A stretch of 56,167 nucleotides of DNA from Sedimentisphaerales bacterium (GTDB taxonomy: Bacteria > Planctomycetota > Phycisphaerae > Sedimentisphaerales > SM23-30). Under the pieces are notes generated by a model, which was not told the DNA's origin, did no database searches, and saw only the letters and a list, made by a program, of their open reading frames with translations. The position numbers were made by a program, and so were the translations under genes. This document shows positions 1 through 56,167 of this stretch, in pieces. Position 1 is the first letter of the stretch; each line of letters opens with the position of its first letter. The DNA lies in NCBI GenBank assembly GCA_016930295.1, contig JAFGHE010000269.1, positions 1 through 56,167 on the forward strand, read 5' to 3'.

Positions 1-507
1 ATTGACATTCCTTTTGCTACGGCAGAGTTTCTGGTTGACAGATATGGGGATAAGAAGCTTTTATATTGCCCCTCGAATAGAGTAACCAAGGACTTTGGTA
101 TTAATGAGCGTTATGTAAGTCATGAGAGTTATGGCTGGGTCGTTACAGACTACTTCTGGATGATGACTTTTGGCCTTGACTGGCGGAAATCAGATCTAAA
201 TCTGAATAACAGTACAGATAATTACTATAACAATCCACCATATAAGACGAAGATATTTGCCGATAAGTTTAACGTTCGCCGTGCGTCTGAACAACCCATG
301 ACGGCAGACTTTGTGGGCTTCCAAGATGGTACTAATGAAGACTTTACAAGAATTCAGGGGTGGGACCTGTTCAGTACAAATCATATTTCGTCGAATGGTG
401 AACCCGACGGCGGCAACACGGTGTTTTTTGATGGCCATACCGAATGGGTTCATTTTGATAGCATGGAAGTGCGGTACTATTCCCAAACTTTGCATCATTG
501 GTGGTAA
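1..507 (+). CDS. Prepilin-type/DUF1559 family protein, C-terminal part (H-X9-DG motif); 5' end outside the window
   Basis: Frame 1 is open from base 1 (IDIPFATAEFLVDRYGDKKLLYCPSN...). It has a YCPSN motif and the C-terminal NH...GGNTVFFDGHTEW typical of PVC prepilin-type proteins. Confidence 0.8.
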   Translation: MDIPFATAEFLVDRYGDKKLLYCPSNRVTKDFGINERYVSHESYGWVVTDYFWMMTFGLDWRKSDLNLNNSTDNYYNNPPYKTKIFADKFNVRRASEQPMTADFVGFQDGTNEDFTRIQGWDLFSTNHISSNGEPDGGNTVFFDGHTEWVHFDSMEVRYYSQTLHHWW

Positions 508-850
508 GAACGTCTGTATAGCGTCATAGTTTTTTGAGAGTTATCTATTTGTCTCATTAAATAGCTCATTGATTATTTTGTTTTTGCTGAAGTTACCAGG
601 TATAGGGTTTGCCTATACTGTAACATTATAAAGTTTATTTTTATAGTCACAGGCGAGAAATTAGTAGATTATTTTACGTGTAAAGGAGAATTTGTCAAGA
701 AAAGAGAAATTTTCCATGGTTTGACTGTTGAGGTGTTGTGTCTGGATACATATAGATTCGGGCGCGGCAATGGTTTAATCTCTATACTCGTGAGATTTGG
801 CGTAATTGGCTAAAAAAGGAAACCTAAATCGTGCTCTTAAGGAGAAAGTG

Positions 851-2815
851 ATGAAGAAATTGTTTATGTTGTTATTGATGCTGACATTGGGCCTTTGTAT
901 AGGCTCTAATGCCCAGGCGCAGAATTTATTGTTGAATACTGGATTTGATGACGGTGGATCCGGAAACTTCTGTGCTCCCGGCGCAGACCTGGATTACTGG
1001 ACCGATGTAGGATGCAATGGCTGGATACATTCGGATACTGTTGGAGGACTTCCAAGATTCCAGGGTGTTCAGACATTTAAGATATATGCTACTGACACAA
1101 GTGTCTATCAGGACGTTGCCGTTTCAGCCGGTTTTCCCTATGTTTTCAGCGTAGAAATTTTATCGCCCACGGCTCCTAACCCCTGGGGTGGCTCGGATCA
1201 GTTGACCGGGGGTCGCGATGCGATTATCATTGCCCAGTGGTTAGATGGTTCGGCAGTTCAGATTGGCGCCGACGTAATAGTGGCACGGTTTGTTGGCGGT
1301 GTTGATCCTGATGATACCTGGTACCCCATTTCTGGTTCCGCTACCGCACCTACCGGGGCCGCTAGCGTTCGCTTCAGACTTACTATTGATGACGTCTCCA
1401 GTTCCGTCGGAGCCCCTAACTATGAAAACGCGTCCTTGGTTCTTGGTGTCGATCCGGACAAAGCTGTTGGCGGTTTGCCTAACGGCGGCTTTACTAATCC
1501 CGGCGGCTTTGCCAATCCCGATACCACGACAGAACTAACCTGGACTAATCCCAGTAATACTCCGTCTTTGACCCAGATTTACCTGGATCAGGGACCTAAT
1601 CCAGAGGATCCAAACATTGATACTGCTCCGCTTTATGATTCCTGCACAGATGCCTGTGAATCATCTGCGGTTACCCTGACCGAAGGAAATTATTATCTCT
1701 GGCGGGTGGTGTGTGATGGTAATCCCAGTGCTGTCTGGGCCTTCAATACTGTCAACACGGCACCTGCTACCAGTGCCGGCCCGGATGAAAATGCCTGGCT
1801 GGTAAGTGGTGAGGTGGTTGTAACTCTCAGTGGTTCTGCCGATGACAATGACGGTTATCCCGGCGATCCTCTTACTTATAACTGGACCCAGACCGGTGGT
1901 ACGACCATGGCAATGACGGGTGAAACCACCCTGACCCCTGAGGTGACCTTTACGGCCGCTGGCTCCTATATATTCCAACTGGAAGCCGACGATGGCGTGG
2001 ACAGTGCCACGGATGATGTAACAATCACTGTTTATGCCGAAGCGGATGATCGGCTGGTGGCTCACTGGTCGTTTGAAGACAATCTGCTGGCTACCGTTGG
2101 TACCGGTATCGATGGGTCCGCAGCCGGCACCAACCCCATTGCCTATAACAGTGGTGTTGTGGGCCAGGCCCTGGAACTGGATGGTACCAACTATGTTGAG
2201 ATTGCCTCCAGCGTCGCGGATCCCAACATATTGCATTACAGCGATGAAATTACCGTCTCGGCCTGGGTCAGAGCCAATGTCGCCGGAACCTTTGGTCCCC
2301 AATTTTCCGGTGTGGTAACCAAGGGTGACAGTTCCTGGCGTGTTGCTATTGATGGTGGTGGGCAAAGTGCTGAATTTTCCGCTACCGGTGTGGGCAATAA
2401 CCAGTATGGTGCTATCTCGGGTGTCCAGGTTATTAGCGACAGCAACTGGCATCATGTTGTCGGTGTCGTTAATGGTAGCCAGATTCAGATTTATATCGAT
2501 GGAGTTCTCGATAATGCCGAAGATATTACAGATCCCATCGACAAGAATGAATTTGGTGTCTTCATCGGTAATAATGCCGAAGAGCCCGCTCGTAGGATTA
2601 ATGCCAGAATCGACGAAGTTCGTATTTTCGACAAAGGGCTTTCAGCTGCCCGGGTGCTGGCTCTGTATGCCGGTGACGGTGGCGGCGCTGCCTGTGGTCA
2701 GAACTACGCCGACACGGACTTTAATCATGACTGCAGAACGGATGAAATTGACCTGTTGATACTGGCTACCGGATGGCTTGATTGTACCGATTTAACCGGT
2801 GTTAACTGTAACTAA
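851..2815 (+). CDS. Secreted CBM4/9-like + PKD/Ig + LamG (concanavalin A-like) protein with single C-terminal dockerin-like repeat
   Basis: RBS AAGGAG before ATG 851; signal peptide; NLLLNTGFD...W.PISGSATAPTGA (CBM4/9-like); AGPD...YIFQLEADDG (PKD); LVAHWSFE...WHHVVGV...IDEVRIFD (LamG); DFNHDCRTDEIDLLILATGWL. Confidence 0.8.
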   Translation: MKKLFMLLLMLTLGLCIGSNAQAQNLLLNTGFDDGGSGNFCAPGADLDYWTDVGCNGWIHSDTVGGLPRFQGVQTFKIYATDTSVYQDVAVSAGFPYVFSVEILSPTAPNPWGGSDQLTGGRDAIIIAQWLDGSAVQIGADVIVARFVGGVDPDDTWYPISGSATAPTGAASVRFRLTIDDVSSSVGAPNYENASLVLGVDPDKAVGGLPNGGFTNPGGFANPDTTTELTWTNPSNTPSLTQIYLDQGPNPEDPNIDTAPLYDSCTDACESSAVTLTEGNYYLWRVVCDGNPSAVWAFNTVNTAPATSAGPDENAWLVSGEVVVTLSGSADDNDGYPGDPLTYNWTQTGGTTMAMTGETTLTPEVTFTAAGSYIFQLEADDGVDSATDDVTITVYAEADDRLVAHWSFEDNLLATVGTGIDGSAAGTNPIAYNSGVVGQALELDGTNYVEIASSVADPNILHYSDEITVSAWVRANVAGTFGPQFSGVVTKGDSSWRVAIDGGGQSAEFSATGVGNNQYGAISGVQVISDSNWHHVVGVVNGSQIQIYIDGVLDNAEDITDPIDKNEFGVFIGNNAEEPARRINARIDEVRIFDKGLSAARVLALYAGDGGGAACGQNYADTDFNHDCRTDEIDLLILATGWLDCTDLTGVNCN

Positions 2816-2848
2816 GCGCTTTTATTTAACATATCAAGGAGAAAGATA

Positions 2849-4843
2849 ATGAAAAAAACGCTAATAGTTTTAATGATAATGATATTATTGACAACGTCAC
2901 AGGCTTTTGCGGCAAATTCGCTGTATAATCCGGGCTTTGAGGATCCAGGCGCTACTGCTACGGGAGCTGATGTATGGGCCATGTGGCCGGAGACTATTGC
3001 ACTTGTTTACCACCAAAACGACCCCCTGGCACACGATGGTGATGATTTCATGGAACTGGCATACCCCCCTGAAACATGGGGAGTACTCTACCAGGACACT
3101 GGTAGTGAAAGTCCCGCAACTGCCGGCAACCAGTATACCTTTGGTGCTTACATGAGACTTCCTGCTGGTGGTTCTACAGTTAACGCTGCCATGAAGGTTG
3201 AATGGTACGCCAATTCGGGTGAGCCTCATGATAATGTTATAAGCGAACCGGAACAGCCGATCGTTATCGCCAGTGAAACCTGGACCGTGGTCTCTGCTAC
3301 GGTTACAGCCCCTGCTGGCGCCAACTACGGGAAAGTGGTGTTTGTTGCCGCAGCGGACCCCTATTACATCGATGATGCCTTCTTCTGTGAAGGCACTTCA
3401 CCTTGTATTGGGCCTACCGAACCAGATCCTGCTGATGGAAGTTTCGTGGATCCCTGCGATTTTGACAATAACCTCAGTTGGACTAACAGCGAGCCTGTTT
3501 GTCCTGGAGATGCGGTTAGTGTAGATGTATGGTATCGTCTCGATGATCCAAACGTTTTAGGCGGGACAAAGATCGTCGACAAACAGGCCGTATCGACCGT
3601 TAATATTGTCACTGCCGGACAGGCTGCGGTCGTTTTGGATCACGATTACTTCTGGACAGTGATCACGTATGATCCGGATACTTGTGGTGATGGTGAGGAT
3701 ATCATAGAAGGCCCTGTCTGGTCTTTCACTACCATTAACACGGCACCTGCCGTAACAGCCGGCTTTGATCAGAATGCCTGGCTCGAATCCGGCACCGTAA
3801 CGGTTGATCTTAATGGTGACGTAACCGATGATGTAGATAATTACCCGGGACCGCTCACCTGGCAATGGTCAGCCACCGGTGGCGTGATTGACGATGATAT
3901 GGCAATAGATACCACGATAACCTTCACGGCTCCAGGAACCTATACAGTCACTCTGGATGCCAGTGACGGCGATCTGCCGGGTACGGATTCGTTTGATATT
4001 ACCGTGTACGCCGAAGGAACTGCCGGTGACTATCTCGTAGCTCACTATCCGTTTGATGTTGATGCTTCAGATGCGACCGGACACGGCCATAACGGGACCT
4101 ATAACGGCGATGCCACGGTCTCTGGGGCTGATACTCAGGTTGGCGCCGGAGCTCTTTTACTCGACGGGACCGATGACTATGTGTATATCGCAGACAGTGC
4201 CGATCCCTGTGACCCCTGTGTCATCACCTGGGCCGATTTTGGTTCATCCGGGGTGTCGGAAGAAGTAACAATATCGGTATGGATCAAGCCTGCTGAGTGG
4301 TCAACTTCCTGGACCCAGATTGTATCAAAGGGGTTCTTGGCGGATCCAAACGAAAGTGGTTATAGACTTACCAGGCCTGACTATGATAGTGCTGTGTTCA
4401 CCTGTGGTGGTTTGCCATGGGATAATGGTACGGTTTGGGGTGGCGGCCAGTATACTCTGGGTGATGGTAGCTGGCATCACTTGGCGGCTGTCTGGGATGG
4501 CGGAAGAGTGGCCCTCTACATTGACGGCAATCTTCAGTACTACATGCCTGAGCCGCATGGGACATTGCTGCTCAAAAATGGCATGCAACTTCAGATCGGT
4601 GCTAACCAGGGAGCTGATTCTTCACAGCACTTCAACGGTCTTATCGACGATGTTCGCATATACGATGTTGGTCTTTCACACGCTGAGGTCCTCAAGCTCT
4701 ACGCATCTCAGGGTGGAAGCGGTACATGTGGATTGGAGTATGCAGATATCGATCTGACCCAGAATTGCGTGGTAAACCTCGAGGACTTTAATTTGTTTGC
4801 AGCTGAGTGGCTCGATTGCAGAGATCCCATTACCTGCCCATAA
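2849..4843 (+). CDS. Secreted CBM4/9-like + PKD/Ig + LamG protein with single dockerin-like repeat (paralog of upstream gene)
   Basis: RBS AAGGAG; signal peptide; NSLYNPGFE; LVAHYPFD...WHHLAAVWDG...IDDVRIYD; DLTQNCVVNLEDFNLFAAEWL. Confidence 0.8.
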   Translation: MKKTLIVLMIMILLTTSQAFAANSLYNPGFEDPGATATGADVWAMWPETIALVYHQNDPLAHDGDDFMELAYPPETWGVLYQDTGSESPATAGNQYTFGAYMRLPAGGSTVNAAMKVEWYANSGEPHDNVISEPEQPIVIASETWTVVSATVTAPAGANYGKVVFVAAADPYYIDDAFFCEGTSPCIGPTEPDPADGSFVDPCDFDNNLSWTNSEPVCPGDAVSVDVWYRLDDPNVLGGTKIVDKQAVSTVNIVTAGQAAVVLDHDYFWTVITYDPDTCGDGEDIIEGPVWSFTTINTAPAVTAGFDQNAWLESGTVTVDLNGDVTDDVDNYPGPLTWQWSATGGVIDDDMAIDTTITFTAPGTYTVTLDASDGDLPGTDSFDITVYAEGTAGDYLVAHYPFDVDASDATGHGHNGTYNGDATVSGADTQVGAGALLLDGTDDYVYIADSADPCDPCVITWADFGSSGVSEEVTISVWIKPAEWSTSWTQIVSKGFLADPNESGYRLTRPDYDSAVFTCGGLPWDNGTVWGGGQYTLGDGSWHHLAAVWDGGRVALYIDGNLQYYMPEPHGTLLLKNGMQLQIGANQGADSSQHFNGLIDDVRIYDVGLSHAEVLKLYASQGGSGTCGLEYADIDLTQNCVVNLEDFNLFAAEWLDCRDPITCP

Positions 4844-4875
4844 TATCATCTCATGTGATATAAGTTAGTTGATTC

Positions 4876-4910
4876 ACCGGGTGTTCAGGATTCTGGACAC
4901 CCGGTTTTTT
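4876..4910 (+). terminator. Rho-independent terminator
   Basis: Stem ACCGGGTGTTCAG / CTGGACACCCGGT followed by a T run, 32 nt after the stop codon. Confidence 0.8.
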
Positions 4911-5456
4911 ATGCGCGCAACGACTCCGCATCCGCTGGAGCGGTTTCTGGTAGAATCATACAGGGTGAGAGATTTAGCAATGCACCCGATGAAAGATTGA
5001 ATGGGGCAGCCTGGCAGTTAAATGGAAATATCTGCCCTTCGCCATAAATAAGTGATGGGCTGATATTAACTTTGGATCGCATTTTTACAGAAAAATAATT
5101 TTTTTTTAGATTCCGTAACAAGCCACCCCGGTACAATAAACCGATAGTAAGCGATTCGCCGGGCGATTACTATTCATCTAAAGAAATCGTTTGGAATTTT
5201 AAGTATTTACGATAATTTTAGGTAATCACAAAAATTCAGTAGCAAAAAACAGCTAATCATAATGCTACCCATTGACATATAAGCCTTTGATTTCGAGTAT
5301 GTTATGGCTTTGAGATTACTGGTCAGTGACAATTAGAACCTGGTGCGCTAAGCCATAATTTTTTAACCTCCAATCCCCTCAAATGGCAAAAATGGCACAT
5401 GATTTTTAAGTTGTTTTTTGTCAGGGGATTATGATACAGAAAATGCTTGAATTACA

Positions 5457-5472
5457 TAGAAATCGGTTGCTA
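5457..5472. promoter_or_regulatory. LacI-type operator palindrome (TAGAAATCGGTTGCTA)
   Basis: AAnCGnTT core. 5452-5473 matches 19417-19438 (upstream of the LacI gene) at 20 of 22 nt. Confidence 0.7.
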
Positions 5473-5506
5473 AATGCAAAAAACACCTTTTTTTGGAAAA
5501 TTAGTC

Positions 5507-5535
5507 TTGACAGAGTGGGGAAAAATTGATAAAAT
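5507..5535 (+). promoter_or_regulatory. Sigma70-type promoter of PEP-CTERM gene
   Basis: TTGACA-17 nt-TAAAAT with extended -10 TG. Confidence 0.65.
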
Positions 5536-5755
5536 TCGGATATTAAAAGGAAAGGAAGAAAATGTATACGCCAACAAATTCTCTTCCGGTATTAACAATA
5601 TCTTTTAAACATATAGTTAGTTTCTCTGGAATGTGTATTTATTTGTATATTGTGTGTGAGTGATGGTGTGGTGAGTGTATTATTTTGTGGCCTGTAGATA
5701 AAATTAAGGCCTGGTTGTTAAAAGGAAAAACATTTCTCTTTTGGAGGAAAATGTG

Positions 5756-6373
5756 ATGAAAAATTTAATGGTAATTTTGTTAATATTGGCATTGGCCGGT
5801 TTCGCTCATGCGGAAATGCTCACAGCCAATAGAGGCTTTGAGGCCGGCGACACCAGTGACTGGTTGCAGTGGGGATCTGGTTCTGGTTCTGCCACGGGTG
5901 GTTGGAACAGTTGGCAAGACACCTGGGGGGCGGTAAATGACGGTACCGCCTATGAAGGTGACTGGTATGTCAACCTGACCCAGGACAACAACTGGTGGGG
6001 TTACAATCTGTGCTGGCAGGGCGAAGCAACGCTTATCCCGGTGGGTGCCGGCGTAAATCTTACGATGGGCGCCATGGTCAGGACTGCAGATGCAGATCCA
6101 TTCCTGAAGCTGGAATTTTATGATGCTGGCGGTGTCAACCTTGGCTTAGATTACGAAGTCAACTTTGGTACTACTATTGTCAAAGACGATACCTGGCAGT
6201 ACATCTCAATTAATTATCTAACACCTGCTGGTACGGATCATATTAGAGCCGGAATGGGCGCCAATAATGGTGTGTTCTCCGTTGACTTTGATGATGTATC
6301 AGTGATTCCTGAACCAATGACCCTGAGTCTTCTTGGTTTGGGCGGACTGTTCCTGCGTCGTCGCAGAGCATAA
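5756..6373 (+). CDS. PEP-CTERM protein with CBM4/9-like domain
   Basis: RBS GGAGG; signal peptide; ANRGFE...WQYISINYLTPAG...FDDVSV; ends IPEPMTLSLLGLGGLFLRRRRA. Confidence 0.88.
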   Translation: MKNLMVILLILALAGFAHAEMLTANRGFEAGDTSDWLQWGSGSGSATGGWNSWQDTWGAVNDGTAYEGDWYVNLTQDNNWWGYNLCWQGEATLIPVGAGVNLTMGAMVRTADADPFLKLEFYDAGGVNLGLDYEVNFGTTIVKDDTWQYISINYLTPAGTDHIRAGMGANNGVFSVDFDDVSVIPEPMTLSLLGLGGLFLRRRRA

Positions 6374-6408
6374 GCTGATACCCTTAAAAAACTAACTTTA
6401 TGTAAAGT

Positions 6409-6448
6409 AACGGCCCTTTGCCTTGATAAGGCATGGGGCTGTTTTTTT
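6409..6448 (+). terminator. Rho-independent terminator
   Basis: Imperfect stem AACGGCCCTTTGCCTT / AAGGCATGGGGCTGTT plus T7. Confidence 0.65.
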
Positions 6449-6554
6449 ATTTACAGAACGAACCTCCTGTTATTTATCGGAATAATAGGCTTGAAAAGCA
6501 TGTGAAGTTCGATACAATAGAATTTTGCCTGGCTTTATAGGGTATAGAGTTTTT

Positions 6555-8753
6555 ATGAGACTGAAGATAATTATTACAATAGTGGTTCTGGGGGCGGTTT
6601 TGGCAGGCTATCTTTTTTTGAGTCCCAAGCCGGTCATCCGGCATGTTATTTTAATCAGCATGGATACGACGCGGTCAGATTTTTTAAGCTGTTATGGCTA
6701 TCCGTGTGATACAACCCCTAATATCGATGTTTTGGCTCAGACAGGCGTTCTTTTCGAGAACGTTATTACGCCGCAGCCTTATACGCTCCCTGCTCACTGT
6801 TCCATGTTAACCGGGACGGTTCCACCTTATCATGGAGTGCTGGACAACAAGGGATATATTCTTGGAAAAGATAATGTTGTCCTTGCTGAAATTTTAAAGA
6901 AAAATGGTTTTTCTACCGCAGGATTTATAAGTGCTTTTGTTCTTGATTCGCAGTTTGGCCTTGACCAGGGATTTGACGTTTACGATGATGAGTTCGAAAA
7001 TGAGCAAATTACGGTGGCCATCGTGGAACGAACCGGTGATGAGACGACCAGGCATGTGATCAAGTGGCTCGAGGAGAAAAGAGGAGAGAAGAATTTTGTC
7101 TTTTTGCATTATTATGATCCGCATATGAGCTATGAAGCCCCGGAACCTTTCAGGTCAAAGTTTGCCATTCCCTCTGGAAAGATACCAATGAATCCAAAAC
7201 AAGACCAGGGCAGGAGAGACGCGTATGCGGGGGAAATAGCCTTTACGGATCATTGCATCGGCCGGGTGATAGAAAAGTTAAAAGAGCTTGAAATGTATGA
7301 TTCAAGTTTGATAATAATAACTGCTGACCATGGTGAGGGTCTTGGGGATCATAAAGAGACTACGCATGGGTATTTTATATATCAGGATACAGTCAAAGTT
7401 CCATTAGTGATCAAAGTTCCAGGTAGCAGCAAAGGGCGTAGAATTAAATCGCCGGTTGGCCTGATAGATATTGTCCCGACCGTATGCTCGCTTTTAGGGT
7501 TGGAGACGCCGGCTGGAATCCAGGGGGAAAATCTTAATCCTTATATTAATGGTCAAGAACAGGTATATCCTGACAGGCATCTTTTTACCCAGGGGCTTGA
7601 GGCGACGGTATACGGGGGCAATTCGTTGCTGGGTGTTGTTAACGACCGGTACAAGTACATTCAGACAACCCGTCCGGAGCTTTATGATCTTGTTAATGAT
7701 CCTGGAGAACATAACAACCTGTTTGCTAAGGAATTGAATCGTTCTCGTATAATGAAGGACCGGCTGGCTCAGATGCTGGAGGAGACGGTTCGCAGGGATG
7801 CTGCCTTCGGGGCAAAAAATATGATGGATGACGATACCCGCAACCGTTTGGAGAGTTTGGGGTATGTAGGCAGGACAGTTAGTGAGGATTTAAGCTTCGA
7901 TCAAAGCAAGGAAGATCCCAAGGACCTTATCGATTATCATGTTCTTAACGCGCAACTGGCGCCCCTGGTAACTCATGAAAAATTCACTTTGGCCCGGGAT
8001 TTATGCCGGAAGTTGATTTCACTAAAGCCGGGATTTTATAAGCCTTATTTCGATCTGGCCAAGGTGGCGATGAAGGAAAAAAATTACCAGGATGTGATTA
8101 TCAACCTGGAAAAAACCCTTGAGCTTAAACCCGGCTATATAGAGGCTTACGAGGGGCTGGCGGATGTTTACGATTCGCTGGGAAAGCCGGATAAGGTTCT
8201 TGAACAATATAAAAAAATATTGGAGCTTCAACCTGATAATGTAAAAGTGTATTTTCTTTTAAGCGAGATTCTTTATGATCAGGGTAAATATGACCAGGCG
8301 GATAAATATTTTACCAGACAATTGACGAAAAATCCCTCGTATGAAGATATGGCTGTTACGCTGGCTGAAAAACTACTCGCTAAACAGCAGAATAAGCTGG
8401 CGTATAAACACTTCCTGAGGATCCTGGAAACGGATTCTGAATCTATAGAAACCCTGAACTCTTTGGCCTGGCTGGAGGGGGCTTCAAAAATCGAAGGGAT
8501 TAGAAATCCCGACAAAGCCCTCAAGAATGCTCTTAAGGCTTGTGAGCTTACCAGTTATGAGCAGGCAGAAGTTGTCGATACTTTGGCGGTGGCATATGCG
8601 GCGTTGGGGCAATATGAAATGGCCATAAAGATGGCTGAAAAAGCGGTGCGATTGGCCGATAAGGAAGGCGATAATGGTTTGTCTCAACGTATTGGAACCC
8701 GTTTGAGACTATATAAGTCCGGCAGGATGTTTGTAGATGAGAGCCTGAATTAG
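6555..8753 (+). CDS. Membrane-anchored sulfatase-like (alkaline phosphatase superfamily) protein with C-terminal TPR repeats
   Basis: N-terminal TM segment; VILISMDTTRSD, TPNID, TLPAHCSMLTG, HYYDPH, ITADHGE, VPLVIK; TPR helices and NSLAWL...DTLAVAYA tail. Confidence 0.85.
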   Translation: MRLKIIITIVVLGAVLAGYLFLSPKPVIRHVILISMDTTRSDFLSCYGYPCDTTPNIDVLAQTGVLFENVITPQPYTLPAHCSMLTGTVPPYHGVLDNKGYILGKDNVVLAEILKKNGFSTAGFISAFVLDSQFGLDQGFDVYDDEFENEQITVAIVERTGDETTRHVIKWLEEKRGEKNFVFLHYYDPHMSYEAPEPFRSKFAIPSGKIPMNPKQDQGRRDAYAGEIAFTDHCIGRVIEKLKELEMYDSSLIIITADHGEGLGDHKETTHGYFIYQDTVKVPLVIKVPGSSKGRRIKSPVGLIDIVPTVCSLLGLETPAGIQGENLNPYINGQEQVYPDRHLFTQGLEATVYGGNSLLGVVNDRYKYIQTTRPELYDLVNDPGEHNNLFAKELNRSRIMKDRLAQMLEETVRRDAAFGAKNMMDDDTRNRLESLGYVGRTVSEDLSFDQSKEDPKDLIDYHVLNAQLAPLVTHEKFTLARDLCRKLISLKPGFYKPYFDLAKVAMKEKNYQDVIINLEKTLELKPGYIEAYEGLADVYDSLGKPDKVLEQYKKILELQPDNVKVYFLLSEILYDQGKYDQADKYFTRQLTKNPSYEDMAVTLAEKLLAKQQNKLAYKHFLRILETDSESIETLNSLAWLEGASKIEGIRNPDKALKNALKACELTSYEQAEVVDTLAVAYAALGQYEMAIKMAEKAVRLADKEGDNGLSQRIGTRLRLYKSGRMFVDESLN

Positions 8754-8838
8754 ACGCCGGTAATTGGCTAAACAGCATGATATGTTTATGACGTAACTTT
8801 TTTACAGCCGTACGGCTGCCCCATTATAAGTTGAGTAA

Positions 8839-8854
8839 TAGCAATCGGTTATAA
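8839..8854. promoter_or_regulatory. LacI-type operator (TAGCAATCGGTTATAA)
   Basis: Reverse complement shares AACCGATTGCTA exactly with the site at 19422-19437. Confidence 0.55.
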
Positions 8855-8983
8855 AATCCATGGTTTTCATTGGGTTTCGTTTGGCGACATGGTTTTCGTA
8901 AATACGTGTGTCATAGAAAGCCGTATGAAATCTTTCTGAAAAATGCGAACAGTGTATCAGGACCGAATAGGGTTAATTTCGTT

Positions 8984-8999
8984 TAGCAACCGATTGTTC
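8984..8999. promoter_or_regulatory. LacI-type operator (TAGCAACCGATTGTTC) abutting a -35 box
   Basis: Reverse complement shares AATCGGTTGCTAAA (14 nt) with the 5457 site; lies directly before TTGATT at 9000. Confidence 0.65.
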
Positions 9000-9028
9000 T
9001 TGATTTATAAGTGGATACATGTTATAAT
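9000..9028 (+). promoter_or_regulatory. Sigma70-type promoter of CotH gene
   Basis: TTGATT-17 nt-TATAAT with extended -10 TG. Confidence 0.6.
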
Positions 9029-9160
9029 ACCCTATATTTGATGCTCTCTTTTAAAATTAGCTAATAACACTAAAAAAAACGTCTATTTGACAGAATCAGG
9101 CTTGACCGGCCCTTTGGCGCCGACGTCATTTTTATTATAATTTCCTGGAGGGAACCTTTC

Positions 9161-12100
9161 GTGGATAACCGTTTGAAAATTCTATTGGTGGCATTTATTT
9201 TAAGCCTGGCTGTTATGGTTTCAGTAAATCAGGCATGTCCCATGGGGGATTTGAATGATAACTGCAAGGTGGATATTGAGGATATGGAAATTTTCGCTCA
9301 GTATTGGCTGTCTTATCCGGATTGTTTCGGGGCCCCGGGCTGTGCGGACCTGGTGGGAAACGATCAGGTTAATTTGCTGGATTTTGCAGTTGTCTCAGAG
9401 AACTGGTTACTTACTAATTTGCCGACTCTGGTAATCAATGAGGTCATGGCTTCCAATGACAGTACGATTGAGGACCCTGACGAGCCGGGCGAGTATCCGG
9501 ACTGGTTCGAGATGTATAATTACGGAAATGAAACGGTGGATATGGTCGGGATGACGATTGCCGATGACAATAATCAATACGTGGTGCCCGGCAGTGTTTT
9601 GGTTGATCCGGGTGAGCATGTTGTTTTCTGGGCCGATGACGATGATGAACAGGGCAGCAGGCACACAAATTTTAAACTCAGTGCCGACGGTGATGAATTG
9701 AGTCTGTTCACCCCGGTTGCTTTGGGGGGCGAACTGGTTGACAGCGTGAGCTTTGGCGAGCAGCAAACCGATATCAGCTATGGCCGATTCCCTGATAGAG
9801 GTGATGACTGGTACTTTATGGATGATCCAACCCCGGGGACTTCAAATACGACCGGTATGGCGGGAGAGGTTTATTTCTCTCGCCTGGGCGGGACGTTTAT
9901 CAGCAATTTTTCACTGGCACTTTCAGCCTTATCTCCTACAGCGACTATTCGTTATACGACGGACGGCACGATGCCGGGGGCCTCTTCGTCGTTATATTCC
10001 AGCCCGATTTCTATAACTAACACTCAGACCCGATGGATTCGTGCTCGTGTCTATGACGCAGCCCTGGCGCCGGGGCCGGTTTCCACGCATTGTTATATAC
10101 CCCTGGCAAGCGATGTGCAGGGTTTCAGCTCAAACCTGCCGCTGGTTATTATTGATACGTTAGGTGTCGACATCGACAATAATGGCGGAGCAGGTTGCTG
10201 GGATTTTACCTACCCCTATCAGACGGTTGCAGCCGTATTTGTGGATACGGATAAGACTGGGCAGGCGGCCATGACCGATCTGGCCGATTATGCCGGGCGG
10301 GGAGGGATGAGAATTCGAGGGGAAAGCTCACGGTGCTGGCCGAAGAGGCAGTACTCGTTCGAGGTCTGGGGGGAGAATTATGATGAAGATAAAGATGTTT
10401 CCCTGTTAGGTTTGCCCGCGGATTCTGACTGGATATTGAATGCCCCTTATGGCGATAAGACCCTGCTGCGAAATGTGTTGGCGTATAAATGGAGCAATGA
10501 TATTGGTCAGTATGCCCCGAGAACCCGGATGGTGGAGCTTTACTATAACTATAACGGGCAGGTTTCCAGTTCAGATTATCGAGGGGTTTATGTGCTGACG
10601 GAAAAGATCAAGATCTGTAATGAGCGAGTTGATATTGCTGCGCTGAACAGTGGGGATATCACCGAACCGGAAATCACCGGAGGCTATATGATCCGGCATG
10701 ACAAAGATAATGGTCAGGAGAAATTTACAACCAGTGCCAATATGACAGGGGATTTCCAGTATTACGATCCGGATGAATTTAATTTAAGCAGCGGCCAGAA
10801 AAACTGGCTTACCGGCTGGCTGAACGAGTATGAAGGAGTGCTGCAGGGGTCTAATTTTAATGATCCGATTACTGGTTACGCTAAGTACATAGATATCGAA
10901 GCGTTTATCGAATACGATGAAATCGTGGAGCTTTTCAAGAATGCCGATGGACATAAACTCAGTGTTTATTTGTACAAGGATCGCCAGGGCAAGCTGGTTA
11001 TGGGGCCCCAGTGGGATTACAATTTCAGCGCAGGCAATACGACTAATCCTGACTGGTGGTATCCAGACTGGTTTTCGAAAACCAGTGTATGGTACAGCGA
11101 AACAGCATCGGCCTATGCATGGTATTTTCGGTTATTGGAGGATCCGGACTATAAATTGCGATATGCGGATAAATGGTTTGACCATCGCGAAGACAAGCTC
11201 AGCGACGCGCAGGTAAACGCGGATATTGATTATTACTATACGTTGCTGACGGCCGATGGGGCGGCGGACAGGAATTTCACGAGATGGGATATTCTTAATC
11301 AATATGAATGGTGTAATTATTATTACGGATCTGCCGGGAATCCACATACCTTTCAAATGGAAATTGAATGGCTCAAAAACTGGTTTACCGGAGAAGGTAC
11401 TCCGGCGCCAGGGGAAACGTACGAAGTCGAATACTCCGACCGGTTTGACTGGCTTGATACTCATTGGACCAGTGACAAGAATGTTAGTGCGCCACCAGCG
11501 ATTCTGGTAAATAGTACGGTTATGAATAGTGGGGGGCAGGTTAATGTGGGAGACAGCCTGACCATGAGCACGTCTTCCCCGGGGACCATATATTATACTC
11601 TAGACGGTTCGGATCCCAGGACCTGGACCCAATATTCCGCGACGCCGCCATTTATCACCATGCTGGTTCCAGAAAATGCTGACAAAGCGGTTCATGTCCC
11701 CAGTGCGTCTGTTAATGATAACTGGAAGGGGGGCGGCTCGTTTGACGATTCCGGCTGGAATGATTACAGTTATATCTCCGGCATGACAGGAGGTGTGGGC
11801 TATGAAAACAGCAGTGGGTATGAGCCGTTTATCAGCTATGATGTCATGAGTCTGATGCTGGACAGTAAAACCAGCTGCTACATACGAGTGCCCTTTACCG
11901 TGGATGCCGATGATCTGAATAACATGGAGTATATGACGTTGCGCGTGCGGTTTGATGATGCTTTTGCGGCCTATATCAACGGCACCGAGGTGCAGCGAAG
12001 CCCACTGGCTCCAGAGGTACTGGACTGGGACTCTGCCGCGACAAATTATACCGACCCGGAGACGACGTCCTTTATCGAGTATGATCTTACCGCATATAGC

Positions 12101-13843
12101 GGTGTACTTAATGTCGGCAGTGACAATATCCTGGCTATTCATGGGATGAATTCAAGTGCGGGAAGCTCCGATATACTGGTGTCCTTTGAACTTGAAATAG
12201 GTGCGCAGGGATCAGGGCTGGTTCCCGGTGGGGCGATCGCGCCGACCGCTGTAGCCTATACCGGCGCCATACCTTTGAATGAAAGTACTCAGATCAAGGC
12301 CCGGATTAAAAACGGATCAGAATGGAGCGCGTTAAACAAGGCCCGGTTTTCCGTTGGTTCGGTTTCTGAGAGTTTGCGGGTATCAGAGATTATGTATCAC
12401 CCGGCGGGCGATCCCAACTCAGAGTTTATTGAGCTGATCAACACAGGACCGACGGTTATTAACCTGAATCTGGTTGAATTCTCCGATGGTATTGAATTTA
12501 TCTTTCCTGATATGACCCTGGCTGCATCTGAGTATGTCGTTGTGGTCAAGAGTCTTGCAGCTTTTAATACTGCGTATCCGGGATATTCCGGCGCCATAGC
12601 CGGTGAATATCTGGGTAGTTTGAGTAACTCCGGGGAAGAGATCGTACTGAAAGATGTTCTGGGCCAGACCATATTGCAATTTGAATACAATGACGGCTGG
12701 TTCCCGGTTACCGACGGACATGGTTTTTCCCTGAATATATCTGATCCGGGGATGTCCGATATGGCCCTCTGGTCAGAAAGACAAAGCTGGCAGGCGAGCG
12801 TAGTCACTGGTGGCAGCCCCGGCCAGGCCTGTACACCCCCGGCGGTCGTTGATGGCGCTATAGTGATCAACGAAGTACTGACCCATACGGATGATCTGGT
12901 TTATGGCGACTGGATCGAATTGTATAACACGACCGCCGCAGCGATTGATATGGGCGGCTGGTTCCTCAGTGATGATAACGATGATTTGATGAAATATGAG
13001 ATAGCCTCCGGAGTCTCAATCCCTGCCTATGGCTATCTGGTCTTTACAGCATCCCAACACTTCCGCAATGCATCGGATCCGGGCAGTCATACCCAGTTTG
13101 GTTTGAGCGAACTGGGCGAACGGGTGATAGTATCCTCCGGTTCCGGTGGCGTTTTATCGGGTGGCTATTGTATGGATCAGACCTTTAACGCCTCATCCCT
13201 GGATGTAACCATAGGCCGTTATGTCAAGAGTGCCGCTGCTGGTTATAACGTAGATTTTGTGGCCATGGCTGCGGGCAGTAAGGGATTTGCCAACTCCGGT
13301 CCCCTGGTGGGCTCGGTAGTCATTAATGAGATCATGTACAACGCCTCGGCGGTCCAGGATAGCCTGGGCGAATATATAGAGCTTTATAATCGTTCGGGCA
13401 GCACCGTTACTCTTTATGACATGACTAACCCGGATAATACCTGGCAATTCACCAAAGGTATAGATTTTAGCTTTCCTTCCGGCACCACAATATCTCCAGG
13501 AGAACATATTCTGGTAGTTAGAACGGATCCGGATATTTTCCGTACGATTTATGGTGTTTCCGGCGGCATTCAGGTTTTTGGACCTTATGAGAACAATACT
13601 GAACTTGATAACGGCGGGGAAAAGATAGAGCTTTCTTTGCCGGGTACCCCGGAACCTGATGGTACGGTTCCCTATATTCGAGTGGAACAGGTCAATTACA
13701 GCGATGGAGAGCATCCCGCAGGTGTTGATCCCTGGCCCGGTTCAGCCGATGGGGGAGGCGATTCCCTGCATCGTCTGGTTCATGGAGATTATGCCAACGA
13801 TGTGGTTAACTGGCAGGCGGATTCCCCAACTCCCGGCTCATAA
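9161..13843 (+). CDS. Secreted CotH-family kinase with N-terminal double dockerin-like repeat, several lamin-tail domains (LTD) and chitobiase/Fn3-associated domains
   Basis: Signal peptide; DLNDNCKVDIEDMEIFAQYWL...DLVGNDQVNLLDFAVVSENWL; LTD starts LVINEVMA, LRVSEIMYHP, IVINEVLTH, VVINEIMYN; IRYTTDGT and IYYTLDGSDPR; CotH motifs IRGESS...PKRQY, YRGVYVLTEKIK, KNADG, GPQWDYN. Confidence 0.85.
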   Translation: MDNRLKILLVAFILSLAVMVSVNQACPMGDLNDNCKVDIEDMEIFAQYWLSYPDCFGAPGCADLVGNDQVNLLDFAVVSENWLLTNLPTLVINEVMASNDSTIEDPDEPGEYPDWFEMYNYGNETVDMVGMTIADDNNQYVVPGSVLVDPGEHVVFWADDDDEQGSRHTNFKLSADGDELSLFTPVALGGELVDSVSFGEQQTDISYGRFPDRGDDWYFMDDPTPGTSNTTGMAGEVYFSRLGGTFISNFSLALSALSPTATIRYTTDGTMPGASSSLYSSPISITNTQTRWIRARVYDAALAPGPVSTHCYIPLASDVQGFSSNLPLVIIDTLGVDIDNNGGAGCWDFTYPYQTVAAVFVDTDKTGQAAMTDLADYAGRGGMRIRGESSRCWPKRQYSFEVWGENYDEDKDVSLLGLPADSDWILNAPYGDKTLLRNVLAYKWSNDIGQYAPRTRMVELYYNYNGQVSSSDYRGVYVLTEKIKICNERVDIAALNSGDITEPEITGGYMIRHDKDNGQEKFTTSANMTGDFQYYDPDEFNLSSGQKNWLTGWLNEYEGVLQGSNFNDPITGYAKYIDIEAFIEYDEIVELFKNADGHKLSVYLYKDRQGKLVMGPQWDYNFSAGNTTNPDWWYPDWFSKTSVWYSETASAYAWYFRLLEDPDYKLRYADKWFDHREDKLSDAQVNADIDYYYTLLTADGAADRNFTRWDILNQYEWCNYYYGSAGNPHTFQMEIEWLKNWFTGEGTPAPGETYEVEYSDRFDWLDTHWTSDKNVSAPPAILVNSTVMNSGGQVNVGDSLTMSTSSPGTIYYTLDGSDPRTWTQYSATPPFITMLVPENADKAVHVPSASVNDNWKGGGSFDDSGWNDYSYISGMTGGVGYENSSGYEPFISYDVMSLMLDSKTSCYIRVPFTVDADDLNNMEYMTLRVRFDDAFAAYINGTEVQRSPLAPEVLDWDSAATNYTDPETTSFIEYDLTAYSGVLNVGSDNILAIHGMNSSAGSSDILVSFELEIGAQGSGLVPGGAIAPTAVAYTGAIPLNESTQIKARIKNGSEWSALNKARFSVGSVSESLRVSEIMYHPAGDPNSEFIELINTGPTVINLNLVEFSDGIEFIFPDMTLAASEYVVVVKSLAAFNTAYPGYSGAIAGEYLGSLSNSGEEIVLKDVLGQTILQFEYNDGWFPVTDGHGFSLNISDPGMSDMALWSERQSWQASVVTGGSPGQACTPPAVVDGAIVINEVLTHTDDLVYGDWIELYNTTAAAIDMGGWFLSDDNDDLMKYEIASGVSIPAYGYLVFTASQHFRNASDPGSHTQFGLSELGERVIVSSGSGGVLSGGYCMDQTFNASSLDVTIGRYVKSAAAGYNVDFVAMAAGSKGFANSGPLVGSVVINEIMYNASAVQDSLGEYIELYNRSGSTVTLYDMTNPDNTWQFTKGIDFSFPSGTTISPGEHILVVRTDPDIFRTIYGVSGGIQVFGPYENNTELDNGGEKIELSLPGTPEPDGTVPYIRVEQVNYSDGEHPAGVDPWPGSADGGGDSLHRLVHGDYANDVVNWQADSPTPGS

Positions 13844-13918
13844 TCGACTGTAATGTTGATCTCGATGAATATGAAATGATAAATAGCATATTGAATCCGA
13901 TAAATCAGGAATCTTCCC

Positions 13919-14785
13919 ATGAGACGTAAGGGTTTTACCTTAATCGAATTACTGGTGGTAATTTCAATTATTGCCCTGTTGATTTCCATACTTATGCCGT
14001 CTCTTCAAAAAGCCAGGGCACAAGCCAGAAATGTACTCTGCCGTTCCAACTTGCATCAATGGTGTTTGTTTATGGCAGAATATGCTGCTGACAATAACGA
14101 AAACTTAATGGTGTCCTTCAGTCGTGCCGGCGGGCGCGTCTGCGGTGAGATCTGGGCCACACCTCAGGACGCCGTCGCCTCAGGGTGTCAGCCCGATGAA
14201 ATAGCCTATACCATGATTGGCCCCTATATGCCGGGATTTGACCGGGAAGCCGAATCTCTCGACAAAATTTGGCAATGCCCCTTCAACAAAGGTGATATTT
14301 ATGATGATATTCCCAATCGATTGATGTATGGCTATTTCCGCATGCATTACTCCTATTTCGGGCGCGTGGAAAAATGGTCCACAGATCTTATGTGGGCCTC
14401 TCCGGGAGGAAGCCGCTCTTCGGCCACTCATCCCCGCCATCTAACCGGCAAAACGTTAAGCAGTAAAGGGGTGCTTATGGCGGATAATTTTTATGTCTGG
14501 TATTATGCGATGATTTATAATCATGGAGCTTCCGGTCCATCCTGGGAAGAAAGTGTAGAAAATTCCATGAATGTCAAAATATATCCAACCGACGATTTTG
14601 ATTGTCTGGGCATCAATGTCGCGTACGGGGACGGACATGTTATCTGGAGAGATTACCGTAACTATGACATAATCGATTTGTGTAATGGCCCTCATGTTAG
14701 AGGAGAACCACGTATCAATTATTCTTCACCCGGACGAATCGATGGTGTTTATACGTTCTATGGGGAAGACCCTGAATTACCTTAA
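13919..14785 (+). CDS. Prepilin-type N-terminal cleavage/methylation protein (DUF1559/H-X9-DG type)
   Basis: [45 protein letters not shown]; WQCP; C-terminal [11 protein letters not shown]. Confidence 0.9.
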
Positions 14786-14853
14786 AATCAATCAGGCTCA
14801 AAGGGGATAAGAGATTCAGTTGAACTTTGTAAGGATTATTCAGCGTTAAAATA

Positions 14854-17800
14854 TTAACGCTGAGAATTACAGTTGGTCTGTTGCAGCCAGACATCTATAC
14901 GGCTGCATTTTCGCTGACGTATAAGGCTGGCTATTTCCGGGCTCATAGAGGAATTTTGTATTTTTTCCTGACCATCAAGACTATATCGAGCCGGTCTGAC
15001 CGCCTGGTCTCCAAAGGTATTGGCCCGGGACGGATTGTGATATATCAAAAGAATTTCCCCCAGAAAAGCACAGGTAAAGGTATTCTCCGGAATATCAATA
15101 TGTTGTTCTCGCCAGGTGATGGCTTTGGGCTCTTTAGTAAACCACTCGCCGGGGAGTGTGGGATTTAATCGGAAGCGAAGTTCATCATTTTCCATATAAA
15201 AGGGGTTGCTTCCCACTGTCAGTAAAAGCCATATATGGATGAATTCGGCCGTAGTCCCGCTGAGTCGGGCAATAAATCCCCGGCCGTGGGTCTGGGGATC
15301 CGGATTCGCCGAAGAGGCGATGAAAGAGCTGTTTTCCAGAACGCTGCGGCCGTAAATGATGGGATCCATAAAGGGAACCAGCATGGTCCGGGCGTCATCA
15401 AAAAACTCCTCCGTCAGGCCACAGCGCAGCAGTTCCAGCAGATACTTATGTGACATATGCAGCCAGACGGACTCGTTCTCAAACCATCCCTGACTAAAGG
15501 TGCGGGCCCGGCCGATCTCTGCCGGACAGGACGTTAAGGCCTCATTTAATTTATACATCTTAAGCGAAGTATCGAACAGGGTGCTGTTACGAACGTTTTG
15601 ATAAATTTTACGAGCCCGGCGGGGATTATCCAGCAGGCGCAGCAGATGCACCTGTCCTTCCAAAAACAGTGGCAGGGGCTCCTGGGAGAATTTATTGATC
15701 GTTAAATACACCGATCCTTTTTTCGGATCCGTACGGTTTGAGCCGTTTGGGTTCAACTGTGGTTTGACGTCAAGGGCATGATTGCGATAATAGGTATGTA
15801 TCAGGCCGGTAGCTGAATTTATTGATTTTTCTATGGCCCAGCGCGCTCTTTTTTCAATTCCGGCCAGCAACTGAACTAATGATATTCCATCCAGTTTACG
15901 GAGCTTTCCGCTAACCTGTTTGCGAATCTGCAAACGGAAAGTTTCTCTGATGTCTGCCGAGCGATTCCAATTATACTGAGGTTGCTTTAAATCTTCGATA
16001 ACGTTTTCGATAAAATCAGCCACCTCTTCAGGAAAAGCGGTTTGGGGTGGCTGGGGCAGATGATCCCGTAGCCAGCGTGCCAGGCGGAGCGCTTCGGCGG
16101 CTTCGCAGGTCGATGATCCAAACAGGCCGGGAAGTCCGTTGAGTGAGTCATTCCAGCCCGGTCGTCCGGCCTCCATCTCAATAGCTTTGCACTCATAATC
16201 AAAGGACACGGCTTTAATCGCTAATAAGGCACAAAGTTTGGCAAATACCGTGACCCTGGGCATCGGCGAGGAAAGTGTAGAGCCATCAATGACCGCATTT
16301 AATTGCAGCGGGCCACCGGGACGCAGGAGATATTTGTCCTTGCGAGGCTGGACATAGGCTCCTTCGTCGAACCAGCCGATATCAGCCTTTTCGCTGAGCA
16401 TTTCCTCGGTGCGGTCGGGATAAATACTGGCAAACGCCTCCAGCATGTCTGTGATATAGGTCCAGTGGTCAATCCAGTATCCCCCTTCATATCCATGTGC
16501 CACCAGGTTTGTTTCGCATGTCAGCAGAATTTTTTCCAGCCAGTGGTCTCGATTGTCAATGTCAACTTCGTGCCTGTCAGCCCAGGCCAGAATTTCGCCG
16601 GGATGGAAGCAGCGCTGCAGGATATCACAAAACTCCTCCCGGGCCTTCTCTTCGTTGGTGGGACATAACTGCAGAGGATCACACTCCGAATTAAGACACC
16701 AGCGATATCCCACTACCGAGAGTGGATTGTATCCATCGGCCTGCAAAAGTTCCACATACATGCGGATTTCCTGGTCCAGTAAATGAGGATAAAACCAGAT
16801 ATTGTGACGACCATTCTGGCAGATGTCCCGATAATTACCGGGCCCGGTGGATAAAGGGTGAGGGGGCAGTTCAAAATAGTTATAATCTCTTTCCATATCT
16901 CCATGACGACGGGAATAAAGATAAAGTAGAGTGGCGCCGTATCTGGAGGGGAGCAGTTTCGGGATTCCGCCCCGCAGCACATTGTCCAGATAATTTTGTC
17001 GGGTATAGGCATCCAGCAAGGGGATATGAGAAAGGGTAAATGCCGGAGAGGTAATCGAGGCTATAAGTTTCTTGCTTTGTGCAGAAGCTGTCTGGATATC
17101 TTCCAGTCGGGTAAAATTAGGTAGGAAATTAGCCAGTATTTTTTCCGTGGGGGCATGCCCTATCAGGGCGACCAGGGTAACTTCCTGACCCGGTTTTAAC
17201 TCCGCCTGAAATGGCGCCAGGCTGCAAGGTAGTCTGTTTTCCCAAACCTGGGCATCTCTATCCAGGGTTTGCTGAGAGATAAAACGCCGCGGAGTAATTA
17301 AATCGTTGTCTCCGCCGAAGATAATATCAGGATCAACATAGGGTTCAACCGGGATAAGATTTTGCTTATCACAAATCCAGGCGGCATAAAAATTACCCTG
17401 CCGGACTTTGACAACCTCAGCTTCGTCATGGGCTATCACTTTGGCCGAATAATAGGGGACCTTTCCACAGCTGAGTTTCATAGAAGCATAGGCTTCATTA
17501 ATATGTCGCATGGCCTTGATACCATAATCCGTCAGCCCGGCCGGTAAAATCAGCGCCAGGCCGTCCAGACAACTCACATGTTTAATCTCCGTGGAATGGT
17601 TGGAAATTGTCAGGATACGCACCAGAGAGGCGATAACCTGATTGACAGGAGAAAAGTAACCAACACTGAAATTAAGTCCTAAGGTCTGATTGGTTTCAGA
17701 AATCTTCAGTTGGTCCGCCTCAATCCACATCGATCTCTGGTATTTATATTTAGCACTGACCAGATCTGTCTGGAAGGGTTCATAGTATAGCCCGTTTACC

Positions 17801-18105
17801 TTGCAGAACGTCCGAAAACCCTGAACTCCCCCAATTTGATATGCCCAGGTGGCCGGCAGAAACTCGGCTATGGCGTTATCCTTGTTGGCTACCCCAAACG
17901 ACACCACGGCCTGAGCACGGTTGGTATACATACACCATAAAGGTATTCCATCCGGACCGCCAATACCCGGAAGAAAACTGGAAAAAGCCGCTGCTTTATC
18001 ATAATTATCTATCCTGTAACTTCCCTGCGGTTCTAACTCATGGTGTACACGACTGGTTTTATCCAGACGTGTCTGCTTGATCATTTCCCAGGTGTCGCTG
18101 AACAT
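14854..18105 (-). CDS. Glycoside phosphorylase, probably GH161 beta-1,3-glucan phosphorylase (often annotated cellobiose phosphorylase-like)
   Basis: FSSFLPGIGG..GIPLW...NRAQ, YSRRHGDMERDYN, GNYRDICQN, LQADGYNP, GYWIDHWTY, EMEAGRPGWND, GWFENESVWLHM, RLSGTTAEF; no signal peptide; 1083 aa. Confidence 0.75.
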   Translation of the reverse strand: MFSDTWEMIKQTRLDKTSRVHHELEPQGSYRIDNYDKAAAFSSFLPGIGGPDGIPLWCMYTNRAQAVVSFGVANKDNAIAEFLPATWAYQIGGVQGFRTFCKVNGLYYEPFQTDLVSAKYKYQRSMWIEADQLKISETNQTLGLNFSVGYFSPVNQVIASLVRILTISNHSTEIKHVSCLDGLALILPAGLTDYGIKAMRHINEAYASMKLSCGKVPYYSAKVIAHDEAEVVKVRQGNFYAAWICDKQNLIPVEPYVDPDIIFGGDNDLITPRRFISQQTLDRDAQVWENRLPCSLAPFQAELKPGQEVTLVALIGHAPTEKILANFLPNFTRLEDIQTASAQSKKLIASITSPAFTLSHIPLLDAYTRQNYLDNVLRGGIPKLLPSRYGATLLYLYSRRHGDMERDYNYFELPPHPLSTGPGNYRDICQNGRHNIWFYPHLLDQEIRMYVELLQADGYNPLSVVGYRWCLNSECDPLQLCPTNEEKAREEFCDILQRCFHPGEILAWADRHEVDIDNRDHWLEKILLTCETNLVAHGYEGGYWIDHWTYITDMLEAFASIYPDRTEEMLSEKADIGWFDEGAYVQPRKDKYLLRPGGPLQLNAVIDGSTLSSPMPRVTVFAKLCALLAIKAVSFDYECKAIEMEAGRPGWNDSLNGLPGLFGSSTCEAAEALRLARWLRDHLPQPPQTAFPEEVADFIENVIEDLKQPQYNWNRSADIRETFRLQIRKQVSGKLRKLDGISLVQLLAGIEKRARWAIEKSINSATGLIHTYYRNHALDVKPQLNPNGSNRTDPKKGSVYLTINKFSQEPLPLFLEGQVHLLRLLDNPRRARKIYQNVRNSTLFDTSLKMYKLNEALTSCPAEIGRARTFSQGWFENESVWLHMSHKYLLELLRCGLTEEFFDDARTMLVPFMDPIIYGRSVLENSSFIASSANPDPQTHGRGFIARLSGTTAEFIHIWLLLTVGSNPFYMENDELRFRLNPTLPGEWFTKEPKAITWREQHIDIPENTFTCAFLGEILLIYHNPSRANTFGDQAVRPARYSLDGQEKIQNSSMSPEIASLIRQRKCSRIDVWLQQTNCNSQR

Positions 18106-18319
18106 GTATGGCCTTTCTTCAAAGAATCATGCGATGTACCATAATTAATCAATTGGTTGTATCGCAGCAGTAATTTGCCAGGATATAAAGTCGCCTGTCT
18201 GTGTTACTAACCTGCAAAAATAGTATTATTCATATTTACATTAACGGGATTAGCACCATCGGGTGCCGACTTTGCTCGTTTTGTGTATATTATACGAGCT
18301 ATGACTATAGGGTGATTGA

Positions 18320-19345
18320 TTAATCTTTCGGGGGAGGCGCTGTTGACTCACGTATTACCAGCCTCTCGTCGACTTTCACCGTTTTGGGCCTGTATTTTTT
18401 GTCTGTCATACGTTTTAAAAGTAGTTCAGCCGCTACTTTTCCCATTTCCTGCGACCTTAAATCAATAAATGTTAATCCGGGACTCATGATACTGTTGGCA
18501 TATTTGTCGCAGAAGCACAACAAGCTCAATTGTTCCGGGATAGCGATATCGAGTTTATGAGCCGCTTGCATCAGGTTCAAGCCCTCCCGGTGCCCGTAAG
18601 CCACAATCGCCGTGGCGCCATGATTGAGAACGGCGGACCGGAGGAACTCCTCTGCTGAATCAAAAGGCATATTATGTTCAGGTATATCGGGCAGGTCAAA
18701 TTCCTTTAGCATTGATATATACGTTTGATGGCGATCCGCCAGACTGCTATGGCCCCGCAGATAATCTGCCCGCGGGCCGGCATAAGCGATTTTTCGATGC
18801 CCCAATTCGTAAAAATAGGTGACTGCCAATCGTGTTCCCTGCACATCATCCGGCACAACCGAAATCCCTCCTTTGCCAGCAGGCCCGTTGATCACCACAT
18901 AGGGAATCGCGGCGTCCTCCAGTTCTTTCATGGTCGCCGGGGTACTCTTGGCCAGTACAATCACCCCTTCAATTTTCCAGGGAGGCAATTCACTTATATC
19001 CGATTTATGATGAGACACATCCACACTGACATCAAAGTCTTCCGGGTCCGAATCCAGGCTTTGCGTAATCGTATTAACCGCAGTCTGATATATGTTTCCC
19101 ATTTCACTTAAGGCATGAGCTCCGCCCAGGATAACAATCATTCGATAACGTTGTTTGGTTAGACTCTGGGCGATCAGGTTGGGACGATAATTGAGTTCTC
19201 TGGCCACGGCCAGTATCCGGTTGCGGACTTCCTCCCTGACGGTAAAGCCATTACCTAGTTTATTGTTTAAAACCCGGCTGACCGTTGACTTACTGACACC
19301 GGCTCGAGAGGCCACATCATTTAAATTTGCTAGTTGTTCGGGCAT
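18320..19345 (-). CDS. LacI/GalR family transcriptional regulator
   Basis: HTH LNDVASRAGVSKSTVSRVLN, hinge YRPNLIAQSL, sugar-binding domain ending LVIRESTAPP. Confidence 0.95.
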   Translation of the reverse strand: MPEQLANLNDVASRAGVSKSTVSRVLNNKLGNGFTVREEVRNRILAVARELNYRPNLIAQSLTKQRYRMIVILGGAHALSEMGNIYQTAVNTITQSLDSDPEDFDVSVDVSHHKSDISELPPWKIEGVIVLAKSTPATMKELEDAAIPYVVINGPAGKGGISVVPDDVQGTRLAVTYFYELGHRKIAYAGPRADYLRGHSSLADRHQTYISMLKEFDLPDIPEHNMPFDSAEEFLRSAVLNHGATAIVAYGHREGLNLMQAAHKLDIAIPEQLSLLCFCDKYANSIMSPGLTFIDLRSQEMGKVAAELLLKRMTDKKYRPKTVKVDERLVIRESTAPPPKD

Positions 19346-19401
19346 AAGTGAAGGCCTTTTATTAGTAAAATTCAGGTCCTATATAAAAAAACAGCTACTT
19401 T

Positions 19402-19437
19402 TAGCAACGTTGCTATTTACATAGAAACCGATTGCTA
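19402..19437. promoter_or_regulatory. Autoregulatory LacI operator region (TAGCAACGTTGCTA and TAGAAACCGATTGCTA)
   Basis: Two palindromes sharing the TAGCAA half-site, just downstream of the predicted lacI promoter. Confidence 0.7.
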
Positions 19438-19446
19438 ATTGGGTTC

Positions 19447-19475
19447 ATTCTACACGGTTTTTATATTGCTGTCAA
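19447..19475 (-). promoter_or_regulatory. Sigma70-type promoter of the LacI gene
   Basis: Minus strand TTGACA-17 nt-TAGAAT. Confidence 0.65.
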
Positions 19476-19978
19476 GTAATTTGTTGTTTTCCCGGCAATA
19501 TAAGCCCCTAATAGGCAAAAATTTATCGGATGTTAACTATGTCCATGTAAACGGATTAAATACTATTTTGCCCCGCATCTTATATAATATCCATAAGTTA
19601 ATGCAACAAAATTACTTGTAATTATCGATAGCTGTCTCTGTGTTCTAAATTACAATTTGAATCACAACGAATCGGTCTTTATCGGAAAATGTAAACCACA
19701 TTTAGGGTCGTCAGACCATGAAATCCTTAAAAGAAAAGCATGTTCGGATACGTTCCCATAATACAAACGATTTTAAGGGTGGATGCTGATGGTCAGGAGA
19801 AATAGTCGATATTGAATACAGGGCACTGCCCCTTTTTTACACAGTGCAAACAATTAAAAAAAATTATCTGAATTTCAAACACCGGGAGTTTTATAAAAAA
19901 CATTTACGATATTTTTTGTAATAATTCTGCCTGCTCAGGAAATATAATATAGAGAAATATACCTTATTTAGTAAAATT

Positions 19979-20512
19979 ATGGATCAAGAAAAGAATAAAG
20001 AACTGACCGTTTTTTGGGCACAATCGCAGCCGACGATTGCCTCCTTCATCCATTCTTTGGTACCCAATTTTCAGGATGCGGACGATATTCTGCAAAATGT
20101 AGCCATTATCACGGTCGAAAAATTTGAACAATTTGACAGAAATCTGTCATTTACTGCATGGGCCAATGGAATTGCCAGGAACCTGATCTTGAAATATTAT
20201 TCACAAAAAGGCAAAAAACTGGTTATTCTGGATGCAGAAACAATCAATAAAGTGGCTCAGGTTTATGAGCAGGAATCGCGCAGCATTCATGACCAGAAAG
20301 AGTCCATGCAAAAAGCGTTAAAAAAGTGCCTGATGCAACTCAAGAACAAATGGAAGAAGATTGTGGATATGCACTATATTGAGGAGTTCAGCCCTGTTCG
20401 AATTGCGCAACAGTTAAGTATGACTCGCAATAATGTTTTTGTCTCACTCCATCGTATCCGATTGGCTTTAAAAAAATGTGTAGAGCGTGAGCTTGATGAG
20501 GTTTATTCATGA
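19979..20512 (+). CDS. ECF RNA polymerase sigma factor (planctomycete/verrucomicrobial type)
   Basis: DADDILQNV...FTAWANGIARN (region 2); IAQQLSMTRNNVFVSLHRIRLALKKCV (region 4). Confidence 0.92.
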   Translation: MDQEKNKELTVFWAQSQPTIASFIHSLVPNFQDADDILQNVAIITVEKFEQFDRNLSFTAWANGIARNLILKYYSQKGKKLVILDAETINKVAQVYEQESRSIHDQKESMQKALKKCLMQLKNKWKKIVDMHYIEEFSPVRIAQQLSMTRNNVFVSLHRIRLALKKCVERELDEVYS

Positions 20513-22272
20513 CGGAACGATCTGAACATCTCATAAGTTTGTTTCTTCTGGATCCATCTGCGATGACCGAGGAGCAGGCCCGTGAGTTATCCAGCTGGAT
20601 CTCGCAAGACACCCGGAACACCAAAGAGTTTATTCGAGCCTCTCTTTTTCGCAGATGCATTCATGATATTCTGCTTAGTTCTGATGAAGGAAGGATCTGT
20701 ATTCTCCATGACAGCATGACTACTTCAGATGCGAATGCAGAGTCATTTTTTGACAAGCAGTTCTGGCATTTGCTTTTGCAGGAGGAGGCGACCGCCCCCA
20801 AAATTGAAATTGAAAGTCCTGCGATCCCTGAACACGAGCTTTTTCAAAAAATTGAGCCCATGCAACAAGTCAGACGTGAAAAAAAAGTACGCAGGATTAA
20901 TAAGAAGAGTTTATTTAAAGCCATCCTCTCTACGGCGGCCCTGATTTTTTTTGTTTTTTATTTTGCATCTTTATATAATACAAAAAATGTGGAGGTGGCA
21001 ACGCTGACAGACAGTCTAAATGCTCAGTGGGCGGAATCTTCTGCTCCCACCATCAATTCCCGTTTGATGACAAATCATACCCCCCTGATGTTGCGAAAAG
21101 GGTATGCGGAAATTGTTTTTGATAACAATTCGAAAGTCGTAGTAGAGGCGCCCGCGGAATTTCAAGTGCTTTCTTATGATGAGATAAAACTAACTTACGG
21201 CCGGCTTTATGTAACGGTTCCTCAGGAGGCAATGGGATTTATTGTCAGTACTCCCAATTCCAAGATCATTGATCTGGGGACGGAGTTTGGTGTCCAGACG
21301 GATATCAACGGATCCACAGAATTACATGTCGCCAAAGGAAAAACCGCACTGGTATCCGGAGCGGGAGATACTAAAAATAATATCTTGGTATATGCGGGCG
21401 CTGCTAAAAAAGTTGCCTACGATTCGTTAGAGTCGATTGACATCGCGTGTAACAATAGAATGTTTGCCCGTTATATTGATTCAAAAAGCCGTTTTGTCTG
21501 GCGGGGCCAGAATATCAGTCTGGCTGATATTGTCGGCGGGGGAAATGGCTTTGGTAGCGGAGTACTCAACCAGGGAATTGAGGTATCAACCGGCCGTGCG
21601 ACTTTCACACTGGCTACCACGGATATGCATGCCGGTCGCGGGGGGTATGTTAGAGTTCCGTCGAATCCCTATATTGATGGAATATTCGTTCCGGGACTTG
21701 GCTCGGATATGACGCAGATCAACTCGGTCGGATTACAGACGGGTGCATTTCCGAACACTTCCGGGATGATATGGGGATACATTATCAATGGAGCCTGGCA
21801 TCACGGTTTTGATGTTGAACGTCATAATTTACAGCTGGACGGTGTTACCTATGACGGTAAGCGAAATCCGGCCATTACGATGCATTCAAATCTGGCGATT
21901 ACTTTTGACTTACATGCGCTCCGGGAAAAATTGCCCGGGGTGAGCATTAAATCGTTTTCTTCGACATTTGGTGTTTCAAATACGGTAGAAAAATGGCTGA
22001 AGAATCGAGATTTCAGCGATATGGATCAAAGTCCGGAAGTAGTCAGGCTTGCCCGGGAGCACGAAGCCACGGCCGAGTTCTGGGTTTTCCTGGATGGAGA
22101 AAAGGTGCTGCAACAGAAGGTTTCCAGCGCATCGAAAGCCGGCATCGTTGATGTTCCTGTTGACGAGAGTGTCCGGTTTTTAACGTTGGCCGTAACCGAA
22201 GCGGATGATACCAGCATGTTTGACTGGGCATTATTTGGCCAACCGGAACTGATTCTGGAATCAAGCAATTAA
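20509..22272 (+). CDS. FecR-type anti-sigma factor with C-terminal NPCBM/NEW2-like domain
   Basis: ATGA overlap with the sigma gene; TM helix; LRKGYAEIVF...IIDLGTEFGV (FecR); MHSNLAITFDL...FLTLAVT...DWALFGQPEL. Confidence 0.85.
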   Translation: MTERSEHLISLFLLDPSAMTEEQARELSSWISQDTRNTKEFIRASLFRRCIHDILLSSDEGRICILHDSMTTSDANAESFFDKQFWHLLLQEEATAPKIEIESPAIPEHELFQKIEPMQQVRREKKVRRINKKSLFKAILSTAALIFFVFYFASLYNTKNVEVATLTDSLNAQWAESSAPTINSRLMTNHTPLMLRKGYAEIVFDNNSKVVVEAPAEFQVLSYDEIKLTYGRLYVTVPQEAMGFIVSTPNSKIIDLGTEFGVQTDINGSTELHVAKGKTALVSGAGDTKNNILVYAGAAKKVAYDSLESIDIACNNRMFARYIDSKSRFVWRGQNISLADIVGGGNGFGSGVLNQGIEVSTGRATFTLATTDMHAGRGGYVRVPSNPYIDGIFVPGLGSDMTQINSVGLQTGAFPNTSGMIWGYIINGAWHHGFDVERHNLQLDGVTYDGKRNPAITMHSNLAITFDLHALREKLPGVSIKSFSSTFGVSNTVEKWLKNRDFSDMDQSPEVVRLAREHEATAEFWVFLDGEKVLQQKVSSASKAGIVDVPVDESVRFLTLAVTEADDTSMFDWALFGQPELILESSN

Positions 22273-22373
22273 AGGCCGGTTACAGATACATAGAACACTC
22301 TGTAAGGGCCGTTAGGCGTTGAGAAGATGGAGAATTGTAAGGAAGAGAAAGGTATTTTTGAAAGGGTATTATT

Positions 22374-24515
22374 ATGAAAAATGTAGTTTCAGGTTTGGTA
22401 ATTATGGCTGTAATTTTTATGACAAGTCAGGCACTGGCTCTGACACTTGTACTGGACGGTAACCTGACGGAATGGGTTGGAGACGAGGTTAATAATCTGG
22501 GAACCGAACCCGCACCGGATGGGGGGTCTTACACGTTGCTGGCGACGTGGGACGGCACGGATGTGTACCTGGCTATTGATCGTGATTCGTCGAATCGTTA
22601 TCTGGGAGATACGGGGTGGGATAACGATTCGTTTTTCATCGCGTTTGACACGGACGGGATTGCCGACAGCGGTGCAGACTGGGATGGTTATAGTCGGATG
22701 AATTTTGCCGGCCCAATGAAGCCCGACGTGATATATTATTACGCCGGCGGTCCCAGTTGGTATGAACGGAGTGTCTGGAACGGTGGGACTTGGGACTGGC
22801 AGGGATGGACCGATGCCGATAGTTATTATGGATATTCAGAGACACATCCTGACGATGAGCTTGTTCCGGATCTGCTGACCCAGGCTCCCGGGCTTTCCGG
22901 CGCCAGTGAACTGATGGTATGGGCGTGGATGACCCGCGAAGGCAATGGTTTTGCGGAATGTACCTGGCCTCGATGGGCCAGTGGCTTTTATACCCAGGTG
23001 TTTGGCGATCCTGTCAAAATTCGGGATCTGGTAACGCGATTGTATATGCCGCACGATCAGAGTCCTGGTCTTTACGAAAGAGAGATTGATGGTGATGCTC
23101 CCATCACTGTTTCCTGGCAGGTGGCCCAGGATCCGTGTGGTGTGGTTGATCCGCAACTGGACAGCTACAAAATTTATCTAAGCGGCCCCTATGCGGACGA
23201 GCCGAATTACCTCGATCCCGAACCGAATGTATATTATCAGGATACGGTTTCAAGTTGGACGGCGGGCGAGGCGTCCCTGTTGCTTGGTTCTGCCCTGGCC
23301 AAGGATTCCCTGTATTTTTGGCGGGTGGATACGGTTCTGGATAACGAAACGGAAATTGAAGGGGATCTATGGTCTTTCTATACGGAGATAACGGTTCCTG
23401 CTATTAACTCTATTACACCTTACCAGATTCTTGATCCCTGCGCGACAGCCCAGTTTACCGTGGATGTGACTTCCGTGTCAACTCCTTCGTATCAGTGGTA
23501 TAAGTATGTTGACGGGGTCAGTGACATTGAACTGGCTGATGCGGGAGATATATCCGGTACTGATACGGCTACGCTATCAATTGCCAATGTGGAAACGGCT
23601 GATGAAGGTTACTACTATTGCGAAGTCAACAATGATTCCGGAGTTCCGGCCACGTCGGCATTGGCTCCGCTGGCGATCAAAGCCAGAATTGCGTACTGGG
23701 ATTTTGAATCGGGCAATGCCAACAGTACGGTTCCCGGCAGTCCTGTTTCCAAGCTCGTGGGAGATCCGGCCTTTGTAGCCGCCGCCGGTGTGGCGGGCGA
23801 TGCCATGGCTTTTGATGCGGATACGGGTGCTCAAGATATGCTTTATATTGATCCTAATTTCGTAGATTACTTTGATATCTGCAATTACGAGATGACGGTG
23901 GCCTGCTGGATCAAGTCCACGAACGAGGAAGTCTGGGTTCCCATGGTGGCTCGTAACGGTGATGATAATCAGGGATGGCAATTGCGGCAAAGCGGCTTTA
24001 CCGACGATCGGCCCTGCTTTACCACACGCGGGACGGGTAATCCGGACGGCACCCCTGCCAACCGAACCGTCTATGACGGCAACTGGCACTATGTTGTAGG
24101 TACCTATGACGGTATGGGCGGTATCAAGAAGGTATATATCGATGGTCAGGTGAGTTGGCTTTACTCTGAGGACGACGGCAGTCCCGTAAGTGACGGCGAT
24201 GCGGTGAGCGTACCGATGAATGCCTCGCTTTCCCCGGTAGCCATTGCCGGGCGGGTACGAGGCGAGCCGGGCGCGCTGATCATCGATACGGAGAGCGTGT
24301 GTGCCGGAACGTATGATGAAGTAGAGATTTATAACTATGCCCTGGACGCGGCCACCATAGCACAAACGTACGCAGACATGACGGATACGACCGTCTGTCC
24401 TGATCCGACTGTTCCAGTGTATGATCTGGATGGTAATTGCATCGTGGATCTTGGTGATTTTGTCAAAATTGCAATGGAGTGGCTGGATGACACCAATGTT
24501 CAACCCACTCCTTAG
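22374..24515 (+). CDS. Secreted CBM9/DOMON-like + Ig + LamG protein with single dockerin-like repeat
   Basis: Signal peptide; LDGNLTEW...ATWDGTDVYLAI; YQWYK...DEGYYYCEV (Ig); IAYWDFE...WHYVVGTYDG...DEVEIYNYAL; DLDGNCIVDLGDFVKIAMEWL. Confidence 0.78.
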   Translation: MKNVVSGLVIMAVIFMTSQALALTLVLDGNLTEWVGDEVNNLGTEPAPDGGSYTLLATWDGTDVYLAIDRDSSNRYLGDTGWDNDSFFIAFDTDGIADSGADWDGYSRMNFAGPMKPDVIYYYAGGPSWYERSVWNGGTWDWQGWTDADSYYGYSETHPDDELVPDLLTQAPGLSGASELMVWAWMTREGNGFAECTWPRWASGFYTQVFGDPVKIRDLVTRLYMPHDQSPGLYEREIDGDAPITVSWQVAQDPCGVVDPQLDSYKIYLSGPYADEPNYLDPEPNVYYQDTVSSWTAGEASLLLGSALAKDSLYFWRVDTVLDNETEIEGDLWSFYTEITVPAINSITPYQILDPCATAQFTVDVTSVSTPSYQWYKYVDGVSDIELADAGDISGTDTATLSIANVETADEGYYYCEVNNDSGVPATSALAPLAIKARIAYWDFESGNANSTVPGSPVSKLVGDPAFVAAAGVAGDAMAFDADTGAQDMLYIDPNFVDYFDICNYEMTVACWIKSTNEEVWVPMVARNGDDNQGWQLRQSGFTDDRPCFTTRGTGNPDGTPANRTVYDGNWHYVVGTYDGMGGIKKVYIDGQVSWLYSEDDGSPVSDGDAVSVPMNASLSPVAIAGRVRGEPGALIIDTESVCAGTYDEVEIYNYALDAATIAQTYADMTDTTVCPDPTVPVYDLDGNCIVDLGDFVKIAMEWLDDTNVQPTP

Positions 24516-24542
24516 AAATAGTATAGATTGTGAATTATCTAA

Positions 24543-24585
24543 AAGGGTCTCCCTGCTGCTATCCGGCGGGGAGAACCCTTGTTTT
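24543..24585 (+). terminator. Probable terminator hairpin
   Basis: AAGGGTCTCCCTGCTG / CGGCGGGGAGAACCCTT followed by GTTTT. Confidence 0.55.
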
Positions 24586-24718
24586 CCGTATGAGTAAAAA
24601 ATACTTTTTAGAGAGATGTGAAGTGAGTGTGGTATTTTAAAAAGTGTCTCTCGTAGGTATTAACTTTGACATAGTAATTACAAAGAAAAGAAACCAATTT
24701 ATTGGGAGGACAAGGAAA

Positions 24719-25414
24719 ATGAAAAAAATATTTGTAATTTTTTTGATGTGTGTGATAGGGACAGCTGTTCAGGCTGATCTTGTGTCGCAACCGTACATCA
24801 CGGGCGATTTCAACGGCTGGGATCCCGCAGCCAATTCGATGGTAGATTTGGGAGGCGGTTTGTGGGAGTATACGATCTCCGGACTTAGCCCGGGACAATA
24901 CCAGCAGTTCAAAATTACGCCGGGAGACTGGTCGGTGTCTGCTCCGGCGGCGAACAGTTGGTACAGTGCCGATGCCACGGGTGAAGTCACCGTCACGTTT
25001 AACACAAACGTCGAGTCAGATGGCTGGTTACCGGAGCAGTTCCGTGTGGGCGTAAGCACCGAACCGGGCACCTGGTCGCTTGTCGGTGACTACAACGGTT
25101 GGTGGAATGAAGACCCGTCACAATTGATGACACCGCTGGGCGACGGGGTTTATGAGATTACCCAGACATTCGCGGCCGGTAACTATCTCCTGAAGCCGAC
25201 TCAAACAGGCACCTGGGATGCGATTGGCACAGATGGGCGATCTATTGATGCGTGGAACTATTATCTCGAACTTGTTTCGGAATCCGAAGTGAGTGTGTAT
25301 GTCGATGCTTATGCCGGTACGATGAAAGTTGATGTCATTCCGGAACCGGCCTCGATGGTTTTACTGGGACTGGGTTCCATGTTAGTCGTTCGACGAAAAA
25401 AGCAGGCCCGCTGA
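24719..25414 (+). CDS. PEP-CTERM protein with two tandem starch-binding-like (X25/SusE-like) modules
   Basis: Signal peptide; repeats YITGDFNGWDP...MVDLGGGLWEYT and SLVGDYNGW...MTPLGDGVYEIT; ends IPEPASMVLLGLGSMLVVRRKK. Confidence 0.82.
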   Translation: MKKIFVIFLMCVIGTAVQADLVSQPYITGDFNGWDPAANSMVDLGGGLWEYTISGLSPGQYQQFKITPGDWSVSAPAANSWYSADATGEVTVTFNTNVESDGWLPEQFRVGVSTEPGTWSLVGDYNGWWNEDPSQLMTPLGDGVYEITQTFAAGNYLLKPTQTGTWDAIGTDGRSIDAWNYYLELVSESEVSVYVDAYAGTMKVDVIPEPASMVLLGLGSMLVVRRKKQAR

Positions 25415-25430
25415 TTTGTCGGGTGTTAAG

Positions 25431-25472
25431 AACAACGGCTCCTGCCGGTTTAATGCCGGCAGGAGATTGTTT
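25431..25472 (+). terminator. Probable terminator hairpin
   Basis: Perfect 10-bp stem CTCCTGCCGG / CCGGCAGGAG followed by ATTGTTT. Confidence 0.55.
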
Positions 25473-25552
25473 GTGCGTTTTTATTTACAGTTTTAATGAA
25501 GTTAGTCAGGGGGCTGGTAGTAAACCTGATCCGGGGGTGCAACACTCTATTT

Positions 25553-28500
25553 ATGGAGAAAGAATTCAGAGTGCTTAAACGTTTTGCCTGTATTATTATT
25601 TTTCGGTTGTTGATTTCGTCTGGCTTTGGAGAGGTTTTATTTGAAAAAGACTTTTCGGAATCGATATCTGACGATCCCGCAAAGGCCGGGATACTCAGCG
25701 ACAGTCTTGATTTCAAGTTTCATCAGGAAACCGGCGACCGTCTTTGGATTAAAGATTATGATGCCGGTGTCGTTTATCCGCTCGATCCGGCAGTCATCAA
25801 CCCTGCGGTTCATCCTACATTGTATTTAAGTTTTACCCTTCACAGTCTCAATACCACGACACAAAATAAATTTGCAGGGGTGGTCCTGTATCAGGATGGT
25901 CAGGAGGTATTTGGTTTGGGCAATGATTGGGTGTCGGAAAATTTCAGTTTCTGGAGTTTCGGCGGGAACAGCATGGTGATCGGCGACGTTCCGACGCCGG
26001 TGGATGCGGATGTGCACAAAGTCGTGATGCGGATCGATTATGATCCTGACGGTCCGGAAGAGATCAGGGTCGGGCTCGATCCTTTTTGCCGGCGCAGCGA
26101 AGCCCGCCAGCCGGATCACATCTGGACCACCTATGAACATGAACTGAGTTTTGATGAAATCCGGATCCGATGTGGAAATAATGACTGTGCCTGGGAATTT
26201 GACGACCTGCGTATCGGTACGGATTGGGCGTCGGTGACCCCCTCCAATGACGAGCCCGGTGCTTATATCGAAACTATCACGGCAAATCCGCTTCCGCCGG
26301 GGGACGCCGAAATGATTCATGACGGGGTAGCTCGTTTTTGGCCTTCCGGGGTCGATGGTTCAGAGGTACTGCCATCCTTTGCCCTGGAAAGCCCGCGTTC
26401 GTCGATTGGTCCGGTATCTCCTTCATGGGAATTAACACCGCAATTCGGAACCTTTGATAACAGAAAGTATGCTTATTTTGATATCCCTGCTGAAGTTGAT
26501 CTGTATGGTACGGGAGAGGTTACCGGGAGTCTGCTGCGAAATGGATACCAGATAGTACTGTTCAATAAAGACAATTATGGCTATGGCAAGCCGGATCAGC
26601 TTTATCAGTCGCATCCGTGGGTTTTAGGGCTTCGACAGAACGGCACGGCCTTTGGCGTTATTTTTGATACGCCCTGGCAGGCTCAGTTAAGTCTGCGTTC
26701 GGGCATTCTGTTTACCATTCCCGAAGAAGCCCCGTCTTTTCCGGTCATGGTGATCGAAGGACAGAATCCTCAGGACGTGATGGTCAAACTGGCAGAGTTA
26801 ACCGGGAAGATGCCCATGCCGCCCCGGTGGGCGCTGGGATATCACCAGTGCCGTTATTCCTATAATCCGGATGCACGTGTACGGCAGATTGCCGATACGT
26901 TCCGGGCCAAACAAATTCCCTGTGATGTGATCTGGCTTGATATTGATTATATGAACGGCTTTCGCATTTTTACGTTTGATCCCACACAGTTTCCCGATCC
27001 GCAGGACACCAATGACTACCTGCATTCACTGGGCTTCAAAAGTGTCTGGATGATCGATCCGGGCGTCAAATATGAATCCGGTTATTTTGTCTATGACAGC
27101 GGCACCCAGGCGGATGTCTGGGTAAAAGATGCTTTGGGTAATACCTTCATCGGGCCGGTCTGGCCGGGGGATTGTGTGTTTCCCGATTTTACCATTCCGG
27201 CAGTGCGCAGTTGGTGGAGCGGTCTTTATGGGAATTTTATGTCCCAGGGAGTTGACGGTATCTGGAATGATATGAATGAGCCTGCTGTCTTCGAACAGAC
27301 ATCCGGTTGGACGATGCCGCTGGATAACCATCATCGTGGTGGCGGAGATCTGCCGGCCGGTCCTCATAGGCAATATCATAATATTTACGGGATGCAGATG
27401 GTCAGGGCTTCGCGCGCGGGAATTAAAAACGCAAATCCACTAAAACGTCCCTTTGTTTTATCACGGGCGAATTTTCTGGGCGGCCATCGTTATGCGGCGA
27501 CCTGGACCGGTGATAACATAGCCAGTTGGGATCACTTGAAGTGGTCGATTCCGATGAGCCTGAATCTGAGCCTTTCCGGCCAGCCGTTTAACGGACCGGA
27601 TATTGGCGGTTTTATCGGTAATGCCGCCCCGGAGTTGTGGGCCCACTGGATTTCAGTAGGGGCCTTTTACCCCTTCAGCCGGGCTCATACATCCAAAGAT
27701 ACGGCCAATCAGGAACCGTGGGAATTTGGCGCAGAGACGGAAAACGCCGCCCGAATTGCTTTGCAGCGACGTTATCGTTTGATGCCTTACCTTTACACAG
27801 CCTTCCGGCAATCACACGAACAAGGCCTGCCGGTTATGCGACCGGTGCTGTTCGCCGATCCGACGGATATTTCCTTACGCATGGAAGACCAGGCGTTTTT
27901 GATCGGAGAGGATGTGATGGTTGTTCCAAAATGGGCAACAGATACCCACTTGCCGCAGGGGATCTGGCGAAGTGTTTCGATTGTGGGTGAAGATGCTCAG
28001 ACAGATCAATATCAATGCGATGTAAAGGTCCGCGGCGGGGCCATTATTCCACTAGGGCCGATTGTACAGACGACCCAGGAAATTACAACTCATCCAACGT
28101 TAACACTGATAGTGGTTTTGGATAATCAAGGACATGCTGAGGGGACTCTTTATGAAGATGCGGGAGAGGGGTATGACTATCTTCAGGGTGAATTCTGTTT
28201 GTCAACCTTTAACGCACAAAAAGAGGGCGACCGTGTTGTGGTCAAATGTACTCAACAGGAAGGAGATTTGATATCGCCGGATCGGCTGGCCACTGTAGCG
28301 GTCATCGATGATGGCGGGATTCATTACGGATTTGGTGATATTTGCAGCAGCGGCGGTGTTAGCGTAATGTTGGCCCTGTCCGCCGGCTGGACAAATCAGG
28401 ACGTCGGTGCGGTCAGTGCAGCGGGCAGTTCTTCGGGAAGCGGGAGTATCTTTACCGTCACGGGTTCCGGTGCTGACATCGAGGATTCAGCGGATGAATT

Positions 28501-28666
28501 CCAGTTTGCCTATAGACAGATCACGGGTAATTGTGAAATCACCGCTCGTGTTGTCAGTCAGCAGAATACAAACGATTGGGCCAAAGCGGGTGTCATGATC
28601 CGCGAAACACTCGCCGCGGGTTCCCGGCATGCGATGACCAAGGATAGTGTTAGAAAAGACAGGTGA
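25553..28666 (+). CDS. GH31 alpha-glucosidase, secreted; C-terminal accessory domain appears truncated
   Basis: LYQSHPW, PPRWALGYHQCRYSY, IWLDIDYM, GIWNDMNEP (nucleophile), WTGDN (acid/base), TLYEDAG. The last module (WAKAGVMIRETLAAGSRHAM) breaks off. Confidence 0.88.
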   Translation: MEKEFRVLKRFACIIIFRLLISSGFGEVLFEKDFSESISDDPAKAGILSDSLDFKFHQETGDRLWIKDYDAGVVYPLDPAVINPAVHPTLYLSFTLHSLNTTTQNKFAGVVLYQDGQEVFGLGNDWVSENFSFWSFGGNSMVIGDVPTPVDADVHKVVMRIDYDPDGPEEIRVGLDPFCRRSEARQPDHIWTTYEHELSFDEIRIRCGNNDCAWEFDDLRIGTDWASVTPSNDEPGAYIETITANPLPPGDAEMIHDGVARFWPSGVDGSEVLPSFALESPRSSIGPVSPSWELTPQFGTFDNRKYAYFDIPAEVDLYGTGEVTGSLLRNGYQIVLFNKDNYGYGKPDQLYQSHPWVLGLRQNGTAFGVIFDTPWQAQLSLRSGILFTIPEEAPSFPVMVIEGQNPQDVMVKLAELTGKMPMPPRWALGYHQCRYSYNPDARVRQIADTFRAKQIPCDVIWLDIDYMNGFRIFTFDPTQFPDPQDTNDYLHSLGFKSVWMIDPGVKYESGYFVYDSGTQADVWVKDALGNTFIGPVWPGDCVFPDFTIPAVRSWWSGLYGNFMSQGVDGIWNDMNEPAVFEQTSGWTMPLDNHHRGGGDLPAGPHRQYHNIYGMQMVRASRAGIKNANPLKRPFVLSRANFLGGHRYAATWTGDNIASWDHLKWSIPMSLNLSLSGQPFNGPDIGGFIGNAAPELWAHWISVGAFYPFSRAHTSKDTANQEPWEFGAETENAARIALQRRYRLMPYLYTAFRQSHEQGLPVMRPVLFADPTDISLRMEDQAFLIGEDVMVVPKWATDTHLPQGIWRSVSIVGEDAQTDQYQCDVKVRGGAIIPLGPIVQTTQEITTHPTLTLIVVLDNQGHAEGTLYEDAGEGYDYLQGEFCLSTFNAQKEGDRVVVKCTQQEGDLISPDRLATVAVIDDGGIHYGFGDICSSGGVSVMLALSAGWTNQDVGAVSAAGSSSGSGSIFTVTGSGADIEDSADEFQFAYRQITGNCEITARVVSQQNTNDWAKAGVMIRETLAAGSRHAMTKDSVRKDR

Positions 28667-28670
28667 TACG

Positions 28671-30701
28671 ATGAAGCATTTACGAAATTTAATTTTATAT
28701 AGTGCGATGGCCTGGGTGCTGTCGGGTATGGTGTATGCGGTTAACCCGTCCAGCCGTCCCGGCATGGGCGCTATACCCTACGATACGGGCACGACGTTTC
28801 GTGTCTGGGCCCCGAATGCACCTTCAATAAGTGTCGTCGGCAGTTTCAACGGATGGAATGCCAATTCAAATCCGCTCGCTGATGAAGGCGACGGCTTGTG
28901 GTCGGCGGATGTCACTGGTGCCGAAATCCTTGATCAATATAAGTATTACATCGATGGACTGTGGAAGACCGATCCTCGTGCCCGGGATGTTGTCAGTTCG
29001 GTGGGCAACGGCATCATTGTTGGTAACAGCTATGGCTGGACAGCTTATACTCCTCCGTCGTGGAATGATATGGTTATCTATGAAATGCATATCGGTACAT
29101 ACTATGATGCACCCGGCGGCAGTCCCGGTACCTGGCAGCTGGCCATGTCCAGACTGGACCATATTCAAGCCCTGGGTGTGAACGCCGTGGAGATTATGCC
29201 GGTTTCTGAGTTCCCGGGCGATTATTCCCTGGGCTACAATCCTGTCAATCTTTTTGCTCCGGAAAGCGCTTATGGCAGTCCCTATCAAATGCGAAGTTTC
29301 ATTGATGCCTGCCATCAGCGTGGGATGGCTGTTCTGATTGATGTGGTTTACAGCCACCTGGGGCCCACGGATCTGGATCAATCTCTGTGGCAATTTGATG
29401 GATTCAGCACGTATCCCGATACCGGTGGTATCTATTTCTATGAAGACGACAATCGCTATACCCCATGGGGTGATACGCGTCCGAATTATTTGACCAGTGA
29501 AGTACGTTCGTTCCTCTGTGATAACGTGTTGTATTGGCTCGATGATTATAATATGGATGGTGTGAGGATGGACGGAACCGCGTATATCCGGGAACGAGAC
29601 ATTGGGGGGCCGGATATCCCCGAAGGATGGTCGCTGATGCAATGGATTAATGATGAAGTTGATGCCGCCGATGCCCAGAAACTTTGTATTGCCGAAGATA
29701 TGCGAGACAATGACTGGATTACCAAAACGACCGGCGAGGGTGGAGCCGGTTTTGATTCCCAATGGGATGCCCGATTTCATCATAAGGTTGTACCGGCCCT
29801 GACCACTTCCGATGATCAGTATCGGAACATGTGGGAAGTCAGCGATGCGATCACCCATCTGTATAATGGCTGGGACACGCAGCGGGTCATTTATACCGAA
29901 AGCCACGATGAAGTGGGTTTGTCCAGCGGAAAATCCCGGGTGCCGGAACAAATCTGGCCGGGCAATGCGGACAGTTATTATTCGAAAAAGCGTTCTACCC
30001 TGGGGGCCGGCCTGGTATTTACCTCACCGGGTATTCCCATGATATTTATGGGTCAGGAGTTCCTGGAAGACGGTTCCTGGCACGATGATGACCCCCTGGA
30101 TTGGTCCAAGGATACGACCTTCGCCGGAATTAAACTGCTTTATACTCATTTGATCGGATTGCGGCGTAATTTTGCGGGTCATACTCTGGGTTTACTGGCC
30201 AGGAACGTCCATGTCTTTCATGTCAATGACACCGATAAAGTGATAGCGTTCCATCGATGGTGGAATGGAGGTCCCGGAGATGATACCATCATTGTGGCCA
30301 ACTTTTCCTATCAGGGGATCAGTGATTATAATATTGGGATGCCGCGGGGCGGACGATGGCGCGTACGGTTCAACAGTGACTGGAGTGGCTACGATCCGGA
30401 ATTTGGAGATTGGAGTTCCGGCGACACGTATGCCGGATCCGGCGTCAAAGACGGCCTGGATTATAATGCGAACGTGGGGGTTGGTCCGTATTCGATCATC
30501 ATTCTCTCCCAGGGTACCGGCCCGGATATTGATGAAAACGGAAAAGTAACTTTGGAAGACTTTGAGGTATTGGCGGATCAATGGCAAAACGGATGTGATG
30601 ATTGGGATTCATGCGGGGGGGCAGATTATAATATGAGCGGGCAGGTGGATATGATCGATCTGTTTGCCTTCGTGTCAGAGTGGCTCGATGGTACCGAATA
30701 A
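28671..30701 (+). CDS. Secreted GH13 alpha-amylase-family enzyme (CBM48 + branching enzyme/TreZ-like core) with double dockerin-like tail
   Basis: RBS AGGTGA; signal peptide; TTFRVWAPNA; IYEMHIG; DVVYSH; GVRMDG; IAED; ESHDEV; GIPMIFMGQEF; DIDENGKVTLEDF...DYNMSGQVDMIDL. Confidence 0.88.
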   Translation: MKHLRNLILYSAMAWVLSGMVYAVNPSSRPGMGAIPYDTGTTFRVWAPNAPSISVVGSFNGWNANSNPLADEGDGLWSADVTGAEILDQYKYYIDGLWKTDPRARDVVSSVGNGIIVGNSYGWTAYTPPSWNDMVIYEMHIGTYYDAPGGSPGTWQLAMSRLDHIQALGVNAVEIMPVSEFPGDYSLGYNPVNLFAPESAYGSPYQMRSFIDACHQRGMAVLIDVVYSHLGPTDLDQSLWQFDGFSTYPDTGGIYFYEDDNRYTPWGDTRPNYLTSEVRSFLCDNVLYWLDDYNMDGVRMDGTAYIRERDIGGPDIPEGWSLMQWINDEVDAADAQKLCIAEDMRDNDWITKTTGEGGAGFDSQWDARFHHKVVPALTTSDDQYRNMWEVSDAITHLYNGWDTQRVIYTESHDEVGLSSGKSRVPEQIWPGNADSYYSKKRSTLGAGLVFTSPGIPMIFMGQEFLEDGSWHDDDPLDWSKDTTFAGIKLLYTHLIGLRRNFAGHTLGLLARNVHVFHVNDTDKVIAFHRWWNGGPGDDTIIVANFSYQGISDYNIGMPRGGRWRVRFNSDWSGYDPEFGDWSSGDTYAGSGVKDGLDYNANVGVGPYSIIILSQGTGPDIDENGKVTLEDFEVLADQWQNGCDDWDSCGGADYNMSGQVDMIDLFAFVSEWLDGTE

Positions 30702-30716
30702 GACGGAAAGACCTGG

Positions 30717-33116
30717 ATGTTATTAACTACTTATATTAAAAAGAGATTTGGCTTTAGCCTGAAACAGATGGAGGTATTATTTGCCTTGATTTTGTTTATG
30801 TTGATATGCCTGGGAGGGACAGGGAGAGCAACCATTGCGATTCCGGCTGATTATACCGGAGATCAAAAAGTAACGCTGGCCGACTTTTCAGTAGTTGCCG
30901 AGAACTGGCTGGAGTTTACTGATACGGACGATTTAGACCGGTGTATTTTCCATTGGCTGATGGATGCGACTGTGGCACCGGAGGTATCCATACAGACGGT
31001 CTATACCGATAAATCGCGGTATGAACCGGGCCAGCAGAGTGTTATTACCGTAATCTGCAGTAACGATTCCGACAGTGCGTATCAGGGCTGGTTAAGCCTG
31101 AACATCACGCATCATGGACATTCTGTTCATACCAACAGGCAGGGGATATCGATTGATGCGTTTGGGTCCGACACGAAAACATTTGCGTGGACTGTCCCGG
31201 CGTCGGATTTTGAAGGGTATCTGGTTGAGGCGTGGCTTAATAATGGCGCCTGTGTCGTGACAGCCATCGATGTCTCAAGTGACTGGAAAAGGTATCCCCG
31301 TTATGGCTATGTTACGGAGTTTTATTCTTCAACATCCACCGGCAGAAATACCGAGATAATGGACGAACTCTCGCGGGATTACCACATCAACAGCCTGCAG
31401 TATTACGACTGGATGTGGCGGCATGAAAATGTAATCAAGCGAAATTATGTGGGCAACATTCTTTCTCCCTGGCTCGATTGGAGAGGCGCGAGTATTTCCT
31501 TTGATATTTTACAGGACTCGATCGCCAAGGCGAATGCCAGAGCGATGGCGCCGATGTCCTATTTCCAGATTTATCTGGGATTGGATGATTACGAGGCGAT
31601 CAGCGGGGTGAGCCCCCAGTGGGGACTGTATGCGGACACCGGTCATACGAACCAATATTATCATGATGCCGGAGTCTATATGTGGCTGTTTAATCCGGGC
31701 AATAGCAATTGGCAAAACCATCTGTTCGGTGAATATGAAGATGCGCTGGTGACGATGAATTGGGCCGGCATTCATCTGGATCAATTGGGCAATATCGGGG
31801 GAGGTGTTTATTACGATTATTGGGGCGGCGGGATCAATCTGGTATCTGCTTTGGGAAATATGCTGGATAACAGCAAGGACGAGCTTGATACACTGGAAAC
31901 GGTCTATCCCGAGGTGCAGGGACGTGACGCGCTGATTTTTAATATTGTCGATGGGGGCGTGGGCTATTGGGCAGTGGACACTGTCCTGGCGAGCAATGTG
32001 GATGTGATCTACAGTGAGTTATGGGGGAATTACACCTATGGCGGGGTCAAAGATTTTGTAAGGTATGCCCGGGCCAATTCCGGCGGGAAAGCCGTTATCC
32101 TGGCAGCCTATATCAATCAGGGTGAAGAGACAGGCGGATATTTTGATGCGGATAGTGTGCTGCTGGCCGATGCCGCTTTTTTTGCCTGTGGCGCGTTTCA
32201 CCTTGAATTGGGTGATGGTGAATATATGCTTGCTCAGGAATATTTTCCGGCTCGTGACAAGCTTATCGGTGATGACCTGAGGGCCCGGCTCAGAGATTAT
32301 TACAACTTTATAACGGCCTATGAGAGGTTATTATTTGACCCTGATTTAAGATGTGGTGATGGCGGTCTGCAGTGGATATCCGCGACCGGATACAGTCTCT
32401 CGGGTGACGGTTATGGGAATACACTTTGGTTTTTGAACCGCGGCACGGGCACCTTTGAGATATTTCATCTAATCAATCTTCTGGGCAATGACAATCAGTG
32501 GCGTAATGTCGCCGCTACTCCGGCCGTGCAGCAGGACATTCCTGTGAAGCTTCGGTTAGGTCCCGATGCGGATGTTACGGGAGTTTACCTTGCTTCGCCG
32601 GACTCGGACGGCGGCATCTTGCACTCGATCCCCTATACCCTGGGATCGGATTCTCAGGGAGACTATGTATCCATTACCGTGCCGCGTCTTGAGTATTGGG
32701 ATATGATTTACGTCGAACGAACGGTCAATCCCCCTGCCAATGATCGCTATGAGGCCGAGGATGCGAACAAATGGTATGTGGGGGTCAATACCGACCACGG
32801 CGGATATTCCGGTACGGGATTTGTTGATCAGTATGCCGAGGTCAACGACAGTGTTAATTTCTATGTTGTGATTCCCCAGGCCGGGGATTATACGTTTACG
32901 TTCCGATATGCCAACGGCGATTCCAATGGAGACAGAAGTCTGATCGTCAACGGAGATATTCAGGGCGATATCAATTTTAACACTACGGGCAATTGGGATA
33001 CCTGGAGCACCGGCACCCGGGAAGTTTCTTTGGAACCGGGCGTCCATCAGGTGACGTTGTATTATGGTTCCTGGAACAGCGGGGCGATCAACCTGGATTA
33101 TCTGGAAATTCAATGA
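30717..33116 (+). CDS. GH66 dextranase / cycloisomaltooligosaccharide glucanotransferase-family enzyme with N-terminal dockerin-like repeat and C-terminal CBM35/CBM6-like module
   Basis: TDKSRYEPG, AIDVSSDWKRYPRYGY, INSLQYYDWMWRH, GIHLDQLG, YSELW, HLELGDG, DYYNFITAYE; RYEAEDA...GYSGTGFV...NLDYL. Confidence 0.9.
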   Translation: MLLTTYIKKRFGFSLKQMEVLFALILFMLICLGGTGRATIAIPADYTGDQKVTLADFSVVAENWLEFTDTDDLDRCIFHWLMDATVAPEVSIQTVYTDKSRYEPGQQSVITVICSNDSDSAYQGWLSLNITHHGHSVHTNRQGISIDAFGSDTKTFAWTVPASDFEGYLVEAWLNNGACVVTAIDVSSDWKRYPRYGYVTEFYSSTSTGRNTEIMDELSRDYHINSLQYYDWMWRHENVIKRNYVGNILSPWLDWRGASISFDILQDSIAKANARAMAPMSYFQIYLGLDDYEAISGVSPQWGLYADTGHTNQYYHDAGVYMWLFNPGNSNWQNHLFGEYEDALVTMNWAGIHLDQLGNIGGGVYYDYWGGGINLVSALGNMLDNSKDELDTLETVYPEVQGRDALIFNIVDGGVGYWAVDTVLASNVDVIYSELWGNYTYGGVKDFVRYARANSGGKAVILAAYINQGEETGGYFDADSVLLADAAFFACGAFHLELGDGEYMLAQEYFPARDKLIGDDLRARLRDYYNFITAYERLLFDPDLRCGDGGLQWISATGYSLSGDGYGNTLWFLNRGTGTFEIFHLINLLGNDNQWRNVAATPAVQQDIPVKLRLGPDADVTGVYLASPDSDGGILHSIPYTLGSDSQGDYVSITVPRLEYWDMIYVERTVNPPANDRYEAEDANKWYVGVNTDHGGYSGTGFVDQYAEVNDSVNFYVVIPQAGDYTFTFRYANGDSNGDRSLIVNGDIQGDINFNTTGNWDTWSTGTREVSLEPGVHQVTLYYGSWNSGAINLDYLEIQ

Positions 33117-35773
33117 AAATCGCTAAAACATTTATCCTTTGTCATTTGGTCTTTTCACCGTTTGCCTTTTCACAGGTTTTCACGACGTATCATTGGCATT
33201 TACAACAGCCGATTTATTGGCCGGAAACGAGTAACTGGGACAATCATACCTATCAGAAGGCATACGAAAGTATGATCATCGGCGCTGCACACCCCGAGAA
33301 TGATTTGGATCAGATTTTCGGAAAGGCCGATCGCGTCGCAGCCTATCAATATCGGATTCGTGATGCGATCGGGACAATCCAGCAAACCGATGGGGGGGCA
33401 CAGATTTCGTATTCGGGGTGTTTGGTTGAAAATGTGGCAAGCCTGGCAAACGCCGGCTCACTCGGCTATTACACCGGCTGGGAGAATGCCAATCGTGAAG
33501 CGCGAAACTGGTTCACGTCCGGAGGGCATCGCAAACTGGATATCGTAATATTTCCCTACCATCATGTTTTGGGTCCCTTGGTTGATGAGCGAGCGCTGCG
33601 CAAGGAAATTCAAATTTATAAGGAATTATACCCTGATATTTGGGGAAATGACGTTTCGGTGGGTTATTTTCCGGCAGAACTTTCGTTTACGGAACGGATG
33701 ATTCAAGTGCTGGTGGAAGAGGGCATTGAGTGGGTGTTTGTACCGAACAATCATGTTTCCAGGGCATGCGAGAATTTTCCCCTCACCCTGGGAACGGGCG
33801 GCGAGATGTGTGATCCACCCAATTTGGCGGATATACTGAATCCTCCGCAATCGAACTGGTTTTCCAAAACCATTGATCGCGGTTGTACACCGACCAATGC
33901 CTATCCGTTTGCGTATCAGCCCCATAAGGCGAAATATGTCAATCCTGAAACTGGTCAGGAATATAAAATTACGGTAGTGCCGGTGGCCCAGGCGATGAGC
34001 TGGTCCGATGGGTATCAGCAATACGGAACGGGAGACATTGATCAAATTGCCTGGGCAGCCGGTGAGAACGATCCGATTCTGGTAGTGCTCGCCCACGACG
34101 GAGATAACGCTTATGGCGGGGGGTATTCGTATTATATGGAAAGTGTCCGACAATTTTGCAATGCGGCGGCGGCTGCCGGCTATGTGCCGACGGTTATGGA
34201 ACAATACCTTCAACAGTATCCGGTTTCAGACTCTGATGTCATTCATGTGGAAGACGGTTCGTGGGTGAATGCAGACGGTGATTTCGGGTCCCCGGATTTT
34301 ATCAATTGGAACTGGCCCCTTTTTGATCAGAATGGACAATTTGACATAGCCAATGGCTGGGCGGAAGATGAGAGAAACTGGGCCGTCATCACAGCGGCGC
34401 AAAACCGGGTGGAAACGGCCGAGCAGATTGCCGGCGGTGTGAATATAGCGCAAATTCAAAATCCCGACAGTTCGGCATCCAACGCTGAATTGGCATGGCA
34501 TTTTTTCCTGCCGTCACTGACGAGTGGATATATGTATTACGGTACGGCGCTGGATATGGAAGTCAAGCCGACGATTGCATGTAACAATGCCATTGCCAAG
34601 GCAAATCTGGTGATTGGCGATGGTTTACAGGATCAGACGCCCCCGACGATCTGGATTCCGCAGCAGCTGCCGCACAATCCGGGCGGAACCGGTTTTGGAT
34701 CGCTTTGGGGGTATCAGGCGGTTGAGCATATGCGAGATTTTTGGGTCTGGACATTTGTTTCGGATGTCTCCGGCGTGGCGGAGGTGACCTTGAAATATCG
34801 AATTGATAATGACGGCGCCAATCCCCTCTCATCAAACCAGAATGAAACCTATGCTGGCGGAAGTGAGGTGGGTTCATGGGTGAGTCTGCCGATGCAGTTT
34901 CGCGATTTTCCGGCTGAAAATGTTTACAATAATCCGGACATCGATTTCTTTGAAATGCCGATCGAAATCGCCGATCAGTATTTTATTCATGTCGAAGAGC
35001 CGGCCATTGTCGATGAAGGCGGCGTGCTGGTGGACTATTTTGTCCAGGCCACGGATACCAATGGTTATATCAAACGCTCCCCGATTTTACACACGTTCGT
35101 TGGAACCGGCGGCACGGGCGGCGGTAATCCGGATGATGATTTTGTGATGGATGGCTCGTTAGATGAAAATGCACAATTTATCGGCTCTGAAAATGCGGTT
35201 GATTTTTACGCCGACTGGAATGATGTGCAATTGTATGTTGCCTGTGATCCGGCTGTCAATGAAGATCATTTTATTTTTATTTCGGATGGTAATTCTTCGA
35301 TGGGCTCTGCGCCATGGGCCAAATCAGGCTCGGTTGTGCAGTGGCAGGCCTATTTGGGTAATGAATCTACCAATGGCTGGAGCGGCTGGTTTGATGGCGG
35401 CAGCCAGCAGGTACGAGGAACCGTTTTAGAGGGAGTGCTCGATTGGAATGCAGAATTCGGAGTGATGCCGGAATTTGTTTTTCTGGCTATGGGTGCTTAT
35501 CAGACCCAGGATGGGGGCAGTCTGCAATTTCAGATTCCGGCAGGGAATGGAGATGGAGATATCGACATTTCAGAGTTTCATATGTTAAATCTGCGTGGTG
35601 ATCTGAATTTCGATGGAAGAATCGATATGAAAGACTTTGCCGTCTTTGCGACTCATTGGATGGAAAATAACTGTAATGAAGTTAATAACTGGTGCGGCGG
35701 GGCAGACTTGAATCATGTCAATGACGTGAACATCGAGGATTTTGCTGAGTTCGCTTCCTGTTGGTTAAAGTAG
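33113..35773 (+). CDS. GH119/GH57-like alpha-amylase, secreted, with CBM9/DOMON-like module and double dockerin-like tail
   Basis: ATGA overlap with GH66; HWHLQQP; GYFPAELSFTERMI...NNHVSR; VLAHDGDN; VEDGSW; DLNFDGRIDMKDF...DLNHVNDVNIEDF. Confidence 0.72.
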   Translation: MKIAKTFILCHLVFSPFAFSQVFTTYHWHLQQPIYWPETSNWDNHTYQKAYESMIIGAAHPENDLDQIFGKADRVAAYQYRIRDAIGTIQQTDGGAQISYSGCLVENVASLANAGSLGYYTGWENANREARNWFTSGGHRKLDIVIFPYHHVLGPLVDERALRKEIQIYKELYPDIWGNDVSVGYFPAELSFTERMIQVLVEEGIEWVFVPNNHVSRACENFPLTLGTGGEMCDPPNLADILNPPQSNWFSKTIDRGCTPTNAYPFAYQPHKAKYVNPETGQEYKITVVPVAQAMSWSDGYQQYGTGDIDQIAWAAGENDPILVVLAHDGDNAYGGGYSYYMESVRQFCNAAAAAGYVPTVMEQYLQQYPVSDSDVIHVEDGSWVNADGDFGSPDFINWNWPLFDQNGQFDIANGWAEDERNWAVITAAQNRVETAEQIAGGVNIAQIQNPDSSASNAELAWHFFLPSLTSGYMYYGTALDMEVKPTIACNNAIAKANLVIGDGLQDQTPPTIWIPQQLPHNPGGTGFGSLWGYQAVEHMRDFWVWTFVSDVSGVAEVTLKYRIDNDGANPLSSNQNETYAGGSEVGSWVSLPMQFRDFPAENVYNNPDIDFFEMPIEIADQYFIHVEEPAIVDEGGVLVDYFVQATDTNGYIKRSPILHTFVGTGGTGGGNPDDDFVMDGSLDENAQFIGSENAVDFYADWNDVQLYVACDPAVNEDHFIFISDGNSSMGSAPWAKSGSVVQWQAYLGNESTNGWSGWFDGGSQQVRGTVLEGVLDWNAEFGVMPEFVFLAMGAYQTQDGGSLQFQIPAGNGDGDIDISEFHMLNLRGDLNFDGRIDMKDFAVFATHWMENNCNEVNNWCGGADLNHVNDVNIEDFAEFASCWLK

Positions 35774-35888
35774 TAACGCTAAAGTGTAACTTAGTTAAGT
35801 GGACAACTGAATGCGAGTAAAAATAAGCTTAGCAACTTAAGCAAAATTGCGGGTTATTTATCTCGCTTTTTTATTTCCTGAAAATTTT

Positions 35889-35945
35889 CAGAAAGCGGTC
35901 GCAAACAGGAAAGATCTTGACAGTTCACGTTGATTATATTAATAT
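35889..35945 (+). promoter_or_regulatory. Degenerate LacI-type site plus sigma70 promoter of the GH16 gene
   Basis: CAGAAAGCGGTCGCAA (12/16 match to the 5457 operator), 12 nt upstream of TTGACA-17 nt-TAATAT. Confidence 0.45.
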
Positions 35946-36022
35946 GATCATAATCCCAGGAAAAAAACTATTTTAAAGAGATGAAATAAGACGTATCCGT
36001 ATAAATCAAAAAAGGTAATATT

Positions 36023-38998
36023 ATGTATCTCAAAGCGACGAGTATGATTCTTGTTATTTTGTTTTTAGCGTGTGAATCCGTTTATTCCGATGTGGTGTGG
36101 TCGGATGAATTTGACGGCCCTGATATCAATAGGGACATTTGGACCTATGATGTTGGCGGATGGGGTTTTGGCAATGGCCAGTTCGAATATGACACCGCCC
36201 GTCAGGAAAATTCTTATATAGAGTCCGGCAGTCTTGTCATAGAAGCTCGTCGTGAAGACTATTTCGGCAATCAATTTACATCTGCAAGAATGCTTACCCA
36301 GGGGCGATTTGCTTTCAAATACGGCAGCCTTGAAGCCAGGATAAAATTCCCTGATACCGCCAATGGGTTGTGGCCGGCCTTCTGGATGCTGGGCAACAAT
36401 TTTCCTGCAATTGACTGGCCGATGGCGGGTGAGATAGACATCGTCGAGATGGGCTCAAAAGCCGGAATCGATGAAGGCCTTCAGCAGGAGAAGATCAACT
36501 GTGCGATACACTTCTCGGATGCCATGGGAGACTATGGTATGGATGTAGCATGGACCGATGCCGCCGTTGATCTCAGCCTCGATTACCATCTCTACAAAAT
36601 TTCCTGGACTCCTGCGGATATAACATTTTATCTTGACGGTGTTCCCTATGGCTCATGGGACATCACCCCTGATTATCTCAGGGAGTATCATCAGCCCTGT
36701 TTTGCTATCATTAACGTAGCTATCGGCGGCTGGGATCCCTCCTATACGGGAATATATGATCCCGGCCTGGTAACGGCCGCGTTCCCTGCAAAAATGTATG
36801 TTGACTGGATTCGACTTTCCAGCAACCCGTATACGGAACTCTGCCTGGGTGATGATATCGAGGAATTCGACAACTTCGGAATTTATACTGAAACAACGCC
36901 GGTGAACAATTCACTTGTTTATGGAGATGATACAGATCCCCAGTTCGAATATGGAACCGCGGCGGCCCTGTACCCATGGAACAATATGACCGAGTCACCC
37001 ACACCACCGCCTGCTTCTGAGGGAAGCGAGTGCTGGTCGTTTGATATCGCCGCGGGCAGCTGGTATGGAATGGGAGTCTTTCTGCCCAATTTTCGAAATA
37101 TGAAAAACTACTCTGACGGGTATCTCCACTTTGATATAAAGACAACCGGGACCGATCCTGTGAAAATTGGAATTAAAAGTTCCAGAGGCGGCGAATTCTG
37201 GCTGCCCCTGGGAGACGAAACAGCCGAGTTCGGGTTTGTTCGTGACGGGAACTGGCATGAGGTTAGTATTCCTCTCAACAGATATGCAAATACTGATTTC
37301 CTTACCATACATCAAATGTTCATGATCGCAGGTGACCCGCCTTCTTCATCCATGAACTTATCAATAGACAATGTATGGTGGGAACCAAGCCTGCCCAGGC
37401 CGACGCCCCAACAGGGTAATTTCGGTGTTTACACCGAAACGGCCTCAAACAGGGACGCGGGAGAATTTGGCCTTGGTATTGACGGCGACTTTTTTATATG
37501 GGAAAACACGCTGGTGGAGGGCACCCCGAGTCCCTATGAAGGCAGCGTGAGCATAAGCCTGGAATCAGCACCCGGTTTGAGCTGGTTTGCGGCAGCCTTT
37601 ACTCCGAATGTAAAACACAACCTGACAGCCTATAGATACCCGGAAAGCAGACTGCATTTTGCCATGAAGACCGGTTCATTAACACCTTTTATGATTGGAA
37701 TGAAAAGTGGCAACGTCGATGGGATCGGTCAGAAATGGATACCATTCGAGTCGGGCAGCGACCCGTACGGATTTGTTCGAGACGGCACATGGCATGTGAT
37801 AGATATACCGATGTCCGATATTACCACAGAAGTTGATCTTTCTGAGGTAAGCCAGCTCTTTCAGGTTTTAGGCATAAGCGGTTCGATTTCCGACATCGAA
37901 TTTGACGATATTTGCTTTACCGGAGGCGGCAGCCCCCTCGTCGGCGATGACAATCTTCCTCCTTCCGTAAGCATAACCAGCCCGGCCAGCGGCACATTTT
38001 TCAATCCGGGAGAGGATATTACGATTGAAGCTGATGCGAGTGACCCGGATGGAGATGGAACAGTAACCAAAGTAGAGTTTTACGAAGGGCTGAATTTATT
38101 AGGCGAAGACCTGGTAAGCCCTTACAGTTTTACTTTGAACAGTGTTTCGCAAGGCACGTATACGTTTAGGGCAAAAGCCACTGATCCCAATGATGCAACG
38201 CGTACTTCCGCACCGGTAACGGTTTATGTTGGCGTACCGGAATTGACATTGATTAATGTATCCCCGTCAACAGCAAGCATTGAAGAGGGGACAATACAGC
38301 AATTTACTGCGACGGGCCTTGACCAGTTCGGGCAGGAATTTCCGGCAGAAGTCAGCTGGTCCGTTTCGGGCGGTGGTGTGATCGACGAGAACGGATTCTT
38401 TGTAGCAGTGGATGTTGGCGGGCCATATACCGTTATGGCGGTAGAGGTGGTAGAAGGTATACTATCAGGAACAGCAAATGTCGATGTGTACGCCGGCGGG
38501 GTATGCAGCGGCCCATCAGGAAATGGTGATTACACCTGGGAAGCGAGCGGATCTGAGAGTAATCCAACCATCACGTTTATTCCTGCCAGGCCTGGAGTAG
38601 GAGATAGTCTGGTGATTCTCTATTATTCATTTTTGCCTGAAGGCGCTTACCCGGGTTACATTACAACGCCTGGTACACCCTACCCGATCCCGGGCACGTA
38701 TCCTGGTCAGACAGTCTATTTCTATTATACCTACAGCGTCCCGGAAGGGGGCGAACACACCACCTATGGAAACGAGCATAGTTTTCAGGTGGGCGTTTGC
38801 GACGCAATCATAGCCAGTGATTTCAACGGCAGCGGCAGAGTGAATCTTTCTGATTTTGCCCGTCTGGCAGGCTACTGGATGCAAACAAATTGCGAAGAGG
38901 GCAATAATTACTGCGAAGGGACCGACCATGTAGGAGATGGTGACGTAGATATCTATGACCTCTACTTGCTTATCTATAGCTGGTTAAAAGGAGATTGA
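36023..38998 (+). CDS. GH16 endo-beta-1,3-glucanase (laminarinase type), multimodular, with double dockerin-like tail
   Basis: Signal peptide; WSDEFDG, FTSARM, LWPAFWMLG, WPMAGEIDIVEM (EIDxxE catalytic); two repeated accessory modules, Ig-like domains; DFNGSGRVNLSDF...DHVGDGDVDIYDL. Confidence 0.92.
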   Translation: MYLKATSMILVILFLACESVYSDVVWSDEFDGPDINRDIWTYDVGGWGFGNGQFEYDTARQENSYIESGSLVIEARREDYFGNQFTSARMLTQGRFAFKYGSLEARIKFPDTANGLWPAFWMLGNNFPAIDWPMAGEIDIVEMGSKAGIDEGLQQEKINCAIHFSDAMGDYGMDVAWTDAAVDLSLDYHLYKISWTPADITFYLDGVPYGSWDITPDYLREYHQPCFAIINVAIGGWDPSYTGIYDPGLVTAAFPAKMYVDWIRLSSNPYTELCLGDDIEEFDNFGIYTETTPVNNSLVYGDDTDPQFEYGTAAALYPWNNMTESPTPPPASEGSECWSFDIAAGSWYGMGVFLPNFRNMKNYSDGYLHFDIKTTGTDPVKIGIKSSRGGEFWLPLGDETAEFGFVRDGNWHEVSIPLNRYANTDFLTIHQMFMIAGDPPSSSMNLSIDNVWWEPSLPRPTPQQGNFGVYTETASNRDAGEFGLGIDGDFFIWENTLVEGTPSPYEGSVSISLESAPGLSWFAAAFTPNVKHNLTAYRYPESRLHFAMKTGSLTPFMIGMKSGNVDGIGQKWIPFESGSDPYGFVRDGTWHVIDIPMSDITTEVDLSEVSQLFQVLGISGSISDIEFDDICFTGGGSPLVGDDNLPPSVSITSPASGTFFNPGEDITIEADASDPDGDGTVTKVEFYEGLNLLGEDLVSPYSFTLNSVSQGTYTFRAKATDPNDATRTSAPVTVYVGVPELTLINVSPSTASIEEGTIQQFTATGLDQFGQEFPAEVSWSVSGGGVIDENGFFVAVDVGGPYTVMAVEVVEGILSGTANVDVYAGGVCSGPSGNGDYTWEASGSESNPTITFIPARPGVGDSLVILYYSFLPEGAYPGYITTPGTPYPIPGTYPGQTVYFYYTYSVPEGGEHTTYGNEHSFQVGVCDAIIASDFNGSGRVNLSDFARLAGYWMQTNCEEGNNYCEGTDHVGDGDVDIYDLYLLIYSWLKGD

Positions 38999-39116
38999 AT
39001 GTTTTAGTACTGGTTTCATATCTTATGAAATCATGGTTACTAATAACTTTAATCGTCCTCATATCCGGTGTTTTTAATCCAGAAACAAGCGTTTGCAATA
39101 CTTTTGACGCTGGCGT

Positions 39117-39386
39117 CTATCTGATATGGCTCAAGCTCTGGTCAACCATATGACAGCCGGAGATGTTACAAGCCTGGTCCACATTTATAAACACTGGACC
39201 CACCTGAGGGCTCCATTCCGATGGGTCTGATTCCGGATAAATATCGGCCGGCGGCTCGTGACAGGTTTGACAGGCTAACTGGAAATGATGCGGTGAAACA
39301 GGCACAGGAGTCTCAGATGCTCCCACCTGTAACAGGGTAATGAATACCAAGTTGCCAATTACGGCCCAATTCTGCCTTGGATGCAT
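39117..39386 (-). pseudogene. Truncated c-type cytochrome (N-terminal fragment)
   Basis: Signal-like N-terminus, CQTCH and CNISGCH motifs; stops abruptly at LSHIR*. Confidence 0.55.
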
Positions 39387-39785
39387 GTTCCGTGCCTCGC
39401 TTTATCTGCTTATTAAAGGCATCTATAAACCACTAGCCGACCCTGTGGTCAGCTTCGGTTCCATGCATCCGCGTGCGGTCAGACGCTTATCCTGCTGTTT
39501 TACGTTAATATCCAGTTAAACAATAAGATATAAATTTTCCCGACGCAAATTTCAGAATGGCGAAATGGGTAAATTTTGAGCTTTGAAAGAAGTTAAGAGA
39601 GAAGCAGGAGTAATAAAATCGATGCGACCTGCATAGGTGTTATAATCGTTAGAATCTATATAGAGGAGCACGTGTGGGTTGTGAGCAGGAGAGAAGACGG
39701 GTAATAAAAGTATGGGCAATCATGCCTAAACTCGCTGTGCTCGTGTAGCAATGCCACCCGTTTGGAAAAGTATGGCACTCTGGGG

Positions 39786-39923
39786 TTAATCGTGGGTGGT
39801 TTCGCGGGCGTGGAGGCGGCGTTTGATGTTATGTAGTTGGCGGTCGATGGTGAAGAGGTAGAGGAAATAAATTATCCACGAGAGCGACAGGGCCACGCAT
39901 AAGTAGAAGAGTCCTTTATCCAT
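39786..39923 (-). CDS. ccmD: Heme exporter protein CcmD (not in the supplied ORF track)
   Basis: 45 aa MDKGLFYLCVALSLSWIIYFLYLFTIDRQLHNIKRRLHARETTHD: one TM helix plus basic tail, RBS AAGGA, directly after ccmC. Confidence 0.75.
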   Translation of the reverse strand: MDKGLFYLCVALSLSWIIYFLYLFTIDRQLHNIKRRLHARETTHD

Positions 39924-39933
39924 ATTTTTTCCT

Positions 39934-40566
39934 TTATGAGTATAGTTGTTGTTCCAACTGGTTTTGGCATTTGTACAGGTCGGCGCGTATCCAGATGAGC
40001 AGGCCGGCCAGGAGAAATGTTCCCACTATTCCCATGACAAAGGGGATTCTCTGCCAGGTATGATCGAATGTGAAATTGGGTTTGTGGATATCCGGGATGA
40101 GGCGGGCGCTGATGTAAACCAGGGGCACGTCCAGAAAGGCGATGATTCCGAACACGGCACAGACTTGCCCGCGGCGCCGGGCGGCGGGGATGGCGCTTCT
40201 GAGGATGAGATAAGCCACGTATAGGAACCAAAGTATGGCCGAGGTAATCAGTCGTATGCTGGGGGTCCACCATACATTCCATTCGGCACGGGAGAAAATC
40301 ATGCCGGTGAGGTTCAGGACCGTGGCGAAGACCAGTCCCACTTCCGCGGCGGCGGCGGCCACATGATCCCAGGATGACTTTTTGGTAATCAAATATCCGA
40401 TACTGCCGACCAGGACTACTATAAAACAAACCAAGGCGCAAATCGAGCTAGGCACGTGGAAATAAATAATATTGCGTACTACCGGATCTATTACTCCTTT
40501 GGTCAGGGCAATCCACATGGAAGTGACCAGGAGCAGACATGTTATGAGCATTAAAATTCGTCGCAT
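39934..40566 (-). CDS. ccmC: Heme exporter protein CcmC
   Basis: IIYFHVPS, tryptophan-rich WNVWWTPSIRL motif, PDIHKP; multiple TM helices. Confidence 0.92.
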   Translation of the reverse strand: MRRILMLITCLLLVTSMWIALTKGVIDPVVRNIIYFHVPSSICALVCFIVVLVGSIGYLITKKSSWDHVAAAAAEVGLVFATVLNLTGMIFSRAEWNVWWTPSIRLITSAILWFLYVAYLILRSAIPAARRRGQVCAVFGIIAFLDVPLVYISARLIPDIHKPNFTFDHTWQRIPFVMGIVGTFLLAGLLIWIRADLYKCQNQLEQQLYS

Positions 40567-40570
40567 TTTT

Positions 40571-41281
40571 TTATTCCTGTACTACGAAGCCGAACAACAG
40601 CCAGGCGGCGGTGACAAAGATTGCATCAAAGGCCGCCAGATATCCGATGGCGGTTTTAAAATTGCCGACCATGGTGAGCGCCCCGGTACCGATGAGTTCC
40701 TCAGGGAGCGTGCCAAAACACAGCAGCAGGGCAAAGGTGGCCGGCATCATGACCGGTAAAAGTATGGTAAGGACCAGGATACTCAGTATGGACCCGCGTA
40801 TCCGGGACACGTGGACGATAGCGGAAAACAAGGTCCCTACACTGGATATGGCTATGTTGCCCAGTAACAATATCGCGATTAAACGGGATAGTCCTGCCTG
40901 GACACTTAGTTTAAAGGTAAAGATGACGATAGGTACTAATATAATTTCAAAGATGCAAAGCATGGAGATATTGACCAGGAACTTGGCCAGGTAAACGACG
41001 CCGGGGTCTATGGGCGCCAGGAGCAGGCCATAGATGCAGTCCTGGTGCTGCTCGGTGGCGAACGAGCGTTCCTGGGCCATGAGCCCGGCAAACAGGAAGG
41101 CAATCCACAGGGCCGCCGGGCCCATTACCTGGGCGGGCATGGAGCCCACTTCCGAAACCAGACGGAGCACCCAGACAATGAGCATGCCGAGAACGATCAT
41201 GGCAGGCAATACCTCTCTGGCCCGCAATTCGGTCACCAGATCCTTAACGAAAATTGCCTTTATGCCATTGAACAGGAACAT
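40571..41281 (-). CDS. ccmB: Heme exporter permease CcmB
   Basis: KDLVTELR, ALWIAFLFAG, RSFATE, LLLAP...YLAK; about 6 TM helices. Confidence 0.92.
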   Translation of the reverse strand: MFLFNGIKAIFVKDLVTELRAREVLPAMIVLGMLIVWVLRLVSEVGSMPAQVMGPAALWIAFLFAGLMAQERSFATEQHQDCIYGLLLAPIDPGVVYLAKFLVNISMLCIFEIILVPIVIFTFKLSVQAGLSRLIAILLLGNIAISSVGTLFSAIVHVSRIRGSILSILVLTILLPVMMPATFALLLCFGTLPEELIGTGALTMVGNFKTAIGYLAAFDAIFVTAAWLLFGFVVQE

Positions 41282-42024
41282 TACGAGGCGCTCCTTGCAT
41301 AGGTAAGGTAATCACTGATAAACCGGTCATGGTCAATATCGCTGGTGGGGGCGTCAAAAATCAATTGCCCGCCGTCCAGGACCACAACCCGCTCACAGCA
41401 TTTGAGGCCGTAACTGGTTTCGTGTGTGGTCATGAGTATGGTCCCGCTGTTTTGGCGGAAGCAGTGCATGGTATCCACAAGGTGGCGCCCGGAGTTGAGG
41501 TCCAACCCGGTAAAAGGTTCGTCGGCCAGCAGAATGCGGGGCTGGTGCACCAGGGCCCGGGCAATCGCCAGACGCTGCATCATACCGCGGGAGAGTATGC
41601 CGGTTTTATCGTGGCGATAGCCCGTCAGAGCCGCATCATCGAGAAGTTCATTGACTCGCTGGCTCGGGTGAGGGACGCCGTATAAGCGCGCGGCAAACAT
41701 CAGGTTCTCGCTAACAGTCAAATCCGGATATAGCATGCTTTTATGCGAAATGACACCCAGTAAAGACTTGACGGCTGAGGCTTTTTTCGGCAGTTCCAGA
41801 GCGTTGATCTTCACCGTCCCGCGTGTCGGGTGGAGCAGGCCGGCCAGAATCCGCATCAGGGTACTCTTGCCGGCCCCGTTGGAGCCACACAGACACAGGG
41901 ACTGGCCTGCATGGACCTGCAGGTCAATTTTATTCAGAACCAGCCGGGATTCAAAGGCCATGCACAGACCATTAATATCGATGATCGGTGTATGGCCGGA
42001 TGCTGTGTCTGGTTTGCCGGTCAT
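41281..42024 (-). CDS. ccmA: Heme ABC exporter ATPase CcmA
   Basis: Walker A GSNGAGKS, signature LSRGMMQR, Walker B ILLADEP; ATGA overlap with the upstream gene; adjacent to ccmB. Confidence 0.9.
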   Translation of the reverse strand: MTGKPDTASGHTPIIDINGLCMAFESRLVLNKIDLQVHAGQSLCLCGSNGAGKSTLMRILAGLLHPTRGTVKINALELPKKASAVKSLLGVISHKSMLYPDLTVSENLMFAARLYGVPHPSQRVNELLDDAALTGYRHDKTGILSRGMMQRLAIARALVHQPRILLADEPFTGLDLNSGRHLVDTMHCFRQNSGTILMTTHETSYGLKCCERVVVLDGGQLIFDAPTSDIDHDRFISDYLTYARSAS

Positions 42025-43010
42025 GGAGCTTGTTTCTCCTGAGTTTTCATACGCCATATCACCACAACAGCCACGAACCCAAAAACCACTATCAGAATAA
42101 TCCAGGACGAACTATCGGTTTGTTTAACCAGTAATCCCGTCAGCCGGATGATGGCGGTATCATCTTTTTGAAACGATCCGAGAGAAAAATATTCGGCTGA
42201 CTTTCCGTCTGCCATAACCACTTCTGCGCCGGGGCCCAGACCCTCCGCGTCACCCAGAGGCAGGGCCAGGAAGAGGATACAATCATCGGTTTGCATGGAA
42301 AACTTTTTGGAAATTTCCATATCCCGTGAATCAATATCCAGCACGTAGGTAAAATTGATATCATATTCACCCGGCGCTACGGCCATGGGATCATAAAATC
42401 CTTCTTCCGAGAAAACCATCTCGTTTAAAACAAAATACCTGGAAGGCCGCACATCGCGGTATCCTTTGGGCAGGAAGACCTGGATAACCACCGGCGCTTC
42501 ACCTGTGCCCCGGGCAACCGGAGAGATCGCCAGGGAGGAAGAATTTTTCAAACGCATATATTCAGACACCTGCATGATATCTTCGCTCTGTTCGAGGGCG
42601 ATATGATGCGTTTTCACCGAAAGCTGCGACAGATCGGCAGAGACATCATAGACGTGTACGAGGGAGGATAACGGCGATGGTGACGGCTTCAGGGCCACCG
42701 GGCGACCGCTGAATGATATGGACTGATGATATCCCGCGGGTACCGCAGTAATCTCGTCCCCGGCGGGCAGGTCTTCAAAAATCACTTTTGACTCCTGATC
42801 GACCATTCCGACTCGGGTATCAAAAAACTCGTTTCCACGAAAGAGATTGACATCCACATGATCGCCGATGACAGATTGACCGCCCGGCGTGGCATTGACC
42901 ACGGTTACCTCGAGGGTTACGGTAAGGGGCTCTTCAGACGATTCCTGGCCCCACAACCCCGTTGGCACAAAAATAAAAATTAAAAAGATTAAAAAGAAAT
43001 TGCATCGCAA
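42021..43010 (-). CDS. Exported protein with C-terminal membrane anchor in the ccm operon, function unknown
   Basis: Signal peptide, beta-rich body (VTVVNATPGG), C-terminal TM WIILIVVFGFVAVVVIW. Confidence 0.65.
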   Translation of the reverse strand: MRCNFFLIFLIFIFVPTGLWGQESSEEPLTVTLEVTVVNATPGGQSVIGDHVDVNLFRGNEFFDTRVGMVDQESKVIFEDLPAGDEITAVPAGYHQSISFSGRPVALKPSPSPLSSLVHVYDVSADLSQLSVKTHHIALEQSEDIMQVSEYMRLKNSSSLAISPVARGTGEAPVVIQVFLPKGYRDVRPSRYFVLNEMVFSEEGFYDPMAVAPGEYDINFTYVLDIDSRDMEISKKFSMQTDDCILFLALPLGDAEGLGPGAEVVMADGKSAEYFSLGSFQKDDTAIIRLTGLLVKQTDSSSWIILIVVFGFVAVVVIWRMKTQEKQAP

Positions 43011-43014
43011 CGGG

Positions 43015-43119
43015 TCAATCCCCCTTGTTTTCAGTAGGATGCTTAGGGTCTCTGGCCAGTAAGGGCCAGATAATCATTAGTACACACACGGCCAACAATA
43101 TCCATTTGATGATTTGCAT
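43015..43119 (-). CDS. Small single-TM protein (34 aa), possibly a CcmI-like N-terminal remnant
   Basis: MQIIKWILLAVCVLMIIWPLLARDPKHPTENKGD with AGGA RBS; fills the gap between ccmF and the next gene. Confidence 0.45.
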   Translation of the reverse strand: MQIIKWILLAVCVLMIIWPLLARDPKHPTENKGD

Positions 43120-43168
43120 TTTAAATCCTGACACTTATTTCTCTAATTTTCAAACAGGTCTCCATCCA

Positions 43169-45145
43169 TTATACCTTCGGTCGATTTCGATACCAAGTGA
43201 ATAAAACCAGCAGGGCGCCCGCGATAATGAAGATAGAGCCCAGCCAGAGCCAGTTGATTAGCGGCTTGAGGCGGATCTCGATATTAATAAGCCGGCCGTC
43301 ATCTTCAATCGCGACCAGGGTTACATATAAATCTTCGGTAAGCGTGCGGCGGATATGCGGTTCACTGGTGCGCCGCTGCCTTTCATAGAAGGCTATCGCG
43401 GGTTCCATCCGGGTCAGGAATTTCCCGTTTTTATAGACGGTTAAGAGAGTTGCGGTCTGGCTGTAATTCGGCCCCTGGGAAGTAGATATCTGTTCAAAGA
43501 GAATATCGTATTGACCCCCGAAGAAAGAGGCCGTCTGGCCGGTGCGCATAGCCCGGGTTTCTGTTTTACCAAATCCTTCCGCTCCGGCAATCGCCACGAA
43601 CATCAACACCACACCGGTGTGGGCCATGAGTGCCCCGTACCAGCTTAGCGGCCGTGCCGGCCGGGGAGAGCCGGATGCTGAAACGCCCGGCGGGCGGATG
43701 AAATCGATAATGATATTCAAGGTGACAAAAGCGGAGATGATAAAACAGGGAATGGATAACATACGAAACATAAACCAGATTCCGATAGCAATCCCGGCGG
43801 TAACGGCGGCCAATCCCAGGCGCCAGTGCATTTGAAATCCCCGCCGGAAAAGAAGGGGACACAGTCCGATCAGAAGAAACATCAGGAGTCCGACCGGCGC
43901 GGTGATTTTAGTAAAGTAGGCCGATTGAAGCGTGATGGGGCTGTCGGGCACGTGATTGCGAAAATAGGGCAGATGCGGGGCCACCTGTTTATATCCGGCA
44001 CTCAAGAGGGGAAACATGGTACCCAGAAATATTACAATAAAAAGTACTATGAAAATCCAGTTTACCCAAATGATAATTCCGCTGCCGCTGACTTCCCTGC
44101 TGTCGGGTGGTTGAGTGTTAGACAGCAGACCTCTGACAGCCAGAATAAAGGCGACTGACCATATGGCTGCAATCAAGGCCGGGAATATATAGGACAAGCC
44201 CGGATCGGGGAACGCGTGAACACTGGCCACGACCCCGGAGCGGGTCAGGAAGGTGCCAAACAGACTCAAGGTATAACAGAACAAGCAAAGAAAAAACACC
44301 CAGCGCGCCACGCGTGAACCGGGCCGGAATTTTTTAAAACTGTGGAGCAGGGCTGTTCCGATCAGCCAGGGCATGAGCGAGGAGTTTTCGACCGGATCCC
44401 AGGCCCAGAACCCACCCCAACCCAGTTCCTCATAGGCCCACCATGAACCCAGGATATTACCAATAGTCAAAAACAGCCAGGCCGTCAGCATCCAGTTACG
44501 AGCCTGAATAAATAAAGGAGGCCGATTGTGCTGATACGTTCCCGCCAGGGCGGCCAGGGCCCAGGCAAAGGGAATGATATACGCGGCATACCCCAGGAAC
44601 AGAGCCGGGGGATGAAATACCATGGCCGGATGCTGCAGGAGAGGGTTCAGTCCGTTGCCGTCCGCGGGCGGGTTAAGGTAAGTGGCAAAGAGACTGTTAT
44701 CGCTGTTATCCACAAAATTTTTATCCCAAAGCAGCACGACCAGGAAACAACCGCAGATCACATTGGTGACCATGCGGGCTCGGGCGGCAAAACGCTCGTC
44801 GTCAGAGGCACGATTAAAAACCAGGGCCGTAATGCCGACCTGCATCCATAACCACAGCAGTAATGACCCGGAGGAACCGGCCCACAGGGCACTTAACTTG
44901 TAGGGCAGCGGAAGCAATATCGAAGAATGGCCGGCGACGTACTTGATGCTGAAATCATTCTGAATCAGGGCGATTAACAGGACGGCCATAGCGGCTGAAA
45001 GACACAGCCAGCAGGCCCAGAGAGCATTGCGCCCACTGTGCATTAAGGCCTTTTGCCGGCGGGCGGCGCCGATTGCATCAATCACTATGGCATACAGGCT
45101 GATAAATAATGCCAGACGAAGTATAAACGTGCCCAGTTCGGCCAT
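43169..45145 (-). CDS. ccmF: Cytochrome c heme lyase CcmF
   Basis: GLNPLLQHPAMVFHPP, WAYEELGWGGFWAWDPVENSSLMPWL, FLTRSGVVASVHAF, KPLINWLWLG. Confidence 0.96.
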   Translation of the reverse strand: MAELGTFILRLALFISLYAIVIDAIGAARRQKALMHSGRNALWACWLCLSAAMAVLLIALIQNDFSIKYVAGHSSILLPLPYKLSALWAGSSGSLLLWLWMQVGITALVFNRASDDERFAARARMVTNVICGCFLVVLLWDKNFVDNSDNSLFATYLNPPADGNGLNPLLQHPAMVFHPPALFLGYAAYIIPFAWALAALAGTYQHNRPPLFIQARNWMLTAWLFLTIGNILGSWWAYEELGWGGFWAWDPVENSSLMPWLIGTALLHSFKKFRPGSRVARWVFFLCLFCYTLSLFGTFLTRSGVVASVHAFPDPGLSYIFPALIAAIWSVAFILAVRGLLSNTQPPDSREVSGSGIIIWVNWIFIVLFIVIFLGTMFPLLSAGYKQVAPHLPYFRNHVPDSPITLQSAYFTKITAPVGLLMFLLIGLCPLLFRRGFQMHWRLGLAAVTAGIAIGIWFMFRMLSIPCFIISAFVTLNIIIDFIRPPGVSASGSPRPARPLSWYGALMAHTGVVLMFVAIAGAEGFGKTETRAMRTGQTASFFGGQYDILFEQISTSQGPNYSQTATLLTVYKNGKFLTRMEPAIAFYERQRRTSEPHIRRTLTEDLYVTLVAIEDDGRLINIEIRLKPLINWLWLGSIFIIAGALLVLFTWYRNRPKV

Positions 45146-45294
45146 GTGTTCAGTTCCTTGTTTTCAGGGAAAAAACATGCTTATGCCTCTGGGAATTTCC
45201 CCATCCCCAATCCCACCAGCGGCGGACTTGAGCCTGCCGCCCGGTCGTTTCGCGTAAGCATGTCACTTATTATTTTCGTTTCAGGTAATGGAAT

Positions 45295-45738
45295 TTATTG
45301 CTCCATCTCATTATGGACAGAAGTACTTTCGGATTCATCCTCTCCCCGGGCTTTGGCTTTATATTTGGACTCACATTTGGTGATGATCCGATCCGCCTGA
45401 AAAACGCCGTTTGTGTCCAGGCGTCCTTCCACGAGAACTTCCTTTTCCTCACCAAAATTATCGGGCACAGTGCCCTGATAACTGACCGGCAACGATACAT
45501 CCTGACCTTCCAGTTTAAAATTGAGCTGCATTTGTTCAAGATTGCGCGAAATAGTTCCTATGCCGACCACCCCTCCCACACGCGAGGAATGCGTCTGAGT
45601 TTCGCTACTCTTAGCCACGAAATCGTCCACGGAGATATCGTAGGCCCAGGAAGACTGCATGGCATTAATGACCAGATATACCAATGCTCCGCCTATCACA
45701 ATGAATCCTATAACAAACTTCACTAACGGTTTACTCAT
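45295..45738 (-). CDS. ccmE: Heme chaperone CcmE, Cys-type (CxxxY)
   Basis: N-terminal TM, RVGGVV..G, YQGTVPDNF.E..EVLVEG, ITKCESKY; RBS AGGAG. Confidence 0.92.
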   Translation of the reverse strand: MSKPLVKFVIGFIVIGGALVYLVINAMQSSWAYDISVDDFVAKSSETQTHSSRVGGVVGIGTISRNLEQMQLNFKLEGQDVSLPVSYQGTVPDNFGEEKEVLVEGRLDTNGVFQADRIITKCESKYKAKARGEDESESTSVHNEMEQ

Positions 45739-45838
45739 TATCATTTCTCCTGACTCAGTACGGTCGCCAATTCGATTTATCTGTTTAAAACGCATTAATC
45801 TCCATAAGATTCCGGGGAGTGTTCTTTGCCATGACAAT

Positions 45839-46987
45839 TCAGATAGCACCTGCCTTTAAAGAGCCCCTCATCTGGGTAATGACCCGGTGGACAGTGGCAT
45901 CGACGCGGTTGGGATTGCTACCATGACATTTAAAACACACTTCGTATTCATAAATCACCTGTTCAATAAAATTATCTTCAGCGGTGACTCCGGAGACCAT
46001 TTGTAAAACGTCCGGTGCCAGGGGCGCCTGGGCAGGTGTGTTTATCAGGGCATGGGGATTATGGCAATCGACACATTCCACATGTTCTTCCGCAGAGTTT
46101 ATATTTTCCTTCAGGTCGTGAATTCCTTCATAGTTCCGGACTTTATGTCCGCTTAATTTGTTAAGTTCCGCCGCCAGATCGGTGGCTGCCACCTGGCCGT
46201 TATGACAATTAAGGCAATTATTTTCCTCTTCCTTAAAATGAAGCAGACGCTGAGGTTCGCCGGATGAATGTGGTCGATGGCAGGCGCTACAACCGTTATC
46301 CGCCACGGTTCGAAATTCACTATTACGCAGGTAGTCATCATCGGCATTATCGATCAAGGCGGTAGAACTTTCATGGACGGTATTGGTCCAGCCCTTCAAA
46401 TTATGGCATTTCAGGCACAGATCTGAACCCTGGTTAGGGATCACCAGGAAATGACCGAAGCTATTGTTATGAGGATTATGACAGGTAACGCATTGTAATT
46501 CCCCGTATTGGTCCAGATTGATTTTGGGGGGCAGACTTTCAGGCGAAAGGATCTGGGTATCTTCGATGGAAAGATCCTCTGAATAAACAAAGCTGACGGG
46601 ATGATCATCGGACAGATCGGTCCCCAACCGTGTCCGGCCGGGCGGAATAAAGGTGCTGCCCTGGCTATTCTGCAAGGTAGTTTCCAGGGCCACAGTACCG
46701 TCATGACAGCTTAAACAGAGTTTGTTGGCGCCGGTCGGCTGGCCCACCTCGGCATCAAGGGAGGTACTCCAATAAATATGGTAAATCTTGTCGGAAAGCT
46801 TATGATTCCACAGGGGGGTACCGGCCAGGGCCTGATGGGGAGTATGGCAATATTGGCAGGCCATGCTGCCATCCTGATCCGGGGATAAATCATGGGGTGA
46901 GCCGACAATGGTCGCATCGGCAATTCCGGCCCATATTCCGAAAATCAGCATAACGATGCTAACTATATGTATCCAATTATTTTTCAT
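45839..46987 (-). CDS. Multiheme c-type cytochrome (8 CxxCH), probably C-terminally truncated
   Basis: Signal peptide; CQYCH, CLSCH, CVTCH, CLKCH, CSACH, CLNCH, CVDCH, CFKCH; GTDLSDDHPVSF; ends abruptly ...HRVITQMRGSLKAGAI. Confidence 0.88.
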   Translation of the reverse strand: MKNNWIHIVSIVMLIFGIWAGIADATIVGSPHDLSPDQDGSMACQYCHTPHQALAGTPLWNHKLSDKIYHIYWSTSLDAEVGQPTGANKLCLSCHDGTVALETTLQNSQGSTFIPPGRTRLGTDLSDDHPVSFVYSEDLSIEDTQILSPESLPPKINLDQYGELQCVTCHNPHNNSFGHFLVIPNQGSDLCLKCHNLKGWTNTVHESSTALIDNADDDYLRNSEFRTVADNGCSACHRPHSSGEPQRLLHFKEEENNCLNCHNGQVAATDLAAELNKLSGHKVRNYEGIHDLKENINSAEEHVECVDCHNPHALINTPAQAPLAPDVLQMVSGVTAEDNFIEQVIYEYEVCFKCHGSNPNRVDATVHRVITQMRGSLKAGAI

Positions 46988-47922
46988 GGTTGTTCCACCT
47001 CCAGTAGCTGGAAAACCTGGATTCTTTTATTGAACGAATCTGCTACAAATATTCTATTGTTATCATCGATAAAAATGCCGGCCGGCAGCCAGAATCGGCC
47101 CGGATCATTGCCTTCAGAGCCAAAGGCCATTAAAATCCGGTCACCCTGCCGTCCGAACCGGAACAAGAATTCTCCCTGCCGGTTGAACACCTGCACCCGG
47201 TAATTCAGGGTGTCACTGACATAGAGTTTCCCAGACTCATCAATCCATAAATGAGTTGGAAAGTTAAATTGGCCTGTGCCCATACCACGCCGGCCAATCG
47301 CGTTTATGTAGTGTCCATCCGTATCATAGACTATTACCTTATGACAGAGGATATCAGCAATATACAATTTCTGGTCGGCCCTGTCGTATGCAATTCCGGC
47401 TGGTCGTTCCAGAATATCACCTCCAAAAGAAAACTGAAATTTTCCCTTATAATCAAAGACATAAATCTCTCCTAAGCCACTGTCTGAGACATAGATATAT
47501 TTTTGCCCCGTAGCCACTCCCACGGGAGTATGCAGAGTTTTTTCCTTAGTGAGTCTGGAAATCTGGCGGTAATTTCGCGTTTTCAAATTCATCATGTGGA
47601 CTATGGAGCCGCTGCTGTCGGAAATTAATAGATTGTCATTCTGGTCCATAACCACATGATATGGTCGAACCATCACACCCATATCTTCCCGACCGAAAAA
47701 AAACTCTCCGATATCCTCTAAAAAAGAGACTTCTTTCTTCAAATCATCCTGAGTGGACAATTGGCCTATATAACGGATACGCGGGTTTTCGGGCGGTTCC
47801 GGCCAGGCCGGCGTCCAGTCCGTCTCCGGAAACAGCTCGCCCCGTTCCCGGCCGCAGCCATATACCAGCATCGCCATCGCCAGGGCCATCCACATACGTT
47901 TTATTTTAAAATATCTGTTCAT
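46984..47922 (-). CDS. NHL-repeat beta-propeller lipoprotein
   Basis: Lipobox LVYGC; WPEPPENPRIRYIG; NHL repeats RPAGIA, FNFPTHLWID...YVSDTLNYRVQVF, FWLPAGIFID...ADSFNKRIQVF. One repeat appears to be missing. Confidence 0.88.
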   Translation of the reverse strand: MNRYFKIKRMWMALAMAMLVYGCGRERGELFPETDWTPAWPEPPENPRIRYIGQLSTQDDLKKEVSFLEDIGEFFFGREDMGVMVRPYHVVMDQNDNLLISDSSGSIVHMMNLKTRNYRQISRLTKEKTLHTPVGVATGQKYIYVSDSGLGEIYVFDYKGKFQFSFGGDILERPAGIAYDRADQKLYIADILCHKVIVYDTDGHYINAIGRRGMGTGQFNFPTHLWIDESGKLYVSDTLNYRVQVFNRQGEFLFRFGRQGDRILMAFGSEGNDPGRFWLPAGIFIDDNNRIFVADSFNKRIQVFQLLEVEQP

Positions 47923-47936
47923 ATTTTTCTATCGTA

Positions 47937-49234
47937 TCAAAACTGACGGATGACATTAATATAAAAGTTATTATTCGTTGTTTTTGTATCAGTGATATTC
48001 CTGATATTATCACGGTCCAGGAGGGAATATTCCCATCCCATTTTCAAACTGAGCTGACGATAATCATATTTAAGTTCGGAATTAAACCGGAATCCCTGTG
48101 TCCGGCCGACATCGCTTCTGTCCTCATCGCGCCATTCAATCCCACCGATGAGCCTGAGATGATTTCCCATCCGTGTCTTTAATTTGCCCCGGGCGTTGAA
48201 AAGAGTGGTATCGCGGGCATTCAGGCCGCCGGTCTCTATCCAACTCTGGGAAAGTTTAGTGGACAGGGTAGTTTTAGGATCTATCTTCCAGGTATAGCCG
48301 CCGCCTAAACGGGTACTTTCCACCGGCGCCCGGGCGGAATCAGTACGGGAATAATCCGCCGTCAGGAATAAATCCCCTTTATTATAAACTGTGCCGACGG
48401 TATTTCTATCATAATCATTGGAGGCTTCGGTAATATCCAGATCGGAGTCAACTTCTTCATTGAGCCGTTGATAGTCGTAATAGATGGACAAGCCGTTATC
48501 AAATTCCTGCTCTACCCGAAAATTCTGGTGCAAACTGTCTTCCTCTCTGGAACCATCGGCCTGATATTCATAACTGACAAACACACGCTGGCCATCGATG
48601 ATATTGGGAAATTCCGTACCCAGGGTAGTCAAGTGAAGTTCCACACGATCATCAACAGGCACAACGCTATAATCATCCGATTCCGTATAGACCTGTAAGC
48701 CGGTAATATCTGTTACGAGAATGGTCGTAATATCGATATGGGATTTCTCCAGGGTAACCGGAAACGGGTCATCAAAGGTATGCTCTTCCCGGTTGATCGA
48801 ACGGGTGCCGGTCTGGCCGGAATTTATTTCCGTAATATAATTAATTGAATACAGACTGACAAGTCTGCCCCAGGGATTATTCCGGTAATAATCAAAGGTC
48901 AGCTTGCCGCTTTTACGTTTTAAGCGGTTACTGTCAATGGTATTGGAGGAGATGTTACTGGCCTGATAGATATTATTGTGTTCATAGCGAAAAATCAGGT
49001 GGGATTTGTCGGTAAAGTCATGAAAAAGCGTATAGTATATCCGTTCAGAATCCCGTTCGAAGCGGTCTTCGTTGTCGGCGACATCGGAATCCTGCTCCAG
49101 CTTGTTTTTAGACCAGGACAGGGTCATGGGCCAGTCTTCATGTCGAAGCCGGCCGGCAACACCCGTGGTAGTATTTTCCACCCGCAGAGGGCCTTGAAAA
49201 CGCCGGGGCAACAAATTTTCATTTTTACTGACAT
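47937..49234 (-). pseudogene. Outer-membrane beta-barrel protein (porin-cytochrome type), N-terminus disrupted
   Basis: Amphipathic beta strands and a terminal Phe (FYINVIRQF). The long frame (47937-49214) lacks a signal peptide; a plausible start MSVKMKI near 49234 is out of frame with it. Confidence 0.6.
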
Positions 49235-49292
49235 ATTATTATCTCTTTTGGCGAATAGTATGTCTGCCCTGCCAGGGCCATCAATCTTGATT

Positions 49293-50510
49293 TCACTTCC
49301 TGTCTCCGGCCGGGTCTTTCTGTTTAAACATGAATACAAAAGTTCCCTCACTGATGTTTTTATGAACAGGCGTGCCCAGTTCCAGGGCGAATTGTTCCTG
49401 AGTTCCGGCATCATCATCCAAAAAGACTATAATCGCCGGGTTCTTCAGAGTTTCGGAATTATTCTTCCACTGGTCTTTCAGTATAGCCTGGGCCGAGATT
49501 TGCTCCACAATAAAATGGTACTTTTCACTCAAGGAGTATTTCCGGCCCAAAACCAGTTCTTCTGTATTTAAGTTATCCTTTTGACAACTGACCAGCATGG
49601 GCTTTTGCTGCGGTGATACCATTATAAAAAACGACTGAGAATCCAGCCGGTCCCTGATGGCCATATGCCGGTAAACCATCTCCAGAGATTCTGCCTCCGG
49701 ATTCCGGCCGGGATGCATGCTGCGGGCAAAATGAGGAAATTTGGACCATAACCATCTCTCGTACGTCGTATCGCCATGCGTCACTCTCACCTTAATGGCA
49801 GGATTGACCGGCTGGTCGGACTGGTTCGATTCCTCTTTGGTCTGATTATTGATGGTAAAATGGGGAAAATACTCCAGGATCGTAATGTGGTAATCCGTGC
49901 CCTCCAGAGACAATTCCTCTTTGGCCCCGATCACAAACTCAAAGGGACCGGAACGCTGGTCCGAATTTTCGTCCTCCTGCTCGGTAATACGAACGGACAG
50001 TACGCCCACGGTTTCCTGATTTAGCTGTCTGATGTTCCTGTCATAATGGGCGGAATCTTCCAGTTTTTCAATACTAATCCGGCCAATCTGCGATGTCAGC
50101 GAACTGCGGGCCGGGGAATCTGTGGTCAGCCACATCTTCTGATGTATCCCTTCCCCCTCAATCAAAACGCCGGCAACACCACTGCCGGCCTCACTCTCCA
50201 CCAACATCGTTTCCTTGCTGAAATCAGGCAGGTATTCCTGCAGGGTGAGTTTTACTGGAGTGCCCATAACGGGCATGATGCGATTAAATGTGCAGGGCTT
50301 ATTTTCATGTTCCACCTTGATCGGGAAACGCATCGGCGCTCCCTGCATGCCGATCTGAACCAGAAGTTCCCAGGGACCATTAAGCGGCCGGCCGGTCTGA
50401 CGCCGGTCGGGCGGAAATCCCCACCCCGACGATACCGCAAAAAACATTAGAATAATCGAAATCATCCATGAATGTCTCTTAAACGCTTTATGACAGGATT
50501 TCTTTTTCAT
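49293..50510 (-). CDS. Exported protein with ResB/CcsB-periplasmic-domain-like segment
   Basis: Signal peptide; ITILEYFPHF...SDQPVNPAIKVRV...ERWLWSKFPHF resembles ResB-family periplasmic regions; no CxxCH. Confidence 0.5.
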   Translation of the reverse strand: MKKKSCHKAFKRHSWMISIILMFFAVSSGWGFPPDRRQTGRPLNGPWELLVQIGMQGAPMRFPIKVEHENKPCTFNRIMPVMGTPVKLTLQEYLPDFSKETMLVESEAGSGVAGVLIEGEGIHQKMWLTTDSPARSSLTSQIGRISIEKLEDSAHYDRNIRQLNQETVGVLSVRITEQEDENSDQRSGPFEFVIGAKEELSLEGTDYHITILEYFPHFTINNQTKEESNQSDQPVNPAIKVRVTHGDTTYERWLWSKFPHFARSMHPGRNPEAESLEMVYRHMAIRDRLDSQSFFIMVSPQQKPMLVSCQKDNLNTEELVLGRKYSLSEKYHFIVEQISAQAILKDQWKNNSETLKNPAIIVFLDDDAGTQEQFALELGTPVHKNISEGTFVFMFKQKDPAGDRK

Positions 50511-50516
50511 AATCCT

Positions 50517-51187
50517 TTACTCCATGGCAGAGATAATCTCATTAGCCCGCAACAGCATGGCTTCCGTATATTTGAGGTTATGGACTCCACAACTGCCGTC
50601 GGAGGCCACCGCATGCAGGAGTAATCTGGCTTCGGCCAGAGCCTTGGTATTTCCCTGAATGCGATTACTATCTGTTTCCGTTGACATCTGTTGCTCCAGG
50701 ACATCGATCCGGGCGGAAATTCTATCATATAATTTCCTGGTTTGACTCTGCCAGAAAGAAATATATTTCTCGCCCGTTCCCGGCTCGTGACAGCGGTCAC
50801 ACGCCTCGGGCACGGCCTTGGCCACCAACCCGAAACTGTCCAGAACACCGACCCGAAACTGTCCAGAACACCGACCCGAAACTGTCCAGAACACCGGCCT
50901 ACGATACAGTCGACAGCCTGGGCCAATCCGTTGATCTTGCCCCGGATATGACCGGCAAATCCCGGCTGTAAATGACATTCCAGACAGTTCACATCACTAT
51001 GACCGGAAATCTGCCAGCTGGCGTAATACGTATTTATGATATGGCAGGAATTACAAAACCATGTCTGTTCAGAAACGGCAATAAACCCACCCGAAGCGAA
51101 AAGAAAAAACAGTACTGTCACGAATAGTAACTTTTTGCCTTTACTCAGAGCCTTCAGTCTCAAAATGGGAGGTTTAATTATCTTCAT
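50517..51187 (-). pseudogene. NapC/NirT-type membrane-anchored multiheme cytochrome, frameshifted and probably internally deleted
   Basis: N-terminal frame: TM, FCNSCH...W..SGH..VNCLECH. C-terminal frame: ACDRCH...DGSCGVHN. The two frames meet at a 3x23-bp repeat. Confidence 0.75.
50828..50896. repeat. Perfect tandem repeat, 3 x 23 bp (ACCCGAAACTGTCCAGAACACCG)
   Basis: Identical copies at 50828-50850, 50851-50873 and 50874-50896. Confidence 0.97.
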
Positions 51188-51257
51188 ATTCAGTTAAATA
51201 TCTCATTTGAAAAACCTGCAGATACCATGTTGCTTCCCTCTCTATTGTAATCCTGCT

Positions 51258-51286
51258 ATTATATCGGGAAAAAAGAAATTAGTCAA
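51258..51286 (-). promoter_or_regulatory. Sigma70-type promoter of the cytochrome cluster
   Basis: Minus strand TTGACT-17 nt-TATAAT, about 70 nt upstream of the NapC/NirT-type start. Confidence 0.55.
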
Positions 51287-51555
51287 ATGTTAAGATCCGT
51301 TTGAATGCTGAAATTTGTCAAATTTCAACTTCACTTCAAAATTTTCAGGATATTCAGTCATTTATATCTCATATGAAAGATTTCTACGAAATTTATTCTC
51401 AATTACAGGAACAAAACTGCGTTTATTCTCAGTTATGAGGAAGTGATGCTCTTTAAATCAACACCTCGATAACTGTTATGGTATTATAGATGTCGCTATG
51501 GGGACATTGAGCATCCTCTAATAAAATGGTTCCATGCATCGTTGGCTGATTTTTA

Positions 51556-52020
51556 CTAACACAACCGTTCCAGAGGCAGAATTACCTGAAACGTTGAACC
51601 TTTATCCACTTCACTTGTAACCTTAAGATTCCCGCCATACGCAGATATGATCCTCTGTGCCACGGCCAGACTCATTCCACCCCCTCCAACACAGGATTGT
51701 TCCGAATAAAAAGGCTGGAATAGATTTTTTAGTTTCTCCGGTGGGATACCACAACAGGTGTCGGTAAAATTAAAGCAAATCTGTTGATCGCTTACCTGAC
51801 ATTCAATAGTCAGCTTCTCCGCCGTACCTGGATCGGCGACTTCGATTGCATTTTGAATCAGAATAAAAAATAGTTGTTCCTGTTCCCGCGTCTTGATAGA
51901 CATTCGGGGTATGATATCCATACCCTTGACAATCATTTTCAGGTTGGCACGTTTGGCACTCTCGGCAAAAACCGCGAGCATCGATTCGACGGTATTTCCG
52001 CTGGCTATTGACATGCCCAT
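51556..52020 (-). pseudogene. Histidine kinase HATPase domain fragment
   Basis: N box QLFFILIQNAIE, degenerate G1 DTCCGIP, F box FQPFYS, degenerate G2 GGGMSL, GSTFQVILP; no HisKA or sensor part. Confidence 0.7.
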
Positions 52021-52094
52021 GATGCCTGATACCCCGGGTTATACCTATCGGGCCTTTGAAGCGATCCGTAAAATTATGAACGACCCGGCCATGA

Positions 52095-53020
52095 AGGGGA
52101 TAGTCCATCAGCACCTGCAGGGTTTCTTCCGTATATCCCTGGCGGCTTTTACCCATTTCCGTATTATATTTTTTTATAAAATGATTTATCAGCAAGGGAA
52201 TATCCTCTTTGCCTTCTCTCAGGGGAGGCAAATGAATCCCTACCACATTTAAACGATAGAACAGGTCTTCTCGAAGCCGGCCGGCTTTCACCTCTTCAAT
52301 TGGATCCCTGTTGATGGCGGCTATTATTCTCAGATCAATATCAATGGGATCGACGGCCCCAATCGATAATATACGGCGATCCTCAATCGAACGCAGAAGT
52401 TTCACCTGGCAATTCAAAGGCATACTTCCTATTTCATCAAGGAATAACGTGCCCAGACTGGCAATCTCGAAAAGGCCCTTTTTGTCTGCTATGGCCGACG
52501 TAAAACTTCCTTTTTTGTGGCCAAACAATTCACTCTCCAGCAACTGCTCCGGTATGGCACTGCTGTTGACTCCGATGAATCGGCCATTACTGGTCGTTCC
52601 CGTGGAATGGATGGCCTGCACGACCAGTTCCTTGCCCGTACCACTTTCGCCGATAATAAGAACATTACTTTTGGTCTGCGCGACTTTCTGGATGATTTCA
52701 AAGATGGACTGCATGACACGCGACTGACCTATAATACTGCCCACCCCATATATCTCCTGGAGTTCATCCTTAAGCTGGCGGTTTTCCAGTTCCAGTTTTC
52801 GAAATTGAAGCTGCTGGTGAATCTTGGTCAGAATGTCATCGAACATGACAGGTTTAATGACATAATCGCAGGCGCCCAGCTTTATGGCCTCTACTGCCAT
52901 TTCCACCGATCCAAAGGCCGTAATCATAATAACTCGGGTCTCAGGACGCGTTTTCATGATCTCGCGCAGAACCTTTATGCCATCGGCACCGGGCATCTGA
53001 ATATCCAACAGGACTATTTT
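52095..53020 (-). pseudogene. Sigma54-dependent (NtrC/AtoC-type) response regulator truncated at both ends
   Basis: Receiver starts mid-domain at IVLLDIQMPG; AAA+ GESGTGKE, ESELFGH, GSFTSA (GAFTGA position), LFLDEIG, REDLFYRLNV; breaks at MDYP before WPGNVREL and the Fis HTH. Confidence 0.82.
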
Positions 53021-53157
53021 AAGTATCATTATTTGTATTATCTATATGTCCGGCCTGATTACGAGGCCCATTATATTACTCAAGCAAAAGATTCTGGATC
53101 TGGCGCGGGGGAATCTGAATTTTCAGATTATCCAGACGACGAGCCAGGATGAGATCT
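53013..53157 (+). pseudogene. TM + HAMP domain fragment of a sensor protein
   Basis: Plus frame reads TILSIIICIIYMSGLITRPIILLKQKILDLARGNLNFQIIQTTSQDEI: TM helix followed by a HAMP pattern; no credible start or continuation. Confidence 0.6.
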
Positions 53158-53307
53158 TCTTAATGCCCTGTGTGAATCCCTCCGGTAATTCACCCAGGCC
53201 GCCCTGGCAGACGATGACCGTACGATCATTATAATCAAGCGTGTTTAATAGTTTTACTGTAAATACGCAGGCTCCAGGAGTGGCGTAGAAAATTACGGTT
53301 GGCAGAA

Positions 53308-53817
53308 TTATTTGACGATGAGTGAGATAACCTGCCGGTCGCGGAACTGGTTTCCTATGACGTGTAGGCGCATCTGGTATGAGCCGGCCGGGAGTGCCTC
53401 TATTTTGCGATATTCACTTTGGTCGGCATATTCGAAGCTTTGCATCTGTACGTTCTGAGAGGGTCGGGTGGGGATGTCGGTCGGCCGGTAAACGATCATT
53501 TCATCGATCTTGCCTTCTTTTACCGGACAAATGGTTATGTTTACCGATTTTAACGGGAGTTGGAAAGCTGCCTGATCTACTTCAAAAAGCAAGGTAGGAT
53601 TGCCACCCAGAGGGTCTACAGTCCAGGCGGGCGGATCGGAATCCGGTACAGGGCGGGTCTGTTGGCCGTCCAGGTAAACAGTAAGGGAATGGCCCAACAA
53701 TTGTCTGGGTGTCAGTTCAGACAGATTGGGACGCAAACGTTTTTTTTGCGATCCCAGGCATCCCGTGATTGAGACTAACACGACAATACCTATACAAATT
53801 TTAAGAGTTTTTATCAT
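53308..53817 (-). CDS. Hypothetical lipoprotein
   Basis: MIKTLKICIGIVVLVSITGC lipobox-type signal; 169 aa beta-rich protein. Confidence 0.6.
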   Translation of the reverse strand: MIKTLKICIGIVVLVSITGCLGSQKKRLRPNLSELTPRQLLGHSLTVYLDGQQTRPVPDSDPPAWTVDPLGGNPTLLFEVDQAAFQLPLKSVNITICPVKEGKIDEMIVYRPTDIPTRPSQNVQMQSFEYADQSEYRKIEALPAGSYQMRLHVIGNQFRDRQVISLIVK

Positions 53818-53926
53818 GCCTAATTTTCCGCGAAAGATTATTTGTCTAATCATATCGGATTTCTCTGACGCTGGCAAGATAAAAAAACTTGCAAAGTTTG
53901 CCTAAGGTGCTAATACTATTATAGAT

Positions 53927-55927
53927 ATGGCCGAAAAGAAAAAAAATAAACAGAATGGTTCAGGGGGCCGAACTCAAAAGTCGTTCCGCAGGAAATTTGC
54001 ATGGGTTTTGTTGATTGGGTTGTTTATAGGGATAGTTATCAAGTATTTTCTGGTTCCTTATATCGTCGAACGGATGATTCAGGATTATCTGGAACAGCGC
54101 TGGGTCGGACCGGTGGAGATGGGGCGATTGGAGATAAACCTGTTTTCATCCAGCCGGCTGCGGAATCTTAGATGTCAGGACGAACAGGGGCGGCCCTGGA
54201 TTCAGATTGACTTGATAGAGGTTGAGCGGGGCGAGTTGTTTGGGCCGGGTCCGATGGTAAAGAGGGTGGAGTTGAGTGGAGCGATGGTGACGGCCCATAT
54301 CGAGGATGGTTCGTGCCAGTGGCCGGTGCGGGCGTCCGGGGCGGGTTCGGGTGGGACACTGAATCCCGAAAGCTTTCCGGAAATAGCACTGCGGCACGTG
54401 GCCTTTGAGATAAAGGACGAGAGGGGGATCCGTTGGGTGCGGGATGATATGAACATTCAGAGTCGATGGGCGGATGGGGAATCCGCGCCGCGCATTCAGG
54501 TGGAGTGGTTTAGCCGGGAGAATAACGACTGGCTCAGTTTACAGGGAAATTTACATCCACAGAGTCTCGAGTCTGATTTGAAATTTGCCTTGAATCATGT
54601 GATAGAAAGGCAGGATATGGCGGCCATGTTTGCGGCGCTGGATATACCCGTGGTGACGGATGCGGCCGGAAGCGTAACGGCCAACCTGAGTGTGCGCGGG
54701 CGACTCAATGACGCCGGCAGCCTTGAGATAAACGGGCAGGTCAACATCAACGATATTGTGTGCCGGGCCGGAGCGGACGAGGTTAATTCCGATGCGGATG
54801 TGAGCATCCGGTTTTCCGGCCGGGAAGCCGAGATACTCTATGCCAACCTGATTACCGATGTGTTTACGATATCGTTCAGTAAGGTGCCGCTGGCGTATGA
54901 GGATGAGGGCAACAAGGTAGTGGCACGGGTGAGTGATGCACGGGTGCGCTTCCCTCAAAAGGATGAGTATGGTCCTTTCTGGGAGAGCACGCTGCGGGGC
55001 GCGCGATTTGAGGGCTGGCTCAACTTTAACGGCATGATCGTTCTGCCGACCCGGAGGGGCGGGTCACTCCTGGAAGTCTTCCAGGGTCAGGGTGAACTGG
55101 CCCGGATGGTGATACCGACGAAGGGATCGCTGGAAGTAACGGATCTGAGGATACCGGAATTCAAGGTACGTAATACGGATGTGACCATAGCGGAACTGAC
55201 CTGCCAGACCTGCGGAGGCCAGGCACGCGGACGTGGTGATATAAGCCTCTATCCCTTTACCTATGAATTCATGCTGCATGTGGAGTCCCTTGATAGCGGG
55301 CAGGTTATTCGTACCTTTAATCCGTTGACAGAGATTAAGAAGGGTAAAACCTCTGGTCGGTTTGCCATCAGTGGATTTGGGTTTGGATTGTCCGGATTCC
55401 ATGCCAATGCAATGCTGATTATGGAAAACGTTGACCTGGAAGCCGGACCGGTCTTTGGAGGAGTCCTGCGCACACTGAGTATCAAGCCGGAGTCGGTACA
55501 GGGCACGAGCGATTTGATGACCCGGTTCCATGTCGATTATCCGGTCATGACAATTGATAAGGGACTGGTAGCCAACAGGTTGTCGGCGCTGGAGTTTGAG
55601 CCGGGCAGTACGTTAAACCTGCAAACCGGTGATATTCAGTTCCGTGTGGTGACCGGCCGGTTGAGCGAGATTCGTTTTGCCTTGCTCACGCCAATTCAGA
55701 ATCTGGCCAAAAAGCTTGTCCGGCTGAAGATTACCGGCAATCTCTCGGATAAGAATAATATAGTGATTCACAAGGAGGCCGTGACAGATCTGAAAGAAGG
55801 GACTATTGGTTTCTTTACAGACTGGGTTCAGGTCGGTGGCGATTTCGGCCAGCAGATAAAGGATCTGTTTAATTTATTATCGGGACAACTTGAACCTCCA
55901 AAAAAAGATGGGGTGGATTCACCATAG
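53927..55927 (+). CDS. AsmA-like/TamB-like membrane-anchored beta-taco protein
   Basis: N-terminal basic region plus TM anchor; long repetitive beta-strand body; C-terminal LVRLKITGNLSD pattern. Confidence 0.6.
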   Translation: MAEKKKNKQNGSGGRTQKSFRRKFAWVLLIGLFIGIVIKYFLVPYIVERMIQDYLEQRWVGPVEMGRLEINLFSSSRLRNLRCQDEQGRPWIQIDLIEVERGELFGPGPMVKRVELSGAMVTAHIEDGSCQWPVRASGAGSGGTLNPESFPEIALRHVAFEIKDERGIRWVRDDMNIQSRWADGESAPRIQVEWFSRENNDWLSLQGNLHPQSLESDLKFALNHVIERQDMAAMFAALDIPVVTDAAGSVTANLSVRGRLNDAGSLEINGQVNINDIVCRAGADEVNSDADVSIRFSGREAEILYANLITDVFTISFSKVPLAYEDEGNKVVARVSDARVRFPQKDEYGPFWESTLRGARFEGWLNFNGMIVLPTRRGGSLLEVFQGQGELARMVIPTKGSLEVTDLRIPEFKVRNTDVTIAELTCQTCGGQARGRGDISLYPFTYEFMLHVESLDSGQVIRTFNPLTEIKKGKTSGRFAISGFGFGLSGFHANAMLIMENVDLEAGPVFGGVLRTLSIKPESVQGTSDLMTRFHVDYPVMTIDKGLVANRLSALEFEPGSTLNLQTGDIQFRVVTGRLSEIRFALLTPIQNLAKKLVRLKITGNLSDKNNIVIHKEAVTDLKEGTIGFFTDWVQVGGDFGQQIKDLFNLLSGQLEPPKKDGVDSP

Positions 55928-55992
55928 TAGGATTGTGTTTAATAGATATATCATTTAACAAAAATATATTACCATTTATAATTGAGATGTTT

Positions 55993-56167
55993 ATGAAGAA
56001 GAGTCTTATTACTGGTTCAAGTGTGCTTTTAATAGTTGTTTTATCCTTTCAGGTTCAGGGCGCGGATGGTCAGGAGGGCGGTTATGCCGGTTCGGTCAGG
56101 TGCCGTGGCTGCCACGAGCGGTTTTATGAACTATGGGCGCCTTCGCACCATGGTCTGGCCATGCAGC
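55993..56167 (+). CDS. c-type cytochrome (cytochrome c554-like N-terminus), partial at window end
   Basis: MKKSLITGSSVLLIVVLSFQVQG signal, then YAGSVRCRGCHERFYELWAPSHHGLAMQ. Confidence 0.75.
   Translation, partial: MKKSLITGSSVLLIVVLSFQVQGADGQEGGYAGSVRCRGCHERFYELWAPSHHGLAMQ

Follow-up and report, generated by a model that had tools for sequence, protein, structure and literature searches.

How does a bacterium capture and import glucans when the enzymes that cut them are encoded with no SusC/D system at their side? The question is raised by a 56,167-nucleotide stretch of DNA from a Sedimentisphaerales bacterium (the window), which is the whole of contig C47 in a 329-contig metagenome-assembled genome (MAG) of 88.6% completeness. 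An initial annotation of positions 1-39000 described a transporter-less polysaccharide utilization system built from PEP-CTERM binders, dockerin-tagged LamG binders and prepilin-type proteins, which were suggested to stand in for SusC/D/E. Our best explanation, which as a whole we hold with slightly better than even confidence, is that an anaerobic planctomycete of the Phycisphaerae type has two neighboring glucan-utilization loci in this interval, which do without SusC/D but still depend on transporters, and that they specify a SusC/D-free, surface-anchored system for glucan capture and degradation.

Gene content of the two arms

Families were assigned by Pfam and NCBIfam scans across all ORFs of the window; gene calls are crude longest ORFs and signal peptides were read by eye (Table 1). 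At the family level, the scans bear out the six glucan-active CAZymes proposed for 1-39000 (GH161, GH31, CBM48-GH13, GH66-CBM35, GH57-like and GH16) and the two regulatory systems, a LacI repressor and an ECF sigma factor with its FecR-NPCBM anti-sigma factor. The interval further encodes three LamG proteins and two PEP-CTERM binders, and one of its genes is certainly prepilin-like. Substrates are assigned from family membership, and none of the NCBIfam equivalog models of dextranase, MalA and GlgB was matched above its cut-off: the GH66 protein scored 293 bits against the endo-dextranase model NF052487 (cut-off 730) and the GH31 protein 381 bits against MalA (cut-off 800). A PDB sequence search with the GH57-like protein returned no match.

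Table 1. Annotated features of the window and the matches on which each assignment rests
Position	Strand	Product	Evidence
1..507	+	5'-truncated ORF, 168 aa, C-terminal 'FFDGHTEW' motif	possibly H-X9-DG/DUF1559-like prepilin paralog
806..2815	+	secreted PKD + LamG_3 protein, one C-terminal dockerin-like half-repeat	Laminin_G_3 89.6 bits; K319L-like PKD 46.3 bits
2849..4843	+	secreted CBM4_9 + PKD + LamG_3 protein, one dockerin-like half-repeat	CBM_4_9 34.8 bits (cut-off 25.9); Laminin_G_3 87.2 bits
5741..6373	+	small PEP-CTERM protein, CBM4_9-like ectodomain	BLASTP E 1e-8 vs residues 1-175 of 2849 protein
6525..8753	+	membrane-anchored sulfatase-superfamily + TPR protein	Sulfatase 161.9 bits; TPR families
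9161..13843	+	1560-aa secreted protein: N-terminal double dockerin-like module, 4 lamin-tail domains (LTD), CHB_HEX_C, CotH kinase-like domain	LTD 193.2 bits; CotH 159.6 bits
13919..14785	+	prepilin-like protein, 288 aa, expanded H-X9-DG/DUF1559-related family	N_methyl 32.1 bits; TIGR02532 30.9 bits
14854..18105	-	cytoplasmic GH161 beta-1,3-glucan phosphorylase	E 3e-180 to PDB 9qqk 'GH161 phosphorylase', residues 30-988
18320..19345	-	LacI-family repressor, upstream of GH161	LacI 66 bits; Peripla_BP_3 96.2 bits
19979..20512	+	ECF sigma factor	Sigma70_r2, r4_2; TIGR02989 128.3 bits (cut-off 124.55)
20509..22272	+	anti-sigma factor: cytoplasmic N-terminus, 1 TM, periplasmic FecR, C-terminal NPCBM carbohydrate-binding-type domain	FecR 31.1, NPCBM 33.3 bits
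22374..24515	+	secreted CBM74/CBM9-like head + Ig + LamG_3 + single Cys-flanked dockerin-like half-repeat	Ig, LamG Pfam matches
24644..25414	+	small PEP-CTERM protein of X25/CBM48-type alpha-glucan-binding modules	X25_BaPul_like 34.9, PEP-CTERM 27.1 (cut-off 20.7), CBM_48 23.4 bits
25496..28666	+	secreted GH31 alpha-glucosidase-type enzyme	Glyco_hydro_31_2nd 405.1 bits
28647..30701	+	secreted CBM48-GH13 enzyme, C-terminal double dockerin-like module	Alpha-amylase, CBM_48, Alpha-amylase_C matches
30717..33116	+	secreted GH66 (dextranase family), N-terminal single dockerin-like repeat, C-terminal CBM35/6	Glyco_hydro_66 449.1 bits
32993..35773	+	secreted GH57-like protein, C-terminal double dockerin-like module	Glyco_hydro_57 33.9 bits, partial match
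36023..38998	+	secreted GH16 + Big_7 protein, C-terminal type I dockerin	Glyco_hydro_16 60.9, Big_7 65.5 bits

The beta-glucan arm (arm 1) is interrupted by the contig end. Its phosphorylase, for which a different family had been guessed, is reassigned to GH161 by its matches to PDB GH161 chains. The enzyme has no signal peptide at its N-terminus and, being cytoplasmic, it therefore needs an importer for its substrate. The LacI gene adjoins it and is separated from the arm-1 binders by 12 kb; the LacI-GH161 pair has an orthologous pair in a complete relative, G069 (9e-134). The sulfatase-superfamily protein of this arm is probably not a formylglycine sulfatase, judging from its first 200 residues, where the C/S-x-P-x-R motif is missing. 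A paralog of its gene likewise adjoins a PEP-CTERM gene, on contig C2.

In the alpha-glucan arm (19979-35773, with the GH16 gene appended), hydropathy places the anti-sigma transmembrane segment at residues 134-157. The LamG protein that follows yielded a structure model that is poor overall (pLDDT 61), yet residues 12-309 superpose on residues 253-579 of a Sas6 chain (Z 11.7, rmsd 3.4, 187 aligned); this CBM74 likeness of the head is structural only and was not seen by Pfam or profile search. The available part of the Sas6 report places its CBM74 at residues 242-572 (10.1101/2022.11.20.514607). The Cys, Asp and Trp residues of the LamG protein's tail are invariant across 11 sequences, and the X25 PEP-CTERM protein has orthologs in 5 of 60 relatives.

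A SusC/D-free locus in a genome with transporters

The absence of a sugar transporter from 1-39000 is confirmed: no ORF there matches a TonB-dependent, SusD, ABC-sugar or MFS family, and CcmAB, at 40.6-42.1 kb, is the sole ABC system encoded on the contig. Transporters are likewise missing from inside the sigma-led operon in all nine loci that carry it, the window counted. The label "transporter-less" is thus apt for this interval and the conserved sigma operons but not for the organism, since the genome elsewhere has 8 MFS_2, 9 SSF, 12 ABC-permease and 4 TonB-dependent matches (family matches, not gene counts) and GH161 needs an importer. The ortholog of the LacI/GH161 arm in G069 includes an MFS_2 transporter, and in the present genome the binder kit adjoins an MFS_2 gene on contig C258.

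A recurring cassette of binders and tags

The dockerin tags of the LamG binders proved less canonical than initially described. Each LamG protein carries a single half-repeat unseen by Pfam, and all three were recognized solely by an HMM built from this genome's own repeats (residues 637-661 in the 806 protein, which has a signal peptide and no Pfam dockerin match, and 635-657 in the 2849 protein). Two of eight isolated tags do exceed the Dockerin_1 cut-off of 22.9 bits, namely the N-terminal module of the 9161 protein (26.0 bits) and the GH16 tail (29.4 bits); the GH13 protein, with two repeats by our HMM, and the GH57-like protein fall under it (19.1 and 20.1 bits). Across the genome the tag is present on 144 of 3381 crude ORFs, spanning many protein types, and on 16 of 23 LamG proteins, and a cohesin search of the genome found none.

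A shared module type between LamG head and PEP-CTERM protein, proposed for both arms, holds here for arm 1, where the 5741 ectodomain aligns with the CBM4_9 module at the head of the 2849 protein, and not for arm 2 (E 0.73). The 5741 protein scores only 16.0 bits against Pfam PEP-CTERM (cut-off 20.7), yet it ends in a plain PEP/TM/RRRR tail, 'IPEPMTLSLLGLGGLFLRRRRA'. Arm-2-type sharing does occur in relatives, for X25 heads and for CBM74-like heads (phmmer 8e-64), so that PEP-CTERM ectodomains are paralogous to LamG-protein heads in three module types across this genome and its relatives.

That these genes travel together is indicated by their positions. In this genome, 12 of 24 PEP-CTERM genes have a dockerin-like-tagged gene no more than two genes away (2.9 expected), as do 13 of 45 prepilin-like genes (5.2 expected). 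Each value was reached in 0 of 500 shuffles, an enrichment that is overstated because a shuffle of labels takes no account of how secreted-protein genes cluster in general. Eight further loci carry the sigma-led alpha-glucan operon (G069, G035, G044, G042, G037, L013 from a named Phycisphaerae MAG, and the metagenome loci L086 and L088). With the window, seven of nine have a PEP-CTERM gene either inside the operon or immediately upstream (G042 with a borderline Pfam score), and six have a prepilin-like gene within it. From the shuffles and the conserved synteny, the proposal that the binder and prepilin families form a real cassette recurring beside glycan enzymes, not by chance, is upheld.

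One could argue that expanded surface-protein families merely cluster and that the kit is a by-product, as the breadth of the tag and the weakness of the shuffle control would allow. We regard this as very improbable indeed: gene order persists between three families of the order, and in metagenome contigs, with proteins 35-66% identical, and the binder heads fit the substrate class of the neighboring enzymes, with X25/CBM48 modules and the CBM74-like head beside GH13, GH66 and GH31, and heads of the CBM4_9 type in the beta-glucan arm. This fit makes a SusE/F-like capture role reasonable, and the recurring binders and pilin-like proteins may serve in polymer capture or import. The tag is also found on subtilase, GLUG and beta-helix proteins, and it adjoins a B12/iron-type ABC system; the kit is therefore not glucan-specific.

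Position after the anti-sigma gene

In classical sigma/anti-sigma/transducer systems, the slot after the anti-sigma gene holds a FecA or SusC-like transducer. The present arrangement resembles FecI/FecR/FecA in its ECF sigma factor, in an anti-sigma factor that has a FecR domain and crosses the membrane once, and in the co-transcribed envelope protein next downstream, but that downstream gene does not encode a TonB-dependent transducer, and an NPCBM domain is added to the anti-sigma factor. All four FecR/NPCBM-type anti-sigma genes of the genome are directly followed by a LamG/dockerin-like or prepilin gene, an order kept in G069 (two cassettes), G035, G044 and L086, and such a gene product might therefore be thought to relay polymer binding from outside. 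We consider this sensor role highly unlikely, as the anti-sigma factor carries its own carbohydrate-binding-type domain, so that no relay is needed, GH66 directly follows the anti-sigma gene in G042 and G037, and the same kit occurs in LacI-led loci.

The prepilin-like genes

The interspersed prepilin/DUF1559 genes of the initial annotation reduce to one certain member (13919-14785), and Pfam DUF1559 itself was unmatched. The ORF at 1-507 has no Pfam match at E<=1 and shares with the prepilin alignment just the DGH motif (22 columns aligned by hhalign, prob 13%); a prepilin-like ORF of G069 matches it at 4e-16. The certain member belongs to a family of at least 6180 homologs, with 26-60 copies per genome in five relatives, and its AlphaFold2 model (pLDDT 87) finds type IV pilins and pseudopilins as top structural matches, at Z<=4.8 only.

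Family matches in the genome include 6 secretins, 2 exosortases, about 8 GspE/PilB-like ATPases and 5 PilT-family ATPases above the curated cut-off (matches, not gene counts). Prepilin-like proteins could accordingly be cargo-specific type II secretion system (T2SS) pseudopilins that export or position large neighboring exoproteins and have no uptake role. Homologs are annotated as type II secretion proteins, the N-terminus matches GspG/GspH in NCBIfam, the genes adjoin very large secreted proteins (CotH here, LamG in relatives), and secretins and GspE/PilB-like ATPases are at hand. Known Gsp systems, however, have one fixed pseudopilin set, not 26-60 paralogs, and a Foldseek search with the 230-residue head gave no significant match among solved pseudopilins; we judge this reading unlikely, if worth serious consideration.

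The uptake role suggested in the initial annotation can be cast as a retractile pilus whose locus-specific prepilin-like subunits, tipped or decorated with LamG and PEP-CTERM binders, would catch whole glucan chains and pull them through a secretin into the periplasm in place of SusC/D. Pilus-mediated uptake is already published, as the "fishing rod" hypothesis for Planctomycetia. Prepilin-like genes embedded in most sigma-led operons and present in two copies in the beta-glucan locus of G069, their high copy number, and the PilT-type ATPases and secretins are in its favor; the accessible portions of the literature also report periplasmic dextran uptake in planctomycetes with pili proposed as the route (PMC12078418, PMC12673574), and a need for pili-type genes in Akkermansia mucin import (PMC12418764). 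The window's own alpha-glucan operon, however, has no prepilin gene in cis, signal peptides on all enzymes but GH161 and mostly surface-type tags fit cutting outside over whole-chain import, pilin-fold support is weak, and the same genes also flank non-glycan loci, which together make the retractile pilus quite unlikely. We read the prepilin-like protein as a conserved accessory of these cassettes that most likely forms a short pseudopilus-type fiber working alongside the binders at the envelope, where it may display, secrete or pull.

A proposed model for surface capture and degradation

In the surface-anchored system that we favor, the FecR/NPCBM region of the anti-sigma factor would sense periplasmic oligosaccharide and free the ECF sigma factor, whose operon is predicted to yield Sec-exported binders and enzymes. 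The X25/CBM48 binder would be held at the envelope via PEP-CTERM/exosortase, and a Sas6-like protein (CBM74-like head, Ig, LamG, dockerin-like tail) would be co-made. Dockerin-like Ca-loop tags may keep the GH13, GH66, GH57-like and GH16 enzymes at the surface through a non-cohesin partner. Dextran- or starch-like chains would be bound and cut outside, their oligosaccharides trimmed by GH31, and the sugars probably taken in by unlinked MFS_2, SSF or ABC systems. In the other arm, two CBM4_9-type LamG proteins and the PEP-CTERM paralog would capture beta-glucan, and imported beta-1,3-oligosaccharides would be phosphorolyzed by GH161 under LacI control; in G069 the MFS_2 gene of the locus is the candidate importer.

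Relation to known systems

The dextran polysaccharide utilization locus (PUL) of Bacteroides thetaiotaomicron has the GH66 enzyme BT3087 with a GH31 enzyme, and 'EndoDexBT3087' is an NCBIfam model name met in our scan. Like Bacteroidota Sus-like PULs, the window pairs co-regulated GH66 and GH31, sets non-catalytic surface glycan binders beside enzymes and uses ECF sigma/anti-sigma control, as many PULs do. It differs in its missing SusC/SusD pair, its PEP-CTERM-anchored rather than lipoprotein binders, its dockerin-like tags and pilin-like genes, and an anti-sigma factor with its own CBM-type domain where the PUL type contacts a TonB-dependent transducer.

The binders resemble SusE/F or Sas6 of the Ruminococcus bromii amylosome, whose Sas20 has X25 modules, which thus occur as separate binders in both. 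As far as the available Sas6 text describes it (CBM26-BIg-CBM74-BIg-dockerin; 10.1101/2022.11.20.514607), both systems encode a non-catalytic alpha-glucan binder with CBM74-type head, Ig spacers and dockerin-type tail together with dockerin-tagged GH13 enzymes. The present host, however, is Gram-negative, its genome search found no cohesin or scaffoldin, its LamG proteins have a half-repeat only, and its CBM74 likeness is purely structural.

The fishing rod model (Boedeker et al. 2017) of dextran uptake by pili, as outlined in the excerpts at hand (PMC12078418, PMC12673574), concerns the same phylum and polymer, with pilin-like proteins proposed for capture and SusC/D absent; those excerpts name no genes, whereas the candidate genes here belong to dextranase-family operons in a different class, Phycisphaerae. 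In Akkermansia muciniphila, of the same superphylum, a review ties pilus-type genes of the mucin utilization locus genetically to glycan import, mucin accumulation being dependent on pili and on periplasmic complexes (PMC12418764); substrate and gene families differ. The "Planctosome" proposed for Nemodlikiaceae, in the portion of the source consulted (PMC6461901), combines cohesin/dockerin with a lamin-tail-domain anchor, and has in common with the window that planctomycete exoproteins include a giant protein with lamin-tail domains and bear dockerin modules in a non-cellulosomal role; that model has cohesins and peptidases, in contrast to the glucan-enzyme cargo here, where no cohesin was found. 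The placement of CotH next to a prepilin gene is found in G014 too.

Gene content of the window

C47, at 56,167 bases, is a whole contig of a MAG of 329 contigs and 4.23 Mb that is 88.6% complete, and the left end of the window is therefore an assembly break. All long ORFs of the window were scanned against Pfam and NCBIfam. The scans bear out the inventory that the initial annotation had drawn up for bases 1-39000, namely six glucan CAZymes, two regulatory systems and no transporter, and its gene list is thus right. Pfam at E≤1 gave nothing for ORF 1-507, for the N-terminal 365 aa of the LamG protein starting at base 806 or for the N-terminal 345 aa of the one starting at 22374, and RNA genes were likewise absent (0 Rfam matches at gathering thresholds, 0 tRNAs with ARAGORN).

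Features of the window in order along the contig
Feature	Position	Strand	Context or score
5'-truncated ORF			first gene in 1-39000; Pfam/NCBIfam scan of ORFs
Two secreted PKD/LamG proteins	806 and 2849 onward		next; CBM4_9 head on the second, 34.8 bits
PEP-CTERM protein, 210 aa	5741 onward		after the PKD/LamG pair
Sulfatase-superfamily/TPR protein	6525-8753		after the 210-aa PEP-CTERM gene
CotH/lamin-tail protein, 1560 aa	9161 onward		after the sulfatase/TPR gene
Prepilin-like protein, 288 aa	ends 14785		directly after the CotH gene
Phosphorylase (1083 aa) and LacI		-	between the prepilin-like and ECF sigma genes
ECF sigma factor	19979-20512	+	TIGR02989, 128.3 bits against a cut-off of 124.55
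Anti-sigma factor, FecR and NPCBM, one TM helix	20509-22272	+	Pfam
Ig/LamG protein	22374 onward	+	after the anti-sigma gene
X25/CBM48 PEP-CTERM protein, 256 aa	24644 onward	+	after the Ig/LamG gene
GH31, CBM48-GH13, GH66-CBM35, GH57-like, GH16	30717-33116 (GH66-CBM35)	+	in that order after the X25 PEP-CTERM gene
Cytochrome c maturation and neighboring genes	39934-51187	-
Sigma-54 activator	51556-53029	-

In the beta-glucan arm, the 1083-aa phosphorylase is a putative GH161 beta-1,3-glucan phosphorylase by sequence comparison: it matches PDB chains titled GH161 phosphorylase at E 3e-180, with residues 30-988 aligned to 8-963 of 9qqk_A. A GH94 identity was dropped in favor of this assignment, as was GH149, for which the score was 68 bits against a cut-off of 1150. 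The GH161 N-terminus has no signal peptide, and every other enzyme and binder has one (as read by eye). The GH66 domain of the alpha-glucan arm is a member of its family in Pfam (449.1 bits across the full model); the NCBIfam endo-dextranase equivalog gave 293 bits, under its cut-off of 730. The regulatory genes of this arm form an ECF sigma/anti-sigma pair, with Sigma70 regions 2 and 4, FecR, a single TM and 4 shared bases between the genes. The CBM-bearing anti-sigma factor would regulate the alpha-glucan arm and LacI the beta-glucan arm, the substrates and the sensing route being ones that we infer.

Transporters

TonB-dependent, SusD, sugar-ABC, MFS and SSF families had no match in any ORF of 1-39000, and neither TonB_dep_Rec nor SusD matched any ORF of the window. 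Beyond 39000 the contig carries Ccm genes, those of the CcmAB ABC exporter among them, together with genes for multihaem cytochromes and for a sigma-54 regulator. Transporter families are present elsewhere in the genome (as family matches rather than gene counts, 8 MFS_2, 9 SSF, 12 ABC-permease and 4 TonB-dependent), with the 4 PF00593 matches lying on C171, C77 and C227 and four of the 12 ABC-permease matches being Opp-type and beside a glycogen-debranching enzyme. In two frames of 760-770 aa, on G000:C66 and G000:C251, the match to the MFS_2 model is split into halves by a long insert, suggestive of GPH-type transporters that contain an additional domain.

Orthologues of GH161 were found in two of five near-complete relatives. 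In one of these, the closed genome G069, the GH161 locus contains an MFS_2 importer gene; the beta-glucan arm is therefore not transporter-less in a complete genome, and that of the window has lost or relocated its transporter. The multi-TM genes downstream of GH161 in G069 were rejected as sugar transporters, since they are an RND efflux set. The earlier description of a transporter-less system thus holds for the interval 1-39000, but not for the beta-glucan locus of G069 or for the genome as a whole, and the best-supported reading is that inner-membrane sugar transport is ordinary, with its genes elsewhere or, in relatives, within the locus.

The operon in relatives

Gene order around the alpha-glucan enzymes is conserved in relatives of the order and on metagenome contigs; the beta-glucan locus of G069 is listed with these loci.

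Gene order at related loci
Locus	Genes
G069 (closed genome), alpha-glucan	sigma, anti-sigma, prepilin, Ig/LamG/tag, PEP-CTERM, GH13/double tag, tag/GH66, 861-aa (alpha/alpha)6-type protein, GH31
G035	sigma, anti-sigma, prepilin, X25/tag protein, X25 PEP-CTERM, GH66, GH13, GH57-like, GH31
G044	sigma, 595-aa protein, prepilin, X25/Ig/LamG/tag, X25 PEP-CTERM, GH57-like, GH31
G042	borderline PEP-CTERM gene, sigma, anti-sigma, tag/GH66, Ig/LamG/tag, GH31, prepilin
G037 (by position, size and motifs only)	sigma, anti-sigma, tag/GH66, Ig/LamG/tag, GH31, prepilin
L013 (named Phycisphaerae MAG)	PEP-CTERM, sigma, NPCBM anti-sigma, tag/GH66, GH31, then contig end
L086 (metagenome)	sigma, anti-sigma, prepilin, tag protein, LamG/Ig, GH13, GH31
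L088 (metagenome)	sigma, anti-sigma, PEP-CTERM, LamG, GH31-like
G069, beta-glucan	GH16/double tag, PEP-CTERM (5741 orthologue, 4e-10), prepilin, LamG806-like/tag, prepilin, MFS_2 sugar transporter (237 bits), 669-aa protein, LacI (9e-134), GH161 (59% identity)

A transporter was found inside the operon in none of the nine loci with a sigma pair and enzymes, window counted, as judged by Pfam for most ORFs and by a hydropathy count for the remainder. G069 has a 399-aa four-TM ORF without family match on the opposite strand, and the closest MFS gene in G042 is ~25 kb off. Six of these nine loci include a prepilin-like gene, those without being the window, L013 and L088. Within the order GH66 itself has a sparse and patchy distribution (7 of 201 sampled genomes, window genome counted). 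Outside Phycisphaerae the closest sequences, at 46-48% identity, come from Clostridia, from Cohnella and from an Anaerolineaceae MAG; lateral acquisition of the enzyme is possible. The taxon was assigned only by the names of best matches: the nearest GH66 locus is from a 'Phycisphaerae bacterium', one of ten LamG/Ig relatives from an 'Anaerohalosphaeraceae bacterium' and prepilin homologues from 'Planctomycetes bacterium'; nine metagenome contigs encode the LamG/Ig family. Since several closed genomes of the order carry the cassette, gene deletions and tests of induction could prove feasible should one of these genomes belong to a cultured strain.

G069 has a second cassette 10-20 kb from its GH66 operon (L073, G069:C1:2840000-2859999, at 5972-10950), in the order sigma, anti-sigma, prepilin, LamG/tag, 1062-aa protein and 878-aa (DUF3472) protein, with resolvase, integrase and DUF5906 phage-type genes between the two.

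Binding proteins, tags and sorting

The LamG/Ig protein starting at 22374 gave a poor AlphaFold model overall (pLDDT 61.3) that is fair for residues 13-217. In VIA-align, its residues 12-309 superpose on 253-579 of Sas6, from the Ruminococcus bromii amylosome (Z 11.7, rmsd 3.4, 187 residues, 13% identity). CBM74 is described as residues 242-572 of Sas6, with a core likened to CBM9, in the portion of 10.1101/2022.11.20.514607 that deals with it, and the atlas lead for the head segment of the 22374 protein was CBM9_1 at 0.87. Membership of CBM74 is defined by a sequence match together with the conserved binding residues W373 and H289 of RbCBM74, and neither Pfam nor profile searches placed CBM74 in this head. 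Foldseek of the model against the PDB returned Ig matches only, and a profile of the family against PDB sequences likewise gave only Ig among the best 60 of 784, so that the Sas6 likeness comes from one VIA-align row.

Of the two PEP-CTERM proteins, that starting at 24644 scores above both models (PEP-CTERM, 27.1 bits against 20.7; TIGR02595, 23.4 against 16); that starting at 5741 is under the PEP-CTERM cut-off at 16.0 bits, with the PEP/TM/basic-tail motif plain in its sequence. Sorting machinery is present in the genome as two exosortase (PF09721) matches of 198.8 and 178.3 bits, on C119 and C322. Matching modules are seen on two metagenome contigs, L084 and L085, where the head of the LamG protein and the PEP-CTERM protein are paralogous (8e-64). 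The same sharing within arm 2 of the window genome was rejected, the X25 PEP-CTERM protein having no similarity to the 22374 head.

A dockerin-like repeat, or tag, with the motif D-x-[ND]-x-[DN]-x-x-[VI]-[DN]-x-x-D-[FLM]-x-x-[FLIV]-[AV]-x-x-W occurs in nine window proteins. Each LamG protein has a single C-terminal copy and GH66 a single N-terminal one; GH13, GH57-like, GH16 and CotH have two copies (N-terminal in CotH). Elsewhere in the genome, 84 ORFs at 12 further loci were scanned with Pfam, and the tag was also seen on a subtilase and on GLUG and beta-helix proteins. Cellulosomes and amylosomes have type I dockerins, with two Ca-binding repeats, on their enzymes; here, two of eight tags taken in isolation exceed the Dockerin_1 cut-off of 22.9 bits (GH16, 29.4; CotH, 26.0), another three fall under it (GH57-like, 20.1; GH13, 19.1; GH66, 13.6) and the three LamG half-repeats have no match. 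The LamG proteins had been called dockerin-tagged; their C-termini do carry the motif, but as a single half-repeat outside Dockerin_1, and the term thus describes resemblance rather than membership. Two cysteines, one Asp and a Trp-Leu are invariant in the half-repeat of the 22374 family (11 members), and this tail is therefore under constraint. The cohesin scaffoldin of those complexes has no counterpart among PF00963 matches (0 in the 88.6%-complete genome), a model that a divergent cohesin could escape.

We also asked how often the components of the kit (a regulator, a LamG/tag protein, a PEP-CTERM binder and enzymes, with or without a prepilin-like gene) adjoin one another across the window genome. 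Among 3381 crude longest ORFs we marked 144 tag proteins, using an HMM from the genome's own repeats, 24 PEP-CTERM and 45 prepilin-type proteins, and compared neighbors within two genes with 500 label shuffles. A tagged gene lay near 12 of the 24 PEP-CTERM genes (2.9 expected) and near 13 of the 45 prepilin genes (5.2 expected), values reached by none of the 500 shuffles; for PEP-CTERM genes near a prepilin gene the count was 3 of 24 against 1.1 expected, reached by 45 shuffles. All these figures overstate the effect, because exoprotein genes cluster in general and shuffled labels take no account of this. The tag is present on 16 of 23 LamG proteins in the genome, and all four anti-sigma genes of the window type have directly behind them a LamG/tag gene (on C29, C47 and C200) or, on C48, a prepilin gene. 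The same sets appear among the 12 further loci scanned with Pfam: C200 has the tail of an NPCBM anti-sigma factor with LamG/Ig/tag and PEP-CTERM proteins, and on C258 LacI and an MFS_2 transporter are accompanied by PEP-CTERM, LamG/tag and prepilin genes and a tagged GH2. On G000:C306 (L011, 1172-6112), a DUF4465 PEP-CTERM/tag/prepilin-like trio lies upstream of a Peripla_BP_2/ABC/FecCD set of iron or B12 type, and the trio therefore also occurs in a non-glycan context.

The best-supported reading of the locus is a SusC/D-free system for glucan capture and degradation, in which surface binders (a location that we infer) would act in a role like that of SusE/F or Sas6/Sas20. It shares with the Sus-like PULs of Bacteroidota co-located CAZymes, a regulator and non-catalytic glycan-binding proteins, a set whose synteny is conserved in relatives of the window genome, but those PULs have an adjacent SusC-like TonB-dependent transporter and SusD-like lipoprotein, neither of which is in the window. 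The locus would also link binder types of the gut Firmicute amylosome (CBM74-like, X25) to a Gram-negative surface system.

The prepilin-like protein and polysaccharide uptake

The prepilin-like protein of the window matches N_methyl (32.1 bits against 21.2) and TIGR02532 (30.9 against 16.3). DUF1559 (PF07596, SBP_bac_10) gave no match to it at E≤0.01; elsewhere in the genome PF07596 has seven weak N-terminal matches, and some of the listed homologues carry it. The family is very large, with at least 6180 matches among 8000 scored candidates and, among the matches listed, 26-60 copies per genome in five relatives. The AlphaFold model (pLDDT 87.1, pTM 0.86) has an N-terminal helix of ~50 residues (8-58) and a 230-residue head. 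Foldseek against the PDB found nothing at E≤0.001, with a match to the N-terminal helix alone, and all of the top 15 VIA-align rows were type IV pilins or pseudopilins at Z of only 4.8 or less; the predicted fold is consistent with, although not conclusive for, an enlarged pilin. For fibre machinery the genome has six secretins and five PilT-family ATPases over the curated cut-off, and also GspE-like ATPases.

Polysaccharide uptake without SusC/D in Planctomycetota and relatives is an open question. The initial annotation had proposed that binders and prepilins might replace SusC/D/E, an idea that coincides with the 'fishing rod' hypothesis of dextran uptake in Planctomycetia, which the relevant passages of PMC12078418 and PMC12673574 describe without known players. 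For Akkermansia, a review states in its treatment of the topic that mucin accumulation depends on pili-type genes (PMC12418764). In its fullest form the fishing-rod idea would make the prepilin-like (H-X9-DG/DUF1559-related) family of Planctomycetota and relatives substrate-dedicated subunits of retractile fibres, one per glycan locus. Each subunit would work with the LamG/dockerin-like adaptor and with a PEP-CTERM-anchored protein of matching binding module to draw entire polysaccharide chains into the periplasm, and the tags would dock on pilin heads in place of cohesins. We consider this improbable: almost every enzyme is exported with a tag for the surface, the alpha-glucan operon of the window lacks a prepilin gene and the kit is also found beside non-glycan genes. 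Any role of the pilin-like protein would be a matter of conjecture beyond its place in the cassette. If the retractile-fibre reading were true, it would supply the genetic basis of the long-discussed polymer uptake of planctomycetes and a second, SusC/D-independent route to 'selfish' glycan import.

The preferred reading, surface capture and degradation with ordinary sugar transport, has its value in naming testable candidates for that question rather than in a demonstrated new mechanism. The locus and its orthologues make these concrete, namely the ECF sigma factor with its CBM-bearing anti-sigma factor, the pilin-like protein, the Sas6-like LamG protein and the PEP-CTERM binder, whose genes all lie together with those for enzymes of the dextranase and alpha-glucosidase families, and suggest a function for two very large families, the LamG/dockerin-like and the prepilin-like proteins. 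A full-text literature search (DUF1559, dockerin/PEP-CTERM, LamG/prepilin, dextran/pilin in planctomycetes) found no description of the cassette, and the main text of two comparative CAZyme papers mentions neither dockerin nor pilin/pili, sigma or PEP-CTERM.

Other genes of the window

The giant CotH/lamin-tail protein has a dockerin-like module, and the order of its gene and the prepilin-like gene directly after it recurs in G014 (L067, G014:C6, 10651-17191) as a conserved pair. For the sulfatase-superfamily/TPR protein, identity as a carbohydrate sulfatase is doubted, as it is without the C/SxPxR motif. This protein and a second of its kind (G000:C2:15262-17778) each adjoin a small PEP-CTERM gene, and the window copy scores 98 bits, under the cut-off, with the PrsT PEP-CTERM-system TPR model; both may belong to PEP-CTERM sorting rather than desulfation.

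The cytochrome c maturation genes encode CcmC-like, CcmB, CcmA, CcmF and CcmE proteins, followed by a 382-aa protein with eight CXXCH motifs and an NHL/six-bladed propeller protein; the same interval holds two unknown proteins of 405-425 aa and a NapC/NirT-like dihaem protein. Together these genes could form a module for respiration or for extracellular electron transfer. The sigma-54 activator ORF covers its receiver domain only from profile position 45 on and shares ~217 bases with an ORF in another frame that encodes a histidine-kinase ATPase domain; a frameshift, an assembly error or a misplaced start may account for this arrangement.
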